Shown here: positions 1 to 64,000 of the stretch, piece after piece
Numbering within the stretch: the first letter of the stretch is position 1
Layout of the letters: every line of letters starts with the position of its first letter
Source of the DNA: a plasmid
Sequence record: NZ_CP014527.1
Length of the DNA: 64,000 bases
Reading direction: 5' to 3' (one strand)
The notes under the pieces: generated by a model
Database searches by the model: none
The model's input: the letters and a program-made list of their open reading frames with translations, nothing else
Told to the model about the DNA's origin: nothing
Program-made: the position numbers and the translations under genes

Positions 1-23
1 AAATGTGTGTATATCTATTTGTT

Positions 24-647
24 ATGGATAGATATGTTTCCGTTGGCCGTGCGGCGGCCCTTCTTGGTGTCTCGGTCAGCACGCTCCGTCGCTGGGAGCG
101 GGAAGGCAAGCTTTTGCCGGAGCGGACGGCATCCGGCCACCGCCGTTATGCCCTGTCCCGGCTTCAATCCGGTCACGACGGCGAGGCAGCGGCGCAGAAG
201 CGTACCATTGCCTATGCGCGTGTTTCCAGTCATGACCAGAAAGCGGACCTTGAACGCCAGAAAAAGATACTGGAACTATACTGTGCCCGGCAAGGCTGGA
301 CCCATGAGGTTATAGCCGACCTTGGGTCCGGAATGAATTACCGCAAGAAAGGTCTCAAACGTCTTCTGGAAGATATCATGGCGGGCCGGGTCGGACGCCT
401 TGTCCTGACGCACAAGGACCGTCTTCTCCGCTTTGGTGCCGAGCTTGTGTTTGCGCTTTGTGAGGCCAGACAGGTGGAGGTTGTGATCCTCAACCAGGGT
501 GAGGACACCACCTTCGAGGAAGATCTGGCGAAAGATGTCCTTGAGATCATCACCGTGTTCAGCGCCCGTCTGTATGGGGCACGGTCCCGGAAGAACCAGA
601 GACTTCTGGAGGCTGTTGCAGAGGCGGTCAAGGATTCCCCGGCATGA
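24..647 (+). CDS. tnpA: IS607-family transposase TnpA (serine recombinase with N-terminal MerR-type HTH)
   Basis: N-terminal HTH 'VGRAAALLGVSVSTLRRWEREGKL'. Resolvase catalytic motif 'IAYARVSSHDQ' with active-site Ser. Likely start is the internal Met (MDRYVS) of ORF 3..647. Confidence 0.85.
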   Translation: MDRYVSVGRAAALLGVSVSTLRRWEREGKLLPERTASGHRRYALSRLQSGHDGEAAAQKRTIAYARVSSHDQKADLERQKKILELYCARQGWTHEVIADLGSGMNYRKKGLKRLLEDIMAGRVGRLVLTHKDRLLRFGAELVFALCEARQVEVVILNQGEDTTFEEDLAKDVLEIITVFSARLYGARSRKNQRLLEAVAEAVKDSPA

Positions 648-1846
648 TAACAGCCCATCGTATCGCGCTTGATCCCAACAATGTGCAGGCCACATATCTG
701 GCCCGCGCTGCCGGGACAGCCCGCTTTGCCTATAACTGGGCCCTGGCGGAGTGGGGGCGGCAGTATGCGGCATGGAAAGAGGACAACACCCTGCCAAAGC
801 CCTCGCAGTACGCCCTGCGCAAGCAGCTCAATGCCGTCAAGCGGGAGCAGTTTCCGTGGATGCTGGAGGTTACGAAGAATGCCCCCCAGATGGCCATCAT
901 CCAGCTTGGAGAGGCCTTCAGGAACTTCTTCGCGGGCCGTGCCCGTTATCCGAAGTTCCGCAAGAAAGGTGTACACGACCGCTTCACCCTGACCAACGAC
1001 CAGTTCACTATCGACGGTTCACACATCCGCATCCCCCATCTGGGCCGGGTGCGGATGCGCGAGGCGTTGCGCTTTACCGGCAAGATCATGTCAGCCACCG
1101 TGTCCCGTGTGGCCGACCGCTGGTTTGTCAGTCTTGCCGTGGAGACACCCGAGGAGCCATGCCTGCCCCACGCTGAAAACCAAGGTGCGGTGGGTGTGGA
1201 TCTCGGTGTCTCCGCACTGGCAACGCTCTCGACCGGGGACAGCCTTCCGGGACCCAAACCGCACAAGGCCGCGCTGAACCGTCTGCGCCGTTTGTCCCGG
1301 AGCCTGTCCCGGAAACAGAAAGGCTCCTCCAACCGCCGCAAGGCCCGGCAGAAGCTGGCCCGTCTTCACGCCCGGATCAGCAACATCCGCACCGATGCCC
1401 TGCACAAGCTCACCACAGCACTGGTCCGCAGATTTCACCTCATCGGCATCGAAGACCTGAATGTACGCGGCATGATGCGCAACCGGCATCTGGCCCGCGC
1501 CATTGCCGACATGAGCTTTCATGCTTTCAGGCGGCAACTGGAATACAAGATGGCACGGCGCGGGGGACGGGTTGTGGTTGCCGACAGGTGGTTTGCCAGC
1601 AGCAAGACCTGTTCGTGCTGTGGGCACAAACTCGAAAGCCTGCCTTTGGCAACACGGGCATGGGTGTGTCCCGTGTGCCGTACGCAGCATGATCGTGACG
1701 TGAATGCCGCGATCAACCTGAGACATCTGGCGGTGAGCTCCACCGTGTCAGCCTGTGGAGAGGAAAGCTCTGGCTTGGGTCGCAAGACCAAAGCGAAACT
1801 GGCCTCAGGGAAGCAGGAAGCAAGCAGCAGGTTTACTCATATATGA
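644..1846 (+). CDS. tnpB: TnpB (IS605/IS607 OrfB; RuvC-like RNA-guided nuclease family)
   Basis: 400 aa. C-terminal zinc ribbon 'CSCCGH...CPVCRTQHDRDVNAAINL' and a RuvC-III-like 'DVNAAINL' motif. ATGA overlap with tnpA. Confidence 0.85.
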   Translation: MITAHRIALDPNNVQATYLARAAGTARFAYNWALAEWGRQYAAWKEDNTLPKPSQYALRKQLNAVKREQFPWMLEVTKNAPQMAIIQLGEAFRNFFAGRARYPKFRKKGVHDRFTLTNDQFTIDGSHIRIPHLGRVRMREALRFTGKIMSATVSRVADRWFVSLAVETPEEPCLPHAENQGAVGVDLGVSALATLSTGDSLPGPKPHKAALNRLRRLSRSLSRKQKGSSNRRKARQKLARLHARISNIRTDALHKLTTALVRRFHLIGIEDLNVRGMMRNRHLARAIADMSFHAFRRQLEYKMARRGGRVVVADRWFASSKTCSCCGHKLESLPLATRAWVCPVCRTQHDRDVNAAINLRHLAVSSTVSACGEESSGLGRKTKAKLASGKQEASSRFTHI

Positions 1847-1902
1847 GTAGGTTTGCATAGGTATTGTAGAGCGGTTTCAGAAGGGCAGATTGTAACCGGA
1901 GG

Positions 1903-2592
1903 CTAGTCGGGGGGCTTGCGCTTGCGGGCTTCTTTCTGGTCCAGAATACGCCGATCCAGATCAGCATGCTTCCGTTCCGAGGCATTCCCGTAGCGCTCAA
2001 GGAGCGCAAGGCCCTCACGGACCTCACCCACCTCCCGCGCGGCCTTGTACATTTCACGCGCACTCGGCCACTCGAAGGGATAGCGGGCAAAGACCTTTGA
2101 ATCATCCATCTTCAGGTTCCACTGTGCCGAAGACAGAAAGGCATAGGCGTTGGATACTTGCTTCAGGAGGAACCGACCGTTATCAAAGGTCCGTTTGACG
2201 CAGCGGTTGACCACGAAGATAATGCCGTGTTCCCGAAGGAATTTCAGCGCCTTATAGACCGTTGTCCTGCCGTAGCCCGCCTTCTCTCCAAGCGTCTTGT
2301 AAGAGACTGCCAGCTCGCCGGTGTGCCAATTGATCGTTTCGAGGCAAGCCCGATAGACAGCGAGCACCGAACGGCCGCGTCCTTCATAACGCTGCACCTC
2401 TGGGCTTGCTGCGAGTTGCTCCTTCCAGCGCAAAACAGTCTTTCTCGGCGGCGGCTTGCCGAACTTGACAAGATGCTTCTCGAAGGCACCTCGGCGGCAC
2501 TGCCACTTCGGACCGTCCGGCAAGCCGAACGGGGGCGTGAGCCGGAAGCCTGTGAGGTGGTTTGTTAAAGACGATGTAGACACAAACGGCAT
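1903..2592 (-). CDS. Winged-helix HTH protein, possibly a plasmid replication/regulatory protein
   Basis: 229-aa ORF with 'GYGRTTVYKALKFLREHGII' winged-helix-like segment. No catalytic motif recognised. N-terminal extent uncertain. Confidence 0.3.
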   Translation of the reverse strand: MPFVSTSSLTNHLTGFRLTPPFGLPDGPKWQCRRGAFEKHLVKFGKPPPRKTVLRWKEQLAASPEVQRYEGRGRSVLAVYRACLETINWHTGELAVSYKTLGEKAGYGRTTVYKALKFLREHGIIFVVNRCVKRTFDNGRFLLKQVSNAYAFLSSAQWNLKMDDSKVFARYPFEWPSAREMYKAAREVGEVREGLALLERYGNASERKHADLDRRILDQKEARKRKPPD

Positions 2593-2927
2593 CCCGATTT
2601 TCGGGGCCGGTTCAACTTGTTTTGCTGGTGCTTCAAGAGTGATTGACTTGGCTGAAGCCGCGCCCTATCTTGGGCTTTGCGGTAACGCCTGCATTCACTG
2701 GCACCAGCAGCGCAAGTTGTTCCAGCCAAGTATTTCACAGTGGATGTGCCGCAAACCGTTGGCGCGGTAGGCAACACAGCCCGGGGATGACCCCGGGCTT
2801 TTTCTTTGTCCGTCATTTTGGCTGGCGTGTAAAGCGTTGTATGTAAAGTGGCGGATCCACATCCCGGTTTACCCCTTCCCCCACGGGCGGCTCGAGCAAG
2901 CCAATCCCTGTTGTCTGCTGTACATTC

Positions 2928-3176
2928 CTACGAGGTGGCCCGCGTTCCGACCGGATCCGGCACAGCGTTGTTTGCCGCTTCAACAGGACCGGGTTCCCGG
3001 CTGTCGGCACGTGAATCGAGCAGAATCATCTCACCGGATCCGGCGGTCAGGATAATTTCTGTGGCATACCGGTCCCGGCCGTCAGCATCCGTCCATTTCC
3101 GGGTCTGCAACTGGCCTTCGATATACACACGTGATCCGCTTGCGCAGATACTTCCCGGCCACGACACGGCGCCCAC
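2928..3176 (-). pseudogene. ssb: ssb (single-stranded DNA-binding protein) remnant
   Basis: '[29 protein letters not shown]' matches the conserved OB-fold core of bacterial SSB. No N-terminal half and no acidic DDDIPF tail. GTG-initiated ORF preceded by an in-frame stop. Confidence 0.4.
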
Positions 3177-3189
3177 CGGACTTCACAGT

Positions 3190-3490
3190 CAATGACAACA
3201 CAATGGAATGTCAAAGCGCGTGAAACAGGGACCCATCTCGCAAGACGGGACAGGAGACATGTATAACCACGAACAGGGATGCAAACGAGTTTGGCGAGTG
3301 TTTATGCGCCAGTCTCAAAGAATCTCGAAGTTTCTCAGAGAATCTCCAAGAATCTCAAAGTTTCTACGTCGTACCCACCGGCAGGATAGAGGAGGTGGGC
3401 CCACCTCCTGTCCTCATTCGATGAGGATGCTTGTTCGCACGGTCCGGCCGTGCTCAACGCAAGCGTGAGAAAGAGGGAGCTTTTTAACCG
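3190..3490. repeat. ~300-bp noncoding repeat element, copy 1 (second copy 9060-9366)
   Basis: ~75% identity over the first half and ~95% over 3355-3490 vs 9231-9366. Contains an 11-bp-periodic direct repeat array (3301-3365). Contains a perfect 20-bp palindrome aggaggtgggcccacctcct (3390-3409). Contains a second hairpin gcacggccgggccgtgc. Confidence 0.7.
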
Positions 3491-3615
3491 GACGACAGGC
3501 TGTTTTTTGGACGACGGACTCTTGCACAAAACATGTTATTATAGTAACGACTTTTATTTAGCGCGTTTAAGTAGAAAGTATCGCGCATCCTACCGGGAAA
3601 CTTAGGAGAAAACCC

Positions 3616-4626
3616 ATGGCAAACCTAGTATCGGCCTTAGGCCAAACCAAGGCAAATCATGATGCTACAAATGACACTCTGTACGGCGTAGGCGGAGACG
3701 GAGATGACAGGCTCGAGGGAGGTAGGGGAAATGACTTCCTGTATGGTGGTGCAGGAGACGACGCCCTGCACGGCGGAGACGGAGACGACCGTCTGTCCGG
3801 CGGATATGGAGACGACACCCTGAATGGTGGGGAGGGAGATGACAAGCTCGAGGGAGGTGAGGGGAATGATACCCTCTATGGAGGGTTTGGCAGTGATGTC
3901 TTGGATGGCGGTAGGGGAAATGATCACCTGTATGGTGGCGCAGGAGACGACACCCTGTACGGCGGAGACGGAGACGACATCCTGAATGGTGGGGAGGGAG
4001 ATGACAGGCTCGAGGGAGGTAGGGGAAATGACTTCCTGTATGGTGGTGCAGGAGACGACGCCCTGCACGGCGGAGACGGAGACGACCGCCTGTACGGCGG
4101 AGACGGAGACGACCGCCTGCACGGTGGAGGCGGAGACGACATCCTGAATGGTGGGGAGGGAGATGACAGGCTCGAGGGAGGCGAGGGGAATGATATCCTC
4201 TATGGAGGGTTTGACAATGATGTCCTGGATGGCGGTAGGGGGAATGACTTCCTGTATGGTGGCGCAGGAGACGACACCCTGTACGGCGGAGACGGAGATG
4301 ACATCCTGTATAGCGGGTCCGGTAATGATACCTTGTATGGTGGGGCAGGTGCCGACCAATTTATCTACACGTCGACATCATTGGGCAGCGATGTTGTACT
4401 GGATTTCAATGCTGCAGAAGGAGATCGTATCCGTCTTGATATTGAAACCTCATCTGGCACGCGTCTGACATGGAGCGACAGTGGGCCGCAAAAACTGTCA
4501 ATGTGGGCCGAGCCATCTGATGGAGGTATGGTTCTGCGCGCTGATATTGACTGCAATACTGATGCAGATATCAGTATCAACCTGCAAGGCGTTTCTGATC
4601 TGGGGCCAGATGCCTTGATTCTCTAA
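3616..4626 (+). CDS. RTX (repeats-in-toxin) calcium-binding protein, hemolysin-type GGxGxDxUx nonapeptide repeats
   Basis: ~35 tandem 'GGxGNDxLxGGxGDD' nonapeptides. ~300-bp internal duplication at DNA level (3715 vs 4015). Non-repeat C-terminal ~90 aa consistent with a type I secretion signal. Confidence 0.85.
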
Positions 4627-4749
4627 GGGCGCGGGCTGCCCCAATTCTTTCTGCTACGCTTGGTGAAGTTCGACAAATAGGCCATTTCCAACCGGAATGG
4701 GGTCTGATTTCGTTTGTTTCGTTTACAATGACCTTCACCTCTCTTTCCC

Positions 4750-4890
4750 TTAACCCCGGCGCGAAAATCTTCAGTCACCAGAGCCAGGGAGGGGGGCGAA
4801 TATTCGCTGAGCTGTCCGGCATAGCCGCGCCCGTCAACGAACAGGTTGATATTTTTCAGAACGTCGCGCGCGGCCATCAGTGAAAGGCCT
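4750..4890 (-). pseudogene. P2-like phage major tail tube protein (FII family) N-terminal fragment
   Basis: 'LKNINLFVDGRGYAGQLSEYSPPSLALVTEDFRAGV' matches the FII tail-tube N-terminus pattern (LNLFxDGxxYxG...TEDYRAGG). The ORF then continues into unrelated sequence. Confidence 0.4.
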
Positions 4891-5047
4891 CCTTGATCGG
4901 GGGCGAGGTTTGCCGCGCCCCCGATCAATTTATTTTTCCCCGTCGTAAAAACGGCCGTTTATGCAGATGGTAGAACACGCTGGCGCGAAAGAATTGCGTA
5001 TTTTTAACTGGAATATGGGAGAAGCCTGATTGCAGGCTACACCGATC

Positions 5048-5323
5048 TTATTCGTCGAAAAGATCGGTGTGCCGTCCAGTTCGTTCAAAGCGGACAACAT
5101 TGCCATTGATTTTGTAGATCAGAAGCCAGTCCGACTCAATGTGGGCATCCCGGTAGCTACGCCACCGCCCTTTAAGCGGGTGGTCGAGATACGTGGCAGG
5201 CAACGGCGTACCTGCTATCAGCAGCTCTATCAGAACCTTGAGCTTGCTCATGTCCTTGCCACGCCTTCCAGAAGCCTTGACGTCACGCTTGAACTGGCCA
5301 GAATACTCCGGGTGCCGCATCAA
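5048..5323 (-). CDS. yafQ: Type II toxin YafQ (RelE/ParE superfamily mRNA interferase)
   Basis: 91 aa. 'EYSGQFKRDVK...DHPLKGRWRSYRDAHIESDWLLIYKI...RFERTGRHTDLF' is collinear with E. coli YafQ. 4-nt overlap with the upstream antitoxin gene. Confidence 0.85.
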   Translation of the reverse strand: MMRHPEYSGQFKRDVKASGRRGKDMSKLKVLIELLIAGTPLPATYLDHPLKGRWRSYRDAHIESDWLLIYKINGNVVRFERTGRHTDLFDE

Positions 5324-5580
5324 ATACCCAGCTGGGCAAACAGATCATCCGCATCGTTGGCATGGTGAACATCTTCACCATGCTCACTTTTCGCCAGCGT
5401 TTCCGCCGTCAGTGCGTTAGGAACGCGCATGTCGAATGGCAGCGTCTTTTCTTTGGCGATTTTGGTGAGGGCAATGCGCACTACATCGGACACAGTAAGC
5501 CCCATACCCGCCAGTACGGCAGCGGCTTCGTTTTTTAGCGTCTCGTCGATCCGGGCGCGGACAAATGCATTTGCTTTCAT
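5320..5580 (-). CDS. dinJ: Type II antitoxin DinJ (RelB/DinJ family)
   Basis: From internal Met: 'MKANAFVRARIDETLKNEAAAVLAGMGLTVSDVVRIALTKIAKEKTLPFDMRVPN...DADDLFAQLGI', collinear with E. coli DinJ. Confidence 0.85.
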   Translation of the reverse strand: MKANAFVRARIDETLKNEAAAVLAGMGLTVSDVVRIALTKIAKEKTLPFDMRVPNALTAETLAKSEHGEDVHHANDADDLFAQLGI

Positions 5581-5804
5581 GGGACGCCTTGGTTCCATTG
5601 GGAGCCTCGCATTCAGGGTGAGATAACACTGTAGCTCAAATGAACCACTTTTGCAAGGCACCTCTTTTTAACCATCTCTTTCTTTTTTTCAGCCACTTGA
5701 CGCACAGCTTTCAGCATATATACGAAAGAACAACGTCCTTGACGTTCAGATTATTTTAACTGATATAAGATGTCATCTTAATATTAAAAAAGGATCTGAA
5801 TGAG

Positions 5805-6446
5805 ATGATAATAACGGTTGGTAATACAAAAGGTGGCGTGGGCAAAACTACGATATCGGTTAATTTGGCGGTCGCCCGCGCATTGTCCGGTCGCGATGTA
5901 TGGTTGATTGATGGTGACCGACAGGGTACGGCGCAAACTGCAATCAGTATCCGGGCTGAAGCGGGGTACGCTCCGGGGATTGCTTGTGCCACTTATCCGG
6001 ATGGCCCGACATTGCGGTCACAGGTTCAGCAACAGGCATCCAGATTTAATGATGTGATTATCGATGCTGGCGGACGTGACTCAACTGCATTGCGTGCTGC
6101 CCTTGTACTGTCTGATGTGCTTCTGGTTCCATTCCAGCCTCGGAGTTATGACGTGTGGGCACTCAACGATATTGCGGCACTGGTTGATGAGGCCAGAAGT
6201 GTGCGTGATGGTCTGCGGTGCTTTGCCGTTCTTAATTGCGCCGATCCGGGCGAGCATTCAACAGACAACATAGAAGCTGCCGCTGCGGTCGCTGAAGTTC
6301 CCCAATTTGAATACCTCCCAACTCCTTTGCGTCGTCGCAAAGCTTTTGCTAATGCCGCAGGTTCGGGGCAAAGCGTTCTTGAATTGAGGCCGCAGGATCA
6401 CAAGGCGACAGCCGAGGTAAATAACCTTATTAACGCATTGTTTTAA
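5805..6446 (+). CDS. parA: Plasmid partition ATPase ParA (Walker-type, type Ib)
   Basis: Deviant Walker A 'GNTKGGVGKTTISVNLA'. 213 aa, typical of small ParA/ParF-like proteins. Confidence 0.85.
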   Translation: MIITVGNTKGGVGKTTISVNLAVARALSGRDVWLIDGDRQGTAQTAISIRAEAGYAPGIACATYPDGPTLRSQVQQQASRFNDVIIDAGGRDSTALRAALVLSDVLLVPFQPRSYDVWALNDIAALVDEARSVRDGLRCFAVLNCADPGEHSTDNIEAAAAVAEVPQFEYLPTPLRRRKAFANAAGSGQSVLELRPQDHKATAEVNNLINALF

Positions 6447-6485
6447 TATTAAAAAGATATCTAAATAGAGTTGTAAGGGGTTTAA

Positions 6486-6752
6486 ATGGCTATTACGAAG
6501 AAACCAGTCAAGCCTGTTGCAGGTTCATCCTTTGCCCCTGTCGATGCCTTTATCTCAGGTGCTCCGGATGCTGATCAGGGGCCGCGTCGTGTCCGCAAGG
6601 GACGCAAGGTCCAGATTACACTAACAATCACAGAACCCTTGTTGGCTCGCGTGGATGAGCTGGCCGGACATCTTGGGCAAAGCAGGGCCGCTGTGATTAA
6701 TCTGGCTGTTATGCAGATGCTTCAAACAGGCTTGCGTATTGATGGCGAATAA
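6486..6752 (+). CDS. ParG-like ribbon-helix-helix partition protein (centromere-binding partner of ParA)
   Basis: 88 aa, immediately downstream of parA. Disordered basic N-terminus followed by a CopG/RHH-like C-terminus 'VQITLTITEPLLARVDELAGHLGQSRAAVINLAV'. Confidence 0.5.
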   Translation: MAITKKPVKPVAGSSFAPVDAFISGAPDADQGPRRVRKGRKVQITLTITEPLLARVDELAGHLGQSRAAVINLAVMQMLQTGLRIDGE

Positions 6753-6869
6753 TCTGCCTTCGCGTGTTGCCTTGTCTTCCTTGAAGAAGCAGAAAAAAAT
6801 AACGTTTCTGCGCTGAATGCATTTCTGACGCCATGCCAATACCACCCGGCATGGCGTTCTGATTCAGAT

Positions 6870-8576
6870 TCAGACCGTTTTCTTTTTCTGTTTTGCCTTT
6901 GCCTTTGCCGGTTTTGGTATGTCTTTCAGCTCGACCGTGGCGGCCCTCGACCATGGCTCGGGGATCAGGTCCCATGGCATGATGGCGGTGTTGAGCTTCA
7001 GCAGTTCAGGCACGTTGATATCAGCCGTGCACCAGAGGCGGACCGGCTCGTCATCGGCATTGCGTTCCACATGAACAAGCAGCCGGTTGATACAGGTGCG
7101 CACAAGAACGGTGGACAGGCCGTCGGACGGATCGTGCTTCAGGCGGGCCAGAAGGCGTTTCCAGCGGTTCAGGCTTTCGTTGGCAAGGTCGGTGCGGAAA
7201 ATCAGCTTGTCCAGTTCCCGCTGGTGCGTATAGAGCTGAAGGCGTGCGTTGGTGATCTGCTTTTCCTTGTCGTCCAGAAAGGACCGGATGACGGGGCGGT
7301 TGGTCCGGTTTCCGAGATCGGACAGCAGTGCCTTGACCTCATCTGTTGCCTGGTCGATCTGTTGTTGCAGCCGTTCAATGGCGCTTTCGTGGCGTTGCCG
7401 GTCCGGTGAAAGCGTCTCCTGAAAGGTGCGGATGGTGTCCAGATCAACCGTATTCAGCGCCTCCAGACCTTGGACAATGATGGTTTCGCGCGGGATCATC
7501 CACAAGGCGGTCCGGCGTGATCCATAATAACCCGGCGGGGCGGCGGTCAACGGGTGGCCGGTTTCGGCGCACCGCAAGCGGCGCGTGAAGAACCAGCTTC
7601 CGGTCTGGCCGGTCTTCATCTGGAGCGAGCGGGCCTTGCGCTGGCGTTCCATCGCCCGTTCCCGGCTGCGGGCCTTGGCATCGGCGGCGCGGATATGACG
7701 CATGGAAGACCGGTCTTCAATCATGCGCTGGACCGCATCGAACAGGTCCTCGTCCACAATCGCGAGCTCCGGAACCGGTATCCGCAGCCATTCACTTTGA
7801 GGCCGCACAACACAGTTCCGTTTTCCGGTTTCGGGATTGACCCGGTATTCCTGCCGGTTCCAGGTGATCCAGCCTTTGTACAACGTATGGCGCAGGACGC
7901 CGGTTTGCCGGGACGCCGTTCCGACCAGAGCGGATATGGACCACGTTCCGCCACGCGGCGATGCAATGCCGTCGTCGTTCAGGCCTTCACAGATTTCACT
8001 CAAGATCGCGCCGTCATGGTACTCGCTGTAGATACGCCGGATGACCTCCGCCTCCCCCGGATGAATCTCGCGCTCGCCACGGACCAGTTCGCCTTTTTCA
8101 TCCAGGCGGTGTTTGGTGCGATAGCCATAGCACAAGCCGCCGGGGATCTTCCCGCGCAGCGTGATGGCCCGCAACCCGCGCCGGGTCTTGTCGGCAAGGT
8201 CCCGCAGGTACAGCGCGTTCATCGTGCCTTTCAGACCGATATGCAGCTCGTTGATGGTGCCGTCCGCGATGGTTTCAATATCGATCCCCATGAAGCGCAG
8301 TTTCTCGTACAGCGCGGCGATATCGGACTGGCTGCGGGACAGGCGTGACAAGTCCTCGCTCAACACTTTCTCGAATTCACCGGCCAGGGCGGCGGCAACC
8401 AGCGCCTTGGCATTCTCGCGGTGGGACATGGTGGCTCCTGACAACGCCTCGTCGGCGAAAATGTGGGATACCGTCCACCCCCGGTCTGCGCAAAACTGGA
8501 TACACCGGGCCACCTGATCGGCGCTGGATGTGTCCTGTTTGTCGGTGCTGTGGCGCGCGTAAATGGCGACCAGCAT
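6870..8576 (-). CDS. Large serine recombinase (resolvase catalytic domain + recombinase domain + C-terminal coiled-coil)
   Basis: 'MLVAIYARHSTDKQD' catalytic Ser motif. ~570 aa with a long C-terminal extension. Start taken at the internal Met of ORF 6870..8615. Confidence 0.8.
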   Translation of the reverse strand: MLVAIYARHSTDKQDTSSADQVARCIQFCADRGWTVSHIFADEALSGATMSHRENAKALVAAALAGEFEKVLSEDLSRLSRSQSDIAALYEKLRFMGIDIETIADGTINELHIGLKGTMNALYLRDLADKTRRGLRAITLRGKIPGGLCYGYRTKHRLDEKGELVRGEREIHPGEAEVIRRIYSEYHDGAILSEICEGLNDDGIASPRGGTWSISALVGTASRQTGVLRHTLYKGWITWNRQEYRVNPETGKRNCVVRPQSEWLRIPVPELAIVDEDLFDAVQRMIEDRSSMRHIRAADAKARSRERAMERQRKARSLQMKTGQTGSWFFTRRLRCAETGHPLTAAPPGYYGSRRTALWMIPRETIIVQGLEALNTVDLDTIRTFQETLSPDRQRHESAIERLQQQIDQATDEVKALLSDLGNRTNRPVIRSFLDDKEKQITNARLQLYTHQRELDKLIFRTDLANESLNRWKRLLARLKHDPSDGLSTVLVRTCINRLLVHVERNADDEPVRLWCTADINVPELLKLNTAIMPWDLIPEPWSRAATVELKDIPKPAKAKAKQKKKTV

Positions 8577-8655
8577 GACGTTTCCTCCGGTCTGTGTCGT
8601 ATGTATACACGACATTTAACCGGTTGACGGGCAACGGGGAAAGGGCGGATGACGA

Positions 8656-8988
8656 TCAGGGGGTGTTGGCAGCCTGTGCAGCGGCTTCGGCTTCACGGCG
8701 GCGCTTGACCCGGATAATCTTGCGGGCGATGCGGTAAACATCTCCCCAGATCTCGTCGACAGAAACCGCAGGATCGGTGTCACGACCGTCCCAGCCCATG
8801 GCAACCGCCGTCCCGACATCAACGCGGGGCGGCAGAAGTTCAGGCGGAATATGGGCGATGATCTCATCCATGCTTGGCACAATGTCGTCATAGTCATCGG
8901 CGTCTTCCGGTGAAACGGTCAGCCAGTCCACACCATGAAAGATACCGTTGCCTATGAAAGGCAGGCCTTCGTTGTCCTGTACGCTGCT
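8656..8988 (-). CDS. Hypothetical protein (acidic, upstream of and co-oriented with the large serine recombinase)
   Basis: ORF 8656..9069 from internal Met 'MSSVQDNEGLPFIGN'. No recognisable domain. Confidence 0.35.
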   Translation of the reverse strand, partial: SSVQDNEGLPFIGNGIFHGVDWLTVSPEDADDYDDIVPSMDEIIAHIPPELLPPRVDVGTAVAMGWDGRDTDPAVSVDEIWGDVYRIARKIIRVKRRREAEAAAQAANTP

Positions 8989-9059
8989 CATTGCTGTTGT
9001 CCTTTCCTGGATACAGTGCGGGGGTGCGCAACCAGATACCCCAGCCTTCACAGCTAGCG

Positions 9060-9366
9060 ACAACATCATGAAATGTCAATGCAGGTATGGAGAGTAAAAG
9101 CCATGTAAAGGGGAAATAGACGGTATGTATAACTGCGAACAGTGGTGCAAATGAAATTGGCAAGTATCTAAGTGGTATTCTACGAGTTTCTACGAGTTTC
9201 CAAAAGTTTCTACGAGTTTCTACGAGTTTCCAAAAGTTTCTACGTCGTACCCACCGGCAGGATAGAGGAGGTGGGCCCACCTCCTGTCCTCATTCCATGA
9301 GGATGCTTATTCGCACGGCCGGGCCGTGCTCAACGCAAGCGTGAGAAAGGGGGAATTTTTTAACCG
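9060..9366. repeat. ~300-bp noncoding repeat element, copy 2 (see 3190-3490)
   Basis: 11-bp periodic array 'gtttctacgag'/'gtttccaaaag' x7 (9171-9245). Perfect palindrome aggaggtgggcccacctcct (9266-9285). Ends exactly at the Tn3-family repeat at 9366. Confidence 0.7.
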
Positions 9367-9403
9367 TTTCCGTCTCAGAAAACGGAAAATAAAGCACGCC
9401 AAG
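9366..9403 (+). repeat. Tn21-subgroup (Tn3-family) 38-bp terminal inverted repeat, IR-1 (outer 5 bp divergent)
   Basis: 'gtttccGTCTCAGAAAACGGAAAATAAAGCACGCcAAG' vs Tn21 IR GGGGTCGTCTCAGAAAACGGAAAATAAAGCACGCTAAG. Inner 33 bp match almost perfectly. Outer GGGGT replaced. Confidence 0.7.
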
Positions 9404-9569
9404 CCGACGTCGGTAACCACGGCGACGGTACCCGGAGACGACAGGGTTCGGGTTCGGGCGTGGGCTGAAAGGCAGGCTTCAACAGGTTTTGCGAAAAACA
9501 TGCTCACTTGGTTGCGTGGACATGATTTCTGCCTAAAAGGTCCGTCTCTGGATGCGGTTTTTCTTCCTG

Positions 9570-9597
9570 TGGAAAGGAAACTTTGCTATTCTTTCCA
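9570..9597 (+). promoter_or_regulatory. Palindromic putative operator upstream of the Xre-RES toxin-antitoxin operon
   Basis: tggaaag-N14-ctttcca inverted repeat 28 bp upstream of the antitoxin start. TA operons are typically autoregulated through such sites. Confidence 0.25.
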
Positions 9598-9624
9598 TAG
9601 GCAGACAAGAGAGGCCCTACCATC

Positions 9625-10008
9625 ATGACGCGGGCACCCAAGTCAGAAACACACCAGCCTGATGCAAGTGCTGTTCTGACCAAAGCTGTGATCCGGGCGG
9701 CGGATTATCTGGATATTCCGGCAACCGTGCTGGCAAGAATTCTGGGGCTCAGCGAGCCCACCATATCCCGCATGCGCAAGGGATCCTTTTTTCTTTCAAC
9801 AAAAAAGAAAGAATCCGAGATCGGCGTACTGTTTGTGCGTCTTTTCCGGTCTCTGGACGCGCTGGTCGGAGGAGACCAGGCCAGTGCACGGGCGTGGTTG
9901 ACCAATGTGAATACGGTCCTGCTGGATCGTCCGCTCAACCAGATACAAACCATAAACGGACTGTACAATGTCATTGCATACTTGGACGCCCGCCGCGCTG
10001 TCATCTGA
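9625..10008 (+). CDS. Xre-like HTH antitoxin of RES-Xre (ParS/MbcA-like, DUF2384-type) toxin-antitoxin pair
   Basis: 127 aa. 'AVLTKAVIRAADYLDIPATVLARILGLSEPTISRMRKG' HTH. Upstream of and overlapping a RES-domain gene. Confidence 0.75.
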   Translation: MTRAPKSETHQPDASAVLTKAVIRAADYLDIPATVLARILGLSEPTISRMRKGSFFLSTKKKESEIGVLFVRLFRSLDALVGGDQASARAWLTNVNTVLLDRPLNQIQTINGLYNVIAYLDARRAVI

Positions 10009-10744
10009 GTTCCGGTCTTTTACGGGGTTGTGCTGGCGTCTGGTGGAGTGCCAGCACTACGTTTCGACGCTGAAAATAGTCGACAGCCTTGAAGAGCAGC
10101 GCATTCTGGAAATGTTGGTAGAAGAAACAAAGCCACCGCTGCCCCCGGAATGTCAAAGCCTGCATTTCCTTCTGTCCACGCCTTTCCGGTATGACCCGGC
10201 GTATCCAAAGGGTTCCCGGTTCCGGCGGGCCGGACGCACGCCGGGTGTCTATTACGCCGCCATGGAGCCTGAAACCGCCGTTGCCGAGATCGCTTTCTAC
10301 CGGGTCCTGTTTTTTGCGGAATCCCCGGGTACACCATGGCCGGTCAACCCGGCTGAATACACCGCCTTTGCGGTCGACGTGGAAAGCCGAAGCGTTGTTG
10401 ACCTGACATCCCTGCCGTTGTCACAGGGGCGGGCGGTCTGGACGGACCCGGTGAACTACGAACCGTGTCAGGCGCTGGCAGAAACGGCCAAGCAGGCGGG
10501 GGCCGGGATGATCCGGTATGAATCGGTGCGTGACCCGCGTGGCCGGCATAATCTCGCCCTTATGACCTGTCAGGCGTTCAGGGGCGGACAACCGGCACAT
10601 TGCCAGACATGGCGGATCCTGCTCAGTCACGTCGGGGCCCAAGCTCTGTGTGAGTTTCCACAGGTGTATTTAGCTTTTGATCGGGATGAATTCTCGTCAG
10701 ACCCGCGCCTGAACGGGATGGACTGGAAACGGCCTTCCCGGTAA
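9968..10744 (+). CDS. RES-domain toxin (ParT/MbcT-like NAD+-targeting toxin); true start probably downstream of 9968
   Basis: Downstream partner of the Xre antitoxin. Conserved Arg/Glu/Ser-containing segments (e.g. 'RFRRAGRTPGVYYAAMEPETAVAEIAFYRV', 'IRYESVRD'). The 41-nt overlap with the antitoxin suggests an internal GTG/TTG start near 10030-10046. Confidence 0.7.
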   Translation: MSLHTWTPAALSSEFRSFTGLCWRLVECQHYVSTLKIVDSLEEQRILEMLVEETKPPLPPECQSLHFLLSTPFRYDPAYPKGSRFRRAGRTPGVYYAAMEPETAVAEIAFYRVLFFAESPGTPWPVNPAEYTAFAVDVESRSVVDLTSLPLSQGRAVWTDPVNYEPCQALAETAKQAGAGMIRYESVRDPRGRHNLALMTCQAFRGGQPAHCQTWRILLSHVGAQALCEFPQVYLAFDRDEFSSDPRLNGMDWKRPSR

Positions 10745-11194
10745 ACCAAAGAGAAACCCTAGATTGTGTTGGTGACCTACCACCCACGGCCCTTTCCCAG
10801 CACTTTTCCCATCGCGTCAACCACATTCATGCCCATCGGCCCGGTTGCGGCCTGTCCGGTGAGGTAGAGCCGCCAGTTCCTGGCCTGTGACGGAAGAAGC
10901 TGGTTCTGGCGGATGGCAAGGTAGCGACGCCAGCGATGATCGGACAGGAGGCCGCGTCCGGCCAGCGGACGCAGGCGATAACGACGGACGGGCTGGCCCG
11001 TCCGGATCTTGTTCCTGGCGATATGGGCAGGATCACGGTAGGAACCAAGGCGTTTCTCCAGCGCACCACGGCTGCACGTACGGTCAAGCGCACTGGCTTT
11101 CATGTGGGGTGGCTTGCTGGTGTCGGAATCAAGCGGACGGAACACCAGGCCACGGCCGCGCTGGACAAGAACAACGCCGAACCGGTCTGCCAGC

Positions 11195-11263
11195 CTCTGG
11201 CGCAGCCGCGTCAAGATCGGCACTGGCAAGTTCAGGCCGCTACGACCACTGAAACCGTCTTAG
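11195..11263 (+). pseudogene. tnpA: Tn21-like tnpA 3'-terminal relic (last ~22 codons)
   Basis: Translates to 'LWRSRVKIGTGKFRPLRPLKPS*', matching the TnpA C-terminus pattern ...LWRSSAKIGAGKFRPLRPLQPA*. Stop codon lies inside IR-2. Confidence 0.5.
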
Positions 11264-11296
11264 CGTGCTTTATTTTCCCTTTTCTGAGACGACCCC
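11259..11296 (-). repeat. Tn21-subgroup (Tn3-family) 38-bp terminal inverted repeat, IR-2
   Basis: Reverse complement ggggtcgtctcagaaaagggaaaataaagcacgctaag has 37/38 identity to the Tn21 IR. Inverted relative to IR-1, so IR-1/IR-2 bracket 1.93 kb carrying the RES-Xre pair. Confidence 0.85.
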
Positions 11297-11297
11297 T

Positions 11298-11386
11298 ATC
11301 AACCTGACCGGAGATTACCTGTGGCGCAGCAGCGCCAAGATCGGCGCAGGCAAATTCAGGCCACTACGACCGCTACAGCCGGCTTA
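11298..11386 (+). pseudogene. tnpA: Tn21-like tnpA 3'-terminal relic (last 29 codons)
   Basis: Translates to 'INLTGDYLWRSSAKIGAGKFRPLRPLQPA*', the C-terminal peptide of Tn21-subgroup TnpA (recalled from memory). Begins immediately outside IR-2. Stop codon TAG inside IR-3. Confidence 0.8.
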
Positions 11387-11420
11387 GCGTACGATTTTTT
11401 CCGTTTTCTGAGACGACCCC
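11383..11420 (-). repeat. Tn21-subgroup (Tn3-family) 38-bp terminal inverted repeat, IR-3 (IRtnp-type end)
   Basis: Reverse complement ggggtcgtctcagaaaacggaaaaaatcgtacgctaag. Preceded by the tnpA 3' relic exactly as at a Tn21 IRtnp end. Confidence 0.8.
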
Positions 11421-11547
11421 AAGTTGTCGCATTGTTCCGTTTTGTGGTTAAAAAACAATGCTTGGCGGGATAAACACACGAAACCCCGCTTGCAATTTAT
11501 CGGCGATGCCTCATAATGCTGCAGATTGCATTATTTCAGGGGCTAGA

Positions 11548-11742
11548 ATGACCGCCAAACACCGTATAACCATCAACATGACTGAGGCGGAATATACCGC
11601 CCTTGCGGCTCTGGCTGAACGGTTTCAAGTTTCAATGGCATGGCTTGGCCGCCGTGCTTTGGGTGAGATGGTAGAAAAATACAAACACGCAGGGCAACTC
11701 ACCATGCCCTTTGACGCAACACCGCCAAAGGAAAAATCATGA
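11548..11742 (+). CDS. Ribbon-helix-helix (CopG/Arc-like) DNA-binding protein, candidate controller of the downstream R-M operon
   Basis: 'MTAKHRITINMTEAEYTALAALAERFQVSMAWLGRRALGEMV' shows a beta-strand-helix-helix pattern. Stop codon overlaps the methyltransferase ATG (ATGA). Confidence 0.55.
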   Translation: MTAKHRITINMTEAEYTALAALAERFQVSMAWLGRRALGEMVEKYKHAGQLTMPFDATPPKEKS

Positions 11743-13382
11743 GAGCCAGCGCACTTGCCCCCGTTGTTCACCCACAATCAACCCGCCGGATAAATCTGCC
11801 GCTCAAAAAACCTACGCTTGAAACACCAACGCAGCTGGCCGACCGCATCGGCCAAAACTACACCAACCAAAAAAACGCCGAACACCGCAAAAGCCACGGG
11901 CTTTATTTAACCCCGCCGCCAGTGGCTGCCTTTATGGCAGATATGATCTGCCCCCGTGATACGCTACGCCTGCTTGATCCCGCCGCCGGTGCTGGCATTT
12001 TACTTTGCGCGGCCATCGAGCGGCTGGCCGCCTGCCCCAACCCGCCGCGTTTGGTTGAGATTGTCGCTTATGAAATTGATCCACCGTTAGCGGCCATGCT
12101 GGCCGAGGTTCTCGACCATCTAACCGCTTGGGCCGCTGGCAAGGGCATGACGATCAAAACCACAATCCGCTGCACTGATTTTATTTTGGCCGAGGCCGCC
12201 GCCCTGCATCATCGCCCCGCTAATCGCTTCGATGCCGTCATTGCTAACCCGCCTTATTTTAAGATCAACAAAGATGACCCCCGCGCCGTTGCGGCTTGTG
12301 ATGTTGTGCATGGTCAGCCCAATATCTATGGCCTGTTCATGGCTGTTGCCGCCGCGATGCTGAGTCAAGGCGGCGATCTGGTATTTATCACCCCGCGTAG
12401 CTTTGCATCAGGCCCTTATTTTAAGCGATTCCGCGAACGGTTTTTTTCAATGGTGCGACCGCTTAGAACTCATGTTTTTGCTTCCCGCCGCGATGCCTTT
12501 AGCCGCGATGCAGTGCTGCAAGAAAATGTTATCCTACATGCAATCCGCGCCGATGGATGGACAACCAAGCCCAACGGCCTGCCCTTCACAATTTCCAGCA
12601 GCACCGGCATGGGCGATCTTGACCAAGCCACCGAATACCCAGCCGCCTTAGCCGATGTAATCGACCCTAAAAATTTGGCTGGTGCTTTCCGTTTACCCTC
12701 AGGCCCCGAAGATGAAGACATTTTGCGCCGTGTGGACAGTTGGACAGGCTCACTTCATGCTTATGGGTTGGATATTTCCACCGGCCCCGTGGTGCCATTC
12801 CGCGCCACAGAACATCTAGCCGAGCAAGCTAATGGCGTAACCGTTCCCTTGTTGTGGTTAAACCATGTCAAGGCGATGGAGATTCAATGGCCGACCGCTA
12901 GCCGTAAACCGCAATACATTAAAAACAAAACCAATTCCCAACGCCTGCTTGTGCCAAACAGCACTTACATTCTGTTGCGCCGATTCAGTGCCAAGGAAGA
13001 GCACCGCCGCATGACCGCAGCCCCCTTGCTGGCCGGTCAGATTCCAGCCGCCATGATCGGTATTGAAAACCATCTAAACTATATTCACCGACCAGGCGGC
13101 AACATCAGCGATGATGAAGCCTTTGGCTTGGCCGCTTTGCTCAACAGCGCATTGATGGATGGGTATTTTCGTTGCACCAACGGCAATACCCAAGTCAGTG
13201 CCACCGAATTACGCGCCATGCCTTTGCCGCCCTTAGCCGCTATCGCCCAGCTTGGCCGCCGCGTCAGAAAAAAACCCGACAACATGGCTTTAATTGATGA
13301 TTTGGTTGAGGCGTTGACGCACAACCCCGATCAAATCAAGGTTAAAACGACCGAAAAACAAAAAGGAGAAGCCTTTGCCTGA
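11739..13382 (+). CDS. N6-adenine DNA methyltransferase, gamma-class (M.PstI/M.BsuBI / Eco57I-type family)
   Basis: AdoMet motif I 'LLDPAAGAGILLCAAIERL' precedes motif IV 'VIANPPYFKINKDD' (NPPY). 547 aa, close to M.PstI/M.BsuBI (~500 aa). Followed by a BsuBI/PstI-family REase gene. Confidence 0.85.
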   Translation: MRASALAPVVHPQSTRRINLPLKKPTLETPTQLADRIGQNYTNQKNAEHRKSHGLYLTPPPVAAFMADMICPRDTLRLLDPAAGAGILLCAAIERLAACPNPPRLVEIVAYEIDPPLAAMLAEVLDHLTAWAAGKGMTIKTTIRCTDFILAEAAALHHRPANRFDAVIANPPYFKINKDDPRAVAACDVVHGQPNIYGLFMAVAAAMLSQGGDLVFITPRSFASGPYFKRFRERFFSMVRPLRTHVFASRRDAFSRDAVLQENVILHAIRADGWTTKPNGLPFTISSSTGMGDLDQATEYPAALADVIDPKNLAGAFRLPSGPEDEDILRRVDSWTGSLHAYGLDISTGPVVPFRATEHLAEQANGVTVPLLWLNHVKAMEIQWPTASRKPQYIKNKTNSQRLLVPNSTYILLRRFSAKEEHRRMTAAPLLAGQIPAAMIGIENHLNYIHRPGGNISDDEAFGLAALLNSALMDGYFRCTNGNTQVSATELRAMPLPPLAAIAQLGRRVRKKPDNMALIDDLVEALTHNPDQIKVKTTEKQKGEAFA

Positions 13383-14316
13383 TATTCACCAAGCCCAAGA
13401 TATTCTAAAAAGTCTTGGCCTACCAGCCGCACAGCAGAATGAAATTTCCGCGCTAACCTTGCTGGCTCTTGTCGGGCTAGGCCCAACTGATCCTTGGTCA
13501 GCGGCTACCCGCAGCCGCCGCAGCGTATCAAAAGACATCATGGCTTTTATCGCCGAGCGTTTCGGTAAACACTATGCGCCCAACACCCGTGAAACCGTGC
13601 GGCGGCAAGTGTTGCATCAATTCGTGCAAGCCCGTATCGCCGATTATAACCCGTTCGAGCAGGACTTGCCGACCAATAGCCCCCGCGCTCATTACGCCAT
13701 CACCGATGATGCGTTGAGCGCAATTAAAACCTATGGCACAAAAGCATGGGCCGATGCCGTGGCACAATTCATTGCTACACACGGTTCACTTTCCAACACC
13801 TATGCAAAACACCGATCCACCGGAAAGCTGGTTCCAATCACTTTGCCGGACGGCAGCACCATTGAACTATCGCCCGGCAAGCATAATGACGTACAGAAAG
13901 CCATTATCGAGCAATTCGCGCCGCGTTTTGCGCCTGATTCCAAGCTGCTTTATATCGGCGACACCGCTAAAAAGAATGTCATAATGGATGCCAAAACCTT
14001 GGCCGATTTTGGCCTTGGTGCCGATGACCACGATAAATTGCCGGATGTGGTATTACTCGACCAAAAGAAGAATTGGTTGTTTCTAATTGAAGCGGTAACA
14101 TCACATGGCCCTATGTCACCCAAGCGCGTATTCGAGCTTGAGGAACGGTTAAAGGGCAGCCAAGCTGGGCCAGTTTATGTTAGCGCATTCCCAGATATGG
14201 CCGAGTTTCGTAAACACATGAAAGATATTGCTTGGGAAAGCGAAGTCTGGATTGCTGAAACACCGGATCACATGATCCATTTCAATGGCGATAGGTTTTT
14301 AGGGCCGAGAAAATAG
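13375..14316 (+). CDS. Type II restriction endonuclease, BsuBI/PstI family
   Basis: 313 aa, the size and position expected for R.PstI/R.BsuBI. TTG start 4 nt after a strong SD 'aaaaggagaa'. Overlaps the MTase stop. Family call rests on synteny plus overall similarity recalled from memory, not a computed alignment. Confidence 0.7.
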   Translation: MPDIHQAQDILKSLGLPAAQQNEISALTLLALVGLGPTDPWSAATRSRRSVSKDIMAFIAERFGKHYAPNTRETVRRQVLHQFVQARIADYNPFEQDLPTNSPRAHYAITDDALSAIKTYGTKAWADAVAQFIATHGSLSNTYAKHRSTGKLVPITLPDGSTIELSPGKHNDVQKAIIEQFAPRFAPDSKLLYIGDTAKKNVIMDAKTLADFGLGADDHDKLPDVVLLDQKKNWLFLIEAVTSHGPMSPKRVFELEERLKGSQAGPVYVSAFPDMAEFRKHMKDIAWESEVWIAETPDHMIHFNGDRFLGPRK

Positions 14317-14349
14317 GCACCGACTATCAAAACGCGGAGAGGCTATATC

Positions 14350-15051
14350 ATGGCAAGATGTACAGCACCAGTATATGGCCACCGCACATCGAGCGGGGCA
14401 GCTGCCTGCCCCGCATGTAATGGACGCTATAGAAGCTATACCTCACACTCATATTCACCGCCGCCGCCTTACTTCACCACCACAACAGTGAGCAATTGGG
14501 GTGGCCGAAGCAGCGGAAGTAGTTCTGGCAGCAGCGGAAAGGTTCGCTGGTCTCGGCCAGGTTCGTCCGTGATGTACACGCCTGCCCAGATACGGACGCT
14601 CACGCCTGTCCGTGAAAACATCGAAAACAAAACGTCCGTTCTCGATCTTCGGGACGTTTTTCTTTGCCATGCGTGGGACGACAGGAAAGGGGCTGCCAAG
14701 GAACTGCATGATCTGCTCCAGTCGCTCGGGGTATCGGTCTGGTTCAGCGAGAAGGATGTAGCCCTCGGCACTTCGTTGCTCCGCGAAATCGACAAAGGAT
14801 TGGTGAAGTCCCGAGTCGGGATCGTACTAGTGACCCCAGCACTGTTGCGTCGCATTCAAGGAGAGGGAATCGCCGACAAAGAGCTTTCGGCACTACTAGC
14901 GCGTGACCTGCTTGTTCCTGTTGTGCATGAAACCACGTATGACGCCCTCCGAGAAGTTAGCCCACTGCTCGGTTCGCGAAGCGGCCTGAGCACCGCAGAA
15001 GAGCCGATGGCAGACATTGCGGCCAAGCTCGCTGAACTAGTCGCCCCCTAG
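14350..15051 (+). CDS. TIR-domain protein (bacterial Toll/interleukin-1 receptor-like, putative NADase effector) with N-terminal Cys-x2-Cys and Ser/Gly-rich linker
   Basis: TIR core 'DVFLCHAWDDRKGAAKELHDLLQSLGVSVWFSEKDVALGTSLLREIDKGLVKSRVGIVLVTPALL' with the conserved catalytic Glu context (WFSE). SD 'GGAGAGG' 7 nt upstream. Starts 33 bp after the REase stop. Confidence 0.8.
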   Translation: MARCTAPVYGHRTSSGAAACPACNGRYRSYTSHSYSPPPPYFTTTTVSNWGGRSSGSSSGSSGKVRWSRPGSSVMYTPAQIRTLTPVRENIENKTSVLDLRDVFLCHAWDDRKGAAKELHDLLQSLGVSVWFSEKDVALGTSLLREIDKGLVKSRVGIVLVTPALLRRIQGEGIADKELSALLARDLLVPVVHETTYDALREVSPLLGSRSGLSTAEEPMADIAAKLAELVAP

Positions 15052-15129
15052 ATTGAATGCCCCAACAGTATAATTAAACAAGACCCCCACGAGGCCACGG
15101 ATGCAAAATTCCAAACTTAGGATTCACGC

Positions 15130-15339
15130 ATGATTGTCGTTATGGACAAAGAAGGCACACTTCATATTGAAGACGAAAATGGTAATGCTATGGACGGTTG
15201 CCGCATTAGTGCCACGAGATTCGATGAAACTTATATTGATGGCCTTTATGGCCGAAAATATTTTCCGGCCACCATGTGGGCGACCGTGGTTCGCAAAGGT
15301 GGTAAATATCGTGAGGTAAAAGTTACGCAAAAGAAATAG
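15130..15339 (+). CDS. Small hypothetical protein (69 aa) in a locally AT-rich segment
   Basis: AGGA 8 nt upstream of ATG. Followed by a 9-bp-stem hairpin cctaaaaac-ccac-gtttttagg (15349-15370). ~42% GC vs ~59% around it. No known domain. Confidence 0.4.
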   Translation: MIVVMDKEGTLHIEDENGNAMDGCRISATRFDETYIDGLYGRKYFPATMWATVVRKGGKYREVKVTQKK

Positions 15340-15390
15340 CTATGACGTCCTAAAAACCCACGTTTTTAGGATATTGGCCACCCTGCCCCG

Positions 15391-15424
15391 CTGTGAGCTT
15401 GATCGCTAAATGGCTTTGAATTTT
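15391..15424 (+). repeat. 33-bp inverted repeat (partner copies at 16301-16333 and 20345-20377 in opposite orientation)
   Basis: gatcgctaaatggctttgaattttgattgctat is the exact reverse complement of atagcaatcaaaattcaaagccatttagcgatc found at 16301 and 20345. Confidence 0.75.
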
Positions 15425-15429
15425 GATTG

Positions 15430-16011
15430 CTATCTGGCGTGCTCGGTGCGTGTGAGGGTGCGGTACACGGTCGGCCTGGAGACGGAGAACAGCTCGGCCA
15501 GATCGCTGATGCTGTAGTCACCGGTATCGTACATCCGCCGCAACTCGCATTGCTGCCGTTCGGAGAGCTTGGGCTTCTTGCCGCGTAGTTTGCCCTTGGC
15601 GCGGGCTACCGCCATGCCCTCGCGGGTTCGTAGCCGGATGATGTCCGACTCAAACTCCGCAAAGGTAGCGAGGATATTGAAGAACATCTTCCCCATGGGG
15701 TCGGTCGGGTCATAGATGGACGCGCCCAAGGCCAGTCGTACCTTGCGCTCCGTCAAGGTGTCGGCGATCTCCCGTGCATCGAGGACCGAGCGTGCGAGGC
15801 GGTCGAGCTTCGTGATGACCAGCGTGTCACCCGCCCTCACGGCCGCAAGCGCCTGGTCGAGACCGGGCCGTGTGCGTGTGCGCCCGGTCAGCCCCTGATC
15901 CGTATAGATGCGATCCGGAGCAACACCGAGTTCGACGAGGGCATGACGCTGCGCAGCAAGGTCTTGCTTGTCAGTAGAGCAGCGCGCGTAACCAATCGTA
16001 ATATTCTTCAT
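15430..16011 (-). CDS. Small serine recombinase (resolvase/DNA-invertase family, Tn3 TnpR/Hin-like)
   Basis: 193 aa. 'IGYARCSTDKQDLAAQ' catalytic Ser motif. C-terminal HTH 'YSISDLAELFSVSRPTVYRTL'. Confidence 0.85.
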   Translation of the reverse strand: MKNITIGYARCSTDKQDLAAQRHALVELGVAPDRIYTDQGLTGRTRTRPGLDQALAAVRAGDTLVITKLDRLARSVLDAREIADTLTERKVRLALGASIYDPTDPMGKMFFNILATFAEFESDIIRLRTREGMAVARAKGKLRGKKPKLSERQQCELRRMYDTGDYSISDLAELFSVSRPTVYRTLTRTEHAR

Positions 16012-16014
16012 GTC

Positions 16015-16100
16015 ATAAGATGTACGTTAGACGTACCGTTACTGCAATTTTTATCGTACCATTCAATTGATAAAGAAAACCTCCCGTTATTTACCGATAT
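16015..16100. promoter_or_regulatory. Putative recombinase binding/res-like region upstream of the resolvase gene
   Basis: Palindrome gtacgttagacgtac and additional 'cgtacc' half-site repeats within 90 bp of the recombinase start codon. Serine resolvases typically autoregulate from res. Confidence 0.3.
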
Positions 16101-16127
16101 GTGTACTGAGTGGGTTTATGATGATGA

Positions 16128-16345
16128 ACCGTCCGCACAACGATCCTCTTACGGACAATCTCACAGACTTCTCTGAAGAACAGCGCAGCCAGGCAATGCG
16201 CCGGTTTGCGCTTCTCCGGCCGCATCAATGAACTCGCCATGATCACTGAAGATGTCGTCGATGCCGCAGGACAGGCCCTCGTCATCGGGAACGCCAAATA
16301 GCAATCAAAATTCAAAGCCATTTAGCGATCAAGGTCACAGGTATC
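16128..16345 (+). repeat. ~215-bp repeated module, copy 1 (copy 2 at 20175-20390), ending in the 33-bp IR
   Basis: Near-identical to 20175-20390 from 'acaatctcacagacttctctgaag...' through '...gccatttagcgatcaaggtcaca'. In copy 1 the left 15-bp hairpin arm is absent and the 16-bp central spacer is inverted relative to copy 2. Confidence 0.75.
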
Positions 16346-16377
16346 TCGAAACCGGACCGGCTTGTAAATGGCCGTTT

Positions 16378-17421
16378 TTACGGCCGGCCCTGCTTCTCAT
16401 AGCGCCGCCGGCAGAAGGCGAGGAAGGCCGCATTCGGATCACGCAACGGCGGTCGGCCGGAGTCATCCCAGAACGACAGCCATTCGCTCTTCAGGTGATA
16501 CACATCCCAGCCAGGCGCGGCCAAGCGCGCATCGTGATACACATCGTCATCGAGCTGAGGAATGTCACGGGAGGACAGGGCTTCAATCGCCTTAATCGTC
16601 GCGCGGTTAGTGAACAGGATCATATCGCCGTCTTCCAGGCTCACTGTGTAATCCGGCAGATGGTTTGTCCGCGCCAAATCCTTCAGCAGATAGCGAAACT
16701 GCTTCAGCAAGCTCTTGGAGCCTGTTTTCTTGTGCAAAAGCTCGATGCTGATCGACCAGCTCGGCTGGCGACCGCAATGCTTGCGGGCGATCTCATAGAT
16801 GCGCCGTTCAAGCGGTTTGCGCAGCCGGAAATAATCCCGATGCAGCGTCAGGCATTCATTCTGATTGACCGCATTGAAGACCCAATCTGATAGGGTGATC
16901 TCACACCAGAGCAATCTACCATCGAGGCCGAATTTACGCGCGACCGAGGCGGAATCAATCAAGCCGAAGGCGCTGAATTGCTCTTCATCGCCTCGCTTGA
17001 TATTTGTGCGAATGCGCGTCCCATCGAGGCGATCAAGGGCTTCACACATCGCCTCATAATCCTTTCCGGACGTGCCGCGATTGGTGAACATCAGCAATTC
17101 GCGCGCGGTGATCCGCACCCGCTTGGAAATGGCTTCGCCCTTGTTCTTTTTCGCAATAAGCTGCGAAATGCAATAGATCAAAATATCCTTGTCATAGATG
17201 GTTGCCAGGCCTTTAACGCTTGGCACAATCTCGATCCAGTTGCCGTTATGCTCATAGCGCCTGACCGTGGTTTCAGGCTTCTTGGACAGAGAATAGAATG
17301 GGTGTTCCATCTGCGCGACCAAATCCTTCAGAACGGCGTCGGCAATATCGCAGATGAACAAGTCTCCTTGCGGATACCTGTCGGGAAGAAGGCTATCAAG
17401 ATTAGTGGTATCAGAGATCAT
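16378..17421 (-). CDS. repA: Plasmid replication initiator RepA (RPA-type 'replication initiator protein A' family)
   Basis: 347 aa. Start codon abuts an iteron array. Family assignment recalled from plasmids of alphaproteobacteria, not computed. Confidence 0.7.
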   Translation of the reverse strand: MISDTTNLDSLLPDRYPQGDLFICDIADAVLKDLVAQMEHPFYSLSKKPETTVRRYEHNGNWIEIVPSVKGLATIYDKDILIYCISQLIAKKNKGEAISKRVRITARELLMFTNRGTSGKDYEAMCEALDRLDGTRIRTNIKRGDEEQFSAFGLIDSASVARKFGLDGRLLWCEITLSDWVFNAVNQNECLTLHRDYFRLRKPLERRIYEIARKHCGRQPSWSISIELLHKKTGSKSLLKQFRYLLKDLARTNHLPDYTVSLEDGDMILFTNRATIKAIEALSSRDIPQLDDDVYHDARLAAPGWDVYHLKSEWLSFWDDSGRPPLRDPNAAFLAFCRRRYEKQGRP

Positions 17422-17624
17422 GCCCGCATATTCGTGGTATCAAAGACCGTTGTCAAGTGATTCGTGGTATCAAAGACCGTTGTCAAGTGATTCGTGGTAT
17501 CAGAGACCATGTCCGTATATTCGTGGTATCAGAGACTGACGTCACCGGCGGCCTGTAGATAACTAGGATTTCAAAGACCGTAGCCAGGATTTCAAAGACC
17601 GAGATTCGGGGTTTTAGAGACCGG
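17405..17624. promoter_or_regulatory. oriV-type iteron array upstream of repA
   Basis: Five ~30-bp-spaced repeats 'ttcgtggtatca(a/g)agac...' (17405-17547). Three copies of 'ggatttcaaagaccg'-like repeats (17566-17624). Followed by an AT-rich stretch with 3x 'ttaacac' (17676-17710). Confidence 0.8.
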
Positions 17625-18913
17625 CTTGCAAATAATCTTCAATGATTCCATAATGTTGAGCGGTGTTCAGAGGTGCTTAACACTATATTTAACACATAAT
17701 TTTAACACATGCGCGCGAGGACTGTAGATAACTTCGTTCAGAATGAACTCAAAAAGCCATTTCAGAATCCAATTCCAAAGCCTTGCCTATGCGAACCTCT
17801 GAAAGAAAGACTGAGTGCAGCGCTTTGAGCCGCACAAACGCCATGATGCTGAAACAAATACAACAAAATCAACCATCTGTGCCAACGGATAGACCGTAAT
17901 TTGCTTGGCAGGGGTACTTAGGGCAACGACAGGATGTAATTTTCAAGACATCTGCATGTGGATAGGAAGGACAGGTAATGGGGTTAAGGGCTTTTCACCC
18001 ACCACCGCTTCCCCCTATTCAACGGGCTTCCTATGCGATTTTAGAGCTATCCGGCTTTTTAGCTCCTGGACGAAGCGGATTAAGCTTTATGACATCATGC
18101 CGCATCGATCGCGGGCCACGCTGCAAAAGCCGTTGCCGTGGCTTTCTTGCCGCCGTCGCCAGCATTGCCGACCTAGCGCAGGGCGTTTGCAATCGGCGCG
18201 GTGAAGCGTTGCCAACCCAAATGGGCCAGTTTTGAGCCTGGTATCGCCACAAATTCCCGCACGGTGGCCTGATAGCGACTGGCCGCGACCACGCCCGTGT
18301 TTGTATGGGCATCTATTTCCGTTCTGACCGGCAGACCTTCGACCGCCGGAATCGTCAACCACCATGCCGGTCGCGCGGGATCGGCCATAAAATCATCCGT
18401 TGAGGGTGAACGACCGTTCAGCGTTAGGGCTGAGCCGAAAATCATCAGCCACTTCCGCGCTGTGGCATCACCGAGTTGCTTGATAATGCGTTCGACCGTC
18501 TGCCTTGCAGCAACGACAGCCAAGCCGAGCGACCGACCGATTGCGAGCTTTGCCCGTGGCAATCTCTTGCGCCTTATCCATGATGAAAAGCACAGGTGTT
18601 TCGTTGCTTTGCAGCCTGCTGCGTTCTGCCCTAGCCTTAAGCGCCGCGAAAATACGCGCCTTCAGCAAGGCTGAAACAACTGCACCGGCGCGACCATAGC
18701 GATGAGCTGGACTTGGGCCGCTAACTCCACCCACCACCCTATCAGTCGTCAAGCGTTGTCGGATCAGGCTTGCGTGATGCTTTGCTCACGCACCTGCAGG
18801 GCGGCCGAAAGGCCGAGGGTGATACGAGAATGCTTGACGTATCCCCACCAAGTTAAAATACCAAAAGCCCTCACGGGGGCATGGATGCAAAGAAATATTA
18901 TGGCCGAATATAG

Positions 18914-20009
18914 GTGTATTTCTGGCTGGGCCTTTGGCCGAATATGGGTGTAAATATGGGTGACGAGGATAGCATTATGCTGAAAACTGACACAATTCAG
19001 ATCACACCAGAGCTGCTGGCGTTGATTGCCGAGGTTGACGAATTCAAGGGCGCATGGCGCGCCCTTGGAACCCTTGCGCCTCAGCGCTTGAGGGATCTGC
19101 GCCACGTCGCCACCATCGAAAGCATCGGCTCTTCAACCCGTATCGAGGGCAGCAAGCTAACCGACCGCGAGGTTGAGCGCCTGATGGAAAACCTGGAAAT
19201 CAAAAAATTCTCGACCCGCGACGAGCAGGAAGTCGTCGGCTATGCCGAGGTGATGGAGACCATCTTCCAAGCCTGGAAAGAGATTCCCATCACGGAAAAC
19301 TATATCAAACAGCTTCACCGTGACCTTTTACGCCACAGCGACAAGGACGAGCGGCACCGTGGCGAATACAAGACCTTGCGCAACGACGTGGGAGCCTTTG
19401 ACGCAGACGGCAAGATGATCGGCATCGTGTTCGAGACGGCCACGCCGCATGACCGAGCTGGTGCAATGGTTGAATGACGCCCGCGAGCTGAAGCGGATTC
19501 ACCCGCTCTTGATCGTCGCCGTGTTCGTCGTCACCTTTCTGGAAATTCACCCCTTCCAAGACGGCAATGGCCGCTTGAGCCGCGCCCTCACCACCCTGCT
19601 CTTGTTGCAGGCCGGCTATGCCTACGTGCCGTATTCATCGCTTGAATCCGTGATCGAGAACAGCAAAGAAGGATACTATCTGGCCTTGCGGCAGACGCAA
19701 GGAACCATTCGCACCGAGGCCCCAAATTGGCAGCCCTGGCTTACTTTTTTCATGCGCGCCTTGCAGCAGCAAATGCGCCGCCTAGCCGAAAAAGTGGAGC
19801 GCGAAAAGCTGATGATGGCAGCACTGCCAGAGCTGGCCGCGCAGATCATCGACGAGGCGCGCAAGCGCGGCCGTATCACAATCGGCGACATGATCCGCGC
19901 CACCGGCGCGAGCCGCAACACACTGAAAGAGCATTTCAAACGATTGCTGGAACAAGGCCACCTTGTCCGCCACGGCACTGGCAAAGCAACCTGGTATGCC
20001 CTGCCCTGA
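18914..20009 (+). pseudogene. fic: fic (Fic/Doc-family AMPylator) disrupted by a frameshift near 19447
   Basis: ORF 18914..19477 has a Fic-type N-terminal region. ORF 19449..20009 in a different frame carries the Fic motif 'HPFQDGNGRLSR' and a C-terminal winged helix. The two overlap by 29 nt, implying a 1-nt indel. Confidence 0.75.
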
Positions 20010-20055
20010 TATAGAACGAGAGGAAGTAACGCAGATAGTGCAATTGCAGAAAAAA

Positions 20056-20175
20056 ATGCCAAAGGCCCTCAAGGGCGGCAAACGTGAAGCTAGGCTGAAG
20101 GTCGTTGACCTTTTTGCCGGAGCAGGAGGGCTGTCGTGTGGGCTTGAAATGGCTGGGTTCGAGACACAATTTGTC
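20056..20175 (+). pseudogene. DNA cytosine-5 methyltransferase (dcm-like) N-terminal fragment truncated by the 215-bp repeat module
   Basis: 'RLKVVDLFAGAGGLSCGLEMAGFE' is C5-MTase motif I (FxGxGG). The reading frame then runs into the hairpin of the repeat module at 20176. Confidence 0.6.
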
Positions 20176-20390
20176 TGTGAGATTGTCCGTAAGAGGATCG
20201 TTGTGCGGACAATCTCACAGACTTCTCTGAAGAACAGCGCAGCCAGGCAATGCGCCGGTTTGCGCTTCTCCGGCCGCATCAATGAACTCGCCATGATCAC
20301 TGAAGATGTCGTCGATGCCGCAGGACAGGCCCTCGTCATCGGGAACGCCAAATAGCAATCAAAATTCAAAGCCATTTAGCGATCAAGGTC
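20175..20390 (+). repeat. ~215-bp repeated module, copy 2, with intact 15/16/15 hairpin at its left end and the 33-bp IR at its right end
   Basis: gtctgtgagattgtccg-taagaggatcgttgtg-cggacaatctcacagac hairpin (20176-20225), then sequence identical to 16164-16345. Confidence 0.75.
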
Positions 20391-20492
20391 ACAACCGGCC
20401 ACGACGACACGCGGCTTCCGCGCTCTCAAAAACCACGCTTGAAACCGTGTCGGTTCTTGGTGATGTTTGCGATGAGTTTTGAGGGAGCTTCC

Positions 20493-20669
20493 ATGCTGAT
20501 CGGCTATGCCCGCGTTTCGACGCGAGACCAGACCACAGAGCTACAGACAGAGGCGTTATTGGCAGCCGGCAAGCTTCTGGAGACTGGCACGCCCGCCCGC
20601 ACCGTCGCCGAGAGTCTGGGCGTGTCACCCGCTACACTGTACCGCTGGCTGCCTGCCCAGACGGATTAG
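20493..20669 (+). pseudogene. tnpR: Internally deleted resolvase (tnpR) remnant
   Basis: 'MLIGYARVSTRDQTTELQTEA' (catalytic N-terminus) joined directly to an HTH 'TVAESLGVSPATLYRWL'. Only 59 aa versus ~185 for an intact resolvase. Ends at Tn3-family IR-4. Confidence 0.55.
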
Positions 20670-20702
20670 CGTGTCTTATTTTCCGTTTTCTGAGACGACC
20701 TC
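20665..20702 (-). repeat. Tn21-subgroup (Tn3-family) terminal inverted repeat, IR-4 (outer GAGG instead of GGGG)
   Basis: Reverse complement gaggtcgtctcagaaaacggaaaataagacacgctaat has ~33/38 identity to the Tn21 IR. Same orientation as IR-2/IR-3. Confidence 0.7.
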
Positions 20703-20706
20703 TTCA

Positions 20707-21054
20707 GGCCCGTGGCATGCAATTCCGTGCCTTGGTTGACCGCATTGGCGCCGGAAGTCCCGCAGGCAAGGCGGGTACGGTCAGGCGACGCAACCGCTTC
20801 ATCAGGTTGGCTTTGTTCTGACGTGCCTGTGCCAGATCGTAAGCCGCCTGCAAGCGCAGCCACAGGTCCGCCTTCACACCTATCACCGCCTCAAGCCGCA
20901 GTGCCATTTCGGGGGATATGGCGCTCTGTTGGTTAAGGACGCGGTACAGTTGTTGACGGCTTATGCCAAGCGCTTCTGCGGCTTGTGCCGTTGTTAGGTT
21001 CAACGCTTCAAGATCATCTTTGAGACCTTCAGCGGGGTGGGGTGGGTTGTGCAT
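20707..21054 (-). CDS. higA: HigA antitoxin (Xre-family HTH)
   Basis: 'AEGLKDDLEALNLTTAQAAEALGISRQQLYRVLNQQSAISPEMALRLEAVIGVKADLWLRLQAAYDL' matches HigA. Start taken at internal Met (MHNPP). C-terminus runs into IR-4. Confidence 0.8.
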
Positions 21055-21076
21055 AGGCACGCTCTTTCTCCCTTTC

Positions 21077-21355
21077 TCAGTGATATTGTTCCAAGTCCAG
21101 CACGCTGAATTTTCCGTTTTCGTGCGTGAACGTGATGCGCCAGGGGCCATTTACGCTCATAGCCCACGTTCCTTTGCGGGCACCTGATAACTCGTGCAGG
21201 CGAAAGGACGGGCGGTTTAGATCGTCGAGGCTGTCAGCTTCATCGAGTATTGAAAGAATGATTGCGATGCGCCGAGACAAGTCGGGGCGGACGCCCTTTG
21301 CATTCCCTGTCTCGTAAAACGCGCGCAATCCCTTGTGCTTGAAACTTGCTATCAT
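21077..21355 (-). CDS. higB: HigB toxin (RelE/ParE superfamily; 'plasmid maintenance system killer')
   Basis: 92 aa. 'MIASFKHKGLRAFYETGNAKGVRPDLSRRIAIILSILDEA' matches HigB. Toxin-first gene order typical of higBA. Confidence 0.8.
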   Translation of the reverse strand: MIASFKHKGLRAFYETGNAKGVRPDLSRRIAIILSILDEADSLDDLNRPSFRLHELSGARKGTWAMSVNGPWRITFTHENGKFSVLDLEQYH

Positions 21356-21447
21356 GGGTGGATGATGACATGTAATGTTACACTTGACAATGGGTCTATT
21401 TCCCTAAGAACAGTCCCCTGTTAAGCCAGTTCCTGTAAAAAATAGCG

Positions 21448-21891
21448 TTATCCCTCCTCAACCCTTAATCCATACTGTCTTATATATCTATAATATCCAG
21501 AGTAATCATTGGTCAGAGAGTGTATCTGGCCCACATGACAGTCTAACCTAGAGACGGTTTCATTTTTCGGTACGGGGACATATGCACTACAACCATCAAC
21601 ACTTACCAACAGAAAACATTTAAGCAGTGTTGCCCCATAAAAGAGATAAAAATAGTGAGATGATGCACTGGGATTTTGACCTGCGCCAGGCCTTAGCCAC
21701 GGGGCCTCAAAATTTTCATTAACATCGAAATATTCTCCCTTACCTGATTCAAAACGAAGGTGAACATTATTTTTGAAATAAGTCGTTTTCTGATTTCCGA
21801 GGCAAACCTTTCCCCAATCTTTACTCGGATCTGATTCCAAAATGGCTTTTATAAGATCATCTTCCCTAACATGTTGCGGTAGGTGTGTCAT
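21448..21891 (-). CDS. Hypothetical protein in a low-GC island
   Basis: 147-aa ORF. Locally ~40% GC vs ~59% window average. No recognisable motif. Confidence 0.4.
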   Translation of the reverse strand: MTHLPQHVREDDLIKAILESDPSKDWGKVCLGNQKTTYFKNNVHLRFESGKGEYFDVNENFEAPWLRPGAGQNPSASSHYFYLFYGATLLKCFLLVSVDGCSAYVPVPKNETVSRLDCHVGQIHSLTNDYSGYYRYIRQYGLRVEEG

Positions 21892-22387
21892 CTCTCTCCC
21901 CTATTCTCGGTGCGTGTAATAAAGAAGAACAGTGGCAGCACTCATCAAAGCGACAAGCTGTTCTCGCTGAACAAGCCTGTCCTTTTCCCCGCTCACGCTG
22001 TGTAAACGAAACATGAGCGTTCCGAGCGGATTTTCCCGCCCTTCACAGTAGCATTGACCGTCGAAATCCTTATGTAGGGTTTCTGCTCAAACACCTTCCC
22101 GTCATCTGAGTCACGCACCATCTTCCGGAGCCAGCGTTATGGGTCGCGCTCCTCCAGATGGTGCAAACAAAAAACTCAACCATCCGTCCCTTGTTCGATC
22201 CGCGCCGGAGGCGAGGGCGAACAGGCACCGAAGGTGCGTGGACGTCCCTCGTCCCGACGCCTTCAGAAGACCAGCGCGCGCAACGGAGTGCAACAGGCCG
22301 AAGGCGCATCGCAGCCACGCGCAGCACGTAGTGCGAGCATGGCGAGAAGCCACCTGTTGCACGGAGAGAGCACGTTGGTATTAGGCT

Positions 22388-22409
22388 CCCTCCCCGATGA
22401 CGGGGAGGG
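22388..22409 (+). terminator. GC-rich hairpin immediately upstream of the IS607 copy 2 left end
   Basis: ccctcccc-gatgac-ggggaggg followed by cgggcttt. No long T-tract, so terminator function is uncertain. Confidence 0.25.
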
Positions 22410-22463
22410 CGGGCTTTAACAGTTCTCTTGAAATCTATCTAAATGTGTGTATATCTATTTGTT

Positions 22464-23087
22464 ATGGATAGATATGTTTCCGTTGGCCGTGCGGCGGCCC
22501 TTCTTGGTGTCTCGGTCAGCACGCTCCGTCGCTGGGAGCGGGAAGGCAAGCTTTTGCCGGAGCGGACGGCATCCGGCCACCGCCGTTATGCCCTGTCCCG
22601 GCTTCAATCCGGTCACGACGGCGAGGCAGCGGCGCAGAAGCGTACCATTGCCTATGCGCGTGTTTCCAGTCATGACCAGAAAGCGGACCTTGAACGCCAG
22701 AAAAAGATACTGGAACTATACTGTGCCCGGCAAGGCTGGACCCATGAGGTTATAGCCGACCTTGGGTCCGGAATGAATTACCGCAAGAAAGGTCTCAAAC
22801 GTCTTCTGGAAGATATCATGGCGGGCCGGGTCGGACGCCTTGTCCTGACGCACAAGGACCGTCTTCTCCGCTTTGGTGCCGAGCTTGTGTTTGCGCTTTG
22901 TGAGGCCAGACAGGTGGAGGTTGTGATCCTCAACCAGGGTGAGGACACCACCTTCGAGGAAGATCTGGCGAAAGATGTCCTTGAGATCATCACCGTGTTC
23001 AGCGCCCGTCTGTATGGGGCACGGTCCCGGAAGAACCAGAGACTTCTGGAGGCTGTTGCAGAGGCGGTCAAGGATTCCCCGGCATGA
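22464..23087 (+). CDS. tnpA: IS607-family transposase TnpA (MerR-HTH serine recombinase)
   Basis: Identical to 24..647. Confidence 0.85.
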   Translation: MDRYVSVGRAAALLGVSVSTLRRWEREGKLLPERTASGHRRYALSRLQSGHDGEAAAQKRTIAYARVSSHDQKADLERQKKILELYCARQGWTHEVIADLGSGMNYRKKGLKRLLEDIMAGRVGRLVLTHKDRLLRFGAELVFALCEARQVEVVILNQGEDTTFEEDLAKDVLEIITVFSARLYGARSRKNQRLLEAVAEAVKDSPA

Positions 23088-24286
23088 TAACAGCCCATCG
23101 TATCGCGCTTGATCCCAACAATGTGCAGGCCACATATCTGGCCCGCGCTGCCGGGACAGCCCGCTTTGCCTATAACTGGGCCCTGGCGGAGTGGGGGCGG
23201 CAGTATGCGGCATGGAAAGAGGACAACACCCTGCCAAAGCCCTCGCAGTACGCCCTGCGCAAGCAGCTCAATGCCGTCAAGCGGGAGCAGTTTCCGTGGA
23301 TGCTGGAGGTTACGAAGAATGCCCCCCAGATGGCCATCATCCAGCTTGGAGAGGCCTTCAGGAACTTCTTCGCGGGCCGTGCCCGTTATCCGAAGTTCCG
23401 CAAGAAAGGTGTACACGACCGCTTCACCCTGACCAACGACCAGTTCACTATCGACGGTTCACACATCCGCATCCCCCATCTGGGCCGGGTGCGGATGCGC
23501 GAGGCGTTGCGCTTTACCGGCAAGATCATGTCAGCCACCGTGTCCCGTGTGGCCGACCGCTGGTTTGTCAGTCTTGCCGTGGAGACACCCGAGGAGCCAT
23601 GCCTGCCCCACGCTGAAAACCAAGGTGCGGTGGGTGTGGATCTCGGTGTCTCCGCACTGGCAACGCTCTCGACCGGGGACAGCCTTCCGGGACCCAAACC
23701 GCACAAGGCCGCGCTGAACCGTCTGCGCCGTTTGTCCCGGAGCCTGTCCCGGAAACAGAAAGGCTCCTCCAACCGCCGCAAGGCCCGGCAGAAGCTGGCC
23801 CGTCTTCACGCCCGGATCAGCAACATCCGCACCGATGCCCTGCACAAGCTCACCACAGCACTGGTCCGCAGATTTCACCTCATCGGCATCGAAGACCTGA
23901 ATGTACGCGGCATGATGCGCAACCGGCATCTGGCCCGCGCCATTGCCGACATGAGCTTTCATGCTTTCAGGCGGCAACTGGAATACAAGATGGCACGGCG
24001 CGGGGGACGGGTTGTGGTTGCCGACAGGTGGTTTGCCAGCAGCAAGACCTGTTCGTGCTGTGGGCACAAACTCGAAAGCCTGCCTTTGGCAACACGGGCA
24101 TGGGTGTGTCCCGTGTGCCGTACGCAGCATGATCGTGACGTGAATGCCGCGATCAACCTGAGACATCTGGCGGTGAGCTCCACCGTGTCAGCCTGTGGAG
24201 AGGAAAGCTCTGGCTTGGGTCGCAAGACCAAAGCGAAACTGGCCTCAGGGAAGCAGGAAGCAAGCAGCAGGTTTACTCATATATGA
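23084..24286 (+). CDS. tnpB: TnpB (IS605/IS607 OrfB)
   Basis: Identical to 644..1846. Confidence 0.85.
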   Translation: MITAHRIALDPNNVQATYLARAAGTARFAYNWALAEWGRQYAAWKEDNTLPKPSQYALRKQLNAVKREQFPWMLEVTKNAPQMAIIQLGEAFRNFFAGRARYPKFRKKGVHDRFTLTNDQFTIDGSHIRIPHLGRVRMREALRFTGKIMSATVSRVADRWFVSLAVETPEEPCLPHAENQGAVGVDLGVSALATLSTGDSLPGPKPHKAALNRLRRLSRSLSRKQKGSSNRRKARQKLARLHARISNIRTDALHKLTTALVRRFHLIGIEDLNVRGMMRNRHLARAIADMSFHAFRRQLEYKMARRGGRVVVADRWFASSKTCSCCGHKLESLPLATRAWVCPVCRTQHDRDVNAAINLRHLAVSSTVSACGEESSGLGRKTKAKLASGKQEASSRFTHI

Positions 24287-24702
24287 GTAGGTTTGCATAG
24301 GTATTGTAGAGCGGTGAATACAGTAACAACATTCGCCCCATACGCACAGGAAGATCCTACAGCCATGAAGGCTGCAAAAACAAATCTTGCCCTGAACACA
24401 CACGCCCCCTTTGTGTCTTATTTTCAGCATCAGACGGGCCGCTCACACCGTGGCTACCCACCACCCCCGAGCAGCACTCTAGGGTAGATATGTCTGAAAT
24501 GAAACACTTAATAGGGGAATTTTGCTCGGCAAGAATACGAAAATAGATGCACAAGAATGATACGAACAGCGATTGCTCTCACAAAAAATAAGTAGCTACC
24601 CCGCAAAATATAGACTGTGTTTTGGCCAGCTACCGGACAGCAAAAAGGCGCCCCCATCCCTCCTAGATATAGAGGGTGGGGGCACAAAACTTGGAGAGAC
24701 TG

Positions 24703-26139
24703 TTATTTCTCGACCATTGCACGTGTCATGGAATCACGCAGCGGCCTGATAAAATAATCAAGGACTGTACGTTCTCCGGTCTGGATCAAAACCTCGGCAG
24801 GCATACCGGCCTGAAGACGATTATCGCCCAGCTTGACCAACTCGGTCTCCGGGACCTCAACACGAACAGTGTAGTAAGGGATCCCCATGCGCTCATCAAT
24901 CAAACGATCAGCAGAAACAGTCAAAACAGTCCCTGTAATGGTCGGAATGGAACGTGACTGGAAGGATGAGAAGCGAACCTCAGCCTCCTGTCCTGCATGA
25001 ACAGAGTCAATGTCAACTGGAGAAACCTCCGCATCAATGACCAAGCGGTCTTTCTCCGGAACGATTTCCATTAGGGTCTCCCCCGGACGCACGACACCGG
25101 CAACTGTATGCACCTTCAGATTCTGGACAACGCCATCTTGGGACGCCTTGATCTCTGTACGCTCCAGAATATTAGTCGCTACGGTGCCACGTTCTCTCAG
25201 ATCAGCAAGCTGCTGCTGAATGTCCCGCAGCTGGGAGACCGCTTCTTCCTTGAATCGCTGCCGGGTTTGTATAATCTGTAGCTCGGCTTCCCCAATACCC
25301 TTCTCTGCACGCGCGACAGAGGCTACTTGGGCACCGATATCGCCCTGAAGCCGCGCAACTTCGCGCTCCATGGACAGAATACGAGTGCGCGGATACCACC
25401 CTTTCTCATACAGCTCACGCAGGCCGACAAGCTCATCCTTGTAAATAGCCACCTGCCGATCACCAGATTTCTTCTGTACTTTTAGACCCTCAATTTCCTG
25501 ATGGTACTGTTCAATACGAGCCTGAAGAATGGAAACCTGATTATCGAGAGAACGACGCCGCTCATCAAACTGGCGCACCTGACCATCAAGAATTCCCTGA
25601 ATAGCTGATTGTTTCCACGCGACTGACAAAAGGTCGGCCGGAAATTCGATCTGTTCATATCCTTCCAATTCAGCCTGCAAACGGGCCTCAACCGCACGAT
25701 GGTTGTAATACTGGTTCATCAGCATGTCTGCATTGGCTTTGGCTTGTGTTTGCTCCAGACGCAGAAGGACATCCCCCCCCTGCACCACATCGCCATCACG
25801 CACCAGAATTTCAGAGACAATGCCGCCTTCTAGGTGCTGAATTGCTTTACGATTGCTTTCAACCACAACCGTACCCGGAGCAACCACGGCGGAAGCCAAG
25901 GGAGCAACCGCACTCCACGTTCCCAAAACACCAAAAAACAGACCAACAACAATCCAGCCGATCCTAGCTGGTTGCATAGGCGTCTCAAATGCGTCCACCA
26001 CACCACCGGAACCACCCCCTCCCGGAGCAGCAACCACGGGCACAGAGGGAGGGGCCTCCAAGGCAGGAACAGGTGCCGGGCCAAGTTGATCTTTGGGTGG
26101 TACAGGACTAGGGTTATTCACGGCATTCATGTGTATCAA
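24703..26139 (-). CDS. Type I secretion periplasmic adaptor (HlyD/PrtE family membrane fusion protein)
   Basis: 478 aa. N-terminal TM 'IGWIVVGLFFGVLGTW'. Long coiled-coil region. C-terminal beta-barrel region typical of HlyD-family MFPs. 4-nt overlap with the upstream ABC gene. Confidence 0.85.
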   Translation of the reverse strand: MIHMNAVNNPSPVPPKDQLGPAPVPALEAPPSVPVVAAPGGGGSGGVVDAFETPMQPARIGWIVVGLFFGVLGTWSAVAPLASAVVAPGTVVVESNRKAIQHLEGGIVSEILVRDGDVVQGGDVLLRLEQTQAKANADMLMNQYYNHRAVEARLQAELEGYEQIEFPADLLSVAWKQSAIQGILDGQVRQFDERRRSLDNQVSILQARIEQYHQEIEGLKVQKKSGDRQVAIYKDELVGLRELYEKGWYPRTRILSMEREVARLQGDIGAQVASVARAEKGIGEAELQIIQTRQRFKEEAVSQLRDIQQQLADLRERGTVATNILERTEIKASQDGVVQNLKVHTVAGVVRPGETLMEIVPEKDRLVIDAEVSPVDIDSVHAGQEAEVRFSSFQSRSIPTITGTVLTVSADRLIDERMGIPYYTVRVEVPETELVKLGDNRLQAGMPAEVLIQTGERTVLDYFIRPLRDSMTRAMVEK

Positions 26140-27887
26140 GCCAAAGATGAAGCGGATGAAGCCGCATTGGGAGGAACAGCCGTCGGCCGCACAAAGCGCG
26201 CTAGGACTTCGGAACGGGGACCCATCATTTCAACAGTGCCACCTCGCAATACCAACACCTTGTCCACCACTTGGAGGACAGATGGCTTGTGCGTGATAAT
26301 AACCACAGTTTGGCCGGCCTGCTTCATAACCTGAATGGCAGCCATAAGAGCGGCCTCTCCATCATTATCCAAGCTGGCATTGGGTTCATCCATCACGACA
26401 AAAGAAGGATTGTTATACAGGGCGCGGGCCAAGGCAATTCTCTGCCGTTGCCCTCCAGAAAGAGCCATGCCACCGGTCCCGACAGGGGTGTCATACCCCT
26501 CCGGCAGTTTCTGGATCATTTCGTGAACACCCGCACGCGTTGCCGCCTCGATCACACGACCGGAATCAATCTCTCCAAAACGAGCAATATTCTCAGCTAC
26601 AGAGCCATCAAATAATTCAACGTCTTGCGGCAAATACCCCAGATGTGGCCCAAGCGCTTCTTGGTCCCACGTACGAATATCATTGCCATCCAGACGGACT
26701 GTTCCCTGCTGGGCCTGCCACACACCAACCAACACGCGGGCCAATGTTGACTTTCCAGCTGCCGATGGCCCAATCACCCCCAATACATCACCGGGATCAA
26801 GATCAAAGGAGACGCCACGGAGAACCGGCTGGCTTGCCCCCGGTGGCACCACAAATACTCCCTGCAGAGACACCCGGCCATCAGGACGAGGAAGAGCCAT
26901 ACGTTCCTTGTCTTCGGGGGTAGAGCGCAACAAGGTCTGAACACGGTCAAAGGCCGATCTTGCGTTCAGGAACCCTTTCCAGTTGGCTACCGCCAGCTCG
27001 ACGGGCGACAGGGCACGCCCCATAATAATCGAGGCCGCAATCATCATGCCGGGACTGATTTCATTCTGGATAGCCAACCATGCTCCAACGCCTAGGATCG
27101 CAGTCTGCAGCGCAAGACGAAAAGCCTTTGATACAGCAAGAAGAGCCGATGCAGCATCGGATGCACGGGCTTGGCAGGACAAGACACCACGGTGCTTGAC
27201 CAACCAACGATCCAGGAGCGGGCCAAGCATACCCATTGCCTGTAGCACTTCGGCGTTGCGTAACGACCCGGAGACAAAGCGACTAGCCGCAATCGACTGT
27301 GCAGAAGCATCCTTGAGAGGTGTTCTGGTAACCAGATTATTTGCCAGCGCCAACCCAAAAATAACGATGGCACCAACAAGGGCAACCAAGCCAATCATCG
27401 GGTGCATGACAAAGCAAAGCCCAAGAAACAGGGGCACCCAAGGTGCATCACAAAAGGCAAGCAGCCCGGGGCCTGTCAGGAATTCCCGCAAACTGTCAAT
27501 ATCACGCAAGGCCTGAGATTGGCTGCCTTCGGGATGACGCACGGTATGACGGAAAACAGCGGCAAAAACCCTGCGGTTCAGGGCGCGGTCAATTTGCAGA
27601 CCTGTACGAACAAGAACACGTGAGCGAATAGCTTCTAGAACAGCCATCACCACAAGTGCGAAAAGAGCAGCAAGCGTAATCATGACTAAGGTAGGCGTCG
27701 ACCGGCTGCTCAGAACGCGATCATAAACCTGAAGCATATAGATGGGTGAAACAAAGAGAAGCAAATTGATAAAAAAACTGAATCCCGCCGTGGCATAGAA
27801 CCCGCCACGAGCACTTCTCAAGGCCTTATCAAGATCTGTGGCCGGTGCCTTGCCGCCAGAAAAAGGTAACCGCGCTGAAAAATCCAC
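26136..27887 (-). CDS. Type I secretion ABC transporter ATPase/permease (PrtD/AprD/HasD family, no C39 peptidase domain)
   Basis: Walker A 'GPSAAGKST', ABC signature 'LSGGQRQRIALARAL', Walker B 'FVVMDEPNASLD'. N-terminal 6-TM domain beginning 'ALRSARGGFYATAGFSFFINLLLF'. Start probably a GTG near 27887 rather than the ORF-track start 28094. Confidence 0.8.
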   Translation of the reverse strand: MDFSARLPFSGGKAPATDLDKALRSARGGFYATAGFSFFINLLLFVSPIYMLQVYDRVLSSRSTPTLVMITLAALFALVVMAVLEAIRSRVLVRTGLQIDRALNRRVFAAVFRHTVRHPEGSQSQALRDIDSLREFLTGPGLLAFCDAPWVPLFLGLCFVMHPMIGLVALVGAIVIFGLALANNLVTRTPLKDASAQSIAASRFVSGSLRNAEVLQAMGMLGPLLDRWLVKHRGVLSCQARASDAASALLAVSKAFRLALQTAILGVGAWLAIQNEISPGMMIAASIIMGRALSPVELAVANWKGFLNARSAFDRVQTLLRSTPEDKERMALPRPDGRVSLQGVFVVPPGASQPVLRGVSFDLDPGDVLGVIGPSAAGKSTLARVLVGVWQAQQGTVRLDGNDIRTWDQEALGPHLGYLPQDVELFDGSVAENIARFGEIDSGRVIEAATRAGVHEMIQKLPEGYDTPVGTGGMALSGGQRQRIALARALYNNPSFVVMDEPNASLDNDGEAALMAAIQVMKQAGQTVVIITHKPSVLQVVDKVLVLRGGTVEMMGPRSEVLARFVRPTAVPPNAASSASSLA

Positions 27888-28098
27888 AGAACGACACTCC
27901 GCACACCAACAGTTGGAAGGGCGTCTCCCCCTAGGAACGACGCAAAGACGAACGCAACACCTGCCCCCGCCCAACAAAAAAGCGCGGCGTTGTATAAATA
28001 GAAGGCCCAACAATACCGAAAATTGCAAGAGAAAATAGCATGCAGGCATCTTTTGATTGTTATCGTTGCATGCACCTAGGATTAATAGATGCAATCAT

Positions 28099-28983
28099 TC
28101 AGGCATCTTTTGCGACAATATCCGCAAGATATTGCCCATAACTGCTACCCCCAAGCTCACGCGCCAGAAGATTGAGTTGCGCAGAGTCAATATAACCCAT
28201 ACGGAATGCAACTTCTTCCGGACAGGCAACCTTGAAGCCCTGACGTTTATCGATCGTATGAACATAGGAGCTGGCCTCCAACAGACTTTCATGAGTCCCG
28301 GTATCGAACCACGCGTATCCTCTCCCCATGGTTTCAACGGCCAAGGTCCCATCACGCAGATACCACGTATTGATATCTGTTATCTCAAGCTCACCACGTG
28401 GGCTTGGCTTGAGCGTTGAAGCCACATCAATCACCCGGCTGTCATAGAAATAGAGCCCCGTAACAGCCCAGTGAGACTTGGGCTTGGATGGCTTCTCTTC
28501 GATTGAAACAGCTTGGCCATTCCCGTCCATGGTAATCACGCCGTAACGAGACGGATCTGCAACGTGATACGCAAAGACCGTTGCCCCGTGAAGACCATTG
28601 AATGTTCTGTCAACGGCGCGACGCAGCATGTCACCCAGTCCATGACCATGAAAAATGTTATCGCCCAGAATCAGGGCGCAGTTGTTGTCGCCAATAAAAT
28701 CTGCCCCGATCAAGAAGGCTTGCGCCAGCCCACCAGGCTTTTCCTGCTCGGCATACTCTATCGTGATGCCCCACTTCTTTCCATCACCCAGAAGAGCACG
28801 GAACAACCCTGAGTCTCGCGGAGTTGTGATAACTAAGATCTCACGAAGTCCCGCCAGCATCAGTGTGCTGAGCGAATAATAAATCATCGGCTTGTCGTAG
28901 ACAGGCAATGCCTGTTTGGAGACAGCTTTCGTTGCCGGATAGAGTCTGGATCCTGTGCCCCCTGCCAGAATGATCCCTTTCAT
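28099..28983 (-). CDS. rfbA: Glucose-1-phosphate thymidylyltransferase
   Basis: '[55 protein letters not shown]' is collinear with RmlA/RfbA. Confidence 0.9.
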
Positions 28984-30545
28984 GATTCCCCCCGCGCCAC
29001 ACCATCCAGGTCGTTCTGCATCCACCGCATCAACCCGACAAGGAAAAGAAACAGTACACACGAAAACGGCAGGGCCGCCAAAACAACCGTCGCCTGCATA
29101 GCCACGAAATCACCGGCAAATAACAAACCCAAAGCTACCAATGTTACGACCAAAGACCAAAACAGACGAAGCCACATCGAAGCATCACGCCCTATTTGTC
29201 CACCCAAACGGGACAAGTCTGCCAACATGATGGCACCTGATTCGGCTGGTGTCAGAAAAAGGACAAAGCATGTAACAACAGCAAAGAAAACCATGGGCCC
29301 CGCAAAAGGATAATGCTGCAGAAAAACATACAAGGACATATCCGCCTGTTTTAGTGCAACAGAAGCCAGCTCATCAGCACCACCCACAACAAGATCCAAA
29401 GCCATGTTGCCGAGGACAGCATGAAAAGCAAAAGTACAAATCAGCGGAATGGACAGCACCCCCAGCACAACCTCACGAACCGTACGCCCCCTTGAAATAC
29501 GGGCAATAAACAAGCCGACAAAAGGAGTCCACGACATCCACCAGGCCCAGAAGAAAACCGTCCAGCGGCCAACCCATCCGTCATCCCCGTACCCTTCTAC
29601 AGGCGCTGCATAAGCATACAGATCAAACGTCTTGAGGAGGAGACCATCCAGATAATCACCCATATTTTGGACAAACCGCCCCAGAATCATAGCCACATCA
29701 CCGTGCAGAAGCACAAGACCAAGTAAGGCAAGAAACAGGACAACATTAAGGTTGGAAACCCGCGAGATACCCCTTCGCACGCCAACCACAGCAATAAAAG
29801 CTGCACAGCCACTCATAAGAAGAATGATGGCCGTCAACATAGTCCGGGAAGGATCCATCCCCAAAAGATAGCCAGATCCAGATGCAACTAACATCGCGCC
29901 AATAATCAGGTTGGTAACCAGACCCGGGATTGTGACTAGGATACCAAAAGCATCCAGCAAATGACCACCCCAGCCATTGGCGCGGGCCTCCCCAAGCATA
30001 GGGATCAAGGCCGTGCGCAAAGCCAGCGGGTAACGGTGACGCCAGACACCATAACCAACAGCAATACCAACCAGCGCATACATGGCCCAGCCATGCAGAC
30101 CCCAGTGCAGAAACGTCAGCTGCATGGCCTGTCGCGCAGCCTGTGGCGTTGATGGCATACCCTCGGGTGGTCTGAGGAAATGGTCAACAGGCTCGGAAAC
30201 GGCAAAGTAGAGTAGCGACACACCAATCCCTGATGAAAACAACATACCCGACCATGATAGAAAACCGAACTCGGGATCTTCGCCATCACGCCCTAGGCGA
30301 AGCCCCGCGAACCGGGAGCAGGCCAACCAGAGAACAAAGAAAAGGCACGTCGCTGTAACCAACATGTAATACCAGCCGAAGGTCTGACAGACCCAAAGGC
30401 GGATTTCCTCCATCAAAAGGCCAGAGCGCTCCGGGAACAACAGGAGGAAGAGAACAAAAACACCTGTCAGAACCGAAGCACCACCAAATACAGGTATATT
30501 GACACGGGTCGTCAGACGCGCTTCAGCGGGAAAGACACCGCTCAT
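28980..30545 (-). CDS. betT: BCCT-family transporter (choline/betaine transporter, BetT-like)
   Basis: BCCT signature '[31 protein letters not shown]'. N-terminal '[25 protein letters not shown]' collinear with E. coli BetT. Lacks the long BetT C-terminal tail. Confidence 0.8.
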
Positions 30546-30673
30546 CAAGTCCGTTCCCTCTTTTGCTGGCCCCGAAAGCAGGTACAACGACCCACACAAA
30601 ATTACGATTTATAGTTGTCAACGCTAATTGCGTTCTCGTAAATAATCAAGGACCTCCTTGGCTGGACATCTCG

Positions 30674-32176
30674 ATGACTGCCCTTAAACGCCACAACACG
30701 CCATCTGCTTTCCGCTTCGGAGAACAAGGCCTCTATATCAGCGGACGCAACTGCATAGAAGGGTCGGGACAACGGATCATCACGACATGCCCGGCTGATG
30801 GTGAACAGCTCTCTCTGGTTCATTGCGCTGACCGCCCTGACGTAGACCGAGCGGTACAATCCGCTGTGGAAGGGCAAAAGGTATGGGCTGAGAAGAGCAC
30901 AGCAGAGCGAACCCGTGTCCTGATGCGTGCAGCCAGCATTCTGCGTGACCGGAACGATGAGCTGGCCCTGATCGAGGCACTTGACACAGGACGCCCCCTC
31001 TCGGAAACGCGCTCGGTTGACATTACAAGCGGTGCTGAGGTTCTGGAGTACTATGCTGGGCTGATCCCCACCCTAGAAGGTTCCCAGATCCCCCTGCGAC
31101 GGGACAGTTTTGTCTATACACGACGGGAACCCTTGGGCGTCATTGCCGGCATTGGGGCATGGAATTACCCGCTCCAGATTGCCGTGTGGAAATCAGCACC
31201 AGCCTTGGCCGCAGGCAATGCCATGGTATTCAAGCCCAGCGAGCTGACACCGCTTGGTGCCCTTCAGCTTGCCACCATCTATACCGAAGCCGGCCTTCCC
31301 GATGGCGTCTTCAATGTCGCGAATGGAGCAGGACAAGATGTGGGGCAGTGGCTGGTGGAACATCCTGCCGTTGCCAAGGTATCCTTTACGGGCGGAACCC
31401 GGACCGGGCGGACTGTTATGGCTGCGGCTGCCGCAACCCTGAAAGACATCACCATGGAACTGGGCGGTAAATCGCCCTTGATTATTGCCTCCGATGCAGA
31501 CCCTGATCTGGCAGCCGCCATTGCTGTGACCGCAAATTTCTTCAGCAGCGGACAAGTCTGCACAAACGGAACCCGTGTATTTGTCCCTCGCTGCCTCAAG
31601 CAAGAAATTGAACACCGAATCCTTGACCGTATCCGGTCCATACGCCCCGGGCACCCACTGGCACCGGACGTAAACTTTGGCTCCATGATCAGCTTGAAGC
31701 ACATGGAGAAAGTTCTGGAGTTGATCGACAAGGGGCAAGGAGAGGGGGCACGACTCCTGTGTGGGGGCAACCGCATGACAACCCCTCCCTTCGACCGTGG
31801 CTTTTTTGTCGAACCAACCGTTTTCACGGATGTTGAGGATACAATGACCATAGCCCAAGAGGAAATCTTTGGCCCGGTCATGAGCATTCTGACCTACGAC
31901 ACCGAAGAGGAGGTGATAGGTCGCGCGAATGCAACGCCCTATGGTCTTGCTGCCGGTGTCTTGACACCAAATCTTGCACGTGCCCACCGCATGACCCATG
32001 CTCTGGAAGCCGGTATTTGCTGGATCAATACGTGGGGAGAATCCCCGGCAGCTATGCCCGCAGGTGGTTTCCATCAATCCGGCATTGGCTTCGAAAATGG
32101 ACTTGAAACACTGCTGCGGCACACACGTATCAAATCGATTCAGGTTGAGATGGGGCGCTTCAACCCGGCTTTCTGA
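30674..32176 (+). CDS. betB: Betaine-aldehyde dehydrogenase (aldehyde dehydrogenase superfamily)
   Basis: ALDH family with catalytic Cys context '[15 protein letters not shown]' and 'ELGGKSP'. Adjacent to betA. Start taken at internal Met (MTALKRHN). Confidence 0.8.
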
Positions 32177-32206
32177 AGTACGGTAATCATGCGGGGAAGG
32201 GGACAC

Positions 32207-33952
32207 ATGCTCGACGAGGTTGACGACATCATTATTGGCGCTGGTTCCGCCGGTGCCGTACTGGCAGCTCGCCTCAGCGAGGACTGCAACCGTCAGGTTC
32301 TTTTGGTTGAGGCAGGAGGACCAGACTGGCGCATGGACATCCGGACTCAGATGCCGGCAGCACTGGCGTGGCCCTTGCAGGGAGACCGCTACAACTGGGG
32401 CTATAGAACCGACCCGGAGCCATACATGGACGGCCGCCGCATGGATTGCAGTCGCGGCAAGGGCTTGGGGGGGTCATCCCTGATCAATGGTATGTGTTAT
32501 ATCCGCGGTAATCCAATGGATTTCAATACTTGGGCCAGCCAACCGGGACTTGCTGACTGGTCATACCAACACTGTCTGCCGTATTTTCGCAAGTCCGAGA
32601 CCCGCGATACAGGCGCCAATGACTACCACGGTGACACAGGCCCCCTGCATGTCACCACGCCCAAGCCTGACAACAATCCCCTGTTCGCCGCCATGGTAGA
32701 AGCTGCCGTACAGGCAGGGTATCCACGAACAGATGATCTGAACGGGTATCAGCAGGAAGGTTTCGGCCCAATGGACCGGACCGTCACCGCTCATGGCCGA
32801 CGCTGCAGCACATCCCGGGGGTGGCTGGATCAAGCACGCCATCGCCGGAACCTCCGCATCATGGCCGGAACGCTGGTCGACCGCATCCTGTTTTCCGATC
32901 AACGAGCTGTAGGCATTCAGCTGTTACACAAGACAAACCCCGCTCCCGTTACCATAAGGGCCCGTCGTGAAATTGTTGTGTGTGCAGGCGCCATTGGCTC
33001 CCCCCAGATCCTGCAGCGATCAGGTGTCGGCTCCTCTTCCCTGCTTGGTTCCATCGGCATCCCGGTTGTGGAGGACCTTCCCGGCGTGGGTGAGAACCTT
33101 CAGGACCATCTTGAGATATACATGCAATACAGCTGCACCCAACCCATCTCCCTGTACCCGGCCCTGCAATGGCGAAACTGGCCAAGCATCGGTGCGCGCT
33201 GGCTTTTCATGGGAGACGGGATTGGCGCAAGCAACCACTTTGAAGCCGGTGGATTCATACGCTCCGGTACCAAATTCCTGTGGCCAAACATACAGTACCA
33301 CTTTCTGCCCCTAGCTATCCGCTATGATGGCCGCAGTGCATTCAAGGCACACGGATTTCAGGCCCATGTCGGCTCCATGCGCTCTCCCAGCCGGGGCAGG
33401 GTATACATTACGTCCAAGGATCCAGCCGCACCACCCGGCATTGTTTTCAGCTACATGAGTTCAAGACAGGATTGGGAAGAGTTCCGCGACGCTATACGGA
33501 TTACCCGCCATATCATAAGCCAGCCGGCCCTTGATTTCTGCCGGGGCGAAGAAATAAGCCCCGGACCCGACGTTGACAACGACCGCTCCATGGATGATTT
33601 CGTGCGCAGAAATGCCGAAACAGCTTATCATCCGTGTGGGACCTGCCGTATGGGCAACGATGATCTCGCCGTGGTGGACGGGCAGGGCAGGGTGCATGGT
33701 CTGCAGGGCCTGCGGGTTGTCGATGCATCGATCATGCCACAGATCATCACCGGTAACCTGAACGCAACCACCATCATGATGGCGGAAAAGATCGCCGACA
33801 GCATGCGGGGAAGAACAGCTTTGCCCGCAAGCAAGGCCACATTCCACACCTGTCCCGAACTCAGAAAGGCAATGGATGGATCTGTAAAGTCCAGCGCTCC
33901 AGAGCCCGCCGGAACCGCTCAAACATCACATCCAAGTCATCCGGGGATATAA
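32207..33952 (+). CDS. betA: Choline dehydrogenase (GMC oxidoreductase)
   Basis: N-terminal FAD fold '[20 protein letters not shown]'. GMC signatures '[18 protein letters not shown]' and C-terminal '[10 protein letters not shown]'. Has an unusual ~35-aa C-terminal extension. Confidence 0.85.
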
Positions 33953-35237
33953 CCAGCGGCGGACAGAATGCAACGATATCACCCGCCAAAGCGCGCAGGA
34001 TCAACCCTTCCTCCTGACACGCATCAACCAGAGAGGCTGCCATCGCACGGGCGGGATCGAAAGGTGTGCGAGTTTCCTTGTCCGCAACCAGCTCAAGGGC
34101 ACCAATCAAACCAATGCCCCGGACGTTACCAATCAGGGGATGATCCGAGAAGGCGTGCAGATGGGCAAGAAAACGGCCTGAAAGAGAGCCAACACGCTCA
34201 AAAATACCGTCCTGCTCATAGATATCCAGTGCCTCAAGCGCAACGGCTGCTGCAACGGGGTGCCCCGAATATGTGAAACCGTGGCCAAAGGTGCCAATCT
34301 CTCCGGCACCGCGCTGCAGTGGCTCCCAAACTTTCTGGCTGACCATAACGGCCGCTATAGGCATCCACGCCGCCGACAACGCCTTGGCCGAGGTAATGAT
34401 GTCGGGCTTCAGATCAAAAGTTTGGCTGCCCCACGGGTTCCCGGTACGACCAAAACCACAGATAACCTCGTCAGCCACCAGCAAGATATCGTACTTGTCG
34501 AGAACAGCTTGAATTCTGGGGAAGTACCCAGCCGGCGGAATAATAACGCCGCCGGCTCCCATCACAGGCTCCGCAAAGAAGGCAGCAATGGTATCCGGCC
34601 CTTCAGACTGGATCATCTGCTCCAGCTCCATCGCCAGCCGCTCGACAAACCGGCCTTCATCCTCGTTAGCGGAAGCCTGGCGGTAAAAGTGCGGGCACGT
34701 GGCATGCAAAACACCGGGCATGGGCAGGTCAAAAGCCCGGTGATTGGCGGGCAAACCGGTCAGACTGGCGGATGCCAGCGTCACACCATGATAGGCGCGA
34801 TGGCGGGATATAATCTTCTTCTTGTGCGGACGCCCCATGACATGGTTGATGTAGCGAACAATCTTGACAACCGTATCGTTGGCCTCGGAGCCAGAATTGG
34901 CAAAGAAAACCCGCGCCATCGGCACCGGGGCCATGGCAACCAGGCGTTCAGCAAGCCGGATCCCCGGAGGATGGGACTTGGAGGCAAATTGATGGAAGAA
35001 GGGCAGGGTATCCATTTGGCGCACAGCTGCATCACGAAGCCGGGGCTGGGTAAACCCCAATGAGGCGCACCATAACCCCGACATTCCTTCAATATATTCC
35101 TTCCCCATCTCGTCAAACACGCGGACACCCTCGCCACGGACAATGACAAAGGGCCCCTTCTTTTCATGTGCAACCAGATTTGTATAGGGGTGCAGAACGT
35201 GACGCAGATCCGCATCACGCAAGGTATTGGAAATCAT
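33861..35237 (-). CDS. Class III (omega) aminotransferase, PLP-dependent
   Basis: 458 aa. '[15 protein letters not shown]' PLP-lysine region and overall class-III collinearity. 92-nt convergent overlap with the betA 3' end. Confidence 0.8.
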
Positions 35238-35248
35238 GGCAGGCCCCC

Positions 35249-36718
35249 CTATCCCTGTAAGCCACCAAGGCAGAGGTACTTGATCTCCATGAATTCATCC
35301 AGACCATAACGTGATCCCTCACGCCCGATACCAGACTCCTTCATGCCGCCAAAAGGTGCCACTTCGGTCGAGACAATCCCCTCGTTGATACCAATGATAC
35401 CGTACTCCAGAGCTTCGGACACACGCCAGATGCGCCCGATATCGCGAGTATAAAAATAGGCTGCAAGCCCAAAGGGCGTATCATTGGCTATACGAATGGC
35501 CTCCACCTCGTCCCGGAACCGGATCAGGGGGGCAACAGGCCCGAAAATCTCCTCGGATACAGCACGCATGGAAGGCTGGACATCACCCAGAACAGTAGGC
35601 TCGAAGAATGTCCCTCCCAAGGCATGGCGCGCACCACCAACAAGAACGCGGGCCCCTTGGGCCTTGGCTTCATTGACCAAGCCTTCAACCTTATGCAGGG
35701 CTTCCATCGTAATCAGAGGCCCTTGGGATACTCCCTCTGCCGTACCGGGTCCAACACGCAAACCCGCAACAGCCTTTGCAAAGCGTTCCGCGAAAGCTGG
35801 ATAGATCCCCTCCTGAACCAGGAAGCGGTTGGCACACACACAGGTTTGGCCTGTATTACGATACTTTGATGCCAAGGCACCTGCGACAGCCGCATCCAGA
35901 TCTGCATCATCAAACACAATGAACGGGGCATTCCCACCCAGCTCCAGCGATACCTTCTTCACCGTCTCTGCACACTGCTGCATCAGGATCTTTCCAACCC
36001 TGGTCGAACCAGTAAAAGACAGCTTTCGTACGCGAGGATCGCGGGTCAGCACGGCCCCGATCTCGGCACTGCATGAAGAGGGGAGAACATTCAGGACGCC
36101 GGGGGGAAAACCAGCTTGCTCAGCCAGCGCAGCCAACGCCAGTGCCGAAAGGGGTGTCTCACCGGCAGGCTTGATCACCACAGAACATCCGGCTGCCAAG
36201 GCTGGCGCACATTTACGGGTTATCATCGCAGCTGGAAAATTCCACGGTGTAATGGCGGCCACAACACCAACCGGTTCCTTTAGAACAAGAAGACGCCGAT
36301 CACGCAATGGGGAGGGAATAACATCGCCATAGGCCCGGCGCGCTTCCTCTGCAAACCATTGGACAAAACTGGCGGCATAGGTCACCTCACCCCGCGCCTC
36401 GGCCAAAGGCTTTCCCTGCTCTGCTGTCATCAACAGAGCCAAATCGTCCCGGGAACGGGTGATCAGCTCAAACCATAACCGCAACACGGCGGCACGCTCG
36501 GCAGCCGGATGCTGCTTCCAGGCCTCCTGCGCATCTTGGGCAGCGGTAATGGCGTCAAGCGCATCCCGAGCCCCCATATCCGCGACTTCAACCAGAACAG
36601 ACTGATCTGCCGGATCAACAACAGGGAACACACGGCCACTGATCGAAGGCTTCCAGGCACCACCAACAAAGCCATCACGGCGAAGCAGGCCTGGATTATG
36701 AAGAACTGGCACCGCCAT
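35249..36718 (-). CDS. gabD: NAD(P)-dependent succinate-semialdehyde dehydrogenase-like aldehyde dehydrogenase
   Basis: ALDH superfamily with 'LELGGNAPFIVFDDADLD' and catalytic Cys 'GQTCVCANRFLV'. Adjacent to a class-III transaminase, the gabT-gabD-like arrangement. Confidence 0.75.
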   Translation of the reverse strand: MAVPVLHNPGLLRRDGFVGGAWKPSISGRVFPVVDPADQSVLVEVADMGARDALDAITAAQDAQEAWKQHPAAERAAVLRLWFELITRSRDDLALLMTAEQGKPLAEARGEVTYAASFVQWFAEEARRAYGDVIPSPLRDRRLLVLKEPVGVVAAITPWNFPAAMITRKCAPALAAGCSVVIKPAGETPLSALALAALAEQAGFPPGVLNVLPSSCSAEIGAVLTRDPRVRKLSFTGSTRVGKILMQQCAETVKKVSLELGGNAPFIVFDDADLDAAVAGALASKYRNTGQTCVCANRFLVQEGIYPAFAERFAKAVAGLRVGPGTAEGVSQGPLITMEALHKVEGLVNEAKAQGARVLVGGARHALGGTFFEPTVLGDVQPSMRAVSEEIFGPVAPLIRFRDEVEAIRIANDTPFGLAAYFYTRDIGRIWRVSEALEYGIIGINEGIVSTEVAPFGGMKESGIGREGSRYGLDEFMEIKYLCLGGLQG

Positions 36719-36771
36719 GCGCTTTCTCGTCTACCGGAACAAATACTGCCCACACGAGGCACCGGGATTGG

Positions 36772-37734
36772 TTATACATCCAGAGAATGACGGAACCAGT
36801 CTATGGTCTCACGCAACCCATCCTCAAGAGATACCGTAGGTTCCCACCCCAAAATGTTGCGCGCCCGCGTAATATCAGGCTGACGGCGCGCAGGATCATC
36901 AGGGGGCAGGGGACGAGAAACCAAGCGCGAATGGGAACCGGTAAGCTGTAAAATACGCTCTGCCAGCTCAGCGACACTGATTTCTGATGGATTACCCAAA
37001 TTGAAGGGGCCCGTAACATCCACCGGCATTTCCATCATTCTCATAAAAGCCGTTATCATATCAGAGACGTAACAAAAGCTGCGGGTTTGCGATCCATCAC
37101 CAAACAGCGTCAGATCATCTCCCCGCAAGGCCTGAACAATAAAATTGGACACAACTCGACCATCATCCAGACACATACCCGGACCATACGTATTGAAAAT
37201 ACGCCCAACTTTTATGGGAAGGTTGTGCTGACGAAAGTAGTCAAAGAACAAGGTCTCTGCACAGCGCTTTCCCTCGTCATAGCAAGACCGGACGCCGGTT
37301 GGATTGACATGCCCCCAATACATTTCATCCTGGGGATGCTGCCGGGGATCACCATAGACTTCAGATGTTGAGGCCTGAAAAACACGGGCACCCGACTGGC
37401 GCGCCAGCTCCAGCATGTTCATTGCCCCCAGCACACAGGTCTTGATCGTGCGCACAGGATCGCGCTGGTAATGAACAGGCGAAGCAGGGCATGCAAGATT
37501 GTAGATCTCGTCAACATCAACAGATAGAGGCAACGTAATGTCATGGTGCATAACTGTGAAATGCGGATCACCTAGAAGATGATCAACAGCGGGGCGATGC
37601 CCGGTCAGAAAACTGTCCACACACAAAACCTCGTAGCCTTGTCGCAACAACTGTGTACACAGATGTACCCCTAGAAATCCGGCTCCTCCGGTTACCAGAA
37701 CCCGTTTTACTCCGACACGACGGATCACTCGCAT
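36772..37734 (-). CDS. UDP-glucuronate decarboxylase (UXS-type NAD-dependent epimerase/dehydratase)
   Basis: '[30 protein letters not shown]' Rossmann motif. YxxxK within 'SCYDEGKR'. UXS-like collinearity. Confidence 0.8.
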
Positions 37735-37900
37735 CTTTCCTTTTTTACCAGCATAACAACACAATCATAGTAACGCGAATAGACCAGTTAGTCTCTATCA
37801 TAGATCATACAGTTTGTCGTTCTTTGCAACCAGGTAACTCGTGTAGAATGTTGATACGGTACATCACCATCACCCCACCGCTTTTGCCGGAACCACCATC

Positions 37901-38725
37901 ATGCACCAATCCCTGATCCCGCTCAGCGTCGAGAACCACAAAAACTTGGGACTGATTACAAACAGAGGGTGGTCCTTTGCGTCCAGCAGCCCGATCCTGA
38001 CCATTGTCAGCGCCGAGGTACACCGCTGCGCCGCCTTTTTTCCTGTGGCCATTATGCAAATCTCGGCCAAGGATGCGCCCGAAGACCAACAAGAATTTGA
38101 ACTGGTGAGCATTCATTCCGTATCAGCAGGAGAGAACTGGTTTGTCGCCCCGGATGGGCGGTGGCTGGCTGGCTATGTCCCCGCGGTCTTGCGCGCCGTA
38201 CCCTTCCGGTTGATGCGCGCCCCGGATGCACAGGACCAGTTGGTTTTATGCATTGACGAGAACAGCCCGCTTCTGACGGACACCACTAAAGATCCCAAGG
38301 CTCGCCCTCTGTTCGAGAAAGACGGCAGCCTATCTGCTGACATGAAGACACGCCTTGACTTCCTGACAGCGGTTGCTAACGATCACGGCAACACACGGGC
38401 CAAGTTATCCGCCATTTCCAAAGCCGGACTCCTCAAGCCATGGAGTCTTACAATCAATAAAAATAACAAACCCCTACACATGAAGAACCTGTATCAGGTT
38501 GATGCAGAGGCCCTTGATGCCCTGTCAGATGAAGCATTCCTTGGTCTGCGCAGGGTTGGTGCACTACCCCTGATCTACAACCATCTGGCCAGTCTGGCGC
38601 AAACCGAGAACCTGCAACGCGCCGCGACTATTCAGGACCAGATGACACACCAGCAAGACAAAAAGCCAAAACTGGAAGACATGCTGGACATGGGACAGAA
38701 CCAAGATATCGAACTGAAGTTCTGA
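37901..38725 (+). CDS. SapC-family protein
   Basis: 274 aa. N-terminal 'LIPLSVENHKNLGL...FAS...VPIL' and 'FFPVAIM' segments resemble SapC-family proteins. Assignment from memory, moderate. Confidence 0.45.
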   Translation: MHQSLIPLSVENHKNLGLITNRGWSFASSSPILTIVSAEVHRCAAFFPVAIMQISAKDAPEDQQEFELVSIHSVSAGENWFVAPDGRWLAGYVPAVLRAVPFRLMRAPDAQDQLVLCIDENSPLLTDTTKDPKARPLFEKDGSLSADMKTRLDFLTAVANDHGNTRAKLSAISKAGLLKPWSLTINKNNKPLHMKNLYQVDAEALDALSDEAFLGLRRVGALPLIYNHLASLAQTENLQRAATIQDQMTHQQDKKPKLEDMLDMGQNQDIELKF

Positions 38726-38870
38726 GAAAGAGTCAGGGGAGACTTCTTGCTCGATATGACAAGCCTTACCCCTGCTCCATGCAGACAAGTTAGATTCTGC
38801 CAATCACACAGGAACGGATGTAAGCGTACCGGAGCCAAACCAAGGTGTCTGGCTCCGGATAACAGCGGCC

Positions 38871-40886
38871 TCAGGCGGCTCTGACATTGGCAAGAAAACG
38901 CTCGACAAGCGAGCGTAACTGTCGCGCGTCTTCTGTCAGTGTCTGCGATGCATTCAGAACCTTCCCGGAAGCGGCTCCGGTCTCTTGGGCTGCATCGCTA
39001 ACGCCGGAAATTGTCGATGTTACGGCTGTTGTCACCGTCGCAGCTTGGCTGACATTGGCCGAAATATCGCGGGTAGCAGCACTTTGTTCTTCTACAGCAC
39101 TGGCAATGGCTGATGCAGCATTGGTTGCCTCATCAACAGATGATACGATCATCTCGATGGCATCCGCAGCATTCTCGACAGCTGCCTGAATAGCATCGAT
39201 ACGTTGCCGTATTTCTTCCGTAGCTCTTGCTGTTTGTGAAGCTAAGTCCTTTACTTCACTGGCAACAACGGCAAAGCCCTTTCCATACTCGCCGGCACGC
39301 GCCGCTTCTATGGTGGCATTCAAGGCCAGCATGTTGGTTTGTCCGGCAATGTCAGTAATCAGGTTGACAACAGCCCCAATTTCCACGGCTGTGGATTTAA
39401 GCCCCAGCACAGCATGGGTTGCATCATGGGCACGCATCATGGCCGAACGCGAAAGCTCGGAAGACTCGTGGACCTGACGGCTGATTTCCTGAATTGAGGC
39501 CCCCAGCTGTTCAGAAGCACTGGCAACCATCTGAACATTGGCCGATACCTGCTCAGAGGATTGAGCAACCGACAAGGCTTGAGAGCTGGTTTCCTCGGCA
39601 ATAGCCGACATGGACTGTGCCGTTGCATTCAGTTCATCTGTCGCACTGGCCACCGTTTGCAGAAGAGTTCCAACATCACGGTCGAAAATCTGCATCAGCT
39701 CGCCCAAGCGAACACCTCTGGCGGCCCTAGCTTCAGCATCGGCCTGGCGTTCAGCCTGCAGGGCCTCATTCTGGATCATATTGTGCCGGAACACTTCAAG
39801 AGCCGCTGCAATTTCCCCAATTTCATCCTTGTAATCCAACGCTGGAATAGCAACCGTCACATCACGCTCAGCCAGTCTGCGAATGGCTGCGGTAATGGAC
39901 TTGAGGGGGTGACTGATGCCAAGCGCTACCATAGACGCAAACAAGATGCCGGCCAGCAAAACAAAAACAGCGATAATGCTGGCTGTTGTCCGGGTACTGG
40001 AAAGAACATCAAGCGCTGCCGTGGATTGCTCGTGGAAACCACGAACCCCGGCAATACGAATATCTTCTGCCATACGTACCAAGGCCGCACCGCGCTCCGC
40101 CATCTGAGGTTGAATAACATCCCTGTTATACAGGGAGATCTCGGCGACACGACTGAAAGAAGCCCTGTATCCCGTAATCAAACCAACAAGGCGAGCACCC
40201 ACATCAGCTTTCCCAACACGCGCCAATTGCTGACGCAAGGAAGCTGCACCAGCAAGAGCTTCATCCAGTGCCGGAATAACGGTCGTAGCAGGATCTTGTC
40301 GGTCATCAACCAGGAAACCGCGAGCAGCAAAACGCGCCGCCGTAAATTTCTCGGAAATCTCTGCTGCGCGAAGAGCCACAGAAGCCTGCCCCGCAGCCTC
40401 TGCGTCTGCACGTATCTTGTTAAGCAAGGACAGGGTATCCGGCCCGAAGCGATCAATGGTCTCTTGGACCATCTTGTTGCGCTCCTCGGTCAGCGCTGCA
40501 CGCTTCTCGAAACTTTCCAGATAAGACGCAATCTGCTTTACAGCCTGCCGAAGCTGGTCTTGCACATAGGGGTCTTGGGTATCCAAAATCAGGTTGTCGA
40601 AATGTTGCCGGACAACAGCCGCCTGTCGCCGCACAGGATCAACATGAGACAAGTCATTGGTATAGAAAAACGCTGTTACCAGGCGCCTCATGGTCTGCAA
40701 ATCGGCATCCGCTGCAGTACTTCTGACGGTCAGCTCAGCCCCAAGCGTAATGGCACTCAGGGAACGCGCCGATTCCCGCCCGCTCCACCACAATGCTGAG
40801 GCAAAACCAGCTGTTACAAGCAACAAAACAGAGAAACCCGTAAAAATGCGCGTTGAAACCCGAAACTGCGACATCGCCTTGAACAT
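38871..40886 (-). CDS. Methyl-accepting chemotaxis protein (TM sensor + HAMP + MA signalling domain)
   Basis: N-terminal TM '[21 protein letters not shown]'. Conserved MCP signalling hairpin '[36 protein letters not shown]'. Confidence 0.85.
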
Positions 40887-41679
40887 GACAGAGTCTCTCC
40901 CCCAAGAGCAACAGTCACTCTGGCAGATCTGGAATCTGCGGAACGTGACTGAAACACAGAATATATTCTGCTACCAGGGGCTTCAATAATAACAAAATAA
41001 AACCATTGGAATTTGGGAGTGGAAATAAAAGAGCAATATTAATTGTAAGTTGAATATTTGAGTTACATCAGTTGACCTATGCTTATGATTTCATAAGATA
41101 TATCAATCTAAACAATATATAAATGAACATCTAAAGAAATTAAACACATAGAGAAATATAACTAAAAATATGCAAAGGATATGCGAAAGGGGTGTCCGAC
41201 AAGAAAAGTGTACACCCAGCCTAGATGGCATGATCCATGCCCATACGTGCTATGGCAGCCCTTAGAAAGCGATAGGATCCATGGCATACATACATATCAG
41301 CGCAAGGCAACGTACCAGAAAAATTACGGAAATCCCTCTGGGTCTGGACAAACGACACGCGAGCCCAGAATCCAAGACGGTTCTCCTTGAAGTATTCCTG
41401 CGTCGCATTCTGCAAACAGGTGTCTTAGAGTGCGAAGATATAAAAGCCATAGAGCACGCGCTCTACCTCACAGAGATAAAAACAAGAGAGCGGAGTCGTA
41501 TAACAAAACGGCCTGAATATGACACGTAACGTCCCACACATAGATGGTTTTGGTGGTCTCGCGCCATAAAGTCGCATAATATTCGTTATGACTATGCAGA
41601 AGACAGCATGCCTTGAAGACAAAGCGGAACGGAATAATATAGCAAAGGCTTTGGGTATTATTGAAACGGCGGCTACAGG

Positions 41680-42588
41680 ATGGCAAACAGCGACAACGCG
41701 CCACAGAACAACGCACAAAGCAAGAAAAGAGGCCTTTGGGGCAGCCTACGCGGATTTTTCTCACAGGTAGCGACGCCTTCATCTACATCAACGGACTCTG
41801 CCCCCCTCCACATAGAGCCCATGACGAGCGACGAAGATCACTGGGTAGACCTTACACTGGAAGAAATACTGCAACGCAAACCAGAACTGGAGGTTCATCT
41901 CGTCAGCCTGACCCAGTTTCGCCAAGCTATTGGAGACACCTGGGACCGGGTTGGCGCAAAGGCTATTATGCTTGCAGAAGCAACCCTGCGTAAAGTTGCA
42001 GGACACGGGAATCCTGTACGCGTTTTTGGCGAAGAGGGCGTTTTTCTCTTGGCATTCCCACGCCTTTCAGAACTGGAAGGACGCCGGCGCGCAACTGAAG
42101 CTGCGATTGCCGTTGGACAGAAGCTGGTTGGGGCCCGATTCCGCATTGTAGGAAATGGCATGTCTGCTCCGCTCGTTTGCCTTGCATCCAGCAAGGGAAA
42201 CAACCTTCTTGATCCACAAGGAGATTTCAAAGAGCAGACGATCCTTGCCATGGAAACAGAAGCAACGCCACTGGCAGAATCTGCGGCTGTTAACGATGCC
42301 GATCCTACCGCGCAAGCAGGACACGACAGCACAGACCTCTTCATTTCGATGGCTTCATCCGACAGCAATGACCCTGAATGGTCCCCCATAGACCATGAAA
42401 CAGACAGGCATGATAATGAGATCAGCACGATCGATACAAATAGTAAGCTAAGTCACTATAACCCTAAGTGGCGAACCATGAAACATAAGAGCCGCAAGGA
42501 AAGCATACAACTGATACCCATAGACCATAAAACAAATAAAAAGGAATATTTTAATGAGTGGGTTCCTATAAAAAAGGACAATATTTAA
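41680..42588 (+). CDS. Hypothetical protein (low-GC region upstream of a two-component system)
   Basis: 302-aa ORF in a 1.8-kb AT-rich stretch (40900-42700). No recognisable motif. Confidence 0.4.
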   Translation: MANSDNAPQNNAQSKKRGLWGSLRGFFSQVATPSSTSTDSAPLHIEPMTSDEDHWVDLTLEEILQRKPELEVHLVSLTQFRQAIGDTWDRVGAKAIMLAEATLRKVAGHGNPVRVFGEEGVFLLAFPRLSELEGRRRATEAAIAVGQKLVGARFRIVGNGMSAPLVCLASSKGNNLLDPQGDFKEQTILAMETEATPLAESAAVNDADPTAQAGHDSTDLFISMASSDSNDPEWSPIDHETDRHDNEISTIDTNSKLSHYNPKWRTMKHKSRKESIQLIPIDHKTNKKEYFNEWVPIKKDNI

Positions 42589-42792
42589 TATAATAAATAA
42601 CAACGAAAGATAATCTCACTTACATAAATATCCATTTTAAATAGAATACAGCAAATCTACCCACACATTTCACTTGTCAAATAATATCCCGCACCATATA
42701 TAGGGTCTTCGGGAAAGATCACCGTACTTCAGTGCATACCGTCGGAATTGCCCCACGTATACACCCTGAACCTTGACCATCGGAAAAACCAC

Positions 42793-43410
42793 ATGGTTTC
42801 GCGAGTTCTGTTTGTTGATGACGAACAAAACGTTCTGTCTGCCCTTCGCCGTACATTCCACGGAGAGTTCGAGCTGGAGACAGCGGGGAACGCCGTGGAA
42901 GCCATGCGCCTTTTCCTAGATGGGGAACGCTTCGCGGTTATGGTAACAGATATGGATATGCCAGCTGTCAACGGCTTGCAGCTTCTTGAACAGGTCCGGA
43001 AACATTCTCCGCGTACCTGCCGTATTGTCCTGACAGGAAAACCGAACGCCGATGCCGCAACACAGCTTCTGTCAGACGGCTTGGTTTTCCGCTACCTCCT
43101 CAAACCCTGCACACCTGCAAAACTGCGTGACATTATTCGCGAGGGCATTGTTTGCTATGAACAAGCCAGCCTGCGCAGCAACAATGCACGGCATTTTGAT
43201 ACACCCGCGGCGGAATCACGCCATGTACGACAAACCCAAGTTTATCGCTTGCGTAATGGGGATGAGGTGGCAGCCAGCGTCCTAGATCGGGATGGACGGG
43301 TTCTTGTTTCCAGCGGTACTGTCCTTGACCAAGATCTCCTGAGCAAACTCAGAAAGCTGCTGGAAGAAGGCCGTATAGGAGAAAACCTGACCATTTACAG
43401 CACCCACTGA
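42793..43410 (+). CDS. Response regulator (REC domain + ~85-aa uncharacterised C-terminal domain)
   Basis: 'VLFVDDEQNVLSALRR...VMVTDMDMPAVNGLQLLEQVRKHSP...RIVLTGKP' CheY-like receiver with phospho-acceptor Asp context. Confidence 0.75.
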   Translation: MVSRVLFVDDEQNVLSALRRTFHGEFELETAGNAVEAMRLFLDGERFAVMVTDMDMPAVNGLQLLEQVRKHSPRTCRIVLTGKPNADAATQLLSDGLVFRYLLKPCTPAKLRDIIREGIVCYEQASLRSNNARHFDTPAAESRHVRQTQVYRLRNGDEVAASVLDRDGRVLVSSGTVLDQDLLSKLRKLLEEGRIGENLTIYSTH

Positions 43411-43427
43411 GAAATGGAACCAGTCCT

Positions 43428-45137
43428 ATGGTGGAGCTGACAGGTTTTTATCTTGCTCTTGGTATTTCAACGGCCATAGTTCTTGCCCTTCTACGCCGGA
43501 ATGCACAGCTCTATACCGAGCATCAGAAGGGTGCGGCCGAACAGAAGCGCATGGCCAGCGTGATTGATATTGCTGCAGACTGGGTTTGGGAAACAGATCG
43601 CCGGGGACGCATCACAACCATCACACCATCTTTCACGGATATAACCGGAATCCCCGTATCTGATGTGATCGGAAGAACGCGAAGGGAAATTCTCGGACGA
43701 CCCAGCAAAAGCTCCCCTCCCGGTTTGGAAAAAGCATTCCGCACACGTGCACCATTTTCAAGCTTGGTCTTTACAATCCCCACATCAGAACAACAGATGA
43801 TGCACATCAGCATCAGCGGTGCGCCCATTCTGGATCGTCACGGTCACTGGAAAGGCTACCGTGGTATCGGGAAAAACATCACCGCCGACGTAGCAGCACG
43901 GGAAGCTGTTCAGTCTGCTGAAGCACGCCTTCATATCGCAATAGAGGGAATTGCCGAGGGCTTTGCCCTTTGCCAGACCGACGGTACCATCACGTTGCGC
44001 AACAGACGATTGCGGCAGATGATTGAAAAGGCAGGGGGGAGCTTCAGCAGTAAGTTCACCTTGCATGATGCGCTCTCATCATGTGCGGAAAACCCTGCCG
44101 ACGTGCGGGATCTGCTGGACAACTGGTTTACACGCATCATGAGACCGGTAACATTCCGCTGCCTGAACGGACAATACTACCTTGTCCGTTTGCAGATCAC
44201 GCCGGACAACAACCTGCTGGTCACTGTGGGCGACGTCACGGAACAGCAACGGGCCCAAGATGCAGAAAAGCGTCTGGAGGAAGAGCGACGGCAGGCCCAG
44301 AAACTCGAAGCAATCGGAACACTTGCCGGCGGCATAGCCCATGAAATCAATACACCGATTCAATACATAGGCGACAATGTTCGTTTTGTGGCCGGCGTGC
44401 TGCCGGAACTCATTGCCATCGCTATAGATGTGGCAGACGGCACGAACAATGATACGTCCGTACAAGCGGCAATAGAAAGGTGCAGGAAGCTAGATCTTGG
44501 CTTTATTGGGCCGGAAGCCCCCTTGGCTCTTGAGCAGGCATTGGAGGGCATAGAGGCGGTCAGCCGGATCGTCATGGCAATGAAGGAATTCTCACATCCA
44601 AGCTTGAAAGATCCCGTCCCCTTCGACCTGAATCATAATCTGCAAAGTACCATCACCATATCACGCAATGAATGGAAACTCGTTGCCGAAGTGGAAACAG
44701 ATTTTGAGAACAACCTGCCCCCTGTAACCGGTTTGCCCGGCGATCTCAATCAGGTTTTCCTGAACCTGATCGTCAACGCCGCACATGCCATTACGGATCA
44801 TAATGATACCCAAATGGGGAAGATCACGGTTTCAACCCGTCAGGACGGTGATTTTGTCGAGGTTAGAATTGCAGATACCGGGTGCGGTATTCCCAATGAT
44901 ATACGCGACAAAATTTTTGAGCCTTTCTTCACAACAAAGGATGTAGGTCGAGGAACCGGACAAGGGCTGGCAATTGCTCATGACATTGTCGTGCGTAAGC
45001 ACAAAGGCCGGATTGATATCGAAAACCGTGAGGGAGGTGGTACAATCTTCGTCGTGCGGATTCCCTTTGACCCTCCCTTGTCGCAAAATTATGGGGAGTC
45101 TGTTGAGACCTTCTCGGAAGAAGGACACTGGCGATGA
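43428..45137 (+). CDS. Sensor histidine kinase (TM + PAS domains + HisKA + HATPase_c)
   Basis: H-box '[15 protein letters not shown]'. N/G boxes '[10 protein letters not shown]' ... 'IADTGCGIP' ... '[13 protein letters not shown]'. Confidence 0.85.
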
Positions 45138-46246
45138 GTCGCATCCTGTTTGTTGATGATGACCCAAGACTCCTGCAAGGGCTGAAGCGCCTGACCATAA
45201 GCCGGGGCAGCACATGGCACTGTGACTTTGCGCTTTCGGGGGCAGAAGGCCTAAGCTTTCTGCGTCAGGGGGCCTACGATATTGTTATCAGCGACATGCA
45301 AATGCCGCGCATGAATGGCGCAGAGTTCCTAGAGCAGGTACGTATCCTGTCCCCGCAAGCTGTCCGCATTGTACTATCAGGCTATTCACACATAGAGAGC
45401 ATTGTTTCAGTCGCGGGGTCAGCGCATCAATACTTGGCCAAGCCCTGTTCTTTTGAACAGCTCATGGGGGTTATCGTCCGGGCTCTGGCCCTGCGACAGT
45501 CGTTTTCAAGAACAGCTCTGCACAGCATTGTCGGCAAACTGCACGCCCTGCCGTCTCCATCAGAACGATATACGCGGCTTCTCGCACTTCTGGAGTCACC
45601 GCTTACATCAACCGATGCACTTGCAACCGTCATGAAAGACGACATAGCCATGGTTGCCGAGGTTCTGAAGCTAACAAACAGCCAGTACTTTGCCCTGACA
45701 AACACAGCAACAAGCATTGAGCAGGCAATCCGGCTTCTCGGCACAGACATCATACGTATGCTTGTTTTTAATGTCGGCATATTCAGCAGCTTCAAACTAA
45801 CTGGGCCTGCGGCAATTCTTATGGGTGCCCTGCAAGCACGAGCCATGCGGCTATCAACAGAGTGTGCAGGACGTGCAGCCGATGCGGGATTACCCAGCAC
45901 AACTGTACAGATGGCACGTATTGCCGGCATGTTATGTGAAATCGGCGTTCTTGTTCTGTTGAATGACGTGCCTCAGTCCTACACAAAACTGGCCTGTGAT
46001 ACAGCAGACACCGGGCTCCGTCTTCTGGAAGCAGAGCAGGAAAGCATGGGCATCAACCACGCTGAACTCGGGGCCTATCTCTTGGGGTTGTGGGGCTTTC
46101 AGGATGACATTGTGTGGGCTTTAACCGCACTATCACCCTGCGCACCGGCCGGGCACGATCCCGGCCCGATTGCCCCTATCCTGCAGAATCTGCTTGCCGA
46201 AGATCCGCTTGAATACACCACGCAGTCATTGGCCGCACCAGCCTGA
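45134..46246 (+). CDS. REC-HDOD signal transduction protein
   Basis: N-terminal receiver 'ILFVDDDPRLLQGLKRL...IVISDMQMPRMNGAEFLEQVR'. C-terminal ~200 aa with HDOD-like pattern. ATGA overlap with the kinase gene. Confidence 0.7.
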   Translation: MSRILFVDDDPRLLQGLKRLTISRGSTWHCDFALSGAEGLSFLRQGAYDIVISDMQMPRMNGAEFLEQVRILSPQAVRIVLSGYSHIESIVSVAGSAHQYLAKPCSFEQLMGVIVRALALRQSFSRTALHSIVGKLHALPSPSERYTRLLALLESPLTSTDALATVMKDDIAMVAEVLKLTNSQYFALTNTATSIEQAIRLLGTDIIRMLVFNVGIFSSFKLTGPAAILMGALQARAMRLSTECAGRAADAGLPSTTVQMARIAGMLCEIGVLVLLNDVPQSYTKLACDTADTGLRLLEAEQESMGINHAELGAYLLGLWGFQDDIVWALTALSPCAPAGHDPGPIAPILQNLLAEDPLEYTTQSLAAPA

Positions 46247-46248
46247 CA

Positions 46249-47004
46249 TCAGGCACCGGTCCTCAACCATTCAGACAACACTGCCTGACTATAGAGGCTT
46301 GCTACTTCACGAATAAAACGACTGAAGTCAGCGGGGGCATTATCATCAGCACAATCTGATATGGTACGAAGCGCTGCGAACGGAATCTCGTAATCCACAC
46401 AGACCTGTGCCACAGCAGCGCCTTCCATTTCAACAGCAAGAGCATCAGGAAGATCTTGTCTCAGGCCGTGACTCCTTGATGCATCAGCAACAAATTGGTC
46501 ACCACTGGCAATCAGTCCTTCATGCAAGCGAGGAGCCTGCAAGGCAAACGTGTCGACAGCATCGGCACCGACATGCCTGTCAACATCGGCAAGAATGGTT
46601 TGGGCCGCACTCCCCAGACGCGCAGATAGCGCCTTGTCAGTCTCAAAATGACTAAGACCATACAGAGGCACTTCATGCCGTGGGAATAGAGGCGAGGCAT
46701 CCATGTCATGCTGCACAAAACTATGTGCCAGCACAACATCACCAACTTTCAGTCCTGTCCCTATACCACCTGCAACACCCGTAAAGACAATCTGCTTCAC
46801 GCCAAAATGTTCGATAAGGACGGTTGCCGTCGTTGCTGCAGCCACCTTACCAATGCGCGAAAGAACAACAACCAGAGAGTGGCCATGCCAGTTTCCAAGC
46901 CAGAAGTCTCGCCCGGCGACCCGCACACACTGCTTATCGGGCAAACCATCCAGAACAGCTACCAACTCTTCGTGCATTGCACTCATAATGCCGATCGAGG
47001 TCAT
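46249..47004 (-). CDS. mtnN: 5'-methylthioadenosine/S-adenosylhomocysteine nucleosidase
   Basis: 'IGIMSAMHEELVAV' (cf. IGIIGAMEEE). PNP_UDP_1-fold collinearity. Conserved 'VEMEGAAVAQVC'. Confidence 0.8.
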   Translation of the reverse strand: MTSIGIMSAMHEELVAVLDGLPDKQCVRVAGRDFWLGNWHGHSLVVVLSRIGKVAAATTATVLIEHFGVKQIVFTGVAGGIGTGLKVGDVVLAHSFVQHDMDASPLFPRHEVPLYGLSHFETDKALSARLGSAAQTILADVDRHVGADAVDTFALQAPRLHEGLIASGDQFVADASRSHGLRQDLPDALAVEMEGAAVAQVCVDYEIPFAALRTISDCADDNAPADFSRFIREVASLYSQAVLSEWLRTGA

Positions 47005-47301
47005 GTATACTCCCAAACCCTATCTAGAAAAGATAGGGACTCAGATACGTAAATCTACATTTATTATCAAGAAAATAAGTACATTATAGGTAAAATCTAT
47101 AGTGTAACTGCATCATCACCCATGCCATACACGCCAATATCCTAAGCCGCAAGGGGTACGATATCCAGCGAGACATATTCCGACTCTCCCATCTGCAAAA
47201 CAAAAACACCCCGCAATCACTAATGATTATCTGGCCAGATGTAACGCAAGCAGTATAATTGAGGCTGGAAACACTTTCCCTCTATTTGACCGGACCCATA
47301 C

Positions 47302-48195
47302 ATGGTCACACGCCGCGTTGTTTGTTTTCTTCAGCTTATCCTTGGCACATTCTATCTGTGGAGCCTGTCGGCAGGACACGTAATAGCACAGGATCGCGCT
47401 ACCTTGGAACGCTATCTGCACGAAGTCCGTGCGCTCTTGCAAACTGACCTCTGCACGCATGAGGATGACGCACGCAGTCTTCTTGCCAGAAGCCCTGTAT
47501 CACAACTGAGCAATCCCGTGTCCATGCCCGAAGGTAGCTTGGCGCAACGCCTGAAACAGGCTGTTGTCATGGTGGTAACTCCAACGGACAGCGGCTCCGG
47601 CTTCTTCGTAGACAAACATCACATTGTGACCAACTATCACGTCGTCTCCTCTTCCAGTTCCGAGGGAGTCTTTGTAGCCGGTCCGGGGTCGGCTGGCATA
47701 CAGCGGGCCGAGATTATTGCCACCCTTTCCGGAAAAGGGGAGACCGCTTCCGACTTCGCCTTGCTGAAAGTAAACGGACCACCCTCCCCCGGCTTTCTGC
47801 CACTTGCCGAGAGTGCTGCAGAACTGGAGCACGTTATTGCAGCAGGTTTTCCTGCGCTTGTCCTTGGCAACGACGTTGGGTTTCGTCGTTTTATGAAAGG
47901 CGATCTGTCCACACTGCCCGACGTCATCCTGTCCCGTGGCTCTATCATGGCTATCCAGAACCGCAAGACAGCAGCACCCAGCATAGCCCATTCCGCTTCC
48001 ATCTCAGGGGGAAGCAGCGGCGGCCCCCTTGTTGATGCCTGCGGACGAGCCATAGGCATCAACACGTTTATTCGTGTTGATGTCAAACAGGCCAGCAATA
48101 CCGGGTACGCCATACCGGCCGGGCCCCTGATTCAGTTCCTGAAAAAGCAGGGCATCCAACCAACAATCCAGACAACACCCTGCACCAGTAGCTGA
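47302..48195 (+). CDS. Secreted trypsin-like serine protease (S1 family)
   Basis: N-terminal signal-like 'VVCFLQLILGTFYLWSLSA'. Catalytic Ser motif 'ISGGSSGGPLVD'. His context 'HIVTNYHVV'. Confidence 0.75.
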   Translation: MVTRRVVCFLQLILGTFYLWSLSAGHVIAQDRATLERYLHEVRALLQTDLCTHEDDARSLLARSPVSQLSNPVSMPEGSLAQRLKQAVVMVVTPTDSGSGFFVDKHHIVTNYHVVSSSSSEGVFVAGPGSAGIQRAEIIATLSGKGETASDFALLKVNGPPSPGFLPLAESAAELEHVIAAGFPALVLGNDVGFRRFMKGDLSTLPDVILSRGSIMAIQNRKTAAPSIAHSASISGGSSGGPLVDACGRAIGINTFIRVDVKQASNTGYAIPAGPLIQFLKKQGIQPTIQTTPCTSS

Positions 48196-48202
48196 TCAAA
48201 CC

Positions 48203-48694
48203 TCATCGCCCCAAAGCACGGTCTACCTGTCGGCTCAAGTCGTCTTTTTGACGCTGCAGGGCATCAAGACGCCGTTTCTTTTCCGGGGCTGGTGTTACCG
48301 GATCGCTCCGCAACTGGGCAATCTTTGCTTCTAAGGACGCTATTTCTGCCTTCAGATCATTGTTACGCCCCTTGGCTTTCTCAAGCCTACCCTTTAACGC
48401 ACGCAGCTCTTTCTCAAGCTGGGCATAGCGCTTCTCTGCAGCAGCACGATCTTCTGTAACAGACGCTTGTTCCTGCTGATTCCGGTCGTATTCACGTTTC
48501 TTCTGCGTGTTGAGGTCCTGCTCATTCTCTAGGGCTTCCTGCCTCTCCTTGACCCGTTCCTCATAGCCCCCGGACGCCAGATGACGAACACCGGACAAGA
48601 AGCCACCCTGGGCAGGATCCGTGTTCGATGCGCACCCCGCCAACAGAACACCAAAGGACACAACCAATCCACGACATACCAACCGGGAAAACAC
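48203..48694 (-). CDS. Coiled-coil lipoprotein
   Basis: GTG start at 48694 preceded by SD GGAGAG. Lipobox 'MFSRLVCRGLVVSFGVLLAGC'. Remainder Glu/Lys/Arg/Ala-rich coiled coil. Upstream ATG alternatives would overlap the preceding gene. Confidence 0.5.
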   Translation of the reverse strand: MFSRLVCRGLVVSFGVLLAGCASNTDPAQGGFLSGVRHLASGGYEERVKERQEALENEQDLNTQKKREYDRNQQEQASVTEDRAAAEKRYAQLEKELRALKGRLEKAKGRNNDLKAEIASLEAKIAQLRSDPVTPAPEKKRRLDALQRQKDDLSRQVDRALGR

Positions 48695-48710
48695 TGTCTT
48701 CTCTCCTGCC

Positions 48711-49418
48711 CTAACCAATGCGGGATACCTTGCGACGCTGGACAAGACCATCCAGGTCTTTCTCAAGAACAGAGATCTGCTGTTCCAGACGCGATATTTC
48801 GGCATCCATTGTCGCAAGTTTCTGTTTTGATCCCTGCGTCTTCCCACGCGCAATGGCATATTCCTCGTGTCTCTTCTTAAGGTTTGCGACCGTCTGTTCC
48901 AGATACTTGGTATTGTCATCAACATCAGCAAGCTGGGTACGGGCCTTCTCGCGACTGATCTGCCCGGCTGCAATCTGTTTCTCCAGACGCTCGATTGTTT
49001 TTGTATCTGTTGCAATAACCTGGCGACTGGCATCAATCAAATCAGCAAGCCGCTGGTTGTCAGCACGAACATCGGTGGTCATAGCTTCCAGACGCTCTTC
49101 TGTCGAAGCATACTCTTCCTGCTTGTCTGCAACATAGTATCCTGCCGCACCACCAACAGCCGCACCGGCCGCACAGCCCAAGGCAATGCCACGACCACGC
49201 TCACCACCCCCGCGCCCAGAAGCCAGCACACCAATCAGCATGCCCGCCACGCAGCCCAAGGCCGCACCTTCCGCAAGCGTTTGATTAAACGTTGCAGCCT
49301 GCTCACGCATACGCTTCTCAGCCGGCGTCATGGATGCCTCATCCCGCGTTGTCACACACCCGGACAACAACAGGCTGATCCCAAGAATAAAGGCCGTTAC
49401 CTTCCCCGCTACCCTCAT
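48711..49418 (-). CDS. Lipoprotein with glycine-zipper segment and coiled-coil C-terminus
   Basis: Lipobox 'MRVAGKVTAFILGISLLLSGC'. Gly-zipper 'AALGCVAGMLIGVLASGRGGG...GCAAGAAVGGAAGYY'. Then coiled coil. Confidence 0.6.
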   Translation of the reverse strand: MRVAGKVTAFILGISLLLSGCVTTRDEASMTPAEKRMREQAATFNQTLAEGAALGCVAGMLIGVLASGRGGGERGRGIALGCAAGAAVGGAAGYYVADKQEEYASTEERLEAMTTDVRADNQRLADLIDASRQVIATDTKTIERLEKQIAAGQISREKARTQLADVDDNTKYLEQTVANLKKRHEEYAIARGKTQGSKQKLATMDAEISRLEQQISVLEKDLDGLVQRRKVSRIG

Positions 49419-49438
49419 ACATAACCTCTTGCCGACTG

Positions 49439-50962
49439 CTACAGTTTAACAAAGTCCTCAAGCCAAGCCTTTCGGCGAATCTGCTGGTTCGTACGATATA
49501 CCAGAACGTGTGATAGATGGCGATCGATATACGGTAAAAGGTGAGACAAGCCCAGATTCTTCATCTCGACAACCAGAATACTCTTTTGCCGTACCAAAGT
49601 GGCCTCGTCATACTCTTCGGCCGTACGAACAACAGTATCAGCGTAATACCTCAGATTATCCTGCAAAGCCGCCGTATTTTCATCAAGCTGTTGACGGTAG
49701 CTTGATGCTCGCTCCCCATCGGGGTCGCTGTTGTGCTGGCTCTTCCAGATTGATTCAAGCTGGACAACCCACTTCCCATCATCGGACAGTTTCTGCCCAA
49801 GAAAGGCCCCCATCCTGAGCGTGGTGCGTACAGCCCGGTCGCGAGCCTCATCACGGGCGGCCAGATCCGCTTTCAGCGTATCACCTATCTCGCGCAAACG
49901 ACGTTCCAGAGCCGGGTCAGCAACCGTGTCAGCCAGAAGAGACAAATCCGCAGACGGTGTTTTAGCTCGTGGCCCCTCATCCCCGCCTGCTTCTGATCCC
50001 AAATGGTTCCACGCATCCTGTACCGACTTTGCGGTGGCCCGGGACGTCAGTGCCGGAACGGACATCACAACACGGAAACCTGTTGTTGCTGCCCGGCGTG
50101 GCCCCGACGCATCAAAGAAAGGAATCTCGGAGCGCAGGGACGTGCGTATGTCTGCTTCTGCAGTCATATAATGCCCCCCACGGACAACAAAACCGCCTGG
50201 CTGACCGTGATACCGTCCAAGTCGAACAAAATGAAAAGGATCCAGCACAATCTCGTCCAAGTTACCCAACATATCATGCAAGCCCATTGGACCAGGCTCG
50301 AGAAGGCCAACAAACTGTGGCTTACCATTGGCAGATTGCGTGCCGGCATACCAGACATGGCGCGACAATGATTCCTTGATGGGAAAAACAGGCTCGTTAA
50401 AATCAGCAGGGGATACGGATGCACCACCCCGGGCCGCATATTCCCACTCGGTCTCGGTAGGCAGACGGACAAAACCGGCCTCATCTCCCTGACGTGGAAG
50501 AGAGTCCGGCTGTGTTTGCCGAAGCCAAGTGGTCAACTTCTCGGTAAAAGACAGCGCATCGAACCAGCCAACAGCCCCCTGGGGCAACCGGCCCTGAGGT
50601 CCGGGAGCAGGACAGCCGGACCCCATGACAGACTGATATTGAAGAACATTGGTTTCATACCGCGCCATCAGGAAGTAGGTCTGAACCGGGCTGTCACGAA
50701 ATCCCCCCGCCAACCATTCGGTTCGTGTGCCCTCAAGATAGCCTGGACCGCCGGCGGGACTGCCAAGGACAAGCCGCCTGTCACCCAAGGGGCCATCAAC
50801 CGGTATCGCCACCTTCCGGAAGGCCATGGCCCCGTCACAGGGCAACGGAATGATGACATCATCCTGCATAGGCTTCGGATTATAGTACTTCTCATCCCAT
50901 CGTGCCCACGTTGCCGATGAGGAACACAAGAAGAGCAGGAAGACAAAAAAGAACCTAGACAT
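49439..50962 (-). CDS. FGE-sulfatase/SUMF1-domain protein (formylglycine-generating-enzyme fold) with ~180-aa C-terminal extension, secreted
   Basis: Signal peptide 'MSRFFFVFLLFLCSSSATWA'. FGE-fold hallmarks 'TETEWEYAARGG', 'GLHDMLGNLDEIV', 'VVRGGHYM'. Confidence 0.7.
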   Translation of the reverse strand: MSRFFFVFLLFLCSSSATWARWDEKYYNPKPMQDDVIIPLPCDGAMAFRKVAIPVDGPLGDRRLVLGSPAGGPGYLEGTRTEWLAGGFRDSPVQTYFLMARYETNVLQYQSVMGSGCPAPGPQGRLPQGAVGWFDALSFTEKLTTWLRQTQPDSLPRQGDEAGFVRLPTETEWEYAARGGASVSPADFNEPVFPIKESLSRHVWYAGTQSANGKPQFVGLLEPGPMGLHDMLGNLDEIVLDPFHFVRLGRYHGQPGGFVVRGGHYMTAEADIRTSLRSEIPFFDASGPRRAATTGFRVVMSVPALTSRATAKSVQDAWNHLGSEAGGDEGPRAKTPSADLSLLADTVADPALERRLREIGDTLKADLAARDEARDRAVRTTLRMGAFLGQKLSDDGKWVVQLESIWKSQHNSDPDGERASSYRQQLDENTAALQDNLRYYADTVVRTAEEYDEATLVRQKSILVVEMKNLGLSHLLPYIDRHLSHVLVYRTNQQIRRKAWLEDFVKL

Positions 50963-52169
50963 CACGCAGACTCTCCGCTGGCTCAAGCGCCAGAATCCGA
51001 AGCATCGCAACCGCCGCCGACAAGGCAGACAGAACCAAAGTCAGAAGGGTAGCGATCAAAACGGACCAAAGGTCAAGATCACACACAAACCCCTCTCCCG
51101 ACAGATTGGTCGTCAAGGTTCTGTTGAACAAAGCGGCCACAATGGCATACAGCACAAGTGACACAGCAATGCCGCATACCGCCACCAAAAGCGCACGCGT
51201 TACCGGGAACAGGGCTGCAGAACGACCACCAAAGCCGACAAGACGCAACAAGGCCAGATCACGCTTTCGTCGCTCGACATCAGCCCATAATCCTGCTGCC
51301 ATGGACAAGACAAACCCACCCGTTGCCAACAATGCGAGAACAGAAAAAATGTAGGTCAGAACCCGGTCCACAGCCAGCACCATCTCGATATCATCGGCAC
51401 GTGTTCTAACTTCCATCCCCTCCGCACGAAGACGGGCTGCCAAAGTAACAACACCATCAAGATCACGCGCAAAAAGCCGTGCACTGGCAAAAGAGCGTGT
51501 ATCCATATTCGCGGGGTCTGACAGTGTATCTGTACGTCCGTCACGCCAGTCCTCGGCGGCAACCAGCAAGGACAAGGCAACAAAGGCAGCAGGCCTTGGG
51601 AAACGATCTTCGGATAGGATAGCGGCAACAACCAACGGCAACTTTATGACTTGCCGTTCTCCAGATACCGTACGGGTCAAAAAACCTGTCAAGGCATCCT
51701 CTTCCTTGACCCCCAGCCGATCTGCTGCCGCCCGGCTCAGAACGATCCGGTCAAAGCCAGATGGAAAAAGCCCAACCGGCAAAAACAGTGGATCACCGGG
51801 GCCGGAAGGTACAAGTTCCATCCCTTCGACCGAGCGACCAGAAGCCGTACGCACATCCAGCGTTGCCGATAGGGAACGGGTCCGCGGCATCACAAATCCA
51901 ACCTCTGGCAACGCCTTCAAGTGGCCGAACCAGGCCGGACCCAGTCGATAGTTCCCGACAAGCAGAATTTCAAGATTCCGTGGATCTTGGAGAAGACGGG
52001 ATCGCAGGGTCTCGACAATACCGGTTTTCAGGCCTAGAAGGACAAGAAGCGGCGCCATAACCGCAGCAAGAGCCAAGATCTGGCACATCGCCACACGCCA
52101 GTCATGGCGGCAATCGGCCCACGATAACCAGATAATACGCCAGGCTATCACGGGGGAGCTCCTTTCCAT
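50955..52169 (-). CDS. ABC transporter permease (FtsX/MacB/LolC-like, 4-TM with periplasmic domain)
   Basis: 404 aa. N-terminal TM 'ILALAAVMAPLLVLLGL', large periplasmic segment, C-terminal 3 TM. Overlaps the ATPase gene by 22 nt. Confidence 0.75.
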   Translation of the reverse strand: MERSSPVIAWRIIWLSWADCRHDWRVAMCQILALAAVMAPLLVLLGLKTGIVETLRSRLLQDPRNLEILLVGNYRLGPAWFGHLKALPEVGFVMPRTRSLSATLDVRTASGRSVEGMELVPSGPGDPLFLPVGLFPSGFDRIVLSRAAADRLGVKEEDALTGFLTRTVSGERQVIKLPLVVAAILSEDRFPRPAAFVALSLLVAAEDWRDGRTDTLSDPANMDTRSFASARLFARDLDGVVTLAARLRAEGMEVRTRADDIEMVLAVDRVLTYIFSVLALLATGGFVLSMAAGLWADVERRKRDLALLRLVGFGGRSAALFPVTRALLVAVCGIAVSLVLYAIVAALFNRTLTTNLSGEGFVCDLDLWSVLIATLLTLVLSALSAAVAMLRILALEPAESLRDV

Positions 52170-52858
52170 GTAAAAAGGGTCCGGGAACCAGAAGTATCCT
52201 GAGCCGAAGATGCAACCAGTGTTGGCAGCTCCATACTGCCAACAAGGGACTGGTCGTGACTGACCAGAACCAGAGCCGATCCGGATGCTTTCACCAATTC
52301 CAGCAACAGGGCCATGACATCAGCAGAACGGGCCGGATCAAGCGCCGCCGTTGGCTCGTCAGCGAGCACAAGATCCGGGCGATACAAAAGGGCGCGGGCC
52401 ACGGCCACCCGTTGGCGCTCGCCAATGGACAGAGCCGAGGGCATCAGGGATACAAGGGGGCGCAAACCAAGCACATCAAGAAGATAGTCTTCCCATGCGG
52501 GGTCAAAGACAGTTAGCTCTCGCGCGGAAAGCCGTATGTTGGCCAAAACATCCACGAAAGGCAGCAATCCCCCGGTCTGGAGAATGTAACCAAGATGTTC
52601 GGCCCTGACCCGGGCCAAAACATCCTTCCGCCGCGACGCCCACAAAGCTGGAATATCAACACCCCGGACCTGAAAGATGCCTGCCGATCCCGGTTGCAGA
52701 ACCAAGCCAAGAATATCCAGCAAAGTGCTTTTGCCACAGCCACTGGGCCCCGTCACAATCATGGCCTGCCCGGAAGACAAGGTCAGGGACGGAAGGAAGA
52801 AACGGAACCCCCCGCGAGACCCTTCTAAGGACCGGATATCCAGAACACACGTGTTCAC
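52148..52858 (-). CDS. ABC transporter ATP-binding protein (LolD/MacB-like)
   Basis: Walker A 'GPSGCGKSTLLD', signature 'LSIGERQRVAVARAL', Walker B 'LVLADEPTAALD'. Confidence 0.9.
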   Translation of the reverse strand: MNTCVLDIRSLEGSRGGFRFFLPSLTLSSGQAMIVTGPSGCGKSTLLDILGLVLQPGSAGIFQVRGVDIPALWASRRKDVLARVRAEHLGYILQTGGLLPFVDVLANIRLSARELTVFDPAWEDYLLDVLGLRPLVSLMPSALSIGERQRVAVARALLYRPDLVLADEPTAALDPARSADVMALLLELVKASGSALVLVSHDQSLVGSMELPTLVASSAQDTSGSRTLFTWKGAPP

Positions 52859-54852
52859 GGCATGGCATCCAGAGGAACCGGGTACACCGCCTCTCCGGGA
52901 TCAAGACCGCCATCTAGGGAAACCCAGCGGCTGACATCATCATTATACACCTGGTACAGGCGCAGTTTGCGTTCTATCTCGTCAAGGAAAGCCTGCTGCT
53001 GGCTGATACTCCAGCTGGACCATGTCTGCTGGTCAAGGTCCAGAACCTTGGATCGATAAGGCAGGTCGTCCAGATATTCTCCAAGCAAACCCAAATCCGC
53101 CAACCGACGGGCTTGGTCACGTTTGACAATGTTAGGATCACGACCCAGCGTCGCCGCAACAGACCGCAGTTGGGCAAAGAAATCGCCCGGTGACAGTTGT
53201 GCCGCCTGCCCTGCCGTACTGATTGTCTGCAACACCTGCTGCAAATCCGAAAGCTGGTTCCGGGTCAGCAGAACGCGAACTTCAGTTGTTGGTATCTCAG
53301 GATGCTCAAGGTCACGGTCGGCAATCCATGCCGAAAAGAGAGGCGGAGCCTGTGTTCCCTCCTTACGACCAAGCCAGGCCAGCTGCATGGCATGCCCCAA
53401 CATGGCCGCGTCCTGACGAACACGCGACAGGCTGCCTCCTGATTGCACATAGCCGGGATCTGCTGTCCGGGCAGCACCCGGAACCGACTCACCGCGCCGG
53501 GCAGCACCAACCTGCTCAACAATCGCATCGCCCAAAGCATCCACCATTGACCCAAAAACATCCACAGCCCCTGATTCAACAGGATAATACAGTGGACGCT
53601 GCAAAAGGGGATGACGGGTCAGATCCTTGTACTGGGCCTCTGCTTCAGCATGATTAGCTTTTCCGGCCGGAGTTCTCAGGTGGAGGGCATAAACGGCAAG
53701 CCCACGGTGCTGGGCCTCAAGACGAACCTGGGCCGCATCCAGTCGAGTTGACGACAGGGGATCCTGACCCCGCAAGGCACCAGCATCGGTGATAAGGATC
53801 ACATACCGCCCACCGAAAGAAGACCATTGGATACGCTCCACTGCCGTCATGATGCCAGCATAGGCATCTTCGGAGAAACGCGCAGAAGACACAGTTGCCG
53901 CCTTCAGGTCAGCAACACGATCCAAGAATTCTTTACCGCTGCGCACCTCGGAAGGATCGGCAAACACCTTGGACACATAGTCCAGCTCAGGGGTGCGATC
54001 AACATTGGAACGAAAGGCAATCATGCCGAACCGTACCTGATCCAGAAGCCCCGCCTTCTCGATATGACCGTAAATCCGCCGCACTGCTTCACGGGTACGG
54101 TCGATGTAGGGCCCCATTGACACTGTGGAATCAATCACAAACACAACAGCCGCCGTAAAGTTCCGCAACGCACTGACCCCACCGGAAGAAGGGGTTGGTG
54201 CAGCAACAGCTTTGCCCTCATCACGACTAACGGAAGCAATTTCCAGCATCCGGACACGGTGCCCATGGCCGCTGAAGGTTTCCTCCGCCTGAAGGATGGG
54301 AAGAAGGTAAAAATGGCTGGCAAGATCAACGTAGTTTTCAGGCTCTACAGACACGACATGGGGATCATGCCCACCTGCCAGAACAGCCTTGCGCAAGGGA
54401 TCGATGCGCAGAGCCGGTTGGTCGGCTTCAACAACGGAGGCAAGGCTGTTCCTATCCCGGAACAACAACGCACGCTCGCGTCCGGACGGATTGGTGAAGG
54501 CCAATGTCAGCTGCTGCTTCCAAGGCAATGTAAATCCAGCCTCAACCCAACCATCAACATCGCCGTTTGCTGTCAGGCCAACCTCAAGCCAAGGGACAGC
54601 CCCTATTATCTTGCGGTCATAAACATAGAAACGGGTCAGGGCTGGCTGCTGCATACCCGGTCCATCACCCGGACTGCGCTTGAGGACAGCACCCGGACGT
54701 GTCAGCACCCTTTCATAAAGGGTTGCCTTACCCGGCATGATCAGGGGAGAGCGTGCGTATACGGTAGGTGCCTGACCAATGCACAGTATCACGGCAAAGG
54801 ACACCAGCATGCGAGCTAGCGCGCGATAAATGGCAACTTTGGCCCGCACCAT
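52855..54852 (-). CDS. Secreted von Willebrand factor A (vWA) domain protein
   Basis: Start taken at internal Met with signal peptide 'MVRAKVAIYRALARMLVSFAVILCIGQAPTVYA'. MIDAS 'VVFVIDSTVSMG' ... 'ILITDAG'. Confidence 0.75.
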   Translation of the reverse strand: MVRAKVAIYRALARMLVSFAVILCIGQAPTVYARSPLIMPGKATLYERVLTRPGAVLKRSPGDGPGMQQPALTRFYVYDRKIIGAVPWLEVGLTANGDVDGWVEAGFTLPWKQQLTLAFTNPSGRERALLFRDRNSLASVVEADQPALRIDPLRKAVLAGGHDPHVVSVEPENYVDLASHFYLLPILQAEETFSGHGHRVRMLEIASVSRDEGKAVAAPTPSSGGVSALRNFTAAVVFVIDSTVSMGPYIDRTREAVRRIYGHIEKAGLLDQVRFGMIAFRSNVDRTPELDYVSKVFADPSEVRSGKEFLDRVADLKAATVSSARFSEDAYAGIMTAVERIQWSSFGGRYVILITDAGALRGQDPLSSTRLDAAQVRLEAQHRGLAVYALHLRTPAGKANHAEAEAQYKDLTRHPLLQRPLYYPVESGAVDVFGSMVDALGDAIVEQVGAARRGESVPGAARTADPGYVQSGGSLSRVRQDAAMLGHAMQLAWLGRKEGTQAPPLFSAWIADRDLEHPEIPTTEVRVLLTRNQLSDLQQVLQTISTAGQAAQLSPGDFFAQLRSVAATLGRDPNIVKRDQARRLADLGLLGEYLDDLPYRSKVLDLDQQTWSSWSISQQQAFLDEIERKLRLYQVYNDDVSRWVSLDGGLDPGEAVYPVPLDAMP

Positions 54853-54853
54853 C

Positions 54854-55888
54854 CTACTCTCCCAGATCACGCAGAACAGACTTCGCCACGTCATCACCGG
54901 AGGCTGCAGCCTTGCGCAACCATTCCAAGCCCTTTGTGCGACCATAACCATTCGGATCAAGAGCAAGAAGAATCTGGCCCAGCCTTCTTTGGGCTTCTGC
55001 ATGACCGGACAGCGCAGCCGGCTCGTACCAATAAGCTGCTGTTTCCGCATCCGGCTTTTCAATCGGGCTAGAACTTGGATGATACGTTTCGGGATCATAA
55101 AACCGCCCCAAGGCCAGAGATGCACCGGGGTGCCCTGACCGTGCAGCATACCGGTAGGCCAACATAGCCAGATCAGCCTTTTCACGGCGCATCAGATCAT
55201 CAGCCAAAGCAACCGTTGCATCCGAAGAAGGTGAGCTACCAAGAAATGCAGCCAGATCCTCGCGCGTTTTTACGTCTTCTGGTGCTGCACGGTATTCTCC
55301 ATCCTGTACAGGCGGAGGAACAAAGGGATCAGACGGGGCATGAGAACCATTCCAGTACCAGAAACCACCAACCACAACACACAAGGCCAGAACAAGAATG
55401 GCGGGAAGCGGGAACTTTGCCCGAGAAGAACCCAAACCGGAAACCGGTGTCGATTCTTCGACAGGATCAGGCAGAACAACCGGCTCCACCACGATCGGTT
55501 CAGGTAATGGCTCCGCATGCGGAGCCGGAGCATCCGCAACAGCAGCATGTGATGGATACAGACCTGTCACGCCCTGCACACCACGGACCATAATCCCGGA
55601 GTTTTCGACCGTCAGCTGAATACGGGCATTTGGCGGCAAGACAGCAAGACAATCCGTAATAAGCGGACCAAGAAAGGCTCTTCCGGTGTTGTCAAAATGC
55701 ACATCGTGCCAGCACTGCTCGGCCTGCCAACCCCCACCGGAGTTCAGAAAATCCTGCCCTTGGTTACGCAGGATCTGCACACGCCCATTTCCTGCGGGAA
55801 TCCCGGACACCTTGAGAACAGAATACCCTGGCCCACGCTCAATATCAGGGACAAGTTCAGCTTTTGACACCATAAACAACGGTTCCAT
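54854..55888 (-). CDS. Membrane-anchored Sel1-like repeat protein
   Basis: TM helix 'LPAILVLALCVVVGGFWYW'. C-terminal Sel1/TPR-like repeats 'AYRYAARSGHPGASLALGRFY', 'AAYWYEPAALSGHAEAQRRLGQIL'. Confidence 0.6.
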   Translation of the reverse strand: MEPLFMVSKAELVPDIERGPGYSVLKVSGIPAGNGRVQILRNQGQDFLNSGGGWQAEQCWHDVHFDNTGRAFLGPLITDCLAVLPPNARIQLTVENSGIMVRGVQGVTGLYPSHAAVADAPAPHAEPLPEPIVVEPVVLPDPVEESTPVSGLGSSRAKFPLPAILVLALCVVVGGFWYWNGSHAPSDPFVPPPVQDGEYRAAPEDVKTREDLAAFLGSSPSSDATVALADDLMRREKADLAMLAYRYAARSGHPGASLALGRFYDPETYHPSSSPIEKPDAETAAYWYEPAALSGHAEAQRRLGQILLALDPNGYGRTKGLEWLRKAAASGDDVAKSVLRDLGE

Positions 55889-55891
55889 CTA

Positions 55892-58576
55892 TCAGGAGAC
55901 AGGCGCCCCCTTCATGCGATCCAGAAGGCGCCCCAAACGGCGATTATGCTCCGGCCCAATCTCATTGCCGGCAAGGTGACCAGCATTGGACACAGCCATT
56001 TCACGAAATGCATCTATCCAATCGACCAGATACAATGCTGGATAGTTGATCGGTGCATCTGGCAGATCGGGGGGATCAGCCACAGGAGCAGGGGCGGAGA
56101 ACAGGCGACGCCCCGCAATATGTGAGGAAACAGGCCGCTTGTCGGTAGGGATACTCCCGAAGCCAAGCCAGTCTACCCAAGATCCAAGACATGTTGCCGC
56201 AACCAATGTCTGCCGATCTGCCAGTTGCCCACGGGTTGTCGAAGCCCTTTCCTCGGCTTCCCGCAGGGCAGCGATCAGCTGAGCCTCCAAGCGACACCGA
56301 GTCATACCTGTTATCAGCTCATCGACCAGAATTTGCAGGGTGTCCCCGGTCATACCCAAGAAACGGTGCATCTGCATATTGGCAGGAATATCGCGTATAC
56401 TCCGCATCCAGTCAGACATAACAGCACGGGCATAGCGAGCTGCCCGCCCCCCCTTCCCGGGTGAAGAGGCAGGGGCAGAGTCCGTAACAACCTGGCCAAA
56501 ACCAGACAGATCAAGGCTGAACAGACTCCCCGTCTCGAGGTCAGCATGATCCTGCCCTTCGTCAGCACCTGTTTCCTCTAGGTCGTAATACAACGTACGC
56601 AGCCGTTCCTGTGTTGGCTGCAAGGCATGAACAAGCTCACCAAAGCGGTCGAGCCGCTGCTGCAAGGCAAGCTGCACCTGACGGGCCAGATCCTGTTTGT
56701 GGGCAACGGCACCCTCACCATCAACCTGATAGAAAGGACCAAGAACAGATGAGACCAGACGCACCCGGATATCGGACACCTGCTCGGCAATACGCCCCAG
56801 CTTTACATCCGGTTTTGCCACCGTGCCCAGATAGTCCGCCAAACGCGTCATGCCCCCGTCATCAAGTGTCAAAGCAGCATCCCATGCCACAGCAGGGTCA
56901 CGGACATGGCGCCTGACACTGGCATCCTCGACAAAAGTGCCACGCATGGCCACAAGACGTTGTTCCTGTCCTTTGGCAAGGGCAACTTCCTGCCGTCCCT
57001 CCATTTCAATAACACCCGGAGCCATTCCCGGTTTGCGTACCAGAAACACCGTGTCAAAGGGCTGGTTCGGGGCCCAGGTGTTGACCCACTCAAACTGTTC
57101 AAACTTCTCCAGCAACGTCAGGCGCATCATCCCGCCCCATCCCTCGCGGATCAAATCCATGGTTTCATCGGGACGGGGTTTCAGACGCTCGTCAAACATG
57201 GTGATTGTCCACACCAACCCGGACTCCCGGCGGGAACGCTCTTCCGGCGTTGCCCCCTGCGTTGACTCGATCCATGCCTGCAGCGCCGGCCCCAGATCAT
57301 TGACATCGGACTGCTTGTGGCAAGGCGTACATAGGACCAGGGCATTCATTTCTTGGTCTTCGGTATACCGTTCAAAAAGGTAGGCAACCTTGCCGCGCAG
57401 AACAAGTTCTGCAACCGGATCACGGCCTTCAAGGCGCTCTGCCACATCTGCCAAACGCCCCACATTCAGGCGACCGCGGTACCCGGGAAAATCAAGAAGA
57501 TCAACCTGTTCAAGCAGGGACGCCTGCGGTGGGTCCGCCAGGCAAAAAATCATCTCGCAGGCCAAGGCCGCCAGAACGGGACGAGCAACCGAAACAGCGC
57601 TTTCCTTCCCCAAATCCTGATGGGTTACAACCTGAACCATCCCCATGTCATCACGCCCGAGACCCGCCAGCATATCAACATTCATGATGCTGTTTTTCTG
57701 GCTGAATCCACCCGCCCCATCCGGCACAACTAAGGCATCCAGTGCGGCAAAGACCCGTGGAGCATGACCGATTGACCGTAACGTCTCTGCCAGATGGATC
57801 CAGACAGCTGTAAATTCCGGAATATCACCCCACAACAGAGAGAATAGCTCCGCCCGACCCCGTGTATCCAAGCGGGGGGCAAGATCTACAGCCCGCAACC
57901 AGAACCCAGCCTTGTACGGCTCCATGTCCCGTGGGAAGCGGCTGTTAAAATAATCCATCAGATCAACAACATCAGAAGCCCCCATCCCCCCTGTTGGACC
58001 AAGTGATACCTTGCGGGTAACAGCATCCAAGCGCAGGGCGATAACAGCCGGATCCGAACAGACGCTGACCTTCTGACGATCAAAGTCCATAAAGAAGCTG
58101 TTACCAATAATCCGGACCAGATCCGCTTCGCTGAAAAGACGCAAGGCAACAGGAAAACCCGCTGGTGTTGGCAGACGACGGCGCGTGAAGCGGGTGACGA
58201 TGCCGGTTGCTTCCTTGCCTCCTCCTGGTGGATTAATATGGGCAATGAAGTTCAGTCGCTGACCATCCATATCTGTTTCAAGGGCCCCGCCCTTTCCACG
58301 GGCCAAGGCCGATATCAGATAAGATTTCCCCGCTTGGGACAGACCGAAAAAACCAACAGCCACGGGCTGTGCCACAGCGGCAGCCAATCTTCTGGCACGA
58401 CCACCCTCGCGGTGCAGATGAATACTGATTCCATCTGCCTCCCGGTCAAGCCGCGCACTGTCAGGCCGTACGTCCCGAACCCAAGAAATTCCTTCGTCCA
58501 CGCCATCGGCAAGTGCCTTGCAGGCCTCAACCAGTCCCTCAGGAGTAGCCGTCACAACTGCGGGCCCTTTACTCAC
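55892..58576 (-). CDS. srfC: SrfC-like putative virulence-factor family protein
   Basis: 894 aa. P-loop-like 'GFFGLSQAGKSYLISAL'. Third gene of an srfA-srfB-srfC-ordered trio. Family call by size, order and motif, recalled not computed. Confidence 0.55.
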   Translation of the reverse strand: MSKGPAVVTATPEGLVEACKALADGVDEGISWVRDVRPDSARLDREADGISIHLHREGGRARRLAAAVAQPVAVGFFGLSQAGKSYLISALARGKGGALETDMDGQRLNFIAHINPPGGGKEATGIVTRFTRRRLPTPAGFPVALRLFSEADLVRIIGNSFFMDFDRQKVSVCSDPAVIALRLDAVTRKVSLGPTGGMGASDVVDLMDYFNSRFPRDMEPYKAGFWLRAVDLAPRLDTRGRAELFSLLWGDIPEFTAVWIHLAETLRSIGHAPRVFAALDALVVPDGAGGFSQKNSIMNVDMLAGLGRDDMGMVQVVTHQDLGKESAVSVARPVLAALACEMIFCLADPPQASLLEQVDLLDFPGYRGRLNVGRLADVAERLEGRDPVAELVLRGKVAYLFERYTEDQEMNALVLCTPCHKQSDVNDLGPALQAWIESTQGATPEERSRRESGLVWTITMFDERLKPRPDETMDLIREGWGGMMRLTLLEKFEQFEWVNTWAPNQPFDTVFLVRKPGMAPGVIEMEGRQEVALAKGQEQRLVAMRGTFVEDASVRRHVRDPAVAWDAALTLDDGGMTRLADYLGTVAKPDVKLGRIAEQVSDIRVRLVSSVLGPFYQVDGEGAVAHKQDLARQVQLALQQRLDRFGELVHALQPTQERLRTLYYDLEETGADEGQDHADLETGSLFSLDLSGFGQVVTDSAPASSPGKGGRAARYARAVMSDWMRSIRDIPANMQMHRFLGMTGDTLQILVDELITGMTRCRLEAQLIAALREAEERASTTRGQLADRQTLVAATCLGSWVDWLGFGSIPTDKRPVSSHIAGRRLFSAPAPVADPPDLPDAPINYPALYLVDWIDAFREMAVSNAGHLAGNEIGPEHNRRLGRLLDRMKGAPVS

Positions 58577-58588
58577 CGTCTGCCTCCA

Positions 58589-61500
58589 TCAACCAACAAC
58601 ACTGCCAGTATCCAGCCAATAGCTGTCTTCACCAATTCCCTGTGTCAACAAGGTGAAAAGGCGGATCTTCAGGGCATCCCGGCTGAATGTCTGCCCGTCG
58701 CGGTCACCTCCTCTCACTGAAATCCGGCTGATTTCCAGTTTTTCAGCCCGACCGCGACCGGGACGCAAGGTAACATCCAGCACCGTAGCATCGCCTTGGC
58801 CACCACCATATAAAGCCGTATCAGCCTTGCGATTATTTCTATTGAAATCAATCAGGTATAATGGACTTGCTCCCCAACGAGGAGCCGAAAGCTGGCGGAA
58901 ACCAAGAAGGGTCCGCCCCCGAATTTCAAAACTGACATCCTCGGGCAACTGATAGTCAGGATTATCCCAGTCAATATCGCGATAATAGATATCCTCGTCC
59001 TTGATAAGACGATTGCTGTCCATCAAGCCAACATGACGCACAGTGGAATACAAACGGAATACATTGGAACGGAAGAAGAAGCCGGGAATACGCCCCTGCC
59101 CCAGAACACAAAGCATAGCCCCGACAGCTGCCGTTGTCTTGGGATCATCGATGCGGGCATTACGGTGGAAGGGATACCACGTTCCCGTCCGATAACCATG
59201 CAGAACCACCAGACGATCCGGAGGCAATGCAAGCAGACTGCGGAACAGGGCTTGTACGCCCGGCAAACGGGATGGACGTCCGGACAGAAGCAGGATATCG
59301 CAGTCATATGCATAAACAAGTTCACACAAGGCCTGCACAGGCTTGCAGATCTCCATACCACCGCTCAGGAACAAACGGTGCAAGCGCCCCGGGTCGACAA
59401 CAAGACGAACGGCCAAGAAGTTGAAGGGTAGCCCTCCCCCCCCTTCTGCCCGTGCAACACCGGCAGCAAACCAGCCAAGCAAATCTTGAGGCACAGAAGG
59501 ATCACTCTTCCCGCCATCTGCCAACAGTTCTGCCACCGTCAGAGACTGTACATCCGCCCCGACAACGGGGTCATAGGCTTCACACCTTTTCAGAACCTGC
59601 AAGGCCAAAGGATAAAGAACCTGGAGTGTCAGCTGCTGGCGCTTGACCTGATCAGGAACCGGAACCGCCTCATTCCCAGCAAGACGCGACAGGACAACAG
59701 CCGGCGTTACAACACCGTGATCCTTCAGGGCCTGCTCAAAGGCAGGAAGGATCACCTTGCGAATCACATCAAGAACAATATCGTCCCCGGCGATTTTAAA
59801 GCCATCGCGGAACCGCTGTTCCGGCAGAATATAAACATTGCCCCCGCGGCCATCATCTAGGGTGTAATCTGTCACCACAAGATCAGTTGTACCGCCACCA
59901 ATATCAATTGTTGCAACCCGCAGGCGGCGTCCTGGGTCATCGGCACGGGGCTTGCGCATGACGTGGAAGAAGTCCTCCGGTCTACCACCGAAATTATTGA
60001 CCGTTTCCGAATACAGCCACACCGCCTGCGCACACGTGGCCTCATCCCACTGGATACGTTGCTCGGGCAAGGCCGGCCAGCATGCATCCTTCTGCTCCTG
60101 GGTATTGGTGTCCGGATCTCCCGGGAACCATCCCATAGAGCGCCAAACCAAGCCAACGGCCTGTTCCAGGGCATCGTGAAAAATCTGTTGTTCCGGACGG
60201 GGCATGGAGGGAGGAACCGTCAGAATAACAGAACGCAGACGGCGCGGCAGATTGGCATGGCTCATCTTCAGGCGCTGGCCGGTACTATTCATCTGTACCA
60301 GAGCCTGAACCAGCACCTCAGCCAACATGAATGTCATCAGCGCACTGCGACTGTAGTGCGGCACAAAAACCTGGATCTGTTCCTCTGGCAGCAGAGTAAA
60401 CAGCGCCTTTCCTTCTTCATTGATCAGGTTCCCGAAGGGAGCCGCCGTTGCCAAGGGTTCTGTTTCAGAGCGGTTGAAAGCATCGTTGAAACGCCAGCCA
60501 GACTCATAGCGTTCGTCATCCCACAGATAACGCTTGGGGCTTGAAAGACCGGTTGATCCCTCGCTCCCCTTGCGTCGCGCAGCCAAGCGTGCTGCCTCGG
60601 GCCCAACGCGCGCAAGGGTTGGCCACAGGAATGCATCATTGCGGCCCGAGAGAACAGACTGGTCAACCCGGCCAAAACTTGCCTCGGCAAACTCCAGACG
60701 GCTTTCAAAGGGGTCTGTATACACCTGATGGGCACGCCCCAGATCCCGCAGTTCAAGCGTATAGCTCAATTTCAAACCGTTTGCCTGCTGGGGATGATCC
60801 TCGATCAGAATGCCGCAGGTGCGTGAATTACCAACATCCAGAACCATATCAACCGGAATGGACGGCAAAACATCATCGGAACGATTGGAGAGGATCTTGA
60901 TGCGCGGAGGACGAACCAAGGACCCAATCAAACTTATGATATTCAGATAATGGGTATAGTGCAGACCGGCCTTGATGCCCGCCTCAATATCCTCACGCGA
61001 CAGACGCAGCCGGGGGGTCGCACCGTCCGAAAACTCCTGCTCCAGCCAGCCAGAAACCCACCTCTGGGCCATAAACCAAGCAGGATCCTCACCCTGCCAA
61101 GCCAGAGCAAAACGTACGCCCCCTTCGACATCACCCAGCGTCGGCGCCAGATAGGCCGTACCCAAACGTTCCTCTGTTACATTGGTATCAAAGGCCAGAA
61201 CAAGACGATGTGTATATCCATCGCGGTCCTGTCCAGGCTCAAGAGGAAAAAGGCGTGCACGGGCCCAATTAGCTGGCCCTTGAACAAATGTTGTGGCCTG
61301 CTGACGCAGGAACGGGACAGGAAGCCACGTATCAGACAGCAGAGCAAAACTGTCTCCGACAGATGTCTCAAGTTCCGGATGATCCTGCATCGGCAGACGT
61401 GACCGGGGATGCAGTGTTGTATCCCGAACAGGATCAGCCTCTAGCCGAACAGGTACCGGACTTTCCGCCACCCGGGCGAAACGACCAGGGGACTCACGGC

Positions 61501-61597
61501 GGGCATCAAGCGTCAAACCAAAATCCACAAACTGGATCCCGGTTCGCATGATCAGCGTGATTTCCTCTTCCGACCGCCGGGTAACATCCGCCAGCAT
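58589..61597 (-). CDS. srfB: SrfB-like putative virulence-factor family protein
   Basis: 1002 aa, the characteristic size of SrfB, between SrfA-like and SrfC-like genes. Confidence 0.55.
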   Translation of the reverse strand: MLADVTRRSEEEITLIMRTGIQFVDFGLTLDARRESPGRFARVAESPVPVRLEADPVRDTTLHPRSRLPMQDHPELETSVGDSFALLSDTWLPVPFLRQQATTFVQGPANWARARLFPLEPGQDRDGYTHRLVLAFDTNVTEERLGTAYLAPTLGDVEGGVRFALAWQGEDPAWFMAQRWVSGWLEQEFSDGATPRLRLSREDIEAGIKAGLHYTHYLNIISLIGSLVRPPRIKILSNRSDDVLPSIPVDMVLDVGNSRTCGILIEDHPQQANGLKLSYTLELRDLGRAHQVYTDPFESRLEFAEASFGRVDQSVLSGRNDAFLWPTLARVGPEAARLAARRKGSEGSTGLSSPKRYLWDDERYESGWRFNDAFNRSETEPLATAAPFGNLINEEGKALFTLLPEEQIQVFVPHYSRSALMTFMLAEVLVQALVQMNSTGQRLKMSHANLPRRLRSVILTVPPSMPRPEQQIFHDALEQAVGLVWRSMGWFPGDPDTNTQEQKDACWPALPEQRIQWDEATCAQAVWLYSETVNNFGGRPEDFFHVMRKPRADDPGRRLRVATIDIGGGTTDLVVTDYTLDDGRGGNVYILPEQRFRDGFKIAGDDIVLDVIRKVILPAFEQALKDHGVVTPAVVLSRLAGNEAVPVPDQVKRQQLTLQVLYPLALQVLKRCEAYDPVVGADVQSLTVAELLADGGKSDPSVPQDLLGWFAAGVARAEGGGGLPFNFLAVRLVVDPGRLHRLFLSGGMEICKPVQALCELVYAYDCDILLLSGRPSRLPGVQALFRSLLALPPDRLVVLHGYRTGTWYPFHRNARIDDPKTTAAVGAMLCVLGQGRIPGFFFRSNVFRLYSTVRHVGLMDSNRLIKDEDIYYRDIDWDNPDYQLPEDVSFEIRGRTLLGFRQLSAPRWGASPLYLIDFNRNNRKADTALYGGGQGDATVLDVTLRPGRGRAEKLEISRISVRGGDRDGQTFSRDALKIRLFTLLTQGIGEDSYWLDTGSVVG

Positions 61598-61654
61598 GAC
61601 TATCCTTTCTCAGAAACTCAGGGCTACATTTCTATAAACATTCGGGCAGCTTGC

Positions 61655-63016
61655 TCAGTGACCGGACTGACGCCCTATATCAACATGGTACCGTGCTCCA
61701 TCGGGATTAATACCCTGACACCGGGCTTCGCCGTTTATATCACGATCACACACAACCTGTGACGGCGCAAACTCGCGACCATCGGGACAGCGGACAGGTT
61801 CTGCCTGATCGATATGCAAACGTCCTTGGTCCATACGAGCATTTCCGGGACCTATGCACACTACGCCGTCTCCGCGACGAATGGTCATGGTTCCAGCGCC
61901 TTTGTCAAAAGAATATTCCACGTCTAGAGGCAAACTTGTAGCGCCATCAACCAGACCGGTATGGGAACGCCATGTTCCATTGAGGAAATCAGTCTGCCCG
62001 CTTTGCAGCGCCTCAGGTGGAATATGCAGGGCCTCTGCACCAGAGGAAGCCTTATCGGGCGAAACAGACGGCGGTAAGCTTCCCTCCTCTGGTGATGATC
62101 CGGATGTGTCAGTCTCATCCGCTCTGTCTGCAGACGAGGACTCAGAGAGAGAATCTTTATCCGGCTCCACAGGCTGTTCAGTGCCGCCGGGTGGGGACGT
62201 GGCTGTCATGTCACCTTGTCCCGGATCAAGGGCAACCGCTTTTCCACTGGCACCATCAACGACAACAGCCTGCCGGAATGGAAGAAACGGAATAATGGAG
62301 TGTTGCTCTTCAAGAACAGTCCCCGACAGCCAAGACGGCAACAAGCCCCTCTTCTCCTCAGGAAGGGACAACGCCCACCACCGCATAAACCAGATTAGAA
62401 GTAGCAGAAACAGCAGAGCAAGAGGAGCCGCAAGTAGAAACCACAACCACCACGGCCACCCCAATCCAGCTCTATCGGCCGTTGGCACAGACGCTGGCGT
62501 GGTCTGCGCAGGGGACAAGGACAAACAGACCAAGACATCCTTACCACCTGGTACAGCCAATAGCGAGAAACCCCAGAATGTCACCACAGGCTGCCCATCT
62601 ACCAAGTAAATATGTGTTTCATCCGGAATAAACAGGGCAAACGGCAATAAGCGGGCAAACAGCTCCAAGTCTCTGGACATAGCGGGCCGATCCGCCAAAA
62701 GGCCCACGTGAGATGAAACACGGTGACGTGCAGACTGAAGTCTAGGAAGAACTGCTTGCTGCTCCTGTAAGGTCGCAGCGGACCAAGGTATAACTCTTGA
62801 CCCTGCAGGCGCATACCAGTCGATTGTCACACCATCAGCCCTGATTTGTGGGATCGCCATCAGGGAAGCAACATCCTCTCCAATCTGGCGTCTGATGGTT
62901 GAGCGCATTTGCAAGGCCGTCGAGAACAAGGATGTTCCGGAAATACCCAGCATACAAAAATCACGCAAGGAGCCTGTTCGTAACAGCGGACCTGTACCAT
63001 TCTGATCATGTGCCAT
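61655..63016 (-). CDS. srfA: SrfA-like protein with central TM segment and acidic Ser/Pro-rich region; start uncertain (63016-63115)
   Basis: First gene of the trio. TM 'WWLWFLLAAPLALLFLLLLIWFMRWW'. Assignment mainly by synteny. Confidence 0.4.
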   Translation of the reverse strand: MAHDQNGTGPLLRTGSLRDFCMLGISGTSLFSTALQMRSTIRRQIGEDVASLMAIPQIRADGVTIDWYAPAGSRVIPWSAATLQEQQAVLPRLQSARHRVSSHVGLLADRPAMSRDLELFARLLPFALFIPDETHIYLVDGQPVVTFWGFSLLAVPGGKDVLVCLSLSPAQTTPASVPTADRAGLGWPWWLWFLLAAPLALLFLLLLIWFMRWWALSLPEEKRGLLPSWLSGTVLEEQHSIIPFLPFRQAVVVDGASGKAVALDPGQGDMTATSPPGGTEQPVEPDKDSLSESSSADRADETDTSGSSPEEGSLPPSVSPDKASSGAEALHIPPEALQSGQTDFLNGTWRSHTGLVDGATSLPLDVEYSFDKGAGTMTIRRGDGVVCIGPGNARMDQGRLHIDQAEPVRCPDGREFAPSQVVCDRDINGEARCQGINPDGARYHVDIGRQSGH

Positions 63017-63059
63017 CGTATCCCTGCCCCGGGCTCTATCAGCTCTCAATATCGTCATC

Positions 63060-63926
63060 TCATTCACACCCCTGCGGTACAGGTGCATGGCCACTTGCGG
63101 CGCGGAACAAATCATCCCAGCTTTGGCCGTCCTTTGGAAGGATCAGCTTTCCCCCCGTTGTTTCGGCCATACATCGCCCATCACCAGAACCATCAACACT
63201 AATCACATTAATACGGATGTTGGGCTTCCGTGCTTTCAGGGCACGGGCAACAGCGCAAGGATCACCCCCGCAACTGTCTTCACCGTCAGTAACGACAACA
63301 ATAGTCCCGGGGACCCTGACCCCATCAAGCATGGTTCCGGCGCGCTCCAGACCACGGGCCAAGGGCGTACCCTGACGGGGTGTGATCGAACGCAGCTGTT
63401 CCAACAAGCGCATTCTCTCATCAGCTTTGAAGAACTTGTAATTATCTGTTCCCTCGCAACGCCCGAAAACCAGAAGACCAAGATCAATATGACGTGGTAG
63501 TGTCTTGGTCAGATCTGCCACGGCATCCTTGGCTGCATCAAGTCGAGATCTCCCACCCTGTAACTTCGAAAGCGCAAAGCTGTTCCCACCTATAACCTGC
63601 CGCATGAGCATCTGAACCTGCGATGGTTTCAAGTCTGCTGACAAGCCCATACTGCCTGAAGCATCAAGCAAAACAGCTACTTCTGGGTTCTCCCACGCTT
63701 TTGCTTTGGGGGGACAAGAGGCAGGCCGCGTATCCTTGCTTGCCTGTTTTTGTGGGGTATCATCGGGCTTGAATGGCAATATAGGTGGCTTCACAGGTGG
63801 AACCGGCGGTTCTACAACATCTTCAACCGAATTCAGATCACCGGAAGGAGGAGGCCCGGGAACCGGGGCAGGCAAATCCAACATCGCATTTTGACTTGGT
63901 ACACGACACTCAGCCAAACGGCGCAT
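63060..63926 (-). CDS. vWA-domain protein (N-terminus may extend beyond the listed start / window)
   Basis: MIDAS 'VAVLLDASGSMG' ... 'GTPLARGL' ... 'IVVVTDGEDS'. Pro-rich N-terminal region. Confidence 0.7.
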   Translation of the reverse strand: MRRLAECRVPSQNAMLDLPAPVPGPPPSGDLNSVEDVVEPPVPPVKPPILPFKPDDTPQKQASKDTRPASCPPKAKAWENPEVAVLLDASGSMGLSADLKPSQVQMLMRQVIGGNSFALSKLQGGRSRLDAAKDAVADLTKTLPRHIDLGLLVFGRCEGTDNYKFFKADERMRLLEQLRSITPRQGTPLARGLERAGTMLDGVRVPGTIVVVTDGEDSCGGDPCAVARALKARKPNIRINVISVDGSGDGRCMAETTGGKLILPKDGQSWDDLFRAASGHAPVPQGCE

Positions 63927-64000
63927 AACCTCGCGCTCAGCATCAAGAATATCCGCAATTAATGCGTTTTGATCATCATCTGATACAGGTGTCTGCGCTA

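Follow-up and report, generated by a model that had tools for sequence, protein, structure and literature searches.

The srf operon of Haematospirillum jordaniae

The window analysed in this study, a 64,000-nt stretch of a Haematospirillum jordaniae plasmid (NZ_CP014527.1), contains eleven close-packed ORFs on the minus strand, which encode in series a vWA protein, SrfA, SrfB, SrfC, a Sel1-like membrane protein, a secreted vWA protein, an ABC ATPase, an FtsX permease, an FGE-fold protein and two lipoproteins (Table 1). The spacing between neighbouring genes ranges from -56 to +57 nt, in agreement with the tiny gaps and overlaps noted in a preliminary description of this DNA, and, judging from the sequence, a single transcript for the eleven-gene row is plausible. 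That description had placed eleven minus-strand genes in a 15.7-kb operon; the ORFs lie where it put them, except that the first vWA gene (g1) does not start at position 63926, its frame being still open at the window edge with about 586-590 nt more beyond it. In full, g1 encodes 508 aa (source contig L001:8530-10056), and because it extends past the window edge the operon measures about 16.4 kb. Likely starts are ATG 54852 for g6, preceded by GGGAGAG, and ATG 50962 for g9 and GTG 48694 for g11, each preceded by a GGAGAG Shine-Dalgarno sequence; the last of these lies 16 nt past the g10 stop. The true start of SrfA may be the candidate ATG at 63058. In this genome the cluster adjoins RepC-like and IS elements.

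Table 1. Genes of the srf operon, with positions in the window
Feature	Position	Strand	Basis
g1, 3' part of 508-aa bitopic protein	63060..64000	-	open frame, VWA_2, SrfA homology
SrfA	61655..63115	-	NCBIfam SrfA_fam
SrfB, predicted Hsp70-like ATPase	58589..61597	-	PF07520, AF2 model, Foldseek
SrfC, predicted dynamin-like NTPase, cytoplasmic	55892..58576	-	PF10139, predicted structure
g5, bitopic membrane protein, Sel1-like repeats	54854..55888	-	TM helix, weak Sel1
g6, secreted vWA protein	52855..54852	-	weak VWA, conserved motif
g7, ABC ATPase, TagT-like	52148..52858	-	ABC_tran
g8, FtsX-family permease, TagS-like	50955..52169	-	FtsX, TM pattern
g9, secreted FGE/SUMF1-fold protein, TagR-like	49439..50962	-	FGE-sulfatase
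g10, glycine-zipper lipoprotein, TagQ-like	48711..49418	-	lipobox, VI_TagQ
g11, second lipoprotein	48203..48694	-	lipobox, start behind GGAGAG

Conservation of the neighbourhood

Neighbourhoods were counted in 80 loci of other species. About 58 of 62 informative loci, drawn from Alpha-, Beta- and Gammaproteobacteria, share the collinear order SrfA-SrfB-SrfC-(g5)-vWA-ABC-FtsX-FGE-lipoprotein, which Klebsiella plasmids (e.g. pKPN-065) also carry; Haemophilus, Pseudomonas, Gilliamella and Proteus are among those with the same gene order as H. jordaniae. SrfA was found in 72/72 loci, and collinear copies were observed for SrfC (69/69), g6 (62/64), the ABC gene g7 and the FtsX gene g8 (59/63 each), the FGE gene g9 (58/62), the g10 lipoprotein (at least 46/61) and g5 (an orthologue in at least 49/67), while g1 lies upstream of srfA in only 23/67. 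In this test, which had been set beforehand, the vWA, ABC, FGE and lipoprotein partners proved strongly conserved beside SrfB, so their proximity is not a chance juxtaposition, and the operon is real and widely conserved across Proteobacteria classes. The preliminary description could not assign SrfABC in such a context to a characterised system; the context is in fact the usual one for SrfABC and has already been described, since tagQRST-like genes beside srfBC were noted independently (Campbell 2013, PMC3608642) and the cluster also appears in a 2026 preprint.

The cluster is present on 143 plasmids. Free-living bacteria are numerous among its hosts (Methylococcus, Magnetospirillum, Defluviicoccus, Azotobacter and Halomonas, for instance), a point in favour of a cell-intrinsic role. 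Salmonella has retained srfABC but not the outer layer (the ABC/FtsX/FGE/lipoprotein side), suggesting that SrfABC is able to work, or at least persist, alone. In a Methylobacterium variant, proteases and TPR proteins take the place of the ABC and FGE genes. With tblastn, g11 matched nothing in the other loci, the majority of which stop near g10, and g11 is related neither to g10 nor to the Klebsiella gene at the equivalent position; g11 is lineage-specific.

Predicted architecture of the encoded proteins

HMM searches, also set beforehand, bore out the proposed identities of SrfA (NCBIfam SrfA_fam NF040486, E 7.3e-78), SrfB (PF07520, 1270 bits) and SrfC (PF10139, 1002 bits), the latter two matching over their full length. 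SrfA consists of a cytoplasmic SrfA-N domain, a TM helix (residues 226-244), a disordered linker and a periplasmic lipocalin-like domain with FLNGTW and four Cys, where FLNG.W and the four Cys are invariant across 19 orthologues; a description of the SrfA domains is given in the 2026 preprint. The g1 protein has a SrfA-N-like cytoplasmic domain, a TM helix (residues 164-182), a Pro-rich linker and a periplasmic Cys-rich vWA domain (VWA_2, E 4e-11 and 1.8e-10) whose MIDAS residues (DxSxS...T...D) are invariant among g1 orthologues. Its N-domain and TM segment are homologous to those of SrfA (BLASTP 6e-8; hhalign probability 99.9, E 1.4e-33), and by this homology g1 is a SrfA paralogue, a relationship new in this analysis. 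The g1-type N-domain is shared by 110 of 119 full-length relatives of the g1 vWA domain. No Pkinase domain was found in the g1 relatives checked, and the cytoplasmic domains of g1 and SrfA contain no recognisable kinase.

The folds of SrfB and SrfC were assigned from predicted structures, both new here, with 9-14% identity to the templates. SrfB looks like a cytoplasmic Hsp70-like (actin-fold) ATPase: the top Foldseek matches of its AF2 model (pLDDT 80.7, pTM 0.82) were all Hsp70 proteins (DnaK 4b9q 7e-14, Ssb, BiP, Hsp110), and the alignment extends over full-length DnaK in its ATP state (7e-14). The nucleotide-binding motifs are kept, with DVGNSRT, DIGGGTTD and GRPSRLPG invariant and the phosphate-1, phosphate-2 and adenosine motifs invariant; residues 296-385 of the model are disordered. 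Unlike DnaK, BiP and Hsp110, with which its identity is 10-13%, SrfB has a further domain of about 230 aa at its N-terminus (about residues 1-230) and large insertions, neither a J-domain nor a GrpE partner is encoded near it, and its substrate binding is putative.

SrfC looks like a bacterial dynamin-like NTPase, a resemblance found by two independent structure-comparison methods (model pLDDT 85). Its predicted G domain and helical bundles match those of bacterial dynamin-like proteins (Nostoc BDLP, SynDLP, Campylobacter DLP1/2, IniA, LeoA, DynA) and of mitofusins/EHDs, and its P-loop GxxxxGKS and DxPG switch II motif are invariant. However, SrfC shares no more than 9-14% identity with these proteins, has an atypical G4 motif (HKQSD) and shows neither an obvious membrane paddle nor an obvious TM segment, and the srfC gene is partnered by Hsp70-like and membrane adaptor genes rather than by a second dynamin. 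The PADLOC dynamin (Eleos) models gave no match to SrfC. DynA, IniA and LeoA are bacterial dynamin-like proteins with roles in membrane repair, fission and vesiculation.

HMMs also support the earlier designations of the remaining genes. For the Sel1 membrane protein g5, the TM helix (159-177) and periplasmic Sel1-like repeats stand, along with an N-domain of about 155 aa in the cytoplasm, but its Sel1 score of 24 bits is under the Pfam cut-off, with weak MerG/ExoR Sel1-type matches. A second vWA protein beside g1 is upheld in g6 (665 aa, secreted, periplasmic, with a signal-peptide-like N-terminus): the match of its central domain to VWA is weak (1e-3, under the Pfam cut-off), and the D-x-T-x-S/TD motif is conserved across orthologues, of which the Klebsiella plasmid counterpart is annotated 'vWA domain-containing protein'. 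With 46-70% identity in 62/64 loci, g6 ranks second in conservation among the proteins of the cluster. The proposed MacB/LolDE-like pair was recovered as g7 (ABC_tran, 2.9e-20) and g8 (FtsX, 1.5e-9). With its catalytic motifs complete (Walker A GPSGCGKST, signature LSIGERQR, Walker B LVLADEPT, H-loop SHD), g7 is an ABC ATPase of the LolD/MacB/FtsE class; its best NCBIfam matches are LolD, DevA, FtsE and MacB, all under equivalog cut-offs (LolD 124 bits vs 308). With four TM helices, the first two separated by a periplasmic domain of about 220 aa, g8 has a MacB/LolC-type topology. The pair thus resembles MacB, LolCDE and FtsEX in joining an FtsX permease, built of four TM helices and a large periplasmic domain, to a cognate ATPase with intact motifs, and differs from them in missing all NCBIfam equivalog cut-offs, in having no adaptor or TolC-type partner and in being dedicated to the srf cluster.

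The FGE-domain protein g9 (FGE-sulfatase, 2.9e-25) has about 200 extra residues, helical, at its C-terminus, and among solved structures its closest relatives share the fold without being FGEs (T. denticola variable protein, PvdO, PorK/GldK). In place of the Cys-containing active-site segment stands RGGHYMTAEADIRTS, and no conserved Cys occurs in this segment across 58 sequences; without the FGE catalytic cysteines, whose absence is a new finding of this analysis, g9 is a binding module and not an enzyme. The two coiled-coil lipoproteins have lipoboxes LLSGC (g10, which also contains a glycine zipper) and LLAGC (g11). NCBIfam VI_TagQ matches g10 at 1.2e-13 (51 bits vs a cut-off of 300) and is the best family for 14 of 15 g10 orthologues.

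Potential roles and relation to known systems

The HMM matches and the conserved neighbourhood support the cautious reading in the preliminary description, that of an envelope-associated assembly with its role left unassigned. Building on the gene content, topology, conservation, paralogy and fold assignments established in this analysis, we tentatively propose, with somewhat less than even confidence, that damage is sensed across the envelope and that the sensor, by way of SrfA-type adaptors, recruits a membrane-remodelling machine of the dynamin/Hsp70 kind. This extended Srf system would be one self-contained, envelope-spanning machine in three layers. The outer, TagQRST-like layer would comprise the OM glycine-zipper lipoprotein g10, the periplasmic non-catalytic FGE-fold protein g9 and the MacB/Lol-class ABC pair g7/g8, joined by two periplasmic vWA/MIDAS domains (g6 and the g1 C-terminus); the middle layer would consist of SrfA, its paralogue g1 and also g5, each a single-pass adaptor in the inner membrane, and the inner layer of two large cytoplasmic NTPases, the Hsp70-like SrfB and the dynamin-like SrfC. 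The binding partners, signalling direction and output that we infer are as follows. Perturbation of the outer membrane or periplasm would alter the state of the Tag-like/vWA layer, and mechanotransmission powered by g7/g8 ATP hydrolysis would relay the signal via the SrfA-type adaptors, whose kinase-like, non-catalytic cytoplasmic domains may recruit or release SrfB and SrfC directly, with no target phosphorylation. SrfC would remodel the inner membrane at the perturbed site by sealing, fusion or vesicle scission, with SrfB as its assembly/disassembly ATPase. A Salmonella srfC mutant swarms poorly and swims normally, which is read here as a cell-autonomous surface phenotype; this and the co-purification of SrfA, SrfB and SrfC (PMC6950479) favour the proposal. 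Counting against it are Salmonella, with srfABC alone, the Methylobacterium variant and the published view of the trio as a toxin. The 'virulence factors' SrfB and SrfC would, on these assignments, sit beside relatives of the Pseudomonas envelope-damage sensor that triggers type VI secretion.

It is also conceivable, if unlikely, that the operon is an anti-phage or anti-invader defence, in which the envelope layer detects adsorption, DNA injection or conjugation and SrfC and SrfB, as dynamin-like and Hsp70-like NTPases, either protect the membrane or give it up (cf. DynA or Eleos-type dynamin defences). A part in phage resistance has been attributed to bacterial dynamins, which would suit the dynamin-like SrfC, but the operon contains no nuclease or other effector domain, and its ten collinear genes, 47-70% conserved across classes, are unlike fast-evolving defence islands. 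The horizontal spread, patchy distribution and 143 plasmids, the RepC-like and IS elements adjoining the cluster in this genome, and the response of TagQRST to T4SS and T6SS attack (PMC7817224) would be consistent with defence; no defence genes were seen neighbouring the operon in the window, and PADLOC defence models gave no match for the Srf, vWA, FtsX or FGE proteins, returning generic ABC and coiled-coil matches only.

That SrfABC, for which a toxin is the published claim, is a tripartite exported toxin against insect or animal cells, here processed and exported by the Lol-like ABC pair, an FGE-family enzyme and the vWA proteins (e.g. on OM vesicles), seems rather improbable. Expression of the X. 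stockiae SrfABC in E. coli gives cytotoxicity towards insect and mammalian cells, and SrfA, SrfB and SrfC co-purify as a three-protein complex (PMC6950479), but toxicity was assayed at high dose, with lysates or purified recombinant proteins and with no natural delivery. SrfA is anchored in the membrane, and SrfB and SrfC, as 900-1000-aa predicted cytoplasmic NTPases without a signal peptide and with invariant nucleotide-binding motifs, are typical of in-producer function. LeoA has been proposed to help vesicle release and a dynamin-like SrfC could do the same; the substrates of MacB/Lol-type transporters, however, come from the periplasm or the membrane and are not cytoplasmic proteins. Pathogens and virulence-type plasmids of Klebsiella carry the cluster, and the case made in the 2026 preprint is for vesicle-mediated export with Lol assistance, but the system is common among free-living environmental bacteria, and g9, without catalytic cysteines, cannot be the supposed modifying enzyme. 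That the Tag-like genes regulate a type VI (or other) secretion system in trans, their proximity to srfABC being genomic linkage only, is highly improbable: despite the family-level homology of g7-g10 to TagQRST and the link to T6SS control raised by Campbell et al. (PMC3608642), no T6SS, PpkA, PppA or Fha gene lies in the window, strict collinearity ties the Tag-like genes to srfABC in about 58/62 loci, the g1 relatives checked have no kinase domain, and cluster-bearing genomes without T6SS are already reported, T6SS being absent from most host-associated Deltaproteobacteria carrying the cluster (PMC3608642).

For the proposed recruitment of SrfB and SrfC by a damage sensor, the relevant comparison is with the TagQRST-PpkA-PppA-Fha1 pathway of the P. 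aeruginosa H1-T6SS, where TagQRST senses envelope damage (PMC7817224). Both have a glycine-zipper OM lipoprotein, an FGE-fold protein, an FtsX permease and a LolD-type ATPase beside a single-pass protein bearing a periplasmic vWA domain; TagR (COG1262), TagS (COG4591) and TagT (COG1136) belong to the same families as g9, g8 and g7, respectively, and g7-g10 can be regarded, as a further new point of this analysis, as a TagT/TagS/TagR/TagQ-type module whose resemblance is at the family level only. In H. jordaniae, however, the order is reversed (T-S-R-Q), g10 is far under the TagQ equivalog cut-off, and the srf operon has no Hanks kinase, phosphatase, FHA protein or T6SS. Since kinase, phosphatase and FHA protein are missing, the Tag analogy fails at its best-understood step, and the presumed output is SrfB/SrfC. 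SrfA, SrfB and SrfC of H. jordaniae are full-length members of the families known from Salmonella enterica and Xenorhabdus stockiae, although Salmonella has srfABC only, without the remaining cluster genes. The closest known neighbourhood is that of the srfABC/tag-like loci of host-associated Deltaproteobacteria, Haemophilus parainfluenzae and Klebsiella plasmids, to which the H. jordaniae copy adds g1 (23/67 loci only) and the lineage-specific g11.

Composition and boundaries of the operon

The right end of the window holds eleven consecutive minus-strand ORFs whose sizes and order agree with the preliminary description, and profile searches confirmed the Srf, vWA and FGE identities proposed there (see table). 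The SrfABC trio is consecutive, with gaps of 57 nt (srfA/srfB) and 12 nt (srfB/srfC), and SrfB is 100% identical to its counterpart in Haematospirillum jordaniae, an alphaproteobacterium of the Novispirillaceae. The naming of g5 as a Sel1 protein stands in part, as a Sel1 match is present but reaches 24 bits against a Pfam cut-off of 30.7. The start placed at 63926 for g1, the vWA gene upstream of srfA, had to be abandoned; the frame runs without a stop codon from that position to the window edge, and the complete gene was recovered from the source contig. With the revised starts, intergenic distances range from -56 to +57 nt, a spacing compatible with a single transcript, and the eleven genes may be regarded as one putative transcription unit. 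A scan for consensus promoters and terminators gave counts near the shuffled expectation and was uninformative. Topology prediction found no export signal in SrfB or SrfC.

Operon genes and neighbouring features. Matches are from profile searches and topology is predicted; collinearity was scored by tblastn with the window proteins, over those loci having enough flank. Positions are in the window unless L001 (source contig) or L083 (K. pneumoniae pKPN-065 locus) is named.
Feature	Position	Strand	Description	Collinear loci
Operon	48203-64000	minus	eleven ORFs	
g1, upstream vWA	L001:8530-10056		508 aa (complete); VWA_2, 4e-11; single-pass membrane protein	23/67
SrfA		minus	NCBIfam NF040486, 7.3e-78; single-pass membrane protein	72/72
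SrfB		minus	PF07520, 1270 bits, positions 1-991 of 992	
SrfC		minus	PF10139, 1002 bits, positions 2-878 of 878	69/69
g5, Sel1-like		minus	single-pass membrane protein	at least 49/67
g6, secreted vWA	most likely start ATG 54852	minus	665 aa; weak vWA match; signal peptide; start directly past stop codon of preceding gene	62/64
g7, ABC ATPase		minus	LolD/FtsE/MacB class	59/63
g8, FtsX permease		minus	FtsX, 1.5e-9; 4-TM MacB/LolC pattern, periplasmic domain ~220 aa	59/63
g9, FGE-fold	most likely start ATG 50962	minus	FGE-sulfatase, 2.9e-25; signal peptide; GGAGAG upstream of start	58/62
g10, glycine-zipper lipoprotein		minus	lipobox	at least 46/61
g11, second lipoprotein	most likely start GTG 48694	minus	lipobox; GGAGAG upstream of start	
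IS607-like element, two copies	3-1846; 22443-24286	plus	22,440 nt apart; 100% identical over at least the first 300 nt	
27-nt tandem array	3673-4350		copies 60-83% identical (overlapping 300-nt register)	
ORF containing the array	3616-4626	plus	336 aa, 9-residue repeat	
Direct repeat	16131-16339; 20185-20393		dispersed; 209 nt, 96% identity	
Direct repeat	3328-3490; 9204-9366		dispersed; 163 nt, 90% identity	
Signalling cluster	42748-46246	plus	~2 kb from operon end	
Trypsin-like peptidase	47302-48195	plus	secreted; Trypsin_2, 4e-22	
RepC-like and XRE-HTH genes	L001:5094-8392		directly upstream of operon	
pKPN-065 glycine-zipper stretch	L083 7968-10461		upstream of srfA	

Conservation and surroundings of the srf cluster

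The SrfB profile, run against one genome per species, hit more than 593 loci, of which the closest 80 (47-64% identity) were compared. These span Alpha-, Beta- and Gammaproteobacteria and include Novispirillum, Magnetospirillum, Defluviicoccus, many Pseudomonas, Azotobacter, Halomonas, Haemophilus, Aggregatibacter, Pasteurella, Gilliamella, Proteus, Rouxiella and Burkholderiaceae. The vWA, ABC, FGE and lipoprotein partners are conserved beside SrfB in this set and on a Klebsiella plasmid, and g6 (46-70% identity across loci) ranks second in conservation behind SrfB itself. Chance juxtaposition of these genes is excluded, and the operon belongs to the SrfABC family and to the extended srf cluster. 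K. pneumoniae plasmid pKPN-065 carries an annotated copy of the same extended set, and 143 PLSDB plasmids encode SrfB (114 of them from Klebsiella); in a single search SrfB was matched by more than 2,000 clusters of proteins grouped at 90% identity. Two reduced variants also exist: Salmonella carries srfABC only, and on a Methylobacterium plasmid SrfB and SrfC are accompanied by proteases and TPR proteins, the ABC and FGE genes being absent. On pKPN-065 a TagQ-like glycine-zipper gene lies upstream of srfA, beside a 'tellurite resistance domain protein' gene and a hypothetical gene, a placement indicating that outer-layer genes can be rearranged within the cluster.

The plasmid around the operon has several further features. 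Directly upstream, past the right end of the window, lie genes for a RepC-like replication protein (RP-C, 1.9e-30) and for a protein of 626 aa that ends in an XRE-type HTH; the 626-aa protein is unmatched in the other 80 loci. These neighbours suggest that the operon context is plasmid- or island-derived. Each IS607-like copy encodes a 214-aa serine recombinase with a MerR-type HTH followed by a 400-aa TnpB/OrfB_IS605 protein with a Cas12f-like TNB domain. The peptidase gene is convergent with the operon end, with 7 nt between its stop codon and that of the last operon gene. The distant Methylobacterium srf variant likewise has genes for a serine protease and for a trypsin-like peptidase within its cluster, which makes a functional link between peptidase and operon conceivable. 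On the strand opposite the operon, the signalling cluster encodes a PAS histidine kinase and two response regulators, one of which has an HDOD domain, and could regulate the operon.

Predicted folds of the Srf proteins and their partners

The predicted SrfB model (pLDDT 80.7, pTM 0.82) gave 194 PDB matches at E<1e-3, the top 50 all to Hsp70/Hsp110 and the best to DnaK (4b9q, 7e-14), while the SrfB profile had no match among PDB sequences. The motifs DVGNSRT, DIGGGTTD and GRPSRLPG, corresponding to phosphate-1, phosphate-2 and adenosine, are invariant in 40 sequences. SrfB is therefore predicted to be an Hsp70-like ATPase with a two-lobed, actin-fold nucleotide-binding domain. Full-length DnaK aligns to the model better than chains of that domain alone, though at high rmsd, and a profile search of the operon proteins found no J-domain or GrpE gene. 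For SrfC, comparison with PDB sequences gave marginal GBP P-loop matches, so that structure prediction was needed; the resulting model predicts a bacterial dynamin-like protein with a large G domain, P-loop, DxxG and helical neck/trunk bundles.

The N-terminal domain and transmembrane segment of g1 are homologous to those of SrfA (BLASTP 6e-8; hhalign probability 99.9, E 1.4e-33, 192 columns). In an exhaustive search, 110 of 119 full-length relatives of the g1 vWA domain also carried a SrfA-N-like domain, and proteins with the order SrfA-N-like domain, transmembrane segment and vWA domain accordingly form a family of their own. No Pkinase domain was matched in g1 by profile search, a word-indexed vWA search gave 21 matches with zero carrying a kinase domain, and the ten longest among the best 150 of 5,788 phmmer matches had VWA_2 only. 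Since the vWA relatives checked lack a kinase and most relatives carry the SrfA-N-like domain, the likeness of g1 to the PpkA kinase is topological only, and by any comparison run g1 is not a PpkA homologue. The SrfA periplasmic domain contains FLNGxW and four Cys, as in a 2026 preprint, which alone states that SrfA-N is a degenerate kinase-like fold; the SrfA profile matched PDB sequences in the TM/linker segment only.

Among the outer genes, g9 has RGGHYMTAEADIRTS in place of the catalytic cysteine pair, which in FGE lies in the C-terminal active-site segment. No conserved Cys was found at this site in 58 sequences, and g9 was rejected as an FGE enzyme because the catalytic cysteines are absent. 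Among solved structures its nearest relatives (PvdO, PorK/GldK and the Td variable protein) share the fold but are either non-enzymatic or not FGE. For g7, scores of 124 bits to LolD (cut-off 307.75), 109 to MacB (966) and 115 to FtsE (265) fall under the NCBIfam cut-offs, so g7/g8 share class topology only and are not LolCDE or MacB equivalogs. The g6 profile gave a marginal integrin match among PDB sequences (E 0.37), and g11 has no significant similarity either to g10, as a duplicate, or to the Klebsiella gene at the same position, as an orthologue.

Candidate functions and comparison with TagQRST

Since about 2000 SrfABC has gone under the label 'virulence factor' without being given a biochemical function. 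The architecture, topology and paralogy established here, together with the folds from predicted structures, arrange the products in layers: Tag-like outer genes and two periplasmic vWA domains, three single-pass adaptors and two cytoplasmic NTPases. It is possible, although we hold this tentatively, that the outer layer is a sensor acting through SrfA-type adaptors on an SrfC/SrfB membrane machine, a scheme in which we infer the interactions, the signalling direction and the output. An envelope perturbation would be relayed by the adaptors, which would recruit or activate dynamin-like SrfC at the inner membrane. The assembly/disassembly ATPase of SrfC may be SrfB, and as an outcome the membrane could be sealed or fused, or vesicles cut off. 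The cautious view of the preliminary description, an envelope-associated assembly outside characterised systems, is upheld.

Defence against phages or other invaders is an unlikely alternative. PADLOC-DB 2.0 has no match for g1, SrfA, SrfB, SrfC, g5, g6, g8 or g9, and g7 and g10 gave generic ABC and coiled-coil matches only; known defence systems were rejected as the identity of the operon since these matches are nonspecific. Slightly less probable still is that SrfABC is an exported toxin. Recombinant Xenorhabdus SrfABC is reported to be cytotoxic and to form a complex (Sun et al. 2019, PMC6950479), and the 2026 preprint, which finds srfABC of Haemophilus and Xenorhabdus neighboured by Lol-like ABC, vWA and SUMF1 genes, proposes toxin export via vesicles. 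However, SrfB and SrfC have the nature of cytoplasmic NTPases, g9 is non-catalytic and the hosts are often free-living. Both the interpretation as an 'exported tripartite toxin' and the enzymatic role proposed for the FGE-family protein are called into question by the results. Regulation of a T6SS in trans is highly improbable; a Pfam scan of 19 flanking ORFs at 22443-48195 found no PpkA, PppA, Fha1 or T6SS genes.

The operon is a further member of a widespread cluster that earlier work had noticed, and what this analysis adds are folds for its proteins and an analogy to a sensor. [quoted passage not shown] 2013, PMC3608642). A Salmonella srfC mutant swarms poorly and swims normally, the operon being under FlhDC control. 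The preprint makes no mention of dynamin, Hsp70 or TagQRST, and a limited literature search found no fold or mechanism for SrfB/SrfC and no link of SrfB to Hsp70 or of SrfB/SrfC to dynamin. The predicted dynamin-like SrfC, Hsp70-like SrfB and TagQRST-like partners turn an orphan label into a testable hypothesis of envelope-damage sensing and membrane remodelling.

Among the closest known systems is the H1-T6SS sensor TagQRST of P. aeruginosa, which senses envelope damage and activates PpkA (PMC7817224). TagR, a periplasmic protein, TagS and TagT belong to COG1262, COG4591 and COG1136 (PMC13584744), and g9, g8 and g7, encoded together, belong to the same families, a correspondence at the level of domain families only. 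The TagQ model (NCBIfam NF041250) matches g10 at model positions 48-177 with 51 bits (E 1.2e-13) against an equivalog cut-off of 300 bits, and also matches 14 of 15 g10 orthologues, all far under the cut-off; g10 is a relative and not an equivalog. The Srf operon resembles TagQRST in its domain families but falls below the TagQ threshold and, over the flanking ORFs scanned, shows no T6SS linkage. Whereas the TagQRST pathway has a PpkA kinase output, the Srf operon has no kinase, phosphatase or FHA protein. It is a more speculative and rather doubtful extension that TagQRST-type modules are general envelope-damage sensors with swappable outputs, the Srf output being pseudokinase-like adaptors (SrfA and its vWA paralogue) that would directly recruit a hitherto unrecognised Hsp70-like/dynamin-like pair to repair or pinch off damaged inner membrane, in place of a T6SS-firing kinase cascade. 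If that extension is true, SrfABC would represent a novel type of bacterial machine for repairing membranes or forming vesicles, and an orphan 'virulence factor' family, known for 25 years and present in thousands of Proteobacteria and on Klebsiella plasmids, would have its explanation. In nearly all cases a TagQRST-like sensor is encoded alongside SrfB and SrfC, and the Srf cluster provides a second, kinase-free setting of this module that bears on a question of the T6SS field, what TagQRST senses and how it signals.
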